From Chiloscyllium plagiosum (taxonomy: Eukaryota), in contig NC_057718.1 in NCBI RefSeq assembly GCF_004010195.1, forward strand, positions 5,595,985 to 5,654,735: DNA of 58,751 bases, in the 5' to 3' direction. A model generated the notes under the pieces. The model searched no databases, had not been told where the DNA came from, and saw only the letters and a program-made list of their open reading frames with translations. Position 1 is the stretch's first letter. Every line of letters begins with the position of its first letter. Made by a program: the position numbers and the translations under genes. Positions 1 to 58,751 of the stretch are shown one piece after another.

Positions 1-1203
1 GAGCAGTAGATGTGATCTATATGGACTTCAGTAAGGCGTTCGACAAGGTTCCCCATGGGAGACTGATTAGCAAGGTTAGATCTCATGGAATACGGGGAGA
101 ACTAGCCATTTGGATACAGAACTGGCTCAAAGGTAGAAGAGAGATGGTGGTGGTGGAGGGTTGTTTTTCAGACTGGAAGTCTGTGACCAGTGGAGTGCCA
201 CAAGGATCGGTGCTGGGTCCTCTACTTTTTGTCATTTACATAAATGATTTGGATGTGAGCATAAGAAGTACAGTTAGTAAGTTTGCAGATGATACCAAAA
301 TTGGAGGGTGTAGTGGACAGCAAAGAGGGTTACCTCAGATTACAACAGGATCTTGACCAAATGGGCCAATGGGCTGAGAAGTGGCAGCTGGAGTTTAATT
401 CAGATAAATACGAGGTGCTGAATTTTGGGAAAGCAAATCTTAGCAGGACTTATACACTTTCTGGTAAGGTCTGAGGGAGTGTTGCTGAACAAAGAGACCT
501 TGGAGTGCAGGTTCATAGCTCCTTGAAAGTGGAGGTAGATAGGATAGTGAAGAAAGCGTTTGGTATGCTTTCCTTTATTGGCCAGAGTACAGAGTACAGG
601 AATTGGGAGGTCATGCTGCGGCTGTACGGGACATTGGTTAGGCCACTGTTGGAATATTGCGTGCAATTCTGGTCTCCTTCCTATTGGAAAGATGTTGTGA
701 AACTTGAAAGGGTTCAGAAAAGATTTACAAGGATGTTGCCAGGGTTGTAGGATCTGAGCCACAGGGAGAGGCTGAACAGACTGGGGCTGTTTTCCCTGGA
801 GCGTCGGAGGCTGAGGGGTGACCTTATAGAGGTTTACAAAATTATGAGGGGCATGGATAGGATAAATAGGCAAAGTCTTTTCCCTGGGGTTGTGAAGTCT
901 AGAACTAGAGGGCATAGGTTTAGGGTGAGAGGGAAAAGATATAAAAGTGACCTAAGGGGCAACTTTTTCACACAGAGGGTGGTACGTGTATGGAATGAGC
1001 TGTCAGAGGATGTGGTGGAGGCTGGTACAATTGCAACATTTAAGATGCATTTGGATGGGTATATGAATAGGAAGGGTTTGGAGGGATAGGGGCCGGGTGC
1101 TGGCAGGTGGGACTAGATTGGGTTGGGATATTTGGTCAGCATGAACAGGTTGGACTGAAGGGTCTGTTTCCATGCTATACATCTCTATGACTCTATGACT
1201 CTG
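1..1203 (+). mobile_element. CR1-clade LINE (HER1-like), RT C-terminal half plus 3' UTR, frameshifted
   Basis: ORF fragments give [49 protein letters not shown] and FFTQRVVRVWN. Ends in the CR1 3' UTR with a (CTATGACT)n tail at ~1185-1203. Confidence 0.93.
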
Positions 1204-1643
1204 AATTGGCACTAGTTTAAAATTGTACCAGGTCGAGACAGAGTAAATGTAGGAAGAATGTTGCCATTGACTAGGGAAACCAGAATTGGGGTCACAGTCT
1301 AAGGTGTGGGGTTGGCCATTGGGACTGAGATTAGGAGACATTTTTTCACCCAGAGAGTGGTGAGCCCATGGAATTCTCTGCCACAGAAAGTAGTCATAGA
1401 ATCAAAGAGCTCCATAACATGGAAACAGACCCTTCAATCCAACTTGTCCATGCTAACCAGATATCCTAACTTAATCTAGACCCATTTGCCTGCATTTGGC
1501 CCATATCCCTCTAAACACTTTGAAACAAAAACATTTGAGTTAGATATAACTGTTAGGACTAAAGGCTTTTGAGTTAGATGATCAACCATGATCATATGGA
1601 ATGGTGGAGTAGGCTTAACTAACAGAATGGCCTACTCCTGTTC
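1204..1643 (+). mobile_element. Older CR1-type LINE 3' fragment, interrupted by a minus-strand CR1 3' tail (~1394-1518)
   Basis: Motif tttttcacccagagagtggtgagcccatggaattctctgcc, then the reverse complement of the CR1 tail (catggaaacagacccttc...catttggcccatatccctctaaac). Confidence 0.7.
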
Positions 1644-2143
1644 NNNNNNNNNNNNNNNNNNNNNNNNNNNNNNNNNNNNNNNNNNNNNNNNNNNNNNNNN
1701 NNNNNNNNNNNNNNNNNNNNNNNNNNNNNNNNNNNNNNNNNNNNNNNNNNNNNNNNNNNNNNNNNNNNNNNNNNNNNNNNNNNNNNNNNNNNNNNNNNNN
1801 NNNNNNNNNNNNNNNNNNNNNNNNNNNNNNNNNNNNNNNNNNNNNNNNNNNNNNNNNNNNNNNNNNNNNNNNNNNNNNNNNNNNNNNNNNNNNNNNNNNN
1901 NNNNNNNNNNNNNNNNNNNNNNNNNNNNNNNNNNNNNNNNNNNNNNNNNNNNNNNNNNNNNNNNNNNNNNNNNNNNNNNNNNNNNNNNNNNNNNNNNNNN
2001 NNNNNNNNNNNNNNNNNNNNNNNNNNNNNNNNNNNNNNNNNNNNNNNNNNNNNNNNNNNNNNNNNNNNNNNNNNNNNNNNNNNNNNNNNNNNNNNNNNNN
2101 NNNNNNNNNNNNNNNNNNNNNNNNNNNNNNNNNNNNNNNNNNN
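1644..2143. other. Assembly gap (500 N)
   Basis: Run of N. Confidence 0.99.
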
Positions 2144-2579
2144 AGTCGGTTTTTTGCCCTCCCCACTAACCTCTTGTTGTCACTTGAGTTTGTCCCCAGG
2201 GGGCCAATGTAGTTATTTGTGAGGTTAAATATGTCAGCTTCTACTGGAAATGTAAGTTTCAGGATGGGTGGGTATGCATTTCAGGAAGCGGGTTTAAAAA
2301 TCTCTGGTTAACAACATGTAATGGGGTGTGAGAGCAGCACAAACAGGAGGATGTCATTACTGGAGGCAGAATCAACTTAAATTTAGGAACAACTTCTTTT
2401 TGGCGAGCAGCATATACTGGCAAGATTGGAAACAATAACCTGCATTTGCATAGCACCTTTTTAGCAGAGCGAACTGCTTCACTGCAGCATTGTCAAACAA
2501 GACTTTATTGCTGGAGATGCAATGATTGCAACGAGATTTGATAGAGGAGTGTGCCGGACACAGCAGGTAGGGAAGCACA

Positions 2580-2659
2580 TTGAGTTGGGATATCTGGTTG
2601 GCATGGACGGGTTGGACTGAAGAGTCTGTTTCCATGTTGGTACATCTCTATGACTCTGA
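2580..2659 (+). mobile_element. Isolated, extremely 5'-truncated CR1 3' tail
   Basis: gttgggatatctggttggcatggacgggttggactgaagagtctgtttccatg...catctctatgactct matches 1120-1200. Confidence 0.8.
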
Positions 2660-3376
2660 CCCCCTGTTGAGAGGTTAAGACTCCTCACTGAAAACTGAGA
2701 CAGCAGAGTGGGCCTGCTAAAGTGGGAACACTGCTAGTGAAACTCAGCTGGAACTCCATTACTGGCTCACAGCCTACACTTGGGGTCTGAGCATCTAGAG
2801 AGAGAAGCCAGTAAAACTAAAGCAGTAATGCATGAAATGAATATATTGGTCGTACTAGACCACTGTTCTAAGGTATGCAAAACAAGTTGGGCCAGTTGTA
2901 CCACTGACAAGGTTTTACTGGTTTTTCCTTTCCCGATCCCAACTTTCAGAATTCTTTGAGGTAGGGAAAAAGTATTCTATTGATAGTAGGGTTGAGAAGC
3001 AGAGGACGCGGCTTAATTTAATCGGGAAAATAACTGGAGGCACCTTGTGGTTAGGAACTGGATTGAGTTCAATTGTGGTTTCAAAAGAGGATAAGGATTT
3101 GAAAGGAAAATGCTGAAACCAGCTTATGGTGAACTAGCAAAGACTTGACAGTCTGAATGGTCTCTTTACTGTGCTGCAAGGAAAGTCATCAAAGTCCTAG
3201 AAGACCACAGAGAGATGGAGTGTGATTTTAACCTGAAGGTCACCACACTTCAGCTGATGGACAAAGTTGAGAAAGTGGGACCTTGCCAGTGACCTCAGTC
3301 ACTGGAGGAATTGAACTCAGTCCGTTGGTATCAGTAACCATCTGTCCAGTCATCAGAGCTAACCAACATCCAAAGT

Positions 3377-3673
3377 GGGCGGCACGGTGGCACAGTGGTT
3401 AGCACTGCTGCCTCACAGCGCCAGAGACCCGGGTTCAATTCCCGCCTCAGGCGACTAACTGTGTGGAGTTTGCACGTTCTCCCCGTGTCTGCGTGGGTTT
3501 CCTCCGGGTGCTCCGGTTTCCTCCCACAGTCCAAAGATGTGCAGGTTACGTGAATTGGCCACGCTAAATTGCCCGTAGTGTTAGGTGTTAGGTCTGGGTG
3601 GGTGCGCTTCGGCGGGTCGGTGTGGACTTGTTGGGCCGAAGGGCATGTTTCCACACTGTAATCTAATCTAATC
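3377..3673 (+). mobile_element. HE1-type V-SINE, full length
   Basis: tRNA-derived head (ggcacggtggcacagtggttagc A box; gggttcaattccc B box), V core (tgtgtggagtttgcacgttctccccgtgtctgcgtgggtttcctccgggtgctccgg), CR1-derived tail gggccgaagggc..tgtttcc and (TAATC)n end. Confidence 0.92.
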
Positions 3674-4103
3674 ATCCTTTTCAGCGAAGCAGCCATTCTC
3701 TGATTCTGTAGAGAGGTGCTGAACAGGTGACCAAAGGTTTGGTCAGATAGGAAGGAATGGTTGCACTGGCGGAGGATGGCCCATATCAGGGATGTTCCCA
3801 ACCAGGCGTGGCAGAGAAAGTGTGACACAACGTGACTGTGAGAGTTGTGAGAAAACTGTTCAATGTGCAAGATGGCTGGGATATGCAATTCTCAGCTCTG
3901 TGGCTTGTTCACAGTTTTGTAACCACGCATGGCACAAACTATATTGCTGCAAAATGGAGCAAGTGTGATATTTCTATGTTGCATGCAAAACTTTAAAGAT
4001 AATTGGACATTGATTTTAGATCATCCATGAACAAAGTTCTTAGTCGTAAGTTTATGTAGTCTGGACTTCACTCCCAAAGAGAGCAGTAGACACAAATTCT
4101 ATG

Positions 4104-4287
4104 AGAGCTGAAAATGTGTTGTTGGAAAAGCGCAGCAGGTCAGGCAGCATCCAAGGAGCAGGAGAATCGACGTTTCGGGCATGAGCCCTTCTTCAGGAAT
4201 CCTTGGATGCTGCCTGACCTGCTGCACTTTTCCAGCAACACATTTTCAGCTCTGATCTCCAGCATCTGCAGTCCTCACTTTCTCCTA
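4104..4287. mobile_element. Penelope-like pLTR-derived fold-back mini-element with minus-strand hammerhead motif (4165-4200)
   Basis: Inverted arms (agagctgaaaatgtgttg..gcagcatccaagga / tccttggatgctgc..cacattttcagctct). Flanking duplication aca(a/g)attctatgaga at 4092-4106 and 4288-4302. Confidence 0.85.
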
Positions 4288-5369
4288 ACAGATTCTATGA
4301 GAACCTTGGAGGGCCATCGGCATTGTTCCTGTGCAGTATTGTTTTATAAGAATGTCAAGAAAGAGAATCAGACAAATCCTTTTGAAAATGAAATATCTTC
4401 AGGCCTATGGGGAAAGAGAAGGGGGTGTGCAATTAATTGACTGTCTCCCTTAAGAGGTTGGCACAGGCACCATGGATCATGTGGCCACTTCCTACCCTGA
4501 GATTCTAGACTATAGAGCAGGCTATAAATTGGAGATACAAATTTAAAGCAAGAAGATATTATCATCAAAGTGTGATAACATTGTGCAATAAATGGCCACG
4601 GTATGCTAGATTTTTAACAAATTGTAGATAGATTTGGGGTAAATTCACCTCTCAGGAAGTATGCAGCTTAGGGCTCATTCACACAATTCCTGGCATACTG
4701 AACCATGGATTCAAAGAACCAGGCCGTTCAACATTTTGTCTCTGCCAGCTTTTCTGCTGGAGCTATCCAGGTAATTGTCCCTGGGCAGATGGTCAGGACA
4801 AAAGGGTATATAACCCTAATAATTGAACTTGATTCTTCAGGGGTGATGTCTGGAGGTACTTCTTCATAGAAAGGGGTCGCAGGATTCTGGAAATCTCTCC
4901 ACCAGATGTTAATGATGATTTATACTTAATGAACTGACATCTCTTTGCATTTCCATTATGCCCAAACTTCCCCTTAGTATCCCCATTAAAAGCCTTTATG
5001 AAATCTTAAACTCCAGACAATGTTTGAGCTGATTACAGAGAAAGAGAAGAGTAAGTTCTGATGGTGAAGACAACCTGTGTAAGACCTCTTAATTAAAAAA
5101 GGCCAAACGTGGATTCATAATTTCAAAAATTGAGATCAAACAGGTTGTTGTTAATCAAGGGTGCTAAGATTTGAAGGAATCAGGTTGTGGTTAGATGGAG
5201 TTAAGAAGCATCTCAACTATGATTTAAGTGAATGGGCTGAATGGCCTCATCCTGTTCCTAACTGGAGCAACTTATTGTGACATTGAGAATTGAACAGATC
5301 AGGGACTGAAGTCTGTGTGAATTGTGGAACAAGTATGTTAATATGTATAAAAGTATTATTTGGTAATGC

Positions 5370-5481
5370 TGGTGTTGGACTGGCATGTACAAAGAACTGC
5401 TCCTTCATCCACTAGTTCCAAAAGCTAGTGCTTCCAAATAAACCTGTTGGACCATAACCTGGTGTTATGTGGTTTTTAACT
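5370..5481 (+). mobile_element. Fragment of a second PLE terminal-repeat family
   Basis: aaagctagtgcttccaaataaacctgttggaccataacctggtgtt matches the right arm of the palindrome at 30340-30504. Confidence 0.6.
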
Positions 5482-5625
5482 TTATAAAATTATTGCTAAC
5501 TTAATGTGTCAAATGGCTTATTCTAAATGCATTTGTTTAAATTTATGGGAAGTTACTTTCATGGGAACTTGTTTAATTAATAGTGCACTTATTGCTAGTA
5601 TTGAATAGGAATGCACTGACTATAA

Positions 5626-5915
5626 TTAGATTAGATTAAATTACTTACAGTGTGAAAACAGGCCCTTCGGCCCAACAAGTCCACACCGACCCGCCGAAGC
5701 GCACCCACCCAGACCCATTCCCCTACATTTACCCCTGCATCTAACACTACAGGCAATTTAGCGTGGCCAATTCACCTAACCTGCACATTTTTGGACTGTG
5801 GGAGGAAACCGGAGCACCCGGAGGAAACCCACGCAGACACGGGGAGAATGTGCAAACTCCACACAGTCAGTCGCCCTGAGGCGGGAATTGAACCCGGGTC
5901 TCTGGCGCTGTGAGG
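5626..5915 (-). mobile_element. HE1 V-SINE, slightly 5'-truncated
   Basis: Reverse complement of 3377-3673. Flanking duplication gactat(a/g)at at ~5618-5626 and ~5915-5923. Confidence 0.9.
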
Positions 5916-5924
5916 ACTATGATG

Positions 5925-6225
5925 GTTTACTATGGACCCAGAAGACTGGGTTCGTAATTCACAGAATCAGTTGAAAGCTTACCAACAAAATCTAGAAATG
6001 GAAATATCACGGTTGTCGGATTATTATAAAAAAATCAACTTTGTTCCTGGTCAGGCCTACATGTGACTCCCAATTCCATAGCAACATAGTTGACTCTTAA
6101 TGTCCAGTCTCCTCCCCAGAGTAGCTGAGTAAAGCTACCCCATTGTATCAAAACATTGTTGTCAGTCATATCCAGGGATGGGCAGTTGATGGTGGACTTG
6201 TCAGTGATGCCCTTATCAGGAGAGT
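5925..6225 (+). mobile_element. Degenerate tRNA-derived SINE (second family) whose tail matches the Zenon/Crack-like LINE
   Basis: B-box-like ctgggttcgtaattc, core ggtcaggcctacatgtgactcc, tail agggatgggcag...gccagtgatgccc. Related copies at ~18205-18480, 24725-24970, 27990-28230, 34975-35220 and 52080-52350. Confidence 0.55.
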
Positions 6226-6429
6226 GTATTGTTCTCTTAAATTAACTCCATGAGCGATCTTAGGAATGGATACAGGTTATTGTTATAAACACAGCAGTAG
6301 CTGTTTGACATTGTCTCTATTCTCCCTGTATGATTCAAATCCTTTCTCACTTAAGAAATTATTATTGATTTTTATTTTACAAATGTAACCAGCAGAGCTT
6401 TATCCTCTTGTTCATTGTATCAACTTAAG

Positions 6430-6484
6430 TATTGTCTGGAGTTCCACGTCCTCTACAAACTTCTAATGGGAGCCCGAAGAGGAG
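6430..6484 (+). CDS. Weak candidate internal exon of host gene: (V)LSGVPRPLQTSNGSPKR(S/R)
   Basis: Pyrimidine-rich upstream with ttaAG acceptor, AG|GTCAGG donor. Lies in non-repeat sequence. Ends in phase 2, compatible with the exons at 22355 and 46286. Confidence 0.25.
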
Positions 6485-6694
6485 GTCAGGACAGAGAGGA
6501 AATGTAACTGTTATTTTATATAAATTATTGCCTTCAGGGGAACAATATGCACTTGCGAGTGGTCACAGTGTATGGTAGCGATCCCCAAATGAGAACCTTC
6601 TAATCGTTACATTCTTCAGTTCAGAGTCCAAGTGAGCTCTTTTTGATGCTGGCATTGATTGATAAATCTTGTTTGAAATGTTTGGACCTTGAGG

Positions 6695-6879
6695 TTAATG
6701 AAACATTACAACACTTATAAGGCATCTGGACGTGTGTATGAATAGGAAGGGCTTGGAAGGATAAGGGCCAAATGCTGATAAATAGGACTAGATTAATTTA
6801 GGACAAGTCCACCATCAACTGCCCATGGACAAATTGGACTGAAGGGTCTGTTTCCGTGCTGAACATCTCTATGACTCTA
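6695..6879 (+). mobile_element. CR1 3' end carrying a 25-bp foreign insertion (6802-6826)
   Basis: Matches 1030-1200 except for the inserted segment; ends catctctatgactct. Confidence 0.85.
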
Positions 6880-7049
6880 AGCACTGTTTCCTCAATGAAT
6901 GTGTTGTTCTTCAGTAAAAAATGTAGCTTTATAGTATCAGCAATGTGAGACATACGCTAATGAAAAAGACATAGACATAATTACTGGTCATTGGTAAATT
7001 GTCAGTGTGGTCAGTTATGTATAAAGTAGTTTTCTCACGTATAAAATAG

Positions 7050-7464
7050 CTTTGTTATAGGGAGAGGAAAGAGAGGTCTGAGTCCTTCACTTATAGCACC
7101 ACCTAGTGAGCAGAGTCTACCCTGCACCATGATTGTTGACATAACAAAATTGAACAGAAATATCAACACAGCAATATACAAAGTACACGGTGACTGAAAA
7201 GTGGGACAGGAAATTGTAATAACAGGAGGCTCATAAACAAAGTGTAGTCTGAAGGCAAAATTTTTAATATACGTTGTCTATGATCCTCCTGTTATTACAA
7301 TTTCCTGTCCCACTTTTCAGTCACCGTGTACTTTGTATATTGCTGTGTCGATATTTCTGTTCAATTTTGTTATGTCAACAATCATGGTGCAGGGTAGGCT
7401 GTGCTCATTAGGTGGTGCTATCAATGAAGGACTCAGACTTCTCTTTCCTCTCCCACTAACAAAG
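7050..7464. repeat. Long inverted repeat, ~197-bp arms with ~21-nt spacer
   Basis: 7050-7246 is the reverse complement of 7268-7464. For example caccatgattgttgacataacaaaattgaacagaaatatc pairs with gatatttctgttcaattttgttatgtcaacaatcatggtg. Only scattered mismatches. Confidence 0.95.
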
Positions 7465-7465
7465 T

Positions 7466-7646
7466 GCCATGACCATTACAGACAAAAATAGAAACTGCTG
7501 GAAAAGCTCAGCAGGTCTGGCAGCATTTGTGAAGAGAAATCATAGTTAACGTTTTGGGTCGAGTGACCCTTCCTTCAATAATGCCAGACCTGCTGAGCTT
7601 TTCCAGCAGTTTCTGCTTTTGTTTGTAATGGTCATGGTCTTTGTTA
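7466..7646. mobile_element. Older PLE pLTR fold-back element
   Basis: ccatgaccattacagacaaaa..agaaactgctggaaaagctcagcaggtctggca pairs with tgccagacctgctgagcttttccagcagtttct..tttgtttgtaatggtcatgg. The centre has a degenerate hammerhead complement (aacgttttgggtcgagtgacccttcc). Confidence 0.8.
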
Positions 7647-8133
7647 ACAGGCCAGTGGTTCTAAATTCAAGCTCAACCATTTGGCAGGTTGTATAACTGA
7701 ATTCAATATATCCAGATAATGTATGGCTAGCACCAAAACAACTTAGTTTTTATGCTGTTTTCACTAAAGCATAAACCTGTTTTATAATAAACTCTTCCTG
7801 TAAGTGGTAGATCAGGAAATCTTTTAGAGGAGTGAATACCATATCAATTTTAATCCATAAATTGAAAATATCCTCAGATTACTGGGGAGTCTCTACATGG
7901 AATATTGTAATTTCCTCTGGGAAACTTCACCTTTCAAAATATTGATATGCTGAGAATTTACAAATGTTAAGGGTATTCACTCTGTGCCACTGGGTTTGAC
8001 TTGAACTAGGACTATTCAGTCTTAATCATACTTGTATTTGTTACATATTTTGGCTCAAGGTTTACAAAAGCCTGTTCTTAGTAATTCATCGGAATGATTC
8101 TGGGACTGAGTGGTGAAATCAAGGAAATGATTA

Positions 8134-8973
8134 AAAACAAACACAGAAATTGCTGGAGAAGGTCAGCAGGTCTGGAACTATCTGTGGAGAGAGAAACCAA
8201 GTTCACATTTTGGTCGGGTAAAGTTTCTACAGTTCCCTCGATAACACTTCATCATACCCTGCTTCCTGAAAGGACTCCATTCCATTCTCCCACTTTCTCC
8301 ATCTTTGTAATATTTATTCCAATTATGCCACCTTACAAGGTGGTGTGTCAATGTGACCTCCTTTTTCTGTAAATGACCTGCTGCTGTGCGCTCTGAGCTG
8401 TGTCCAACACATCTCCTGCATTTTTGCCCTCACCCCTTCCTCCCCTTCATCGAATAACCTTCATAGATTCCCCTTGCCTTCAGTCTCCACCCCATCAGTC
8501 TCCACATTCAAATGATCATCGTCCACCATTTCTATCTCCTCCAGCAAGGCACCACCATCTTTCCCTTCCCTTCACTGTCAGCATTCTTCAGGGACTGTTC
8601 CCTCCATGATATCCTGATCAATTCCTAACACTTTGTCAGTCCCCCATGCAATCTTCCCATGCAATTGCAGAAGGTGGAACATCCATGCATTCACCTACAC
8701 CCTCCACACTGTCCAAGGTTTTAAACACCCCTTCCAAATGAGCAAGCTTTTTAAATGTACTGCTTTAAATCTAATCTACTGTATTCGCTGCTCACAATGT
8801 GGTCCCCTCTACACTGGGAGACAAAGTGCAGCTGGGTCAGTGCTTTACTGAATGCCTCTGCCTTGTCTGTAGGAATGATCCTGACTTCATGGTTGCTTGT
8901 CATTTCAATAACCATATTGCTTTCATGCTAACATGAGAGTTAATGTTTTGGGTCCAGTGACCCTTCTTCAGAA
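8134..8973 (+). mobile_element. Decayed Penelope-like element: inverted pLTR piece, RT thumb and GIY-YIG endonuclease remnant
   Basis: ORF 8633-8851 gives FPCNCRR..VQGFKHPFQ..FKCTALNLIYCIRCSQCGPLYTG (Cys linker plus GIY-YIG motif). pLTR-like pieces at 8134-8220 and 8935-8973. Confidence 0.8.
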
Positions 8974-9900
8974 TAGATTGTGAAACGTATGACTTCCCTC
9001 TGCTTATGGCCTGGGAAGCCACTAAGTTGTACCTAAATCCTACAAAATCTGATAAAAGAAATAATTAGCCACCCCATTGACCAAGGAATTGGAAATGGAA
9101 ATGCCATACATGTACTCTGGATGGGGAACATCAACATCTATCACCAAAGATGGCTCAACAGCAACACTACTGATTGAGCAGGTCAAGTCCTTAAGGACAT
9201 AGGTCTATGTGGCGAATGTTGAGGGAAACCAAGGGAAAAACATACATGGCCTCTTCGTTATTAATATACCTCTTGCGGATGCATCTGTCCACAACAGTAT
9301 CATTAAGAGTGACCATTCCAGAGTCCTTTTGCAGATGAATTCCTACTTTTACATTGAGGATTCCCTTCATATTGTTGTGTAGAATACTACTGTATTATAT
9401 AGGATAGATTTTGCATGGACTCAGCAACTGAACACTGAGCATCCATGACATGCTGTCGGCCACCAGCAGTGCAGAATTATATCCTAACACAATCGGCAAT
9501 GTCATGGCCTCGCATCTCCCCCACTCTACCATTACTATCAAGCCAAGAGCAACTCAAGGCATACCTAATACTGGGTAGTCAACCTGGTGCAGCTACAAAA
9601 CAGGACTGCCTGCATGCTGTGCAGTGTTAGCAGGAGTAACAGACAGAACTAAATGATCACACAGCCAACATATCAGATCTAAGCTTTGAAATCCTGATAT
9701 GAATAGTAGACAATTAAACAATTCACTGATGGAAGAGACTCCACAAATGTCCCCACCCTCGATGATCATTGAGTCCGGCATATCAGCATTTGGGAAAGTC
9801 TTCAGCCACAAGTGTTAAATAGATGATCCATTTTGGCCTCCTCCACAGATCCATAATATTGCAGATGCCAGCCTTCAGTCAATTCCACACAAAATCAAGA

Positions 9901-10548
9901 GAAGATCCCAAGATGGTGGCAAAGGGCTGTGTTGCATTTGGCTCCTGAGCGCATGTTCGGTCACTCATGGCTCATGCCATGGGTTCTGTCACATCCACGC
10001 AGCTTCATTGGTGTCTTTCCAGCTCGGTCATGTTTTTTTGTTTTGGTTGCCCTGGGGCCTCCTTCTCCTGTGGGAGGCCAGACCCCTCCCCCCCATGCAT
10101 CTTCATCCCCACTCCACCTCGGGTGGCGGCATCGGAAAAATGAGCCAGGACTCCGTTGGTCGATTTCCAATATCGGAGGAGCTACAGGATTCATGCAGCG
10201 TGACCGTCTCCAGCTTGGAGATGGCGGATGTGGAGGTGATGGTGCCAGTGGTGGCAGGAAAGGGGCACATTGCCAGGACTCTTGGGGGGGTGGGTGTGGG
10301 GTGCGGGGTGCGATGTTGGACAGCAGTAACAGGGGGAGCAGAGAGGGTGAAGGCTACAGAGAGGGAAAGATGAACTTTTGAAGTTGTTTCAGTTTTAGTA
10401 ATATCAATTTAATATTAATTTATTCAGTACTTTGGTATTTATACAATTCATTCATTCATTTATTCTGTAATCCAAGATGGCACCGAAATTTGGTGCCATT
10501 ATCCACTTTTCACTATACCTTGGTACAAGTGACAGTATATTAAATAAA
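9901..10548 (+). mobile_element. Non-autonomous element with GC-rich body and Rex1/Babar-like 3' tail
   Basis: Starts caagatggtggc; ends cacttttcactataccttggtacaagtgacagtatattaaataaaa. Interrupts the flanking LINE, which resumes at gttgaaggcac. Confidence 0.5.
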
Positions 10549-10810
10549 AGTTGAAGGCACAATATACCGCAAGGAATGTGGGCCCTGAGAACATTCCAGC
10601 AATAGTACTGAGGATTTATTCTCCAGAATTTATGATGCCCCTAACCAACCTATTCCAGTATAGCTACAACACTGGTTTCTCCCTGGAAATGGGGAAAATT
10701 GCATAGGTACGTTCTGTACACAAAAAAGCTAAACAAATCCAACCCGGCCAATGACTGTTCCATCAATCTACTCTTGATCATCAGCAAAGTGATGATGGTT
10801 TCTGTTGACA

Positions 10811-10824
10811 GTGCCACCTAGTGG
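10811..10824 (-). promoter_or_regulatory. CTCF core motif match
   Basis: Minus strand CCACTAGGTGGCAC fits the consensus CCASYAGRKGGCRS. Motif only; no binding evidence. Confidence 0.4.
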
Positions 10825-11078
10825 CATTTAGTCAACATCAACCTGATCCCTGATGCTCTCTCTGATCTTTTCCTTCAGTACATCTTGGTGCAAATGAGTG
10901 AAGAAGGGAAATGAAGGCGACTGATGTAAACATTGACCGAGTGTGGAATCAGGAAGCCCTAGTGGAACTGGACTTAGTGGGATTCAGGAGGATAACTGGT
11001 TGAAGTCATACCTGGCACAAAAGAAAATGGTTGTGAAAACATTCAGGCTTGTACTAACGAATGGCAAGTAGTATTGCC

Positions 11079-11295
11079 AGGAGAAAGTGAGGTCTGCAGA
11101 TGCTGGAGATCAAAGTTGAAACTTTATTGCTGGAACAGCACAGCAGGTCAGGCAGCATCCAGGGAACAGGAGATTCGACGTTTCGGGCACAGGCCCTTCT
11201 TCAGGAATGAAGAAGGGCCTGTGCCCGAAACGTCGAATCTCCTGTTCCCTGGATGCTGCCTGACCTGCTGTGCTGTTCCAGCAATAAAGTTTCAA
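11079..11295. mobile_element. PLE-derived mini-element with 88-bp-arm palindrome
   Basis: 11116-11203 is the reverse complement of 11208-11295, with loop GGAA. Flanking duplication aagtagtattg(c/t)c at 11066-11078 and 11295-11307. Confidence 0.92.
11173..11208 (-). ncRNA. Minimal hammerhead ribozyme motif
   Basis: Minus strand reads auuc-CUGAAGA-A-GGGC-cugu-GCCC-GAA-ACGU-C-gaau. Core intact, stem I auuc/gaau, stem II GGGC/GCCC, palindromic ACGU stem III, GUC cleavage triplet. Confidence 0.75.
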
Positions 11296-11699
11296 AGTAG
11301 TATTGTCACCACACAAGTGTCAGGTAATGACAATATGGGAAACTTAATTTCCTTAACGGCTTTCTCCATCTTTAACATTGCACAGCATGAGGGAACAATA
11401 GCGTGTCATCACTTTTAAGAAGAACTTGCAGGTCTGCCTTACTTTATGTTCAGAAGCAGAAAAAATGCATTAATACTATTACTTGCATCAAATGATAGCT
11501 TGTAATTAATACTTTTCTCTTGTGGACACATTGCTAAGCTATTTGACCATGTCAGGTTATCAGTAAGATGTCTTTGTGATTGGTGTCTAGCTCGGCCCAG
11601 TAAATAGTGGGTTGTTCATAGTTCATGGCTACTTAGGTCACCACTTTTAGCCCATACTTAAATGACCTTGTCAATCTGATGTTGAACACTACAGTCTGT

Positions 11700-13125
11700 G
11701 TATTATAGGTAGACCCACAAAACTGTTTGGAGAGCTTCAGGGTTTTGTCCCATGATTGTGAAGGAACAATGATATATTTCTTAGTCACAATAATGTGAAG
11801 CTTTGAGGATAACTTGCAGTTAGTGATGTTCCCATGCAACTCTACCTTTTCCCTCCGAGGTGGTAGAGGTCAAGGGTTCAGGAGATGCCATTAAGGGAAC
11901 CTTGACAAATTGTGCAGTGCATCATGTACGTAATGAACATCGCTGCCACTGTGCATTGCTGTTGGATGGGATGAATATTTAAATAAAAGCAACATACTGT
12001 GGATGGTGGAGATCTGAAATAAATCAGAAAATGCTAGAGAAACTCAGCAGGTCTGCTTGTATCATTGAATAATTACAGTGCTGTGGTGACACTTTATTCT
12101 GGATGATGTTGGACATTTTGAGTGCTTTTGGAGCTCATCCAAATAAGTGGGGAATGTTCCATCACATGCCTGACTTGTGCCTTTGATATAATGAATAGTC
12201 TTTGGATAGATAGAATATGAGTTACTGATCACAGAATACTGAGCCTGCATTTGTCACACTATTTTCATAGTAAGACCAGTTCCATTTCGAGCAATGATTT
12301 CCTGTATTTCTTCATCATGGAGGATTCTATTACGGTAACTCAAGTGAATGGCAATGAGAGTTTGGGCTGTCAAATTTTCTCTTGTTGGACAAGGTTATTG
12401 TATAATTTGAATGTTACTTGCCATTCATCAGCCCAAGCCTAGATATTGTCCAGGCCTTGTTACATGTGGACTCAGGCTAGTTCAAGTTCTGAGGAGTCAC
12501 AAATGGTGCTGAACATTATACAATCATCAGTGAACTTCCCCACTTCCAACCTTATGATGGAGGGAAGGTCATCGGTAAGGCAGCTGAAGATGGTTGGGTC
12601 TTGGACGCTTTCACCTCGACTCTGGTGAGGTTGTCTCTTTCACCTAGAATTCAGCTCATTTGTCCATGTTTGAAGCAAGGCTCTAATAAGGTCAGGAGCT
12701 GAGTAGCCTTGGCATAATGCAAACTATGCATCAGTGAGAAGGTTATTGCAATGTAAATGCCTCTTGATAGTGCTCCTGACGACATCTTCCATTTACTTTA
12801 TTGATGATTGAGAGTATCGTACTGGTCAAATAACAGACTGGATTGGATTTTTTAAATGTTTTCTGTGGACAGGGCATTCTGGGCAACTTTCAAAATTGTA
12901 AAGTCTTGTTAGTTGTTTGTTTGACCATTGCCATTTATGACTGGGTGTGGCCAGACAACATTTGATCAGATATTTGTGGGATCGCTGAGCTTTGTGTATC
13001 ACATGCTGTCTTTGTCACTTAGGATGTACACAGACATGAGTTGGAGTTTCACCAGGTTGGCATCTCATTTTTGGTATGTCTGGTGCTGCATCTAGAGTGG
13101 TCTCCCACATGTTTCCTTGAAAAGA
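11700..13125 (-). mobile_element. Decayed Zenon/Crack-like LINE, with a PLE terminal fragment at ~11985-12058
   Basis: Reverse complement of the 27270-27860 family (ttccatcacatgcctgacttgtgcctt; gtgaacttccccacttccaaccttatgatggagggaaggtcat). Confidence 0.65.
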
Positions 13126-13164
13126 TAGCTCCAGATGAAGGACCAAATCCCTTACTATGTAAGA

Positions 13165-13545
13165 TCTGAAGAAATAGGACCGAGAGTGGGAAATTCAACC
13201 CCTTGAGTCTGGTCCTCCACTTGATATGATCCTGGCAGATATGATTGTGGTCTTAACTCCATTTTCCTGTTTGTAACCCTTTGATTCCCTCATCTACAAA
13301 AAAATCTTTCTAACTTAGCCTTGAATATACTCAATGGCCCAGTCTTTGCTGCTGTCTGGGAAAGGGTATTCCAAATGTGAATGACCCTCCAACAGAAAAA
13401 AAAATTCCTCCAACTTAAATATGGGAGATCCTTATTTTAAATGCTGCCCTCTTCTTCCAAATTACTTGGAGGGGAAACACACTGATGACCCTGTCAAGTC
13501 CTCTTGGAATCATCAGTGTTTCAATGGGATCACCTCTTGTTCTCG
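13165..13545 (-). mobile_element. Older CR1-type LINE 3' end
   Basis: aagaaataggaccgagagtggg..ttagccttgaatatactcaatggcccag..ctctggg-like 3' UTR/RT end on the minus strand. Confidence 0.6.
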
Positions 13546-13848
13546 GAATCATAGCATCCTTACAGTGCAGATAGAGGCCATTTGGCCCATTGAGTCTGTA
13601 CTGATCCTTCAGGAAGCATCCCACAGCGGAATTTGCATGTTCTCCCTGTGTCAGTGTGGGTTTGCAGATTAGTTGGATTGGTTATGTTAAATTGCCCTGA
13701 TCGTGTTAGTGTAGGCTAGGTGGGTTAGCCATTATAAAGGTGGAGTTACTGGGATTGGGTGGGTCTGAGGTGGGATGCTTTCTGGAGGGACTGTGCAAAC
13801 TGATGAGCCAGAATGGCCTCCATCTGGACTGTAGGATTCTATGATTCT
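13546..13848 (+). mobile_element. Degenerate HE1-type SINE preceded by an inverted copy of a SINE tail
   Basis: V core ggaatttgcatgttctccctgtgtc at ~13628 and tail ctgtaggattctatgattct. 13546-13627 is tail-like in reverse orientation. Confidence 0.55.
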
Positions 13849-14063
13849 AAGAACAAGAGGTGATCTTACTTAAACACTAAAGATTCCGCGAGGGGTTGAC
13901 AGGGTTCAGGCTCAAGAGTGTGTTTTCCATCAGAAGTAGGGGCAGTATTTATAAGTAAGTACCTCCCATATTTAAACCTGAATTTCTTTTGTCAGAGAGT
14001 CGTCAAGGTTGGGAATTTCCTTTCCCAGACATGAATTGAGCCTCACTCCCTGGTGCTATGAGG

Positions 14064-15240
14064 CAGTAGTGGATGAGGGTAGAGCAGTGGATGTAGTATA
14101 CATGGATTTTAGTCAGGCATTTGATAAGGTTCCCCATGGTAGGCTTATGCGGAAAGTCAGGAGGCATGGGATAGTGGAAAATTTGGCCAATTGGATAGAA
14201 AACTGGCTAACCGGTCGAAGGCAGAGAGTGGTGGTAGATGGTAAATATTCAGCCTGGAGCCCAGTTACAAGTGGAGTTCCGCAGGGATCAGTTCTGGGTC
14301 CTCTGCTGTTTGTAATTTTTATTAATGACTTAGATGAGGGAGTCGAAGGGTGGGACAGTAAATTTGCAGATGATACGAAGATAGGTGGAGTTGTGGACAG
14401 TGAGGAGGGCTGTTGTCGGCTGCAGAGGGACTTAGATATGATGCAGAGCTGGGCTGAGGAGTGGCAGATGGAGTTCAACCCTGCCACGTGTGAGGTTGTC
14501 CATTTTGGAAGAAGAATAAGAATGCGGAATACAGGGTTAATGGTAGGGTTCTTAGTCAGGTGGAGGAACAGAGGGATCTTGGGGTCTATGTACATAGATC
14601 TTTGAAGGTTGCCACTCAGGTGGATAGAGTTTGTAAGAAGGTCTATGGAGTATTATCGTTCATTAGCAGAGGGATTGAATTCAAGAGTCGTGAAGTGATG
14701 TTGCAACTGTACAGGACTTTGGTTAGGCCGCATTTGGAGTACTGTGTGCAGTTCTGGTCGCCTCACTTTAGGAAAGATGTGGGAGCTTTGGAGAGGTTGC
14801 AGAGAAGATTTACCAGGATGTTGCCTGGAATGGAGAGGAAGTCGTACGAGGATCGGTTGAGAGTTCTCGGCCTTTTCTCGTTGGAACGGCGAAGGATGAG
14901 GGGTGACTTGATAGAGGTTTATAAGATGATCAGAGGAATAGGTAGAGTAGACAGTCAGAAACTTTTTCCCCGGGCACAACCGAGTGTTACAAGGGGACAT
15001 AAATTTATGGTGAAGGGTGGAAGGTATAGGGGAGATGTCAGGGGTGGGTTCTTTACCCAGAGAGTGGTGGGGGCATGGAATGCGCTGCCTGTGGGAGTGG
15101 TAGAGTCAGAATCTTTGGTGACCTTTAAGCGGCAATTGGATAGGTACATGAATGGATGCTTAAGCTAGGACAAATGTTCGGCACAACATCGTGGGCCGAA
15201 GGGCCTGTTCTGTGCTGTATTGTTCTATGTTCTATGTTCT
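14064..15240 (+). mobile_element. Young 5'-truncated CR1 LINE (RT to 3' end)
   Basis: Two long ORFs separated by one frameshift: [52 protein letters not shown]. Tail (ATGTTCT)n. Confidence 0.95.
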
Positions 15241-15610
15241 AATCTAGTCCCACCTGCCAGCACCCGGCCCATATCCCTCCAAACCCTTCCTATTCATATA
15301 TCCATCCAAATGCCTCTTAAATATTGCAATTGTACCAGCCTCCACTACTTCCTCTGGCAGCTCATTCCATACCCATACCACCCTCTGTGTGAAAAAGTTG
15401 CTCCAAGGTCTCTTTTACATCTTTCCCCTCTCACCCTAAACCTATGCCCTCTAGTTCTGGACCCAGGGAAGAAACTTTGCCTATTTACCCTATCCATGCA
15501 CCTCATAATTTTGTAAAGCTCTATAAGGTCACCCCTCACCCTCCGATGCTCCAGGGAAAACAGCCTGTTCAGCCTCTCCTTATAGCTCAAATCCTCCAAC
15601 CCTGGCAACC
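15241..15610 (-). mobile_element. CR1 3' fragment, tail-to-tail with the previous copy
   Basis: Reverse complement of 735-1120; ORF 15345-15620. Confidence 0.88.
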
Positions 15611-16466
15611 AAGTTTGCAAACATCATAAAAGAAAATGGGAAGGCATGCACTGAGGATGCTACAAAGAGTCTCCAGTGGGATATAGGGAGTGGGTAAAAA
15701 CTTGGCAGGTGGAATATATTTGGGGAAATTGCGAGTCTATGCACTTTGTCAGGAAGGATGGAGGAACGGAATATTATTTAAATGAAAAAGACTGCAGAAA
15801 GCTGCGGTACTGAGAGATTTCGGGGCCCTCATGCATACATCACAAGAAGCTAGCATCCAGGCTCAGCAGGTAGGAGGGAAGGCAAATGGAATGCTGGCTT
15901 TCAATTTAAAAGGAATGGAGTAAAGATGTGGAAGTCTTGCTCAAATGATATTAGCACTAGTCAAATTATGAACAGTTTTAGGTCCCTTATGTCAGAGAAC
16001 ATAAACGGGCATTAGAGGCAGTCCAGAGCAGGTTCACTAGGTTGTATCAGACATGGAGGGACTCTCCAATGACAAGAAGTTGAGTAGGCTGGGCCTGTAT
16101 TATTGCAGTTTCAAAGAATGAGGGAAGATCTTATTGCAATATAAGATTCTTGGCAGGGTAGGTATGGAGAGTCTAGGACCAGAGGACATAGTCTCAGAAT
16201 AAGGGGTTGCCCAGCTAAGACAGAGATGAGGAGGAATTTCTTCTCTCCGAGGGCTCTGAATCAGTGGAGTTCTTCAGTGCGGAGAGTTGCCATCTCAGAC
16301 CTTAAGCATATTCAAGGCTGAGACACTCATATTTTAATCAGTAAGGGACTCAAGGATTCTGGGGAAAAAGCATGTGCTGAAGATTATCAGATCCACCATG
16401 ATCTCATTCAATGACACAGCTGAATTGATGGGTCGAGTGGCCTGCTTCAGTTCCTACGTCTTATGT
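15611..16466 (+). mobile_element. Older decayed CR1-type LINE (RT C-terminus to 3' UTR)
   Basis: ttggcaggtggaatat..tgcactttgtcaggaag; gagatgaggaggaatttcttctc; tail ttcctacgtcttatg. Confidence 0.7.
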
Positions 16467-16507
16467 GGGCTAAGGTCAGTCAGTAAGATGAGTGATCAGA
16501 TAATCTA

Positions 16508-17256
16508 GGAGAAAGTGAGGACTGCAGATGCTGGAGATCAGAGCTGAAAATGTGTTGCTGGAAAAACACAGCAGGTCTGGCAGCATCCAAGGAGCATCCT
16601 GCTCCTTGGATGCTGCCTGACCTGCTGCGCTTTTCCAGCAACACATTTTCAGCTCTGATCTCCAGCATCTGCAGTCCTCACTTTCTCCTAGAAGATTTTA
16701 ACCTACTGCGAATCCTCTTGCAAGGATGCCTTCCTTGAAGAAGCTCTCTTCCTCCCTCTACAAGGATTTCAGTGAGTCCCTCTCTCACTGCACACCCCAG
16801 GTCATCTCCTCTGCCTCCACCAAGGACATGCAGGTCCTTGGACTCCTTCATCGCCAGACCATAGCAACACGACAGCTGGAGGAAGAGCACCTCATCTTCC
16901 GCCTAGGAACCCTCCAACCACAAGGGATGAACTCCGATTTATCTAGTTTCCTCATTTCCCCTCCCCCCACCTTGTCTCAGTCCATCCCTCAAACTCAGCA
17001 CCACCTTCCTAACCTGCAATCTTCTTCCTGACCTCTCTGGCCCCAACCCCACTCCGGCCTATCACCCTCACCTTAACCTCCTTCTACCTATCGCATTTCC
17101 AACACCCCTCCCCCAAGTCCCTCCTCCCTACCTTTTATCTTAGCCTGCTTGGCACACTCTTCTCATTCCTGAAGAAGGGCTCATGCCCGAAACGTCGATT
17201 CTCCTGCTCCTTGGATGCTGCCTGACCTGCTGCGCTTTTCCAGCAACACATTTTCA
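16508..17256 (+). mobile_element. Internally deleted Penelope-like element with inverted 5' pLTR copy
   Basis: ~91-bp-arm palindrome 16506-16690, then an ORF start fused to the GIY-YIG C-terminus (RQLEEEHLIFRLGTLQPQGMNSD), C-rich pLTR and hammerhead. Exact 14-bp flanking duplication gatcagataatcta at 16494-16507 and 17257-17270. Confidence 0.92.
17165..17200 (+). ncRNA. Minimal hammerhead ribozyme motif in PLE pLTR
   Basis: attc-CTGAAGA-A-GGGC-tcat-GCCC-GAA-ACGT-C-gatt; predicted cleavage 3' of C17196. Confidence 0.75.
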
Positions 17257-17479
17257 GATCAGATAATCTACCTTTGCTATTAGTTGAGGGATAAATTTTG
17301 GCCACTGGGACAACTCTTTCTGTCCTCACTATGGTAACATAGGGCCTTTGATGAAGAACAGCTCCATGGGTCTTTTCAAAGATAGAATGAGATTATTATT
17401 TTTTGTAATCCATCTCCATTCACCTACCTTTGCTACAGACTCTTTTCTAACAAATATTCAAAGAGATGTTGTCTGCCTT

Positions 17480-17975
17480 TGCCATCAAAGCCTCAATTAA
17501 CCGAGTGTAACATCAAGGATCCTTCATAAATAAAATCATGGGGAAAGCCTCCTCTGGTTGGAGTCTTACCTGGCACACAGGAAGATGTTGGAGGTTGGTC
17601 ATCTCAGCTGCAGGACATCTGTTCAGGAGTTCCTCAGGTTAGTGTCCTGTGCTCAACCATCTTCAGCTACTGGACCCGCTACCTAAATGCAGTGGCAACA
17701 AGCACAGATCAAAGGCTTGGAATGTTGCAATAAGTCACTTACCTCCTTATTCCCCAAGAGCTGTTCCCCATCTACAAGGCACAAGTCAGGAGTGTGATAG
17801 AATGCTCCCCACTTGCCTGGATGGGTGCAGCTCCAACAACACTCAAGAATCTCAATGCCATCCAGGACAAAGCAGCCCATTTGATTGGCACGACATCCAC
17901 AAATAATCACTCCCTCTACTACTGGCACTCGGGGTAGAAGTGTGTACTATCTATAAGGTGCATTGTGGAAATTTG
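17480..17975 (+). mobile_element. Zenon/Crack-like LINE RT fragments
   Basis: catctacaaggcacaagtcaggagtgtgatagaatgctccccacttgcctggatgggtgcagctccaacaacactcaag. Confidence 0.75.
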
Positions 17976-18489
17976 GTGTAGAGGGTTGAAATCTTCTGAT
18001 ATCAGTGATTGAGACCGAAGAACTGTCAAAATTAACAATTTCGTTGAATGGACGGGTGAAGGAAAGAAGTATATGGAAACAGTTTGGCTGAATATAATTG
18101 AAACTATATGGTCTCATGGACATTAAATGGCACACAGACTAGTGGGGCTGAATGGCCTGTTAATTCTAATTACTGGCAACTGCACCCCAACATTGTCAGA
18201 GGGTTGCATTGTAGTTTTGTTACTGGACTAATAAACCAATAAATCTGAATCAAAATACTCAGCACGCCAGGAAATTAACAGATTGTTGTAAAACTCCATC
18301 TGGTTTGTTAAGTAGGGAAGTAAATCTGCCACACCATTGATCCAACCAAATGTGACAACAGAACCAGAGCAATGTCAGTTGACTCTGAAAATGCCTACAA
18401 ATACTCAAGTGCTAACTATCGCCTCCTTCAGTGCATTAGGTGTAGAACAATAGTGCTGGTCTTGCCAGTGAGGCCACCTCCCTTTAAAT

Positions 18490-20305
18490 ATACTCAATCA
18501 CCTGACCTCCACAGCCTTCTGTGGCAATGAATTCCATTGGTTCACCACTCCCTGACTGAAGAGGTGTCTGTTGTCTCCCTTCTAAAATGTCTTCCCTTTA
18601 CTCTAAGGCTGTGCCCTCAGGTCCTAGTCTCTCCTACCAATGCAAACATTTTCCCAAGATCCACTCTGTCCAGGCCGTTCAGCATTCTGTAAGTTTCAAT
18701 TAGAACCCCTCTCATCCTTCTAAACTCCATCGAGTATAAACCCCAGAGTCCTCAAACATTCCTCATATGTTAAGCTTTTCATTCCTGGGACCATTCTCGT
18801 GAAACTCCTCTGAACCTGCTCCACGGCCAATACATCCTTCCTGAGATATGAGGCACAAAACTGCACACAATACTCCAAATGTGGTCTGATTAGAGCCTGA
18901 TAGAGTCTAGAGTCATAGAGATGTACAGCACGGAAACAGACCCTTCAGTCCAACTCATCCATGCCTATCTGATACCCTAAACCAATCTAGCCCCATCTGC
19001 CAGCACCCGGTCAATACCCCTCTAAACTCTTCCTATTTGTATATCCATCCAGATGCCTTTTAAATGTTGCAATTGTACCAGCCTCCATCACTTCCTCTGG
19101 CAGCTCATTCCATACATGCACCACCCACTGCGTGAAAAAGTTGTCATAGAGTCATAGAGATGTACAGAACGGAAACAGACCCTTCCATCCAACCTGTCCA
19201 TGCCGACCAGATATCCCAACCCAATCTAATCCCACCTGCCAGCACCTGGCCCATATCCCTCCAAACCCTTCTTATTCATATACCCATCCAAATGTCTCTT
19301 CAATGTTTCAATTGTACCAGCCTCCACCACATCCTCTGGCAGCTCATTCCATACACATACCACCCTCTGCATGAAAAAGTTGCCCCTTAGGTCTCTTTTA
19401 TATCTTTCCCCTCTCACCCTAAACCTATGCCCTTTAGTTCTGGACTCCCCAACCCCAGGTCTATTTACCCTATCCATGCCTCTCATAATTTTGTAAACCT
19501 CTATAAGGTCACCCCTCAGCCTACAACGCTCCAGGGAAAACACCTCCACCCTGTTTAGCCTCTCCCTGTAGTTCAAATCCTCCAACCCTGGCAATATCCT
19601 TGTAAATCTTTTCTGAACCCTTTCAAGTTTCACAACATCTTTCTGATAGGAAGGAGACCAGAACTGCACGTAATATTCCAACAGTGGCCTAACCAGTGTC
19701 CTGTACAGCCGCAACATGACCTCCCAACTCCTGTACTTAATACTCTAACCAATAAAGGAAAGCATACCAAACATCTTTTTCACTATCCTATCTACCTGCG
19801 ACTCCCTTTTCAAGGAGCTATGAAGCTGCACTCCAAGGTCTCTTTGTTCAGCAACACTCCCTAGGACCTTACCATTAAGTGTATAAGTCCTGCTAAGATT
19901 TGCTTTCCCAAAATGCAGCACCTCACATTTCTCTAAATTAAACTCCATCTGCCACTTTGCAGCCCATTGGCCCATCTCATCCAGGTCCCATTGTAATCCG
20001 AGGTAACCTTCTTCACTCTCCACTACACCTCCAATATGGAGCCTGAGAAGTACATTTCCACTTTTAGATTGAAGTTCTGTCAAAATAAATGCCATCATTG
20101 CATTTGCCTTCCTTACTACTGACTCATTCTGCAAGTTTACCTTGAGAGAATCCTGGATTAGAACTCCCAAGTGTCTTTGCACTTCAGACTTCTGGACTTT
20201 TTCCCCATTTAGAATATAGTCCGTGCCACTATTCTTCCTATCAAAGTGCATGACCTTACACATTCTCATGTTGTACTCCATCTGCCACTTCTTTGCAATC
20301 AAACA
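18490..20305 (-). mobile_element. Nested LINEs: older CR1-type host (18490-18908 and 20037-20305) split by two tandem younger CR1 3' ends (18909-19143 and 19144-20036)
   Basis: ORFs 19226-19717 and 19745-20329 are CR1 RT. The tail agagtcatagagatgtaca occurs at 18910 and again at 19148. Confidence 0.88.
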
Positions 20306-21144
20306 AGCGTCATGCTTTTTAGACTTCACCGTATCGCTCTTTTAATTTTGCAATCTACATCCAGCTGGATTTATTTCCTAGCATCTTTGCATTCATATAA
20401 ACTCCAAAGAAAATCAATGTTACAGATGTTGTACATTAAACTGGGGAACACAAATTGCTCCTAAACAAAACATTTATATGACAAAAAACCCATTTATAAA
20501 ATAATAGGAATGATAAACAATATGCCTTCTTAACCTTCCAAGCTATTGACTCAATGTTATAATTGGAAATGTTTGTGAGTAAACACATGTAGAAAGCCTT
20601 AATTATTGACATGCTTTGATGAGTAGTGTTTTAGGCGATGTATAGTATAATGGACAAATTGAGGGTTCTAACCCTTCAATGGATTTGAGACAGTTTAAGA
20701 AGTTGCAGGCTGAAACAATGTTAGAACTCTCACAACCCCTGAAGTCTATAATGTTTGCATAATCCATTTTTGTCACTTTTGTCACTTAACCATGCCTTGA
20801 TCTTTTATAGCCAAGTGCTGACCAGGGGTCAGTTCCACAGAGTCCAGCAGAGCAACTGTGATTAATTGGAGAGTTACAGATGCTGATCTGTCACCATCTG
20901 AATGCTTAGTAAGAACCCAGGCCAGAGTAGACATTTAACTGAGGCGCCTGTTTGCCTTCTCAGTTACATAAACATGTAGCGAGGCATAAATTACACGGTA
21001 TAATTTTGAAGAGGGGGAGGGAAGTTATCAATCATGTGCCAGCTTTTCGAAAGATTTTTTCAATTTGTCTGTCCACGCCTCTGCTTTTTGCTCACTCCCC
21101 CATCCTGACTCTGCAAACATTTTCTTCAAAAATAAATTTCTAAA

Positions 21145-21360
21145 CATTGGGGGAACACTCTGATCTTCAGAGATATGTTGTGGGACCTTTCAACATTTGC
21201 CCTCGAGGGAAGATGAGACTTTGGCTTAATGCCACCTCCTGAAGATGCCACCCCTGCCCTTCCCTCAGCATTGGTAGTAGGCTGGGTTCTTGGGGTGAAG
21301 TCACGGGAATGGGTCTTGAACCGAAAGCCTTCCAATTCAGACTAGAAGTGCTGAACTCTC
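21145..21360 (-). mobile_element. Deu-domain SINE (SacSINE/AmnSINE-like), degenerate
   Basis: tgggacctttcaacatttgccctcgaggg..ttaatgccacctcctgaagatgccacc..ccctcagcattg..gggtcttgaacc (Deu core plus B-box complement). Confidence 0.55.
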
Positions 21361-21606
21361 CAGCAAAAAATGAGGGATTAGCTTGTGGGTAAAAAGCTAG
21401 AATTCAGACTGACATAAGTCAAATCTACAAAACTGAGTTTGTAAACTGACCCCACATGAAGTTATTTTTCAGCATAGCACAAGCAATGAGTTATAACAAC
21501 GGCTTAGGACTGTGTATGTCTCAAAGTGCCAAAGAAAACAAAACATACACAATTTGTTTTAAAGGATAAATCCTTTCTGTAAATAGAATTAAGGAAATCC
21601 TAACCA

Positions 21607-21609
<3 letters not shown>

Positions 21610-21663
<54 letters not shown>
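21610..21663. repeat. (TG)27 microsatellite
   Basis: Uninterrupted TG run. Confidence 0.97.
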
Positions 21664-21664
<1 letters not shown>

Positions 21665-22094
21665 TCCTCTTGATTTAATTAACACGTGAAACAGCTTTGG
21701 AAAATACAAGCCGTGCCTTCCTCTATTTTCAGTGCCACATGATGAGGCATGCCAGCCTGGGCCAGTGGGGTTTCCTTCATGCAGACTTCTTCTAGCTGGG
21801 GATGTTGTTAATTAATCGAATGAGCAATTCTGTGTTTGGCATGCAGATGAAATGAAGAATGGGCCGCACTGTGTGCACATACACTGCTCACCTTGCAAAC
21901 CCAAGTGAACACCAAGAGTGTTGGGTTTATCACCAGTTGTGTGTATGTGTGGGGGGCTGTGAGTGAGAGAGATTGTGGCTCCATTTCTCATCTATCTCCA
22001 CTTGTGTCTGTCGGTGCATCTGTGCCTCTCTCTGTCTCTGTGAGTTTGTATGTGTGTGTTTGTCTCTTTCATTTATCCCTCAACAAACAAGTAA

Positions 22095-22250
22095 ATAATC
22101 TGGTTATTATTATTGTTCATTGCTGTATACAAATTGGCTGTCACATTTCCTGGAGTACACGTGATTGTACTTAGTTTCACTATTGTTTATGGAGTACTTT
22201 AGAACATCATGTGGTTGTGAAAGGTGTTACATAAATGCAAGCCTTCCTTT
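22095..22250 (+). mobile_element. Deu-SINE/L2-type 3' end
   Basis: gctgtatacaaattggctgtcacatttcct..ggttgtgaaaggtgttacataaatgcaagccttc. Confidence 0.55.
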
Positions 22251-22354
22251 GATTTTATTCCTTCCTTCTCCTTCCCTAACATGTTTCTGACCTCTGTGTC
22301 TCTCTCCTAATTTTTCCTTCTGTGGATTTTCTCCCCCTCCATCTCTTGCTATAG

Positions 22355-22393
22355 CAGTGCAGAGGATAGTGTAACTGGCAGTCTCTTGTGGAG
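22355..22393 (+). CDS. Candidate 39-nt (36-nt via NAGNAG) micro-exon: SAEDSVTGSLLW(R)
   Basis: ~110-nt polypyrimidine tract, cttgcTATAG|CAG acceptors and GAG|GTAATA donor. Length is a multiple of 3, and only one of three frames is open (phase 2/2). Confidence 0.55.
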
Positions 22394-22769
22394 GTAATAA
22401 TACAGTCATTGAAGAGTAGTGAGGATATTTACCAGTGATGTGTTGTCGCTAATCTTTGCATCAATGTGGAACTGCAGACAGAGAGGAATCATTGGGGAAG
22501 ATGTTGGTTTTGGCCTATTTTAGACTTGCCACACGGCTGACAGAGTGCATCCCAGCCAAAGTCTAAAATCAGGCCTGGGGCCTCATTAATATTTTTATGA
22601 ACAAACTGCTGGATCCTGCCCCCTGTCCAAAGGCAGCTCACATCTCAGCATCATTAGAATCAAGCTGCTTGCTTCTTCAACTGAGACCAGGACAAAGGTG
22701 TCTGCTTGATTGGCACCCCATTTGCCATCATGAATGTTCCTTCCTTCCATTGCTGGTGCATAGTGACCC

Positions 22770-23165
22770 CAGGGTTTGAGTTATAAGGCGAGGCTAGGAC
22801 CTTTTTCTGTGGAGCGTCGAAAGCTGAAGGGTGACTTTACATAGACTTACAAAAGGCATGGATAGGGTGGATAGTCAAGGTCGGTTCCCTGGGGTAAGGG
22901 AGTCCAAAGCTATTTAAGGTTTAAGGTGGGAGGAGGAAGATTTAAAAGGGAACTGAGGGACAACGTTTTCAACTGCCAGAGGAAGTGGCAAATGCAGACA
23001 CAGTTGCAACACTTAAAGACTATTTGGACAGGTAAATGGATAGGAAAGGCTTAAAGGGATATGGGCCAAATGCAGGCAAATGGGATTAGTTTCGTTTTGG
23101 AAATCTGGTCAACCTGGCAAAGATGGGAAGAAGGGTCTGTTTCTGCACTGTATGACTCTATGATT
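22770..23165 (+). mobile_element. CR1 3' fragment inserted into a Zenon/Crack-like LINE 3' end (~22680-23450)
   Basis: ggagcgtcgaaagctgaagggtgac..aagggtctgtttctgcactgtatgactctatga. The flanks contain aagttcccctccaagtcactcaccatcctgac. Confidence 0.8.
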
Positions 23166-23449
23166 TTACACAGCACCAACCACATCTGCTACCATCTAGG
23201 AGGGCAAGGGCAGCATAGGAATATATAGGAATGCCACCACCTGGAAGTTCCCCTCCAAGTCACTCACCATCCTGACTTGAAAATACGTCGCTGTTCTTTC
23301 GCTATCACTGAATTGGAATCCTGGAACTACCTTCCGAACAGCATTATGGATGTTCCTACAGCATACGGACTGCAGCAATTCAAGAAGGCAGCTCACCACC
23401 ACCTTCTCAAAGGCAACTAAGGAGGGCCAATAAATGTTGGACCAGCCAA

Positions 23450-23767
23450 TTAGATTAGATTAGATTACGTTACAGTGTGGAAACAGGCCCTTCGGCCCAA
23501 CAAGTCCACACCGACCCACTGAAGCGCAACCCACCCATACCCCTACATTTACCCCTTACCTAACACTACGGGCAATTTAGCATGGCCAATTCACCTGACC
23601 TGCACATCTTTGGACTGTGGGAGGAAACCGGAGCACCCGGAGGAAACCCACGCAGACACGGGGAGAACGTGCAAACTCCACACAGTCAGTCGCCTGAGGC
23701 GGGAATTGAACCCGGGTGTCCGGCGCTGTGAGACAGCAGTGCTAACCACTGTGCCACCGTGCCGCCC
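23450..23767 (-). mobile_element. HE1 V-SINE, full length, young
   Basis: Near-identical to 33754-34072 and reverse complement of 3377-3673. Confidence 0.93.
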
Positions 23768-23779
23768 AATGATGCCCAC

Positions 23780-23999
23780 TGAAATAACAATCTGGTATCC
23801 ATAACAATCTACCCTTTATTTACCTGTGCATAGTACTAATCCAGCTTCCCTGGACCCAGCTCTCAGAGTGAACAGAACCTCTGACACTCCTGTTTATATC
23901 TGTCAGCCAGGGCTCCCTGATTGGACCAGATTAATAGCCCCAATCAGGGAACTCATATTCTATGAGGTCTACCTGCCTGACCTCATTACAATCACCACA
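23780..23999 (-). mobile_element. Solo LTR (220 bp)
   Basis: Minus strand starts TG(tggtgat) and ends (gttattt)CA, with 5-bp TSD CCCAC at 23775-23779 and 24000-24004. Internal CCAAT pair, then TATAAA, then AATAAA in LTR order. Confidence 0.8.
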
Positions 24000-24099
24000 C
24001 CCACATCCTCCCAGGAGGAAAAAGCAGTAAAACAGATTAATGAGACAAACTCATTTAACTTGTCTTCTGCAATTCAAAATGGAGAATGTCCATTATCTT

Positions 24100-24722
24100 C
24101 ATTTCTAAGTATTACTGTTTCTTTTGAAAAAGTTTCCAGTTGCCTTCAACATTACACCATTTCTGTCTTGGGCCAGCTGTGATGCTCCAGTGAAGTCCAG
24201 TGCAAGCTCTAAGAGCGGCATCTTATTTTCCACTTGAGGGCCCCATAGCCTTCTGGACTCAATATCAAGTTCAATCATTTTAGGGCCTGAGCTCTTTCTT
24301 CCATGTCTTTTACCCCTGCACACCCCAGGAAATTTGTGAAGTGATCCATATTTTTGTTTAGATTGGGATTATGTTCAGCATGGACTGGTTGGGTTGAAGG
24401 GTCTGTTTCTGTGCTCTATGACTCTATGTCTTGTCATCACGTCATGCCTTTAGCACAGCCAACCCATTTTCACATCCTTCTGGACTCTTTTCTGGCTTAC
24501 CATTACCCCTTTGTCTTGTCTCCCTCTCAGCTCCATATCTACCTATTTCCTCACTCACGTCGGCCCCCCTGCTACCCCAACTCCCTGTTTTCAAGCATAC
24601 ATACCCCCTTTCACCAGATACTACTAGTTCTGATGAAGGGTCGCTGGACATAAGCATTGAATTTGCTTTCTCTCCATGGATGCCACCAGATGTGATGAAT
24701 TTCCCAAACAGTTTCTGTTTTC
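24100..24722 (+). mobile_element. Decayed PLE 3' end (GIY-YIG C-terminus, pLTR, degenerate hammerhead ~24628-24662), with a CR1 tail inserted at ~24355-24430
   Basis: catcttattttccacttgagg..ccatagccttctggactcaatatcaagttcaa; ttctgatgaagggtcgctggac; ggatgccaccagatgtgatgaatttcc. Confidence 0.65.
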
Positions 24723-24724
24723 TT

Positions 24725-24970
24725 TATTCATTCATTCCCAAGATGAGGGTATCGCTGGCTGGGCAACATTTATTGCCCATCTCTAATTGCCCAGAGGGCA
24801 GATAAGAGGCAACCACATTGCTGTGGGTCTGGAGTCACATGTAGGCCAGACCAGGTAGGGATGGCAGTTTCCTTCCTAATGGATTTTTCCTACAATTGGC
24901 AATAGATTTGTAGTCATCATTAGACTCTGCCACGGTGGTATTTGAACCCAAGTCCCCAGAACATTACATG
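24725..24970 (-). mobile_element. tRNA-derived SINE (second family)
   Basis: aaccacattgctgtgggtctggagtcacatgtaggccagaccagg core; B-box complement ggtatttgaaccc; Zenon-like tail atttattgcccatc. Confidence 0.7.
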
Positions 24971-25329
24971 TTTTTGATACTGTTACTTTCAAACTTTTTT
25001 TTTCCCCTTCTGAGCTGTGAAAGAGTAAAAAAAGAATGTGGAGGTGGTGTGGAAGTGAAGATATTTCAGTAATAGTGGGAAGAGAGCATCAGCCTTTTCT
25101 GGTTCCCCACAGTTTTTTTTAATTGAAAATAATTATTTTCAAAAAACTTGTCGTTGTTAACTGCTTATGTTTAGGTGTTATAATTACTTCAGCAGGCTGA
25201 GCAGGACAGGGCCTGAAGCCTGCGACTGAATTTCTATGAGGTTACATGGTTAATGTCTGGAGACCTCCAGGAGCACCTCAATTAATGGCAGGAACTCAAG
25301 TCAATCAGTCATCAGAACAACAGCAAAAC

Positions 25330-25935
25330 TACTGAAACAAACATGGGGAATGCTGGAGCAAATCAGCAGATCTGACAGCATCTGTGGGGAGAGAAAGAGA
25401 GTTAACGTTTATGGTCTGGTAATGACTCTCCTTCAGAACTGAAAGATGTTAGAAAATGGGACAAAAGCAGAACTCGCGGAAGAAACTCAGTAGGTCTGTG
25501 GAGAGAAAGCAGAGTTTACATTTCTGAACTCCTCTTCAGAACTCATAATGGAAAATGCTTTTTTAATATTTTTGACAGAAGTGGCAGAGGAAGCGAAAGA
25601 GGAAATGTTGTGGAGGTCCAGTATAAAAGACAAAGTGGTTGTTAATAGTGGAGAAGGACAAAAAGAGGTGTAAATAGGATGTGTAAGGGAGAGAATGGGT
25701 CCTGTCTGGAGCAAGGTAATTTGTTGAAATGGAAAACAACTGGGAGGTTATGGTCATTCCCAGTCTGTGTTTTCCTTTTCGAATGTAAAGGAAACTGTAT
25801 TAAGAGCAGTAAATGCAATAGATTAGGTTGAAAGAAAAATAAGATTAAGGTGGTTTATTGAAATGGTGAGCTGCTGGGCGGTCAGGATCATTTCTATGGT
25901 CAGAGCGGAGGTGTTCTGCAAAACATTCACTGTGT
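25330..25935 (-). mobile_element. Decayed PLE pLTR tandem fragments and 3' body
   Basis: aatgctggagcaaatcagcagatctgacagcatctgtggggagagaaagagagttaacgttt..ccttcagaact, repeated at 25470-25543. Confidence 0.55.
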
Positions 25936-26667
25936 GTCTTTGAGATGCAACATGTGAAGTGCCTGAAATGGGGCCTCATTGCCTTTGTCTTACCTTCATA
26001 CCGCTGTTCCAACAAAGGCCTGTTTCTGCCTCCTTTGTTGTGTTACTTCACGTATACATTTACAGCAATAAATATTCCTTTATTGTTGCCATGACTACCA
26101 CACAAGGTATCAAAGTCTTTTAACTGTTTGCATCTCTTGAAGAAGATGTTTTTTTTTTGGAAACAAAAAACGAATTGCTTGCTTCATATTACAGTTCTAC
26201 CCCACAAAAGAAGTATATACATAATGAAACATCATAGAAGGGGGTCATTTGGCCCATCGTTCCTGTACCAGACCTTTGGCATAATTACTTATTAGTCCCA
26301 CTTCGCTTCCCTTTTTCCGTATTCCCGTGATATTTTTCCTTTCCAGTTTATTTAGTTTTGTTTCAATTGAATCTACTTCCATTGTCTTTCATGTTATATG
26401 TTGGCTCTAAATGGTCCATTTAGTCCAGCTCGACCATTTCAATTTTTACACTCCGAGAGAATAAATTATTTAATTCGTACTTATTCCCATTTACTTATCC
26501 CCATTTTTTTTGTTTTCGCCCTTTTCCAATCTAATCTCGAATATTGACATTATTTCAGCTTCACCTGCAGGTCCCAGCAGTGAATCCCACAGCCACACCA
26601 CTCTCCGCATGAAAATATTTTCCTTGCCTTCTGTTCGAAATTGCTCTTGTAGACTGCTGTAATCTAA

Positions 26668-26920
26668 GTGTCAGCTGTGGCTCAGTGGTAACGCTCTCAC
26701 CTCTGAACTAGAAGGTTGTGAGATCCAGCCTCATAGAAAATCAAAATAAACATTTTGTGTTGTTTTGAGGGAGTGCTGTTGTCTCGTGGTTGGTGTGTTA
26801 AACCAAGACTCAGCCTGTCTTCTTCAGTAGATACAAAAAATCCCAGAATATTGTTTGAAAGAAAAGTAGGGATATTATCCCCAGCACCCTGAGTAATGCT
26901 TATACCTCACTCAACTTCAT
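26668..26920 (+). mobile_element. Deu-domain SINE
   Basis: tcagctgtggctcagtggtaacgctctcacctctga..gaaggttgtg head; tgagggagtgctg..gtgttaaaccaagac..aaaatccca core. Confidence 0.65.
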
Positions 26921-27269
26921 GATAACTTCTTCTCTATTCCCACATCAATGGCACATGAGGCAGTCAAAGAATGTCCTTATGTCTGTTTCCATAAGCTGGA
27001 TTTTTCCTGGAATACATCTTTAACTTGTAACCAGAGACCTGCAGCTTGAGGAATCAATCTGATCATAGTTGACCAGATGACTCTCCTACTCTCATAGCCT
27101 ACCATTGACATATTGTGGAACATTTTAACAGGTTGACTTTCAACCCAGTTGGCTACATTATGAAAGCATGTTCCTTGGCTGTCAAATTTGACTTGAACCC
27201 TGAGCTTCCCGTTCAGAAACAGGGACACTACCTACAACACCACAATACATTGATTGAAACCTCCATGAT

Positions 27270-27865
27270 CAACATTCTGGAGGTCGTCATTGACCAGAAA
27301 CTCAACTGCACTCTACATAAACGCGTTGGCTACTAGAGCAGGTTGGAGGCTCGGAATACTGCGGCCAGTAACTCACCACCTGACTCCCCAAAGCTTGTCC
27401 ACCATCTACAAGGCACAGATCAGGAGTGTGATGGAATACCCCCCACTTGCCTGGATGGGGGCAGATCCAACAACACTCAAGAAGCTTGACACCATCCAGG
27501 ACAAAGCAGCTGGTTGGTTGGCTCCACATTCACAACCATCCACTCCTTCCACCACTGACACTCAGTTGCAGCAGTGTGTACTATCTACAAAGTGCACTGC
27601 AGAAATTCACCAAAGATCTTCAGACAGCGCTTTCCAAACTCAAATCCACTTCTGTCTAGAAGGACAAGGGCAGCAGATACATGGGAAACCCACCACATTC
27701 AGGTTCCCCTCCAAGCCACTCACTATCCTGATTGGGAAATATATCACCGTTCCTTCACTGTCGCTGAGTCAAAATCCAGCTCACCACCACCTTCCCAAGG
27801 GCAACTACAGATGGTGAATTAATTCTGGCCTCACCAATGATGCACACATCCCATAAATGAAAAAA
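27270..27865 (+). mobile_element. Zenon/Crack-like (CR1-group) LINE 3' end
   Basis: ORF 27290-27817 gives LGILR..LTPQSLSTIYKAQIRSVMEYPPLAWMGA..TLKKLDTIQDKAA; ends cacatcccataaatgaaaaaaaa. Confidence 0.8.
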
Positions 27866-28348
27866 AACCTTCCCTACAAATGGATCATCTGGTTGCTATT
27901 ACTTTTTGATTTTGAGAGTTTACTGTGCACAAATTGGTTGCCTTTTTAAAAAGAAAACATTCATAGTATGTAGGCAGCACTGTCTTATCTAGCTTTTAAT
28001 ACCTATCCCCATTTGCCCAGGGGTCAGTTAGGGATCAGCCACATTACTGTGAGTAGCAGATTCTCCATTCCTGAAAGATATTAGTGAAGCAGGAGTTTTT
28101 TTCAAACCACAATAGACATTAAGCAAGTGTTTTAGTGAATTCAGATTTGCACAGCTCCCATGGTGGAATTACAGTCCGTCTCCAACATGACGTTCTGGGC
28201 TACTAGCCAGTGACATTACTACAATGCCATTGCCTCCTCTTATTTCTTATTCTGCAAGAGTGATTAGGCTTTAAAAGTACTTCATGGACTTCAAGAATGC
28301 CTGGAGATTTTTCAAACTTGTAAACGGTGCAGTAGGAATTCAAATTTG

Positions 28349-28672
28349 CGGTGGCACAGTGGCTTAGTGACACTGCTGCCTCACAGCTCCAGGGGCCCGG
28401 GTTGAATTCCCACCTCAGCAGCTGTCTGTGTGGAGTTTGCACATTCTCCTGTGTCTGTGTGGATTTCCTCCAGATGGTCTGGTTTCCTCTCACAATCCAA
28501 CAGATGTTAGGTCAGGTGAATTAGCCATGCTAAATTGCCCATCGAGTTAGGTGCATTTGTCAGGGGTAAATATAGGGTCGGGAAATGGGTCTGGGTGGGT
28601 TATTCTTCGGAGGATCAGTGTGAAGTTGTTGGGCCAAAGGACCTGTTTCCATACTGTAGAGAATCTAATCTA
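28349..28672 (+). mobile_element. HE1 V-SINE, diverged
   Basis: A and B boxes, V core, tail gggccaaaggacctgtttcc..aatctaatct. Confidence 0.88.
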
Positions 28673-29349
28673 AAAAAAAAATCATTATTTTTATATCAAC
28701 AGTACTTCATCCTCAACCACTCTGTTGGAAAGCCTTGGTTGGAATTTACTGAGTTAAAACTGAGTGGGAAGGGTATATGAGAAAAGGTAGGAGAAATCTA
28801 CATAAAGGGTCACGCAGTGAATCATTTGGTAATGCAGTAGTTGTTTATTTAAATATCTTTAATTAATAGGTTCTAATTAAGATGTCCAATCTCACCGGAG
28901 CCAATCAGCATGGTATATTTTAAGCAGCCTTTGATAATGTCCCCTCAAGACAATTTGTCATGGTGTAAAAACAAGTTTACCTTGTTCAAAACGGAGCATA
29001 CACTTCAAAAAAAAAAATCACAAGGGAGTGGCTGAAAAATGTTTACTCCAGAAATGTGTTTTTTTGGTAATGGGCTTTTTTTTTTCCACAATGTTTTTCT
29101 CCCCCTTCTCGATCCAACTCATTTCTTCCTAACATACAGTTTGCTCTCGAGTATTGCCTTGTGACAGCTCAGTGTTCAGAACCGAGCTCAGGAGGTTTTT
29201 AGAATCAGAGAAGATTCAACAACTGGCTATTGCGTCCCTTCGAATCACTTTGAGGAAACCGCCTAGTCCAATCCCCCACTCCCTTGAATGTTTCTCTTCC
29301 TCCTTTTAAAGCAAAAGCATAAAGAGAAAGAAAATGTAAAATTAATTGG

Positions 29350-29709
29350 ATCTGATTGAGGTATACAAAATAATGAGAGTTCTAGACAGAGTAGATCATG
29401 ATAATCTCTTTCCCATGGCAGACGTGTCTAATTCCAGACAGTATAAGTTCAAGATAAGGAGTTTAGAGGCAATCTGAGAGTTTGTTTTTCACCCAGGGGT
29501 GGTAGAAATATAGAACATGCTGCCAGAGAGGGTGGTGGAGGCAGGTACTATCACAGAATTGAAGAATCATCTGGATGAGCACTTAAAGTGCCAGGGCATA
29601 GGACCTTATGAACCAAGTGCAGGTAAATGGAATTAGTGTAGTTGGTTGGTCAGCATAAATGTGGTAGGCCGAAGGGTCTGTTCCTATGTTGCATGACTTG
29701 ATGACTCTA
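29350..29709 (+). mobile_element. CR1 3' fragment
   Basis: gatctgattgaggtatacaaaataatgagag..tttttcacccaggggtggt..gccgaagggtctgttcct. Confidence 0.8.
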
Positions 29710-29799
29710 ATTCTCTTTTATTTATATAGAATAATTTTCAAGTGGTGTCTTGCTCACATAGATAAAACAAAGAACTGTGGATCATAGATTTGAAGGTAT

Positions 29800-30116
29800 C
29801 ATAGAACCCCTACAGCTTGGAAGTAGGCCTTTCGGTCAAACAAGTCAACACCGACCCTCTGAAGAGTAACCCGCCCAGACCCATTCCCCTACCCTATATT
29901 TATCCCTGACTAATGCACCTAACTTACACATCCCTGAACACTAAGGGACAATTTAGCATGGTCAATTCACCTAACCTGCACATTTTTTGGACTGTGGGGG
30001 GAAACCCATGCAGACACATGGAGAATGTGCAAATTCCACACAGACAGTTGCCCAAGGCTGGAATCGAACCTGAGTCCCTGGTGCTGTGAAGCAGCAGTGC
30101 TAACCACTGAGCCACA
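29800..30116 (-). mobile_element. HE1 V-SINE
   Basis: Reverse-complement head (gcagcagtgctaaccactgagccac), V core and tail. Confidence 0.87.
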
Positions 30117-30339
30117 GATGCCTCCAAACCTGTTGAGTTTCACGAGCAATTTCTCTTTTTGTTTCTTGCTCACATATGTCCAATATCAAGCAAGCAACAG
30201 AGAAATTTAAGGTGAGAGCTGTTGTATGTGTGCCTTGTCATTAAGAACCTCATATACTGTGTGTATCCAGTGTTGAGACGCTGCCTGGCCTTTTCTCTGT
30301 TTTGGGTATTCTGCCGATATTGGACTGGGGTGGGAAAGA

Positions 30340-30504
30340 TCAGAAGTTACATGACACCAGGTTATAGTCCAACAGGTTTATTTGAAATCACAAGCTTTCC
30401 GAGCACTACTCTTTTGTCACTTCACCTGACAAAGAGTGCAGTCAAAAAGCTTGTGATTTCAAATAAGCCTGTTGGACTATAACCTGTTGTTGTGTGACTT
30501 CTGA
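30340..30504. mobile_element. Fold-back mini-element of the second PLE terminal family
   Basis: caggttatagtccaacaggtttatttgaaatcacaagcttt pairs with aaagcttgtgatttcaaataagcctgttggactataacctg. Centre has a decayed hammerhead-like ctgacaaagagtgcagtcaaaaagct. Confidence 0.75.
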
Positions 30505-30649
30505 CCCTGGGTATTGTGAGCTGCATACATAGAAATTGGTTCTTTACTGTACCATCTGTTTCATAATTTATAATGTGTTTACAGTTTTAAATAAACTAAC
30601 ACAAAGTTAACTGGTTTCTGATGAGTGATCAATTAAAAAGGACATAGAA

Positions 30650-31563
30650 AGATGGGTTAGTAAATTTGCAGGTGACACTAAAGTCAATGGAGTTACACTT
30701 AGTGCCGAAAGATGTTGCAGGTTTCAGACGGACATAGATAAGCTACAGAGCTGGGCTGAAAGTTGGAAAATGGAACTTTATGCAGAAAAGTGTGAAGTGA
30801 TTCACTTTGGAAGGAGCAACAGGAATAAAGAGTACTGGGCTAACGGTAAGATTCTTGGTCGTGTCGATGAGCAGAGAGATCTCGGTGTTCATGTACATGG
30901 ATCCCTGAAAGTTGCCACCCAGGTTGTTAGGTTTGTTAAGAAGGTATACACTATGTTAGGTCTTATTGGTAGAGGGATTGGGTTTTGGAGCCATGAGGTC
31001 ATGTTGCAGCTGTACAAAACTCTTGTGCAGCCACACTTGCAGTATTGTGTACAGTTCTGGTCACTGCATTATAGAAAGGATGTGGAAGCTTTGGAAAGGA
31101 TTCAGAGGAGATTTACTAGGATGTTGCCTGGTGTGGAGGGAAGGTCTTATGAAGAAAGGCTGAGGAAATTGAGGCTGTTTTTGTTTGAGAGAAGAAGGTT
31201 AATTAGAGGTGAATTAATTGAGACATATAACATAATCAAAAGTTTAGATAGGGTGGATAGTGAGAGCCTTTTTCCTCGATCATGGTGGCTAGCATGAGGA
31301 GACATAGCTTTAAATTGAGGGGTGATAGATATAGGACAGATGTCAGAGGTAATTTCTTTACTCAGAGAGTAGTAGGGGCATGGAATGCCTTGCCTGCAAC
31401 ATTAGTAGACTCACCAACTATAAGGGCATTTAAATGGTCATTGGATAAACGTATGGATGAAAATGGATTAGTGTAGGTTAGATGGGCTTCAGATAGGTTC
31501 CACAGGTCAGCACAACATCGAGGGCTGAAGGGCCTGTACTGTGGTGTAATGTTCTATGTTCTA
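30650..31563 (+). mobile_element. CR1 LINE, RT C-terminus to 3' end
   Basis: ORFs 30770-31297 and 31282-31476 (KCEVIHFG, YCVQFWS, FFTQRVVGAWN); tail atgttctatgttct. Confidence 0.92.
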
Positions 31564-32444
31564 AAATGATGACAACTGGAACCTGAACTGTCCCATTGAT
31601 GCTGTATCTTTTCTGAAGTGTCTTGTCTGAGCTTACAAACCTTATACACTCTTCACATCAATACACCTTGGTTCCTGAATTTTATGCCATTTTTTCTCCT
31701 TTCTTTTACCCCACCTACTTTTCCGACCTTTGCCGACACACCAAAATCTCCGTGTTCCCCATTTTGTAACTTAACTTTTATTTCCTTACTTTAATGGCTG
31801 GGAAAGTTGAGAAAGCTGTTTAAAACTACAAGGAATCCTTGATTTTTGTCAAACAATATAGAACCACGGCAAAGATTTTTATAAATTACGAGTTAGACTT
31901 TGGTCAGTCAGTGTATTGTATTCAGCTGTGAAGAGCACACATTAGAAATGATGTGCAGGTTTTGGAGAGGGTGCAGAGGTGGTTTACTTGGATAGCATCA
32001 GGACTGAGGTGACTCCAGGTATGTAGGGAGGCTAGAAAAGCAGTGTTTCTTTTTGGAAGAGAGAAGATCAAGATCAAGATCAAGTCGTGTTCAAACTCGA
32101 GGGATTGTGGCAGATTAAATTGGAAGAACAGTGGCCAGAGGCAGGAGGGCCAGTCATCAGCTAACACAGATTGAGGGTACGAGAGGTGACAAGAGGAAAT
32201 GCAGCATAGTGTTCTGAGCTGCAATGTGCTGCCTGAAAGGAGGCAAGTTTTGTGGTAACATTAGAAAGAGAATTAACTGTGAATTTGAAAAGAAAACGTT
32301 TACTGTTTTGGGATAAGCGCATGGAGGAGGGTGGGTGGATGGAGTGGATCTATCGATTTGTTTTTTTAACGTATTGATGCAGACACAATGTGCAGCTCTT
32401 CCTAGTGTTATAGAAGTTTAAGTACTTTTCTTTAGCACAATAAC

Positions 32445-32780
32445 TATAGATATGGGAGTAGAAGGAGACCATTCAGCCCATCTAGTTTGCTCTGCCATTC
32501 AACAATATCATGGGCTGCTCTGTTAATCTTCATCTTCCTGCCTTTTCCCCATAATCCCTGATCTTCTTACTGATTAAAAATCTGTCTATCTCAACCTTGA
32601 ATGTATTTAATTACCCAGACACGACAGCCCTCTGTGTTAAAGAATTCCACACGTTTAATATCCGCTGAGAGAAAAAAATTCCTCCTCACCTCTGTCACAA
32701 ACGGGTGACCCCTTATTCTGAAATTATTCCCTCTGGACTCTCTCATAAAGGGAAACAAATTTTCCACATCAATGCCTTTT
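32445..32780 (-). mobile_element. Older CR1-type 3' end
   Basis: ORF 32591-32800 gives RGNNFRIRGHPFVTEVRRNFF. Confidence 0.7.
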
Positions 32781-33424
32781 AACTGTTTCTCTGACTGCAT
32801 CTCTGTTGCCCTGTCCCAGGGCGACAGGAATTGGATGAATTCAGATCACCAACTAGATTTCGACTCTGTAATCAGTATGACAGTGAAAAATTCGCAGTTT
32901 AAACATTAGTCCCTCTTCACCACTCCACCCACCTTTATATAAATTAACTAGTGATATTGACAGCAGGTACTGGAATAAGTAAGGGGATGATGACTCAGCT
33001 CTCGCTTCTGCTCGATTATCTCTGTAAATTGAGTTAATGGAAGAGAAAAAATTGGCCAAGTGTGAAATGGGCAGCTGAATCCTAGCCTCGAATGTGCATC
33101 CTCAATATTCAGCACTTTGCTGTCGGCAACTATGTATTCTTTTTATTTAGTTGGGGTTTTGGGCATCACTGGCTGGGTTAGCATTTATTACCCATCCCTA
33201 ATTGCCCTGAAAGTGATGATGATGGTTCTTGAACTGCTGCAGTCCCTATGGTGTAGGGAAACCCATTGTGCTATTTAGTGAGCAAGCTCTGGATTTTGAC
33301 CCAGCGCCGGTGAAGGAACAGCGATGTTTCCAAGACAGGATGGTGGTTGCCTTGGAGGGAAGCATGCATATATCTGCTTCCATTTAAAGAATCACAGAAA
33401 TGTTACGGTGTAGAAGAAATGTAA

Positions 33425-34270
33425 GCATAGAACAGTATAGCACAGGAACAGGCCCTCAGCCCACCTTGTCTATGCTAACCATGATACCATTTTAAACAAA
33501 ATCTGTCTGCCTATACATGGTTCATATACTTGTATTCTCTGCCTGTTCATGTGTCTGTCCAAATGCCTCTTAAATGTTGCTACACTATCTCCTTCTACCA
33601 CCTCCCCAGGCAGCGTGTCTCAGGTGCCTGCCACCCTCTGTGCAAAAACGTTTCCTTGCTCCTTATGTCTCATCAGTTATTGTACACTTTCCACTTGCAT
33701 TTGACCTCCCAAAATGCATCACCTCACATCTGGATTAAACTCCATTTGCCATTTTAGATTAGATTAGATTAGATTACAGTGTGGAAACAGGCCCTTCGGC
33801 CCAACAAGTCCACACCGACCCGCCGAAGCGAAACCCACCCATACCCCTACATTTACCCCTTACCTAACACTACGGGCAATTTAGTATGGCCAATTCACCT
33901 GACCCTGCACATCTTTGGACTGTGGGAGGAAACCGGAGAACCCGGAGGAAACCCACGCAGACACGGGGAGAACGTGCAAACTCCACACAGTCAGTCGCCT
34001 GAGGCGGGAATTGAACCCGGGTCTCTGGCGCTGTGAGGCAGCAGTGCTAACCACTGTGCCACCGTGCCGCCCACTCAACTTTCAGACTGATCTGAATCCT
34101 GCTGCCTCCTTCCTCGTTATCCACAACTTCACCAACATTTGTGTCACCTGCAAATTTACCAACCAGACTACCTACATTTTCAACCAAATCATTTATACAC
34201 ATTACAAACAACAGAGGTCCCAGTGCTGATCCTTGCAGACCACTGGTTACAGATCTGCAGTCAGAGAAAA
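33425..34270 (-). mobile_element. Decayed CR1 split by the HE1 SINE at 33754-34072
   Basis: Tail catagaacagtatagcacaggaacaggccc; RT fragment GPLLFVMCINDL..GKFAGDT in ORF 34047-34313. Confidence 0.8.
33754..34072 (-). mobile_element. HE1 V-SINE, full length, young
   Basis: (TTAGA)n tail through gccaccgtgccgccc head complement. Confidence 0.93.
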
Positions 34271-35734
34271 ACATCTTTCTCTCTCTCTCTCTATCTCCAC
34301 CCCCCCACCCCACCTTTAAACTGACCTCTTTACTGGACTTTCACTCACCTGCTCTAATATGTCTTATGCTGCCTTGGTCTTTAAACTATGGGATAGTTTT
34401 CAACCTCTAAGGCAGTATATAAACGCAAATATATATTTGTTGTATCAACACATGGAGGTGATAGCAGTGGACTGAGGAAACACTCTGAATGCCAGGCTGA
34501 TAGACAGATGAGGTTGAATTTGAGCAGACCTTGGACGATAGTTCCTACTTTCATGTAGATGTACTGCTGCTTGTAAAATCAAAATTATAATCAGGGTCCA
34601 AATCATGCAGAATGAGTGTCGGTACATTGCTCCCTTGAAGTAAAATTGAAATAATTAAATGGGTTCTTTTCTTAATGCCCTGTTTTGCCAAAGGGAGGGA
34701 TGTTTGCTCCTGTTAGTGGAACACTTCCATATCAGGCACTTGTTGACAATGTTAAGCCCTCCCAAGTCAGGTGTGACCCTCGTGGGTATAAGGGAAAGCT
34801 CTCTCTCTCCTGCAGAGGGAGTGTAGTTCAGGAAGCTGTGATTCCCTCAGCGTGGTTGTTTCCATTACCCACCCTCACAAGCTCTCCTTCAGTGAAGGTT
34901 TCCCCTGGTATTTTGTTGGTAGATGTTTTAAGAAATGAATTTGTGGAACCATTGCCCATCTTTATATGACTCAGCACACCAGAGGGCACATGAAGGTCAA
35001 GCACATTGCTGCGGCTCTGGAGTTAAATAGAGCCTGGACCAGCTAAGGCTGGTAGACATCTTTCCTGAAGGACGTTAATGAAATAGGTGTTTTTAAAATG
35101 ACAATCCAGTAATGTCATGGTCACCATTATTGATACAGCTCTTTTTAAAATTTCAGCTGTCACTTAATTCAATGAATTTAAATTACCCAATTACCATGGT
35201 GGGATTTGAACTCCATGGCATGTTGTTTCATCCTGTCTATTTGGAATGATTCAAAATGAAGCTTCTGCAGAATTAGCAGTCTTTGTTTGTTTGTGTGTGT
35301 GTGTGTGTGTTTGAGAGAGAGCGCTCTGACATGCTTGCTGCCTGTGCCTCACCAGCCTCATATACACTATCCAAAGGTTTTTGGGTTGTGGAGAAAGAGT
35401 AGTGAATTTGGACTACATCAGCATTTTTCATTTATGTAACAGCTTTGACAGAGTCAGAAGAATCCTGAGATTCTTTACAAGGGAGTGCACATCTAGTGAG
35501 TTGGGAGCTCGTAGAAAAGGTGACCTTAGCCATAATGGGAGTTTGTATGGGACATCGTAAAGGATGAAAGCGTGACAGAAAGTTAGCAATGTTTGGCAAG
35601 GGAATTCCAGAACTTAGAAGCAAGAAAGATAAAGGCAGAGCTGCCAGTTGTCAGAGATGAAAAAAGAGGGATATGCAAGTGGTCAGAATTGGAGGGGTAC
35701 CAAGATCTTTCAAACGGGCATGATATGAGAACGG

Positions 35735-35864
35735 AGGAGAAAGTGAGGTCTGCAGATGCTGGAGATCAGAGCTGAAAATGTGTTGCTGGAGCAGCGCAGC
35801 AGGTCAGGCAGCATCCAGGGAACAGGAGAATCGACGTTTCGGGCATAAGCCCTTCTTCAGGAAT
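35735..35864 (-). mobile_element. Single-arm PLE pLTR insertion with hammerhead motif (35829-35864)
   Basis: Same sequence as the left arms at 11079 and 16508. Flanking duplication atgatatgagaa(c/t)gg at 35720-35734 and 35863-35877. Minus strand reads attcCTGAAGAaGGGCttatGCCCGAAACGTCgatt. Confidence 0.88.
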
Positions 35865-36057
35865 GATATGAGAATGGCCTTCTTTTGTGTTTTGTGATCC
35901 AGAATCTAAACAAGTGCAAAACAAGTGAATATCAGTGTAAATAATTGAGCCCATGGGGAAATCACATCAGTTTCCTTTTTAGTATGGGATTGAGTGTAAA
36001 CCTGATATTTCTTTGCACAACTTGTTTGAAAAAAATACAATAATGTAATTGGAAACA

Positions 36058-37295
36058 TAATCACAGAATCCCCTACAGTGCAGAAAGAGGCAATTTGGCC
36101 CATTGATCCTGCATCAACCCTCTGAACGGCATCCCACCCAGACTCACCCTCCCCATCCCTGTAATCCTGCATTTGTCATGGCTAATCTTCTAGCCTATGC
36201 ATCTTTGGACTGTGGGAAGAAACTGGGCCAATCAGTGAAAGCTGAAACAGACATGGGGAGAATGTACAGATTTCATACAGAAATAAGATCATAAAATATA
36301 GGAGCAGCAGTAGGTCATTCAGCCCATCGAATCTGCTCTGTCATTCAATGAGACCATTGCTGGTCTGATAATCCACAACTCCACTTTCCTGTCTTTTCAC
36401 CATCACACTTGACTCCCTTACTGACTAAAAATCTTCATATCTCCGCCTTGAATATGCTTAATGACTCAATCTCAACAGTCCTCTGTGGTAAAGAATTCCA
36501 CAGATTTACACCCCTCTGAGAGAACAAAATCTTCCTCATCTCTGTCTTAAATGTGTGTCCCCTTAACCAGACTATGCTGTCTTGTCCTCCACTCTCCCAT
36601 GGGGGAAGCAATCTCTCAATGCCTATCCTAGTCCTACCGTCAGGTTCTCTAAGAATGTTATATATTTCAATAAGGTCACCTGTCATTCTTCTGAATACCA
36701 ATGAGTACAGGCCATACCTACTCAACCTCTCCTCATTAAAAAAAATCCCTCAATATCTGTGATCAACCTAGAAACCTTGTCTGCCTCTAGTGCCAGTATG
36801 TATTACTTTAGATAAGAGGACAAAACTGATCACAGTATTGCAGGTATGGTGCTTATAGTTGAAGCAAGGTTTTCCTGCTTTTATACTCTATTCCTTTTAA
36901 ATTAAAAGCCCCAACATTCCTTTGACGTCCCTATTACCTGCCGAACTTTAATGTGACATTTTTATAATTCATGCTGAGGACTCTCAAATCCCACGGTGCT
37001 GCAGCTTTCCTCAGTCTTCCCCCATTTAAGTAATATTCAGCTCCTCTATTTTTCCTGCCAAAGTGTATAATCTCACATTTTCCCACATTATTTTCCATCC
37101 ATTCAAGCTTTCGCCCACTCACTTAACCTGTCTATATCCCTCCTTGTGTCATCCTCACCACTTACATTCCCACCCATTTTTGTGTCATCCATAAACTTGG
37201 CGATGGTACATTCACTTCCCTCATCCGAGTCATTGATGCAAATTGTAAATAATTATGGTCCCAGCATTACTCCCTGTGGCAATTCACTTGTTGCT
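36058..37295 (-). mobile_element. Degenerate HE1 SINE (36058-36280) adjoining an older CR1-type LINE (36285-37295)
   Basis: ORFs 36435-36725 and 36934-37122 (GDLIEIYNIL, NVGKCEIIHFGRKN). Confidence 0.75.
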
Positions 37296-37699
37296 ACACT
37301 ACTTCACTAGTGTTGTGTGAATAAGTTGAAATATCGAGACTTGGTGTGATGAAATTTTACAAGAAAATTGCAGTAAAATAAATCACCAGAAATTTGACTC
37401 CAGGTCATATGCTACATTCCTTGTCATTTTTTTTTCTGGTGATCCTTCCGGAACCAAACCACTGGAAGCTTAGAGGGAATACTAGTTCAATGTGTGTCAA
37501 ACATTTTGTGAAATAAACTTGCACTGGCTCTGCACCAGCATTAGTGCAGGAAACCAGTGTTGAGTGGTTTTCAGCATGGCCTGGCATTATGTTAATGACA
37601 CTTGGCTCTGGTTGTGGTTTCATGAAATTGGCAGAAAAGATCAAGGAAACTCTGATGCCAACATAAAAATGGGTGCAAGTGCCTTGTACCCAGATGTCC

Positions 37700-38540
37700 T
37701 CTCTTTCACATTATCATTTCGAGGATGACATTGACTCAATGTCTTGAGTTTCTGCTGTGGGTCTTTATGAGACTGAGCAGGTTGATTTGAGACCTTGTTG
37801 GGCATCCAGGGCAGAGTGTGCCCTGAGGCATTTGGAATGGAGAGCAGGATCTGCTTTCTTTGTTTTCCCTCCTCTGTGCCTGCTCTGCCTTATCATTAAC
37901 ACAAAGCATGACGCAGCTTGACTGACAAGTCATCACCATGTTGAACAATGGGTGGCATGGTGGCTTAGTGGTTAGCACCACTGCCTCATAGCATCAGGGT
38001 TCGATTCCATTCTCAAGCAACTGTCTGTGTAGAATTTGCATGTTCTCCCCCTGTCTGCGTGGGTTTCCTCTGGGTGCTCCGGTTTCCTCCCACAGTCCAA
38101 AGATATGCAGGTTAGGTGGATTGGCCTGGGGAAATGCAGGGTTACAGGGATAGAATGGGGTGGATGCGTCTGGGTGGGATGCTCTTCAGAGGATCAGTGA
38201 GGACTCAATGGGCCAAATGGCCTGCTTCCATATTGTAGGGATTCTATGAATTGCTAGAAAGCTCCTCCCAGTCATTAATGTCAATGCTGCTGTGCTTCAG
38301 GGAGAGCTTCAGTATGTTTTTGTAGAGTTTTCTTTGTCTCTCCTGGGACACTGGCCAATAGAGCGTTGAGAAAACAGGACCAAGTTGGGATTTCTTCTCC
38401 AATAGTGTTAATTCATTGGTAGTTGATATTGCAGGAGCTTAACGTGAGTATTTGTGGAGCTGGCTCCAAGAAGGACACTAGATTTGTTCAATGTCTTCAT
38501 GGAAGCTGGACCACCTTAGTGTCATTTCTTCAGTGCATCT
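37700..38540 (-). mobile_element. Possible decayed RTE-clade LINE 3' part, interrupted by an HE1 SINE
   Basis: Residual RTE-like motifs (agcttcagtatgtttttgtagagttttctttgtc; ctgtgggtctttatgagactgagcagg). Low identity. Confidence 0.35.
37950..38249 (+). mobile_element. HE1-type V-SINE
   Basis: gggtggcatggtggcttagtggttagcac head, V core, tail gggccaaatggcctgcttcc..gattctatga. Confidence 0.87.
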
Positions 38541-39192
38541 TTCGGGAAATTCTGGCCCAGTTATTAAAATAGATCCTTCATCAGATTTGGAAACTGGGGT
38601 GTAAATTAGCCTCTTAATAGGCAAAACAACTTGAGAGTGAAGGAGTGAGGTGTAAACACATTCAAGAGGCAGGAAATTGTCAGAAAGAAGATATTGGCTG
38701 GATTTATGATAAAGAATTCAAAAAGGGATGAGAGGTGGGTGGAGGAGAGGAAGCAGATTTATATAATAAGGGGAGCTGAATTTGTACTTAATTGAAAAAT
38801 AAAGTTTGCAGGGCTATGGAGAAAGAATGGGGTGTGGAACTAATTAATAACTCCTTCGAGATACTGATCTAACTCAATTTACCACGTGGCTTCCTCTGAC
38901 ACACTTTTTTCTTGATATTGATGGCCACAAAATAGTCAATTCAAAAACTGGAACAAAGAAAACAATGATGAAGAAAGCCAATATCATCAAATCAGTGGAA
39001 GATAATGCAAAAATCGATGGTTTTGATACTAGCTGAGGAAGAGTTTGAGATGTGATGGGGAAAAAGGAAACCTGGAGTTGGAAAGAAGAAAACAATTTCA
39101 AATGCAGCAAAAAAAAGAGGAAGAGAATGCCAGAACATAGAGGAGGCCCAACATTGATGGATGAAAGAGAGGTTTCTATCCTGCGTATTGTA

Positions 39193-39214
39193 CCCCCCCC
39201 CCCCCCCCCCCCCC
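39193..39214. repeat. C22 homopolymer
   Basis: Uninterrupted C run. Confidence 0.9.
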
Positions 39215-40221
39215 TCCCCAACTCTATCAGCAATCCAGTTCCCTGCTAGCTTTTCAAAGCATACCATTTCCTGGCCACCCACTCAGTCTGAGTACGTTGC
39301 CTATTCGATTGAATGCTATGTTGCCTATAGTGTTACATTATTGGATACGTAACAGATAATTCTGACTTTGCTGAGATAATTTATCAAGTGCCTGAATTTA
39401 CAAGATTTTGTGAGCTATGTTAATGTAATCACATGTCTATCAATGGAATCTTTGTATCTTGAGCTGTCATGTACTGTTCATATTTTACACTCTCTCAGGG
39501 TTCCAAATTCCACAAGATTTTCAAACTTTCTACCTTCTTTTTCTGTACTTCAGAGAGATTTAGGGTGGGATACATTTGCAACTGTCTTTCCGATAGTGAT
39601 AGAACTATAGTTTCTCTGCTTCATTTAAGTACTTCTGTTGAAGTTATGTAATTTTGCTTTTGCAAGCATAAAAATTACAGTTCTCTTTCCTATTGCATTT
39701 CAAGCAGGGCCAGGCAAAGTACATGTACTGCCATTGTGTGACTCCTGCAATATTTTAGGTGCACTCTCCTTTATTCCTTTTCAGTGGCATTCCTGTGTTC
39801 CTCTTTTAGTAGCTGTGCTTCTATAAAGCTTATCAACACTCAATCTCAGCTACATTCTGACAATATGTTAAGAGTTTAGTAAAGACACATTATGAGCAAT
39901 ATGGTACACGACTAAACAGGTAATAGAGTGACCAACCCTACTGGATCTTGCCATTAGACTTGTATCCCTACTGTCATCTCTTCATGTCCTAATAATATGG
40001 GCCTTAAAAGCTTACAAACTAGGAGTTTGAATTCCTTTGAGTTGTTAAGATTAAGAGGTGATTTGTTTGAAACGATGAAAGGACTTAACTGGGCAGACAT
40101 CAAGAAACAATTTCCTTTGGTTGTGGTGTGCACAACAGGAGACACAACCTTAAACCCAGAGCTCGTCATCCAAGGATCAAATCAGACATCATTTCTTTGC
40201 AACCTCATCACCTCAGAATGT

Positions 40222-40540
40222 ACTGCATTTTTAATATAATCATTGATGTAACACAAGAAACATAGCAACAATCAGTGCTCCTACAAACACTGATTTGGGA
40301 AGTGACCAGGTAATCTGTTTGTGATATTGCTTGAGAACTAAACTTTGGTTGAGGAATGAGCCTGCTCCTCATATTATGACGTAGGACTTTTTGCATCCAC
40401 CTGAGAGGGCAGATGAGGTTTTTAGTTTAACATCTCATTTGCAAGACATCACCTCTGACAGTGCAGTATCACTGCAGTACTCCATTAGAAAGTCAGCTTT
40501 GATGACATGCTCAAATCCCTGGAATAAGATTTCAATAAGC
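40222..40540 (-). mobile_element. Deu-domain SINE
   Basis: ggactttttgcatccacctgagagggcagatgagg..gtttaacatctcatttgcaagacatcacctctgacagtgcagta. Confidence 0.7.
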
Positions 40541-41256
40541 TTCTCTCCCATGTAGCTACCAGCTTGCTTTCAAGCTGTGAGGAACATTCTTCTCTGACTG
40601 TCTCTTGAGAATGGAAAGAAAAACAATCAATACTTCGGAACATACAAGGATCTAGCGATATGACAGGGAAGCTGGATTGGAGTCAACAGTTCCAGTTAAA
40701 AGTGTTAGTGTGTGCAGGTACATTAGGCTAAACAGTCTTATTTTATGCTGCAATTTGCAATGGGGACCAGTATCTCAACAGACAATGGTTGTGAGGGAAG
40801 AACATAAGAATTTGAGTTGGAGTAGGGAACATATTTCATGCTAGGAATTGGATCACGTTATGTTCGTTTTTGTGGCACAAAGAACCAACCCACGGCATTT
40901 CATAACCCCAGTATGGTGACTGCATGTTGGCTCCACACTCAGAACCTAAAATAGACAATAGAAACCTTGGCTGCATCAGTGGAACACTCACTTCCAGTCT
41001 CGGACCTAGTGTAGAAATTAGTCAGCACCAGAAGATGAACCCCTAGGTCTACTCTGTCATTGGGCTCTCAGAGACCTGAGCAGTGACCATCAAAGTCCAG
41101 CAACAAAACAGATTGTTCATTGGGTAGGGAAAGAGAAGAAGTTGCAAAGCAGAAAATTGTTTCTGCAGATCAGACTAGGCGATGATTTGCATTTCAGAGT
41201 GACTGTTGAGGCCTGATAGTGAGGGACTCCCAGGCCTTGGCTTTAAGCATGAGCCG

Positions 41257-42138
41257 TAGAGCCATAGAGTTATACAGCATGGAAGCAGACCCTTTGGCCC
41301 AACTTCTCAATGCCTACTGGATATCCTAAACTGATCTGGTCCAATTTGCCTGCATTTGGCCCATATCCTTCTAAACCTTTCCTCTCCATGTACCTGCCCA
41401 AATGTCTTTTAAATGTTGTAATTGTACTCACCTCTACCACTTCCTTTGGCAGCTCATTCCATGTACAAACCACATGTACAAATGTGGAAAAAATGTTGCC
41501 TCTTAAGTCCTTTTTAAATCTTTCCCCTCTCACCAGTTTTGGACTTCCTGGGAAAAAGATCTTGATTATCCAGATTATCTATGCCTGGTCGGTGTGGACA
41601 GGTTTGACCGAAGGGTCTGTTTCCATGCTGTACATTTCTATGACTCTATGACTCTCATGACTTCATTAAACTTTATTAGGCCACCCCTCAGCCTCCTGTG
41701 CTCCAGTGAATAAAGTCCTAGCCTATCCAGCCTCTCCTTATAACTCAAACCTTCCAGTCTCGACAACAACTTCAGAAATTTGTTTGCACTCTTTTCAGTT
41801 TAATAACATCCTTCCTATTAGCAGTTTGACCAGAATTGTAAGCAGTTTTCCAAATGCGACCTTAACAATGTCTTGTTCAGCCATAACATGACATCCGACT
41901 CCTGTACTCAGTGCTCTGACTGATGAAGGCTAACATGACAAACACCTTCCTTAACACCCGTCCTACCTGTAACACCACTTTCAAAGAACTGTGCACCTGC
42001 ACCCCTAAGTGTCTCTGTTCAACAACACACCCCAGGACCCTCCCATTAATTGTGTAAGTCCTGCTCTGGTTTGTCTTACCAAAATGCAGCATCTCGCAAT
42101 TATCTAAATTAAACTCCATCTACCATTGCTCGGCCCAC
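41257..42138 (-). mobile_element. CR1 LINE 3' part, with + strand CR1 tails at ~41585-41657 and 42139-42215
   Basis: ORFs 41270-41533 and 41877-42119. Confidence 0.85.
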
Positions 42139-42252
42139 TGGGATATCTGGTAGGCATGGATGAGTGGACCGAAGGGTCTGTTTCTGTGCTGTACATCTCT
42201 TTGACTCTATGACTGTATGAACTTTTCACAATTCAAAACTTTTTTATTTGTT

Positions 42253-42608
42253 TGCCGGGAGTGGAGGTTGGGTTGGTGGGGGGTGTGGACCTGACGAGGG
42301 AGTCGCGGAGGGAGTGGTCTATCCGGAACGCTGATAGGGGAGGGGAGGGAAATATATCCTTGGTGATGGGGTCTGTTTGGAGGTGGCGGAAATGACGAAG
42401 GATGATACGATGTATCTGGAGGTTGGTGGGGTGGTAGGTGAGGACCAGTGGGGTTCTGTCCTGGTGGCAATTGGAAGGGCAGGGTTCAAGGGCGGATGAG
42501 CGGGAAGTGGAGGAGATGCGGTGGAGAGCATCGTCAACCACGTCTGAGGGGAAATGCAAAACATCTTTCAGCTCTGATCTCCAACATCTGCAGTCCTCAC
42601 TTTCTCCT
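42253..42608 (-). mobile_element. PLE fragment (RT thumb/linker) plus inverted pLTR end, flanked by a 114-bp direct duplication
   Basis: Minus ORF gives DRTPLVLTYHPTNLQIHRIILRHFRHLQTDP..FPSPPLSAFR.DHSLRDSLVRS. 42560-42608 is the pLTR end. 42139-42252 matches 42609-42722 with 1 mismatch. Confidence 0.9.
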
Positions 42609-42947
42609 TGGGATATCTGGTAGGCATGGATGAGTGGACCGAAGGGTCTGTTTCTGTGCTGTACATCTCTTTGACTCTCTGACTGTATGAACTTTTCACA
42701 ATTCAAAACTTTTTTATTTGTTAACAACTTGGAAGATTTCCAGCCAAACTGTTTCTGACTTGGAAGCTGCACAAACTAAAGACTCCAGGTTGGGTGGTTG
42801 CTGCCCAGAGCTAAAAGTCTGCATCTCAGTTGAGCAAGACGCCATTGTACTCTTTGATAACCTTCTTCAATGTCCACTATATGACCAATTTTGGTGTCAT
42901 CAGAAGTTATAAACAATGCTTCCTATTTTCTCATCCAAATCACATTG

Positions 42948-44323
42948 GTGGTGGGAAAGTTGCTGGAGAAGGTACTGAGGGATAGGATCTATTTAAATTT
43001 AGAAAAGAATAGGCTTATCAGTGATAGGCAACATGGTTTTGTGCAGGGGAGATTCGGCCTTACCAACTTAATAGAGTTCTTCGAGGAAGTGACCAAGTTG
43101 ATAGTTGAAGGAAGGGCTGTTGATGTCATATACATGGACTTTAGTAAGACGTTTGATAAGGTTCCCCATGGTAGACTAATGGAGAAAGTGAAGTCACATG
43201 GTGTGGAGGGTGTTCCAGCTAGGTATATAAAGAACTGGTTGAGCGACAGGAGACAGAGAGTAGTAGTTGAAAGGAGTTTCTCGAAAAGGAGAAAGGTGAC
43301 CAGTGGTGTTCCACGGGGTCAGTATTGAGGCCACTGTTGTTTGTAATATACCTAAATGATCTGGAAGAGGGCACTGTTGGTATGATCAGCAAGTTTGCAG
43401 ATGACACTAGGATTGGTGGAGTAGCAGAAAGCATAAGGGACTGTCAGAGAATACAGGAGAATATAGATAGACTGGAGAGTTGGGCGGAAAAGTGGCAGAT
43501 GGTTTCCAATCCAGACAAATGTGAGGTGATGCATTTAGGCAAGTCTAATTCTAGAGTGAATTATACAATGAAGGAAGACCCTTGGGAAAAGTTGATGGGC
43601 AGAGAGATCTGGGAGTGCAGGTCCATTGTACCCTGAAGGTTGCTGCACAGGTGGAGAGAGTGGTTCAGAAGGCATATAGTATGCTTGCTTCATTGGACCG
43701 GGTATTGAGTACAAGAGCTGTTAAGTCATGTTAAAATTGTACAAGACATTGGTTCGGCTGCATNNNNNNNNNNNNNNNNNNNNNNNNNNNNNNNNNNNNN
43801 NNNNNNNNNNNNNNNNNNNNNNNNNGCTTTGGAGAGGGTGCAGAGAAGGTTTACGAGGATGTTGCCTGGTATGGAAGGTGCTAGCTATGAAGAAAGGTTG
43901 AGTATGTTAGGTTTATTTTCATCAGAAAAAAGGAGATTATGGGGGGACCTGATTGAGGTTTAAAAAATTATGAAGGGTATAGACAGGGTGGATAGACACA
44001 AGCTTTTTCCCAGGGTGAAGGATTCAATAACGAGAGGTCATGCTTTCAAGGTGAGATCTGGAAAGTTTAAGGGGGATACACGTGGCAAGTACTTTACACA
44101 GAGGGTGGTGGGCATTTGGAACATGTTGCCAGCAGAGGTGGTAGAGGCAGGCACGGTAGATTCATTTAAGTTGCTTCTGGATAAATGCATGAGTAGGTGG
44201 GGAGCAGAAAGCTACAAATGCTTAGGAATTGACCGACAGGTTTAGACTGTACATTTTGATCGGCTCAGGCTTGGAGGGCTGAAAGGCCTGTTCCTGGGCT
44301 GTAAATTTTCTTTGTTCTTTGTT
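42948..44323 (+). mobile_element. CR1 LINE RT to 3' end (contains gap 43764-43825)
   Basis: QHGFVQGR..LTNLIEFFEEVT, YMDFSKTFDKVPH, KFADDT; tail ttctttgttctttgtt. Same subfamily as 49825-51897. Confidence 0.93.
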
Positions 44324-44329
44324 TTTATA

Positions 44330-44975
44330 AATGACAAATGACGGTGAATCCAGCACTGATCCTTGTAACATACCGCTGGTAACAGGCCTCCAGTCTGAAC
44401 ATCAATCCTTTTCCACCATCCTCTGACTCCTACTGTCAAGCTAATTTGGTATCCAATTGATGAGCTCTCCCTGGATCCCATGTGATCTAACCTTACTAAC
44501 TAGCCTAGCATATGGAACTCTGTCCAAGACCTTGCTAAAGTCCACGTAGACAATGCCTACCACTCTGTCTTCAACTATCTTCTTGGTAACCTCTTCAAAA
44601 AAACTCAATCAAGTTTGCGAGACATGATGTTCCATACACAAAGCCATGTTGACTATCCCTAATCAGTCCTTGCCTTCCAAATGTATGTAGATCCTGTCTC
44701 CCAGAATTTCCTCCCCAACAACTTACCCACCACTGATGTCAGGCTTGCCAGTCTGTAGTTCCCTGGTGTTTCCTTGCAGCCTTACTTAAATAAAGGCATA
44801 ACATTAGCCACCCTGTAGTCTTCCAGCACCTACCATGGCTGTCAATGATACAAATATCTCTGTTAAGGGTCCCACAATTTTTTCCTTAGCTTCCCATAAA
44901 GTCCAGGGCTAACTTGGTCAAGTCCCATGGTTTATCTCCCTTTCTGTCTTTTAAGACAACTAGCCCCTCCTCAAG
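44330..44975 (-). mobile_element. CR1 RT N-terminal fragment
   Basis: Reverse complement of RT motifs (accttgctaaagtccacgtagac; aagccatgttgactatccctaatc). Confidence 0.8.
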
Positions 44976-45441
44976 ACGTCATCATTTATATTTCCAAGTT
45001 CCTATGTTTTTCTCCACGGTAAATATATTTTTAAAATTCATTTATGGGATGTGGGTATCGCTGGCTGGCTGGCATTTCTTACCCACCCCTAGTTTCCCCT
45101 TGAGAAGGTGGTGATGAGCTGCCTTCTTGAACTGCTACAGTCCTAAGGGACCCACAATGCCCTTAGGGAGAGAATTTCAGGAAAAAAAGTACTGACGTGA
45201 AAAATTTGTTTAGGATCTCACCCATCTCCTGTGGTTCGAAGGCCTTGTTTATCTTTAAGGGGCCCTATTCTCTCCCTAGTTACTCTTTTGTCCTTAATAT
45301 ACTTATGGAATCTCTTTGGATTCTCCTTAACCTTATCTGTTAAGGCTATGTCATATCCCCTTTTTGCACTCCTGTTTTCCCTCTTAAGGGTACTCCTATA
45401 CCCTCTATTTTCCTCAAGCTGAAGGAAAGTTAAAAGGCTTA

Positions 45442-45787
45442 GGGCGGCACAGTGGCTCAGTGGTTAGCACTGCTGCCTCATGGCGACAGGGACCCGGATT
45501 CGATTTCACTCTTGGGCGACTGATTGTGTGGAGTTTGCACATTCTCCTTGTGTCTGTGTGGGTTTCTACCGGGTGCTCAGGTTTCCTCCCACAGTCCAAA
45601 GATGCGCAGGTTAGGTGGATTGGCCATGCTAAATTGTCCATAGTGTTCAGGGATGTACAAGTTAGGTGCATTAGCCATCGGAAATGCACGGTTACAAGAT
45701 AGAGTAGGGAGATGGGTTTGGGTGGGATGCTCTTCAGAGGATTGGTGTTCACTCTTTGGGCTGAAGGCCTGTATGGATTCCATGGAT
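45442..45787 (+). mobile_element. HE1-type V-SINE
   Basis: gggcggcacagtggctcagtggttagcactgctgcctca head and V core. Confidence 0.88.
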
Positions 45788-46285
45788 GTGGAATTAGACC
45801 TTGAGGCTCATGTGAAGCTGCTCCTGTATTCAGAAACACTGTCCAATTCTAATGCAACTGACATTAATTATAGTTCTCAAAATAAACGTGTGTGCATGTA
45901 TGAGAGAGTGAGGACTTTTTTTTCACTCATACATAGGATTTGGACATAACTGGCTAGGCCAGCACTTATTGCCCTTACACAATTGCTCTTGAGAAGACAT
46001 TGGTGAGCTCCCTTCTTGAATTACAACAGTTCTTGGATGTGTTAGTGAGGGATCACTGCGTTTATGTGTTTGTGTGTAATGTTTTTGTCATCTTTTACTT
46101 CACTCTTTAAAGATCACTACAAGAAAAATCTAATTTTAGTTTCGAAATGCTTTGCCAGGTTTTTTTTTCTTCTGTCAGTAAACCAACTGTGCACAAATCT
46201 GGCTCTCATCCAGTCAGTTGCCACTTAACAGTTAAAGAGGGCAGCCTTCTGTCCTGTGAAACCTTGTTGCTTTACATCCTGTCAG

Positions 46286-46367
46286 AGTGAGACCTAAGAG
46301 ACCAAGTGATGCTCTGGAGGCTGTGTTGGATGAGATCAATCCACCCAACAGCTGGGCCTGTACGTGA
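46286..46367 (+). CDS. Candidate terminal coding exon of an unidentified host gene: (R)VRPKRPSDALEAVLDEINPPNSWACT*
   Basis: Acceptor ttgttgctttacatcctgtCAG|. Only the phase-2 frame is open; the other two stop within 4 codons. Followed by ~0.6 kb of non-repeat sequence. Confidence 0.5.
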
Positions 46368-47464
46368 CTTCCCAGCCTTTGGGCAGGAACAGGGCTCTGA
46401 CCTGCTCAATTCACAGGTCACGCTGAGGAAGGCAACAACTCACCCAGTCAGAGCTGTGCTCGGCTGGAGTTTACTGGGGCATTGCCCTATGTTTTCCCGC
46501 ATGAGATCGTTAGTGCTGGCAATCAAGGTAACGTACCATACTTGTTCAGCCAGACATTTCTGTAGATTGTCAGCATGCAAGCCTCTATTCAGAAAGTTAT
46601 TGTTTGTGAGAAGGTCAGACTTCCATGTTGCTGCTGTGACGGACAATTTTCCAGAATTTGCCTACAGTGCTGGACCCATTGTGGTTAGTGCTAATGATGG
46701 CATCCTCTGGTGTTGAGGGCTGCTGGCCGATCAATAGGTATAGGTGTCTGCGCTAACAGGAAACGCTTTTGCAGTTGCTCCTTGTCTCTGCATGGAGTTT
46801 TATAATTGAGAGCAGAAAGCAGCAGGTCAATGGTACAAAGCCTGACTTGAGCTGGAGTTATACAGCGAGTCACAGTTTTGTGCTGCTCATTGATTGAAGG
46901 ACATAAAGCGACAGTGTAGGTTCATTCCCTGGGCTATGAAGGTGAGGAGATACTGAAAACATTTTTACTGGAACAGGAAAGATTTTTTAATAATTAAAGG
47001 TTTTGTTCTCGAATAAGGGAAGATTATTTCCTCTGATTAGGCGGACCATTACAAGTGAGCGTCGATTTAAAACATCAATGTCAAATGGAGAGTGTGGAGA
47101 GAGAGAGTGCAAGAAATGGCTTAACACAAAGAGCTGCTGCAGCAAGGAACTCTTTGACACAGGAAGTGGTTGAGAGAAAACCTATTGCATCTTTTTAAAG
47201 AAAAGCTAGAGATTTCAAACAGAAATGTCAAGTGTGTGAACTGGTGGAGTTAGTGTTGGATTGTTCAAGTAAAAGGCTGATGGAGGCATGATGGGCCAAA
47301 TGGCCTCCTTCCCTAAGAGAACCAAAGAAACACTTTTAAATTATCCTTCGTTGAGAATATGTCTGAGTGTATTTCAGAGTTTATGAAACTGAGTGGCTGC
47401 TTAGATGTATATGTGTGTGTGCGTTTCTCTGTGTGTTTAAATGAGGACACAAGACAGGGTGGAC

Positions 47465-47830
47465 AATGGTGATAACTCACCTCTGACTCTAAAGGTTCAA
47501 GTCTCACTCCAAAGTCTTGAGTTCATGGTCTATGCTGAGTCTAATATGGCACTGTTAGAGGTGCTGCCTACTCAAGGCCCCATCTTGGCAATAAATGATC
47601 CCAGGCCAGTATTTGAAGAAAAGCCTGTCTGCTGTCTAGGCTGACAATTGTTCTTGAACCAACATCATCTAAAATTAAAATAGGAGACCTGGCTCATTGC
47701 TCTTTATGGAGCTTGCTGTGTGCAGATTGTTTGTTGTGTTCCTATTACATTTCAAAAGTTTTTCATTGTCTGTAAATTACACTGTGATGTCCCGAGGTTG
47801 TGAGAAAAATGACATGAATGTAAGTTCTTC
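47465..47830 (+). mobile_element. Deu-domain SINE with L2-type tail
   Basis: ctcacctctgactc..ggttcaagtctcactcca head; ggagcttgctgtgtgcagattg; tcccgaggttgtgag..aatgtaagttcttc. Confidence 0.65.
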
Positions 47831-48293
47831 GTTTTAAACATGCGTGCATAAGAGTACGTAAGGTAGATGGTATATATGTCTATATGAGAGACAGAATAGT
47901 CAGTAAGGTGCCAAATGTAGACCTGGTGAAATCTAAAGTATTCATACCTGCCTGTTTTGAGTATCCAACAAACTACTGCTTGACCAGTGTTCATATCTTT
48001 GAGTAATATTTCTCTCTCTTCCATTTAACCATTTTAGAGAGAATTGGATAGAAATTTGGAATTAGAGTCAGGCTATTCAGCCCAATCAATCTATGTTACA
48101 GCTTTCTGACATGTGGAAAATACTTCCAATGTGTTCTCTATCCCATTTCCCACAGATTCACATTCCGTATCTTATTTTCTCTGCTCTCTTCACCCATTCT
48201 TACCTGTCTCCCTCTGAACCGACTGCCGGTTTGTGTGTGTGTATGTGTGTCCACCGTCTATTAGTGTGACTGTGTCTGTTGTGACTACGTGGT

Positions 48294-48307
48294 AATAAAT
48301 GAATAAA
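48294..48307 (+). terminator. Tandem AATAAA, candidate poly(A) signals of the host gene
   Basis: aataaa at 48294-48299 and 48302-48307, ~1.9 kb after the candidate stop, with TG-rich sequence downstream. Confidence 0.3.
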
Positions 48308-48419
48308 TAATGGATCCATGAGCAACGATGTATTCTGAGTAAGAGTAAATGTATTAATGTGCAAAGTTGTGTTTATAATCTGTGTTTGTATTGTGACAGA
48401 ATATTTATGGTGAGTGAGG

Positions 48420-48915
48420 CACTGCATGACTGGGACCTCCTTGTTATCACTATGACCTCTTCCTGCTCAACAAACCTCCAAGATCTCTGCATTCTTCCAA
48501 TTCCAGCCTTTCCAGCAGCCACAATGTTAACGATTACTTTGGAGGGGAGGGGGTGATTGGAGGGTGGGTTGAAGAGGAAAGAGGAAAAGATAAAATGATC
48601 CCATGACTTGATTCAAATCTAAATTCCTTTCAGGAATCAAATCTGTGGAAGAGCACTCCTAAATCATTTTCTCAAGCAAGTGAATCTTCAGTTGCCTCAT
48701 CTTTAACGTCCTGAAATTCTGTCCTTAAACTTGCCCATCTCAAATCCCTCCTTCTTTAAGTTGCTTCTTAGAACATCTTTGACTCAGCTTGCGGGTCACC
48801 TGGTCCCCTTATCTTTGGTTGGTGTCATTTTATTTTAATTTAATTTCACAAGCATGTGAAGCACTGTGACTTACTTTATTATATTACAGGTGGTATATGA
48901 ATGCAAGTTGTTGTG
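48420..48915 (+). mobile_element. L2 LINE 3' end, interrupted by a duplicated segment (48558-48672)
   Basis: cctccaagatctctgcattcttccaattccagcc..cttcagttgcc..tgtgaagcac..tatatgaatgcaagttgttgt. Confidence 0.6.
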
Positions 48916-49413
48916 CAGGCAGAGAAGGAACAGGTGTGACAGGGCAAAACTGAGTGTGATCACTGATGGATAAAGCATCAGCTCATGCTGACCCAGTTGG
49001 AATTGATCTCTCCACAGTGATGTACAATGTGTTCCGATAATGATTAGGGCCTCCCTGTGTTTAGCAGCAGACAGGAACTTCAGGGACTGTCAGACCTTGT
49101 TAACATACTGCTGCTACCCATTCAATAGTGCACAACTGAAGGGTAAGTTCGAACTTTGGTGGAATTGATGTGGTGGGGATGGGAAAAGGTGACCTTATAA
49201 TGTTTGCTGGTGGGGTGGTGGTGGGGAGAGTGGAAGGGGAGATGGAGGGTGGGTTGAAGAGAGAATAGGTAATGATAAAGTGATCCCTTTATTTGATTCA
49301 ATCTACATTCTTTTCAAATTCAAATCTGTGGAAGAGCACTCCTAAACCATTTTCTGTGACCTTTTTAAAAAATTCATTCACCGGATGTGGGAGTTACTGG
49401 CTGGGCCAGAATT

Positions 49414-49552
49414 TAGAACATAGAACAATACAGCGCAGAACAGGCCCTTCGGCCCTCAATGTTGCACCGCCCTGTGAACTAATCTAAGCCAATCCCCCTA
49501 CACTATCCCATCATCATCGATGTGACTATTCAAGTATTGTTTAAATCTCCCT
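49414..49552 (-). mobile_element. CR1 3' tail inserted into a second-family SINE
   Basis: tagaacatagaacaatacagcgcagaacaggcccttcggccc; same subfamily as 56182. Confidence 0.8.
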
Positions 49553-49824
49553 CTTGATTCGTTGCCCATCTCTAATTACCCAGAGGACAGTTAAGAGTCA
49601 ACTACATTGCAGTGGGACTGGAGTCATATGAGGCCAGACCGGGTAACGATGGCAGATTTCCTTCCTTAAAGGTTGGGATTTTTAAAACAATTGACAGGAA
49701 GACCATAAGATATCAGAGCTGAATTGGGCCATTTGGCCCGTTGAGTCTGCTCACCCATTCTCAATATGATTCTCAACCCCCATTCTTCTGCCTGCTTCAA
49801 TTAACCCTTGATGTTCTTACTCTG

Positions 49825-51897
49825 GGATACACTTAGTGTCAGAGGTCTGGATGGAGTAGAATTTGTACGAAGCATTCAGGAGAGTTTTCTAGAGCAGTAT
49901 GTCAATAGTCCGACGAGGGAAGGGGCCATATTGGACCTGGTACTGGGGAACGAGCCAGGACAAGTGGTAGAAGTTGCAGTTGGGGATTTCTTTGGGAACA
50001 GTGACCACAATTCTGTAAGTTTTAGAATACTCGTAGATAAAGAAGAGAGTGGTCCTAAGGGAAGAGTACTAAACTGGGCCAAGGCCAATTATATCAAAAT
50101 TAGGCAGGAGCTAGGAAATGTGGATTGGACACAGCTATTTGAAGGGAAGTCCACATTTGAGGTGTGGGAGACTTTCAAATTTAGGTTAACGGCAGTGCAG
50201 GATAGGCATGTCCCGTTGAAGGCAAAGGATAGAAAGGGCAAAATTTGTGAACCGTGGATGACAGGAGAAATTGTACGACTAGCCAAGAGGAAAAGGGAAG
50301 CATCCATAAGGGCTAGGCAGATAAGAACAGAATGGGCCCTGGAGAAATATCGGAAGAGTAGGACAAGTCTTAAACAAGGAATCAAGCNNNNNNNNNNNNN
50401 NNNNNNNNNNNNNNNNNNNNNNNNNNNNNNNNNNNNNNNNNNNNNNNNNNNNNNNNNNNNNNNNNNNNNNNNNNNNNNNNNNNNNNNNNNNNNNNNNNNN
50501 NNNNNNNNNNNNNNNNNNNNNNNNNNNNNNNNNNNNNNNNNNNNNNNNNNNNNNNNNNNNNNNNNNNNNNNNNNNNNNNNNNNNNNNNNNNNNNNNNNNN
50601 NNNNNNNNNNNNNNNNNNNNNNNNNNNNNNNNNNNNNNNNNNNNNNNNNNNNNNNNNNNNNNNNNNNNNNNNNNNNNNNNNNNNNNNNNNNNNNNNNNNN
50701 NNNNNNNNNNNNNNNNNNNNNNNNNNNNNNNNNNNNNNNNNNNNNNNNNNNNNNNNNNNNNNNNNNNNNNNNNNNNNNNNNNNNNNNNNNNNNNNNNNNN
50801 NNNNNNNNNNNNNNNNNNNNNNNNNNNNNNNNNNNNNNNNNNNNNNNNNNNNNNNNNNNNNNNNNNNNNNNNNNNNNNNNNNNNNNNNNNNNNNNNNNNN
50901 NNNNNNNNNNNNNNNNNNNNNNNNNNNNNNNNNNNNNNNNNNNNNNNNNNNNNNNNNNNNNNNNNNNNNNNNNNNNNNNNNNNNNNNNNNNNNNNNNNNN
51001 NNNNNNNNNNNNNNNNNNNNNNNNNNNNNNNNNNNNNNNNNNNNNNNNNNNNNNNNNNNNNNNNNNNNNNNNNNNNNNNNNNNNNNNNNNNNNNNNNNNN
51101 NNNNNNNNNNNNNNNNNNNNNNNNNNNNNNNNNNNNNNNNNNNNNNNNNNNNNNNNNNNNNNNNNNNNNNNNNNNNNNNNNNNNNNNGATCTGGGAGTGC
51201 AGGTCCATTGTACCCTGAAGGTTGCTGCACAGGTGGAGAGAGTGGTCAAGAAGGCATATAGTATGCTTGCTTCATTGGACGGGGTATTGAGTATAAGAGC
51301 TGGCAAGTCATGTTTAAATTGTACAAGACATTGGTTCAGCCGCATTTAAAATACTGAGTATAGTTCTGGTTGCCACATTACCAAAAGGATGTGGACGCTT
51401 TGGAGAGGGTGCAGAGAAAGTTTACGAGGAGATGTTGCCTGGTATGGAAGGTGCTAGCTATGAAGACAGGTTGAGTAGGTTAGGTTTATTTTCATTAGAA
51501 AAAAGGAGATTGAGGGGGGACCTGATTGAGGTTTACAAAATCATGAAGGGTATAGACAGGGTGGATAGAGACGAGCTTTTTCCCAGGGTGAAGGATTCAA
51601 TAACCAGAGGTCATGCTTTCAAGGTGAGAGCTGGAAAGTTTAAGGGGGATACACGCAGCAAGTACTTTACACAGAGGGTGGTGGGCGTCTGGAACACGTT
51701 GCCAGCAGCGGTGGTAGAGGCAGGCACGGTAGATTCATTTAAGATCCGTCTGGACAGATGCACGAGTAGGTGGGGAGCAGAGGGCTACAAATGCTTGGGA
51801 ATTGACCGACAGGTTTAGACTGTACATTAGACGGCTCAGGCTTGGAGGGCCGAAGGGCCTGTTCCTGGGCTGTAAATTTTCTTTTTTCTTTGTTCTT
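49825..51897 (+). mobile_element. CR1 LINE from the APE endonuclease C-terminus to the 3' end (gap 50388-51187)
   Basis: FLEQYVNSPTREGAILDLVLGNEPGQV..GNSDHNSVSF, then RT C-terminal ORF 51432-51818. Confidence 0.93.
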
Positions 51898-52649
51898 TAT
51901 TCATCCAGACCTATCTATTTCTGTCTTCGTGTAGTTTTATGTTTGCTGTTAGCCAGATTTTTATTTCATTGAATTTAAATGTCACCATCTGCCACCGTAG
52001 GACTCAAACCTATGTCACCAGAGCGTTATTCCGGGGGTCCGGATCACTCTGCCAACATCTCCCCCGAGACTCGCTGGTGTTCATTTGGGAAGATGGCATT
52101 TCTTGGCCATCTTTAGAGCTGAGTGGTTGACAGTGCCACTCCTGATGCTAGTTAAGAGTCCATTACCTTTGAAAGGGGCTGGAGTCACATATAGGCCAGA
52201 TCAGGGCAGCAGGTCAACTATTTGGGTTTTAACCTACCAGTCATTTAGAGAGGGTCCAGCTTTTTATTCAAACAGTTCAAACTCTCAAAATGCTCACAGT
52301 GGGTCAGGGATAGTATTCCATGTTCCTGGATTAACAATTGAGGAACATCATCACTAATTGCCTGTGACCTGTATGTCTTCATCTTTAATTCTGTGTGTTT
52401 CTCCAGTTTATTTATCCGAGTTTAATTTGTCCAGTTTCTCAATAAGAGTCAAAGATTTGCTTAAATAAGGCCCATAATTTGACCTCTGCTCTTTTCCCCA
52501 AAATTCCCCAACTCTAATGCTGACAGGATGTTAAGGAGGTGTGTGGAACACTGCTTTTGCAAGCACCCACGCACGAGGGGGTTGTTGTACAGAGTTTAAC
52601 AGCAAGGAACCAACCATCTCTCTCCTCATTGAGCCATTACAGAGATCTG

Positions 52650-52965
52650 TGACAGTCTTTGTGCCTCACAGCTCAAGGGACCTGGATTTGATTCCACCGG
52701 GCTGTGTGAAGTTTGCACGTTCACCCTGTGTCTGCATGGGTTTCCCCTGGCTGCTGCAGTTTCCACCCACAGGTTAAGTGATTGGCCATGCTCAATTGCC
52801 TATAGTGTCCGGGGTTGTGCAGACTAGGCAGATTAGCCATGGTAAATATGGGGTTACGGGGATAGTGTCGGAGGGGTGGTTCTAGGTGAGATGCTCTTCA
52901 GAGGGTCAGTATGGATTCAATGGGCTGAATGGCCTGCTTCCACACTGCAGGGATTTTATGACTTT
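52650..52965 (+). mobile_element. Degenerate HE1-type SINE
   Basis: gcctcacagctcaagggacctggatttgattcc; tgtgtgaagtttgcacgttc; tail gggctgaatggcctgcttcc. Confidence 0.75.
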
Positions 52966-53454
52966 GACAATTTGAAGGCTGATTTGATTGAGATCGAAGG
53001 CTTGAAATGCAGTCACTGTTTCTTCTAGTGGTGAGATCCAGTAACATTGAGCTAGACTGTAAGTGTTTAGGTGAGGAATCACTTTTTCACAGAAAGAGAT
53101 ACTAGAACTTTGGGAGTTGTCCACAAAAGGCCACAGATGGTAGAGGTCCAATAGGAACATAATTGCCATCAGCAAAAGTACAGTTCATAACATAGGGTGC
53201 TAATGTATGAAGGTATTAGGGGATATGGGCTAAAGGCAGGTATTTGGAATTAGGCCACCGATCAGCCATTAAATGGCAGAACAGGTTCAAGGGGCTGAAT
53301 GGCCTATTCCTGTTCCTATATTTTTGGAGAAGGGGTTACTCAGTGACAGTATGACAATTCCAGTAGCATCATAAAAATAATTCTTTTATGGGATGTGGAC
53401 ATCGCTGGCTTGACCAGAATTTATTGCTCATCCCTCATTGCACTGCAGAACAAA

Positions 53455-53972
53455 AAACATAGAACAATACAACTCAGGAACAGGCCCTTCGGCCCTCCAA
53501 GCCTATGCCAACAAATTTTGCCCTTCCATACTAAAACTGTCTTCACTTACAAGGGATCTGTATCCCTCTATTCCCTTCCTCTCTGTTATTCATCTGCTAT
53601 TGTGTCTGCTTCCACTACCACCTCTGGCAACATGTTCCAGGCACTTACCACCCTTTGTGTGAAAAACTTGTCTTGCACATCTCTTTTTAACACCTTCACC
53701 CCCCACCCCCGCACATCTTGAACCTGTGTTTCCCAGTAATTGACCTGTCCACCATGGGAAAAAGCCTCATACTTTCCACTCAATCCTTGCCATTCACAAT
53801 CTTATAAACTTCTATCAGGCCATCCCTCATGCTGTTGCATTCCAGTGAAACTAAACCCAGTCTTTTCAACCTTCCTTCATGGCTAACATCCCCATATCAG
53901 GCAACATTGTGGTAAACCTTTTCTGTACTCTCTCCAAAGCATCTACATCCTTCTGGTCGTGTGGTGACCAGA
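53455..53972 (-). mobile_element. CR1 3' fragment
   Basis: ORF 53586-53783 gives FFTQRVVSAWNMLPEVVVEADT. Confidence 0.8.
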
Positions 53973-54227
53973 ATATAGTATGCATTGAACTATTGCAGTC
54001 CGTGTGGTGTTGGTGCACCCTCAACACTGTGAGGGAGGAGTTTTACGATTTTGATGCCGTTATCATGAAGTTACAGTGATATAGTTCCAATCAGGAAGGT
54101 ACACGACTTGAAAGGAGTAATACACAATAATTCCCAAGGGGTGTACAGCCTTTTATATGCAGCATTGCAAACAGTGACCAAAAAGTAATTCATTTGGGAC
54201 ATTAGAGAATCAGCTAATTCTTTGACA

Positions 54228-54850
54228 TCAGTCAAGGCATTGAATATAGAAGTTGGGAAGTTATGTTGCAGTTGTATAGGACATTGCTGAGGCCGCGCTT
54301 GGAGCATTGTGTTCAGTTTTGGTCACCTTGCGATAGGAAGGATGTAATTAAACTGGAAAGAGTAAAGAAGAAATTTACAAGGATGTTGCCAGGAGTCAAC
54401 GCTCTGAGTCATAGGAAGAGGTTGGACAAGCTAGAATATTTTTCTTTAGAGCATCAGAGACTGAGGGGGGATGTTACAGAAGTGTATAAGATCATGAGAG
54501 GCATAGATAAGGTGAATGCACTCAGTCTTTTTCCCAGGGTTGGGGAATTGAGGACTAGAGGGCATCAGTTTAAGGTTAGAGGGGAAAGAATAAAAGGGAA
54601 CCTGAGGGGCAACATTTTTACACAGAGGGTGGTACACATATGGAATGAGCTGCCAATGGAAGTGGTTGAGGTAAGTACGTTAACAACATTTAAAAGGCAT
54701 TTGGACAAATACATGGATAGGAAAGGATTAGAAGGCTGTGGGCCAAGTGCAGGGAAATGGAGTTAGTGTGGATGGACGTTTGGGTCGGCATGGACCAGTT
54801 TGGGCCAAAGGGCCTTTCTCTATGCTGTAGGACTTTATGACTCTATGACC
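54228..54850 (+). mobile_element. CR1 3' fragment
   Basis: ORF 54263-54766 is CR1 RT C-terminus; tail atgactctatgac. Confidence 0.9.
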
Positions 54851-55144
54851 ATTTGGACTGTCATGCCAGTGGCATCCTGTCCCTTTCTCTCACACCATTG
54901 CCAGTTCTTCATTTTCAGACATTTGCCCATTCCCTTTTAGAAGTTATTATTGGTTGTGCAGCCCTTAGATATTATTGAGTGTCATCCCCTTCTCCTTGTG
55001 CGGAGTGATCATCAGCTAACAATCCTTTCTTATTGGATTAATATATTTATCTCATTCCTCCCACTGTTTTGTTGCTGAACTGAAACTCAGGCCCCTAGTT
55101 ACCAAACCATTAGGGAGAGATTCTTCCTATTTGTTTCATCAAAA

Positions 55145-56181
55145 CAAGGTCATAGAAGACAGAGAGTAGCAGTGCAAGGATGTTTTGTCTGACTAGAGAT
55201 TTGTGATCAGTGGTGTTCTGTACGGATCGGTGCTGGGAACCTTGCTGTTTGTCATATATATAAATAATCTGGAGGAGAATGTAGGTGATCTGATTAGTAC
55301 GATTGCGGATAACACAAAGATTGGGGGAGCTGTGGATAGGATTGCCAGAAGATACAGATAGGCAGCAGACTTGGACGGAGAAATGACAAATGGTGTTAAT
55401 CCATACAAATCCCATAAAATCCCTACAGTGTGGAAGCAGACCATTCGGCCCTTTGAGTTCACACCGACCATCCAAAGAGCACTCCACTCTATCCCTGTAA
55501 CTGCATTTTCCCATAGCTAATCCACCTACCCTCCACCATGGGCAATTTAGCATGGCCAATCCAACTAACCGGCACATCTTTGGACTGTGGGAGGAAACTG
55601 AAAGACCCAAAGGAAACCCGCACAAATACAAGGAGAATGTGCAAACTCCACACAGACACTCACCTGAGGGTGGAATCAAACCAGGTCCCGGTGCTGTGCA
55701 GCAGCGGTGCTGACCACTGTGCTACCATGCTGCCCTGAGGCACAAATGTGAGGTGGTGCATTTTGGAAGGAGTAATGCAGGAGGGAAGTAAATAGCAGAA
55801 CCTTTAGTAGCATCAATATGTAAAGCGATCTAGGCATACAGACTCACATTTCCTTGCAAGTGGCAACACAAGTGGATAAGGTGGTCAAGAAGACATATGG
55901 CTTGCTTGTTTTCATTGGTTGGGGCACAGAGTATAAAACATTAGTTAGGCCACATTTTGAATATTGTCTACACCTGTGTATGCTACATTACCAGAAAGAT
56001 AGGAAGGCTTTGGAGAGGTTAAGCAGGATGTTGTCTGTTTTGGAGGCTATTATGAGGAGGGGTTAGACAAACTTGGTTGGTTTTCACTTGTACATAGGAG
56101 GCTGAGGGGTGACCCGATAGAAGTTTACAAAATTACGAGAGGCGTGGATAGAATGGATAGTCGGAGTCATTTTCCCAGGGT
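55145..56181 (+). mobile_element. Decayed CR1 RT fragment, split by a minus-strand HE1 SINE (55408-55736)
   Basis: agtggtgttctgtacggatcggtgctgggaaccttgctgtttgtc; resumes after the SINE at caaatgtgaggtggtgcattttgg. Confidence 0.8.
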
Positions 56182-58468
56182 AGAATATAGAACAATACAG
56201 CGCAGAACAGGCCCTTCAGCCCTCAATGTTGCGCCGACCTGTGAACTAATCTAAGCCCATCCCCCTTCACTAGCCCATCATCATCCATGTGCTTATCTAA
56301 GGATTGTTTAAATCTCCCTAATGTGGCTGACTTAACTACATTAGCAGGCAGGACATTCCATGCCCTTACCACTCTCTGAGCAAAGAACCTGCCTCTGACA
56401 TCTGTCTTGAATCTATCACCCCTCAATTGGTAGCTATGCCCTTGTACAAGTTGACATCATCATCCTAGAAAAAAGACTTTCATTGTCTACCCTATCTAAT
56501 CCTCTAGTCATCTTGTATTTCTCTATCCCCCCTTAGCCTTCTTTCCAATGAGAACAGACCCAGTCTCTCAACCTTTCCTCATAAGACCTTCCCTCCAGAC
56601 CAGGCAACATTGTGGTAAATCTCCTCTGCACCTTTTTCAATGCTTCCACATCCTTCCTGTAATGGGGTGACCAGAATTGTACACAATATTCCAAGTGTGG
56701 CCGCACCAGCATTTTGTATAGGTGCAGCATGATATTGCGGCTCCGGAACTCAATCCCTCTACGAATGAAGAGATGGAAATGTGTTGCTGGAAAAGCGCAG
56801 CAGGTCAGGCAGCATCCAGGGAACAGGAGAATCGATGTTTCANNNNNNNNNNNNNNNNNNNNNNNNNNNNNNNNNNNNNNNNNNNNNNNNNNNNNNNNNN
56901 NNNNNNNNNNNNNNNNNNNNNNNNNNNNNNNNNNNNNNNNNNNNNNNNNNNNNNNNNNNNNNNNNNNNNNNNNNNNNNNNNNNNNNNNNNNNTTTACTAA
57001 TCCATCCACCTATGCCTGCATCTAAGTCATTTATAAAAATGACAAACAGCAGTGGTCCCAAAACAGATCCTTGTGGCACACCACTATAACCGGACTCCAG
57101 CCTGAATATTTTCCATCAACCACCACTTTCAGAAAGCCAGTTTCTAATCTAAATTGCTAAATCACCCTCAATCCCATTGCCTGTGCATTTTCTCCAAAGC
57201 CTACCATGTGGAACCTTATGAAAGGTCTTACTGAAGTCCATGTATACCACGTCAACTGCCCTACCCTCATCTACATGCTTGGTCACCTTATCAAAAAACT
57301 CTGAGGTTTGTGAGACATGACCTGCCCTTGATGAAACCATGTTGACTATAATCAAATTGTTGCTTGCTAGATTATTATAAATCCTATCTCTTATAATCCT
57401 TTCCAAAATGTTTTCTACAATAGACGTAAGGCTCACTGATCTATAATTATTTGGGTCATCTCTACTTCCCTTCTTGAACAAGGGCACATCATTTGCAATC
57501 CTCCAGTCCTCTGGTACGAAACCTGTAGACAACGATGACTCAAAGATCAAAGCCAAAGGCACCAGCCATGTCCTCCCTAGCTTCCGAGAATCTTCGGATA
57601 AATCCCAGTTGGCCCAGGGACGTGTCTACTTTTACTCCTTCTAGAATTGATAATGCCTCTTCCTTACTAATCTCAAACCTTTCTAATCTAATATCTCATA
57701 TCTCATTATTTTCCTCTACAATATTCTCCTTTCCCTGAGTGAAAAGCGATGAGAAATATTTGTTTAGCACCTCTCCAATCTCCACAGGGTCCACAGACAA
57801 CTTCCCACTTCTGTCCTTGACTGGCCTATTCCTACCCGAGTCAACCTTTTATTCCTCACATATCTACAGAAAACTTTAGGGTTCTCCTTTATTCTACATG
57901 CAAAAGACTGTTCATGTCCTCTCTTTGCTCTTAACTCTCTCTTTAAATCCTTCCTAGCTGCTCTGTACCTCGCCATCGCCTCATCCGAACCATCTCGTCT
58001 CATCGTTACATAAGCCTCCTCCTTCCGCTTAACAAGAGGTGCAATTTCTGTAGTAAACCACAGTTTCCTTACCTTATCACGTCCTCCCTGCCTGACAAGG
58101 ACATACATATCAAGGACACGCAATATCTCTTCCTTAAACCAGCTCCACATTTTGATTGTCCCCATCCCCTGCAATTTGCTACACCATTCTATGCAACCAA
58201 AGTCTTGCCTAATCGCATTATAATTGCCCTTGCCCCATTGATAACTCTTGACCTGTGACACGTACCTATCCCTTTCAATCACTAAACTAAACGTAACTGC
58301 ATTCCCTCTGTCCAAAGTGCTCAGCTACAACTAAATCATTACCAAGCACCAGATCTAGTGTGGCCTCCCCTCTTGTCGGCCCTTCGACATACTGTGTCAG
58401 GAAACCCTCCTGTACACATTGGACAAAAACTGATCCATCCGACGTACTAGAGTTATAGCATTTCCAGT
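56182..58468 (-). mobile_element. Long CR1 LINE (APE C-terminus, RT, 3' end), with a PLE pLTR insertion at ~56775-56842 and gap 56843-56991
   Basis: Minus ORFs: [72 protein letters not shown]. Confidence 0.92.
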
Positions 58469-58751
58469 CATAGAACATAGAACATAGAACAATACAGCAC
58501 AGAACAGGCCCTTCGGCCCACGATGTTGTGTCAAACATTTGTCCTAGCTTAAGCACCCATCCATGTACCTATCCAATTGCAGCTTAAAGGTCACCAATGA
58601 TTCTGACTCTGCCACTCCCACAGGCAGCGCATTCCATGCCCCTACCACTCTCTGGGTAAAGAACCCACCCCTGACATCCCCCCTATACCTTCCACCCTTC
58701 ACCTTAAATTTATGTCCCCTTGTAACACTCTGTTGTACCCGGGGAAAAAGT
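58469..58751 (-). mobile_element. Young CR1 3' end, runs off the window
   Basis: Near-identical reverse complement of 14960-15240. Confidence 0.92.

What the first reader, a model, noticed from the sequence alone, without database searches (positions are those of the whole stretch)
4104..35864. Family of tiny hammerhead-bearing PLE-derived insertions sharing one breakpoint at the ribozyme edge
Seen: three separate insertions (4104-4287, 11079-11295, 35735-35864) are made only of the same ~130-nt pLTR segment. Each has its own 13-15 bp flanking duplication, and in each the inverted arm stops at exactly ...cccttcttcaggaat (4200, 11208, 35864), the 5' edge of hammerhead stem I. Older copies end at the equivalent place (~7579, ~8973, ~25440, ~25543). 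Established: PLE pLTRs carry minimal hammerheads and often have inverted 5' pLTR copies. Inference: a defined ~130-nt ribozyme-bounded unit is copied and integrated on its own, either as a retrozyme/SINE-like non-autonomous family or as a stereotyped abortive PLE intermediate. The boundary is ~30 nt from the predicted GUC cleavage site, so simple self-cleavage does not explain it.
Basis: partly seen in the sequence, partly recalled or inferred. Interest (0 to 1): 0.72.

Follow-up and report, generated by a model that had tools for sequence, protein, structure and literature searches.

The report
Penelope retroelement stubs ending at cap
These tiny insertions are mostly dead-end copies of the first ~130 letters of an ordinary Penelope-like retrotransposon's RNA, and an extra G at their shared edge suggests that edge is the capped start of the RNA, a clue to how these poorly understood elements copy themselves.

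Summary
The three insertions and their 12-15 bp duplications are real. The shared edge is a genome-wide hot spot, but a fuzzy one (about -4 to +14, peak at the A of ATTCC, here +1), not one base. Exact counts in the 3.56-Gb genome lose 22%, 28% and 18% of copies at +1, -1 and -2, against 1.3% per base from mutation; there is no peak at the hammerhead cut site. The unit is the pLTR of an autonomous GIY-YIG Penelope-like element. The three copies belong to three parental subfamilies that also have long copies, and tandem arrays are almost absent, so a retrozyme or SINE family of its own is not supported. Where copies leave the parent at +1, the preceding base is G in 3,897 of 6,520, and in 23 of 28 joints where neither partner arm nor parent supplies it. 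+1 sits in an initiator-like TCATTCC. Best reading: reverse transcription starts internally at the two tail sites of the mRNA's 5' pLTR and runs off at the cap; one product gives a solo stub, two give a head-to-head palindrome. The start site itself is inferred, not mapped.

The parts
35735..35864 (-). Copy 3: solo pLTR, +1 (35864) to +130 (35735), subfamily A1; 5' end ambiguous between +3 and -2 by 4-nt microhomology with the target
35829..35864 (-). Minimal type I hammerhead: stem I 5' strand ATTC, CTGAAGA core, extra A, stem II GGGC/GCCC, GAAAC-GTC, predicted cut C32|G33 (35833|35832); stem I is 4 bp in subfamily B and has a T-T mismatch in A
   Evidence: sequence; architecture as in PMC4209133; cleavage not tested
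35735..35767 (-). ~33-nt PLE 'tail' (+98 to +130) between the two recurrent 3' ends (~+93-97 and +129-131)
35720..35731 (.). Left copy of target-site duplication of copy 3 (right copy 35863-35874)
4104..4200 (-). Copy 1, tail-less arm from ~+97 to +1, subfamily A2; the base before +1 is G (also explicable by the partner arm)
4200..4287 (+). Copy 1, tail-bearing arm from +44/+45 to +130
4092..4106 (.). Left copy of 15-bp duplication of copy 1 (right copy 4288-4302, 1 mismatch)
11079..11208 (-). Copy 2, tail-bearing arm +130 to +1 (matches parent to -2 by microhomology with partner), subfamily B
11208..11295 (+). Copy 2, tail-less arm +6 to ~+92
11066..11079 (.). Left copy of 14-bp duplication of copy 2 (right copy 11295-11308, 1 mismatch)
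16507..17264 (+). Internally deleted parent: inverted pLTR arm (16507-16596), pLTR +38..+130 (16597-16689) running on into the element's own 5' body (16690-16814), then endonuclease end, 3' UTR and second pLTR (16815-17264, hammerhead edge at 17165). Shows that the unit lies at both ends of the element and that the tail is internal
   Evidence: same continuation in L020
42253..42608 (-). Parent ORF fragment (minus strand) with a tail-only arm starting at +79; a copy that does not use the hot spot
7467..7637 (-). Older, different hammerhead-bearing family: head-to-head palindrome with one arm stopping at the stem I edge (7579); relatives at ~8940-8973, 25351-25440, ~25467-25543
   Evidence: parent not recovered

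Best explanation
The stubs are run-off products of an autonomous endonuclease-positive Penelope-like element (Neptune-type by its linker zinc-finger motif). Step 1 (inferred): RNA polymerase II starts at the A of TCA(+1)TTCC in the upstream pLTR, so the capped mRNA begins with the hammerhead, then the tail, then the body, and ends with a second pLTR. Step 2 (shown in vitro for an anole PLE, inferred here from the two recurrent 3' ends): the RT-endonuclease nicks the target and starts cDNA internally, at either end of the tail (~+95 or +130). Step 3 (inferred from end counts): if it engages the downstream pLTR it yields ordinary long or scattered 5'-truncated copies; if it engages the 5' pLTR it has only 95-130 nt to copy and runs off the RNA's 5' end, often copying the cap G. 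Step 4 (shown by junctions): the cDNA end is joined by 0-4 nt microhomology, with some trimming, to the target (solo stub with a duplication) or to a second cDNA primed on the opposite strand (head-to-head palindrome with a tail on one arm). The stubs lack the upstream promoter region and the downstream body and are mostly dead on arrival; they track the parent's subfamilies.
For: Hot spot: exact counts 39,008 (+5), 29,950 (+2), 23,341 (+1), 16,821 (-1), 13,735 (-2), 7,625 (-9) versus 1.3%/nt control. A CpG-free 29-mer upstream occurs 16,402 times, a CpG-free 34-mer downstream 72,492 times. In 187 kb of unselected sequence 17 of 41 arms end between -3 and +14, 6 between +26 and +75, 18 run through (hand tally). 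Independent reads of a related or the same organism show a 4-5-fold depth step at +1 and the top 5' loose end at +1 (96 reads, unrelated flanks). Extra G: base before +1 in copies that leave the parent is G 3,897, A 1,875, T 748 (T by subtraction); background before A is G 22%, A 31%, T 21%. No G excess one base either side: 18 of first 100 before +2, 20 of first 100 before -1. In joints CATAAGCCCT-N-ATTCC, 23 of the 28 rows (of first 100 of 188) whose -1 base is supplied by neither partner nor parent have G; 60 of first 100 of 202 in GCC-N joints. Of 19 independent unselected G loci, 5 have a G found in neither partner nor target and 5 more share only the G with it. Both arms can end at +1: 6 GGAATTCC-centred pairs in the first 100 rows; L028 has G on both arms. 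Untemplated 5' G is attributed to cap copying in L1/SVA (PMC3287187). Internal initiation at two sites bounding the tail, with product length set by the RNA's 5' end, in PMC11167929. Promoter and start site inside the pLTR in D. virilis Penelope (PMC2377424). Short and long arms share subfamily variants.
Against: No RNA evidence for a start at +1: in the one raw RNA run that laid reads (1,929 reads, about 2% of the run), both strands were covered about equally and no place where many molecules begin was reported; the second raw run laid none. The edge is fuzzy: 6,609 exact copies end at +2, about a quarter are lost between +5 and +2, and 23 of 100 joints carry the parent's -1 C, so some templates extend upstream or other starts exist. 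In one joint class G is rare (2 of 22; A 13, C 6, T 1), and in tail-to-+1 joints it is 4 of 15. Part of the G excess has other sources: 14 of 36 A's in the antisense arm follow G, stem II snap-back could template the CG joints, and 9 of 19 G loci also have A/AT/ATT microhomology or are ambiguous. The initiator match is a 7-nt motif recalled from general knowledge, and ATTC is also constrained by stem I. In the small unselected sample the upstream and downstream words were 4 versus 8, a weaker step than the genome count. The ORF start at about +167 got no database support.
Confidence: 0.66

Rival explanations
1. The stubs are, at least in part, a self-renewing non-autonomous family: a solo pLTR is transcribed from an internal promoter starting at +1, and because RT starts internally at the tail, each round regenerates the same 95-130 nt unit without carrying flanks.
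For: Very high copy number (at least 6,520 exact copies leaving the parent at +1); pLTRs act in trans in rotifers (PMC3846280); internal initiation would hide 3' flank capture; one haplotype was 10 short to 1 long in the sample.
Against: Three window copies fall in three parental subfamilies, each with long copies; 14 label changes versus 15.2 shuffled and 5 identical sets mixing short and long (only 79 columns, 76 arms, sample enriched for short). The +18 C variant is 1,615 of 7,625 in through-copies and 14 of the first 100 G-type copies. In the anole element RNA downstream of the RT start sites was needed (PMC11167929), which a stub lacks.
Confidence: 0.12
2. The template's 5' end at +1 is made by RNA processing (an unknown cut, or exonuclease trimming halted by the hammerhead fold or bound protein), and the G is a non-templated C added by RT rather than a copied cap.
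For: +1 is exactly the first paired base of stem I; the edge is fuzzy; no start site was seen in RNA.
Against: The G excess is confined to the position before +1; stem I is only 3-4 bp and folds weakly (z -0.1 to -0.6); +1 is not preceded by AG, so it is not a 3' splice site, and the base at -2 in G copies is mixed.
Confidence: 0.12
3. No fixed RNA end: RT stalls or switches template at the hammerhead, and microhomologies between the arms (TTC, TCA, GA, AT) pile junctions up at this place.
For: Junction bases before +2 follow the partner arm (C 45, T 37 of first 100); many joints are microhomology-ambiguous.
Against: A polymerase moving 3' to 5' on the RNA would meet the stems at +36 and +24, not +1; solo insertions with unique flanks end at the same place (10 of 20 loci); untemplated G is not predicted.
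Confidence: 0.07
4. Non-LTR retrozyme: monomers released by hammerhead self-cleavage and circularised.
For: Hammerhead core is intact; retrozymes derive from pLTRs (bioRxiv 10.64898/2026.07.22.740005).
Against: No end peak at the cut site (1.2%); unit is not cut-site-to-cut-site; 15 direct head-to-tail joints in the genome.
Confidence: 0.03

Closest known systems
Endonuclease-positive PLE structure: pLTRs, inverted 5' copy, optional 30-40 bp tail (PMC8557442; passages seen)
   Same: Same parts and arrangement; GIY-YIG endonuclease and linker zinc-finger motif in long copies; hammerhead in the pLTR.
   Different: Describes 5' truncation as frequent, without a fixed end point or an extra G in the passages seen.
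PAc, Poseidon of Anolis carolinensis (PMC11167929; main text and start of methods read, supplement not seen)
   Same: Two internal RT start sites bounding the tail; hammerhead cleavage not needed, no RNA ends at the cut site; product length set by the RNA's 5' end.
   Different: In vitro with uncapped defined templates; no genomic 5' hot spot, start site or cap signature is reported in the text read (its Fig. S2 coverage plots were not seen and may show the 5' edge).
Adineta vaga Penelope solo pLTRs and junction palindromes (PMC3846280; first fifth and passages seen)
   Same: Solo pLTRs, head-to-head palindromes, initiator-like motifs in pLTRs, microhomology joins.
   Different: Solo pLTRs without duplications are ascribed to recombination or deletion and palindromes to self-priming on an antisense template (left open); here stubs have duplications and the G points to a sense, capped template.
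Dispersed minimal hammerheads of metazoan PLEs (PMC4209133; results and discussion read)
   Same: Same minimal motif with an extra base after A9 and ACGU palindrome; mostly single, or opposite-strand pairs, 'probably related to truncated PLEs'.
   Different: No boundary analysis; in D. virilis the stem I edge is an intron end, which is not the case here.
Non-LTR retrozymes (bioRxiv 10.64898/2026.07.22.740005; three of five parts read)
   Same: pLTR-derived, non-coding, type I hammerhead.
   Different: Defined by tandem arrays with two or more hammerheads; absent here.
Full-length L1/SVA insertions with untemplated 5' G (PMC3287187; passages seen); retroviral minus-strand strong-stop DNA (recalled)
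   Same: Run-off at a capped 5' end leaving a G; short cDNA of the 5' terminal repeat.
   Different: Different element classes; strong-stop DNA is transferred, not integrated as such.

Membership tests
Endonuclease-positive Penelope-like element (parent) | C-terminal GIY-YIG endonuclease on the same strand, upstream of the pLTR | tested here: met
   L003 frame reads ...YIGET...R..EH...; Pfam GIY-YIG E=0.0098, 16.6 bits, below the 22.6 cut-off: weak by profile, clear by motif
Endonuclease-positive Penelope-like element (parent) | PLE-type reverse transcriptase domain | not tested
   RT region was masked or deleted in the loci held; window fragment 42233-42580 had no Pfam hit
Endonuclease-positive Penelope-like element (parent) | pLTR at both ends, inverted copies, optional 30-40 nt tail | tested here: met
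   window 16507-17264, L020; 3' ends at ~+95 and ~+130
Endonuclease-positive Penelope-like element (parent) | Minimal hammerhead motif in the pLTR | tested here: met
   motif by inspection and fold; Rfam gave no hammerhead match among 14 hits at E<=1; cleavage untested
Neptune clade | Zinc-finger-like motif in the RT-EN linker | tested here: met
   C-x4-C-x2-C motif in L003; criterion from PMC8557442, shared with Nematis
Neptune clade | Placement in an RT tree | not tested
   no RT sequence held
Non-LTR retrozyme | Tandem array of two or more hammerhead units | tested here: not met
   15 tail-to-+1 joints with up to 4 nt between in the genome; longer-period arrays were not counted
Non-LTR retrozyme | Unit bounded by the self-cleavage site | tested here: not met
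   862 of 72,492 at the cut site versus 5,772 of 23,341 at +1
Non-LTR retrozyme | Circular monomer RNA | tested here: inconclusive
   no tail-to-head joint listed for the raw RNA run among the rows shown; library unsuited
SINE-like non-autonomous family | Own lineage with diagnostic mutations absent from the autonomous partner | tested here: not met
   tree of 76 arms, 79 columns: labels not clustered; low power
SINE-like non-autonomous family | Own transcription from an internal promoter | tested here: inconclusive
   RNA reads on both strands, no discrete start
SINE-like non-autonomous family | Dispersed copies with unique flanks and target-site duplications | tested here: met
   also true of dead-end products
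Catalogued Dfam/Repbase family | Match to a curated consensus | not testable with these tools
   no repeat library is held

The most novel reading that the evidence does not exclude
This genome is a record of more than ten thousand integrated 'strong-stop' cDNAs that maps a PLE transcription start to the base, shows the template is the capped sense RNA, and shows that head-to-head PLE palindromes come from two cDNAs primed on opposite strands by a dimeric enzyme; the same rule (start site at the hammerhead's stem I edge) may hold for other vertebrate PLE families, and full-length transposition may need a jump from this run-off cDNA to the 3' pLTR, as in LTR elements. A bolder variant, that some stubs are re-transcribed and re-copied without trace, is not excluded.
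Probability: 0.45. Interest if true: 0.7.

Novelty: new member of a known kind. Interest (0 to 1): 0.5.

Why it matters
The objects are familiar PLE debris, but the shared end carries mechanistic information. How PLEs make pLTRs, tails and head-to-head palindromes is unresolved; PMC3846280 leaves open whether the template is sense or antisense, and PMC11167929 shows internal initiation only in vitro. If the edge is the cap, simple k-mer counting in any PLE-rich genome maps the element's start site, explains why most insertions are tiny, and makes a twin-priming model directly testable with the existing in vitro system. It also warns against annotating such stubs as MITE-, SINE- or retrozyme-like families.

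Tried and rejected
Rfam scan: no hammerhead model matched; the hits were hairpin artefacts below gathering scores. Hammerhead self-cleavage as the source of the edge: rejected. 3' splice site at +1, as at the stem I edge in D. virilis: rejected, no AG before +1 and mixed bases at -2; no recurrent splice-like joint was listed (15 of 34 joint rows shown). G as a subfamily variant: rejected, -2 is mixed (GG 1,492; A/T/C+G 2,405). G from purine-rich targets: not sufficient, G is 18 of 100 before +2. Untemplated-G test at the CCCTTCTTC joint gave no support (2 of 22). RNA: no listed holder on record as RNA; raw run X21 gave no discrete start, X22 laid 0 reads, X20 is only guessed to be RNA. ORF start at +167: Pfam and the protein atlas were uninformative. 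The unselected genomic sample stayed at 20 stretches of 10 kb (187 kb unmasked), so a full junction census was not possible; rows set aside from the 41-arm tally were arms with masked or cut-off 5' sides and arms of more diverged families. Four loci duplicating others were dropped from the tree (L001, L021, L030, L057). Tallies from listings cover only the first 100 rows, in genome order. Literature searches found no paper reporting a fixed 5' end or cap G for PLE stubs; subscription journals, Dfam/Repbase notes and supplements were not seen. Two look-ups of earlier scan findings returned nothing.


Full report
Numbering. +1 is the A of ATTCC (window 35864, minus strand); -1 is the parent base before it; +130 is window 35735. 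'Arm' means one copy of the unit in either orientation.

1. The observation. The three insertions are as described and are flanked by duplications of 15 bp (1 mismatch), 14 bp (1 mismatch) and 12 bp (perfect). The arm that stops at ...caggaat is the tail-less arm in copy 1, the tail-bearing arm in copy 2 and the only arm in copy 3. Once the parent is known the ends are not exact: the parent's antisense strand continues GGAAT-GAG, and copies 2 and 3 match it for two more bases through microhomology. The window also holds young copies that end elsewhere (16507-17264, 42253-42608, 56769-56841). The four 'older copies' are another family; they stop at a like motif, but only 7467-7637 has a junction that can be checked.

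2. The parent. The window lies in a 3.56-Gb vertebrate genome rich in CR1-like fragments; that it is a cartilaginous fish is my impression from the repeats, not a tool result. Long copies run on upstream of +1 through about 200 nt of 3' UTR into an ORF end with a C-x4-C-x2-C linker motif and a GIY-YIG domain (Pfam E=0.0098, below cut-off): an endonuclease-positive PLE, Neptune-type by the criterion in PMC8557442 (passages). The unit also occurs at the element's 5' end: in window 16597-16814 and in L020 the tail runs on into the same body sequence. An ORF opens there at about +167 but got no database support. The 3' ends of arms fall in two groups, about +93-97 and +129-131, the classic 33-nt tail. 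+1 to +36 is a minimal type I hammerhead of the kind in PMC4209133; Rfam does not detect it.

3. Is the edge a hot spot? Exact pattern counts, both strands, for the young A subfamilies with a fixed 3' end at +33: 39,008 from +5, 29,950 from +2, 23,341 from +1, 16,821 from -1, 13,735 from -2 and 7,625 from -9 (+40). Loss per base is 8%, 22%, 28%, 18% and 8%, against 1.3% when the pattern is extended downstream (36,007 of 39,008 over 6 nt). A CpG-free 29-mer at -47..-19 occurs 16,402 times and a CpG-free 34-mer at +33..+66 72,492 times, so about three quarters of young arms end in between. In 187 kb of unselected sequence (hand tally, older subfamilies included) 17 of 41 arms end at -3..+14, 6 at +26..+75 and 18 run through, which is nearer one half; the two words above occurred 4 and 8 times there. 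Reads from public runs of a related or the same organism give a 5.3-fold (raw RNA) and 4.1-fold (DNA contigs) depth step at +1, and the top 5' loose end is at +1.

4. What makes the edge? Not the ribozyme cut: a purine stands before +33 in 862 of 72,492 copies (1.2%), before +1 in 5,772 of 23,341 (24.7%). Not a splice site: no AG precedes +1. A stall at the stems would leave ends at +24 or +36. The informative feature is the base before +1 in the 6,520 copies that leave the parent there: G 3,897, A 1,875, T 748 by subtraction, where background before an A is G 22%, A 31%, T 21%. The base at -2 is mixed, so this is not a variant. One base to either side there is no G excess (18 of the first 100 before +2; 20 G to 19 A of the first 100 before -1). 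Because the partner arm is itself rich in GA (14 of 36 A's), I tested joints where it cannot supply G. At CATAAGCCCT-N(1-2)-ATTCC (188 hits, first 100 read) the -1 base was C 59, G 23, T 16, A 2; of the 28 not supplied by partner or parent, 23 were G. At GGGCATAAGCC-N(1-2)-ATTCC (202 hits) G was 60 of the first 100, though stem II snap-back could give some of these. At CCCTTCTTC-N-ATTCC G was only 2 of 22, and 4 of 15 in tail-to-head joints; these two results do not support the reading. Of the first 20 non-GG G loci (19 independent; 10 palindromes, 10 solos), 5 have a G found in neither partner nor target, 5 share only the G, and 9 have further microhomology or are ambiguous. In one search all 4 listed joints onto +1 with letters between end in G (12 of 63 rows shown). 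An untemplated 5' G is the accepted sign of cap copying in L1 and SVA (PMC3287187, passages), and TCA(+1)TTCC fits the YYANWYY initiator (consensus recalled). D. virilis Penelope has its start site, with an initiator, inside the pLTR (PMC2377424, passages). Direct RNA evidence is lacking: reads lay on both strands about equally and no discrete start was reported, as expected for copies carried in host transcripts.

5. Family or by-product? On a tree of 76 arms (53 short, 19 long, 4 intermediate; 79 columns, poorly resolved) the short/long label needs 14 changes versus 15.2 for shuffles, five sets of identical sequences contain both, and the three window copies sit in three subfamilies that each have long copies. 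Direct head-to-tail joints number 15 in the genome, so it fails the retrozyme definition used in bioRxiv 10.64898/2026.07.22.740005 (three of five parts read). The test has low power; a minority of re-copied stubs is not excluded.

6. Mechanism. PMC11167929 (main text read) showed in vitro that an anole PLE enzyme, predicted to be a dimer, nicks both strands, starts cDNA internally at two sites that bound the tail, makes a product whose length is set by the RNA's 5' end, and does not need hammerhead cleavage. Applied here: a capped mRNA starting at +1 carries the tail sites only 95-130 nt from its 5' end; initiation there yields a run-off cDNA with or without tail and often with the cap copied. 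One such cDNA joined to the target gives copy 3; two, primed on opposite strands and joined end to end by microhomology with some trimming, give copies 1 and 2. Both arms can reach +1 (6 GGAATTCC-centred pairs in the first 100 rows; G on both arms in L028). Initiation in the downstream pLTR gives the long copies. Shown here: the hot spot, the G excess, the junction microhomologies, shared subfamilies. Inferred: the start site, the cap, twin priming, dead-end status. Confidence 0.66; rivals are self-renewing stubs (0.12), a processed uncapped end (0.12), stalling plus microhomology (0.07), retrozyme (0.03).

7. Novelty. Solo pLTRs, dispersed minimal hammerheads and head-to-head palindromes with an optional tail are all described (PMC3846280, first fifth and passages; PMC4209133; PMC8557442). 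PMC3846280 ascribes solo pLTRs to recombination or deletion and palindromes to self-priming on an antisense template, and leaves the template question open. Seven searches found no report of a fixed 5' end or cap G in PLE stubs; subscription papers, repeat-library notes and supplements (notably Fig. S2 of PMC11167929) were not seen and may hold it. Verdict: a new member of a known kind, not a new family, with a mechanistic clue of real use to PLE specialists. Interest 0.5.

Noticed in passing
window 7050-7464: 197-bp inverted repeat, 93% complementary, 21 nt between arms, with ends resembling the PLE tail end; perhaps a head-to-head palindrome of another family.
   Followed up: no
window 30340-30504: 59-nt inverted repeat with a decayed hammerhead-like centre; looks like a palindrome of a further PLE family.
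   Followed up: no
window 7467-7637, 8130-8182, 8940-8973, 25351-25543; L031:2282-2313: Older hammerhead-bearing family whose copies also seem to start at the stem I edge; parent not recovered, so the edge is untested.
   Followed up: partly
window 16507-17264: Whole-element skeleton with a large internal deletion; both the inverted and direct 5' arms carry tails.
   Followed up: yes
window 35846-35766 (minus strand): A short upstream ORF starting at +19 in stem II in the A subfamilies; subfamily B has GTG there. In the anole element the main ORF starts at stem II.
   Followed up: no
L056 and L057 (G000:C1, 3.7 kb apart): Same insertion with the same flanks twice: a local segmental duplication after insertion.
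   Followed up: no
L040:8128-8320, L049:1326-2058, L064, L004: Complex insertions with partial tandem re-copies of the arm or of the same 3' flank, suggesting repeated priming at one target.
   Followed up: no
window 13982-15168, 19226-20341, 30629-31297, 42885-43636, 49805-51818, 54218-54766, 56533-58324: Many CR1-like LINE fragments (label from recalled motifs, no family search run); masked stretches near 1640-2140, 50390-51190 and 56842-56990.
   Followed up: no
run X20 on L003:1474-1527: Contig depth step at +1 is about 20-fold in this guessed-RNA run versus 4-fold in DNA; contig depth is a poor measure, so only a lead.
   Followed up: no
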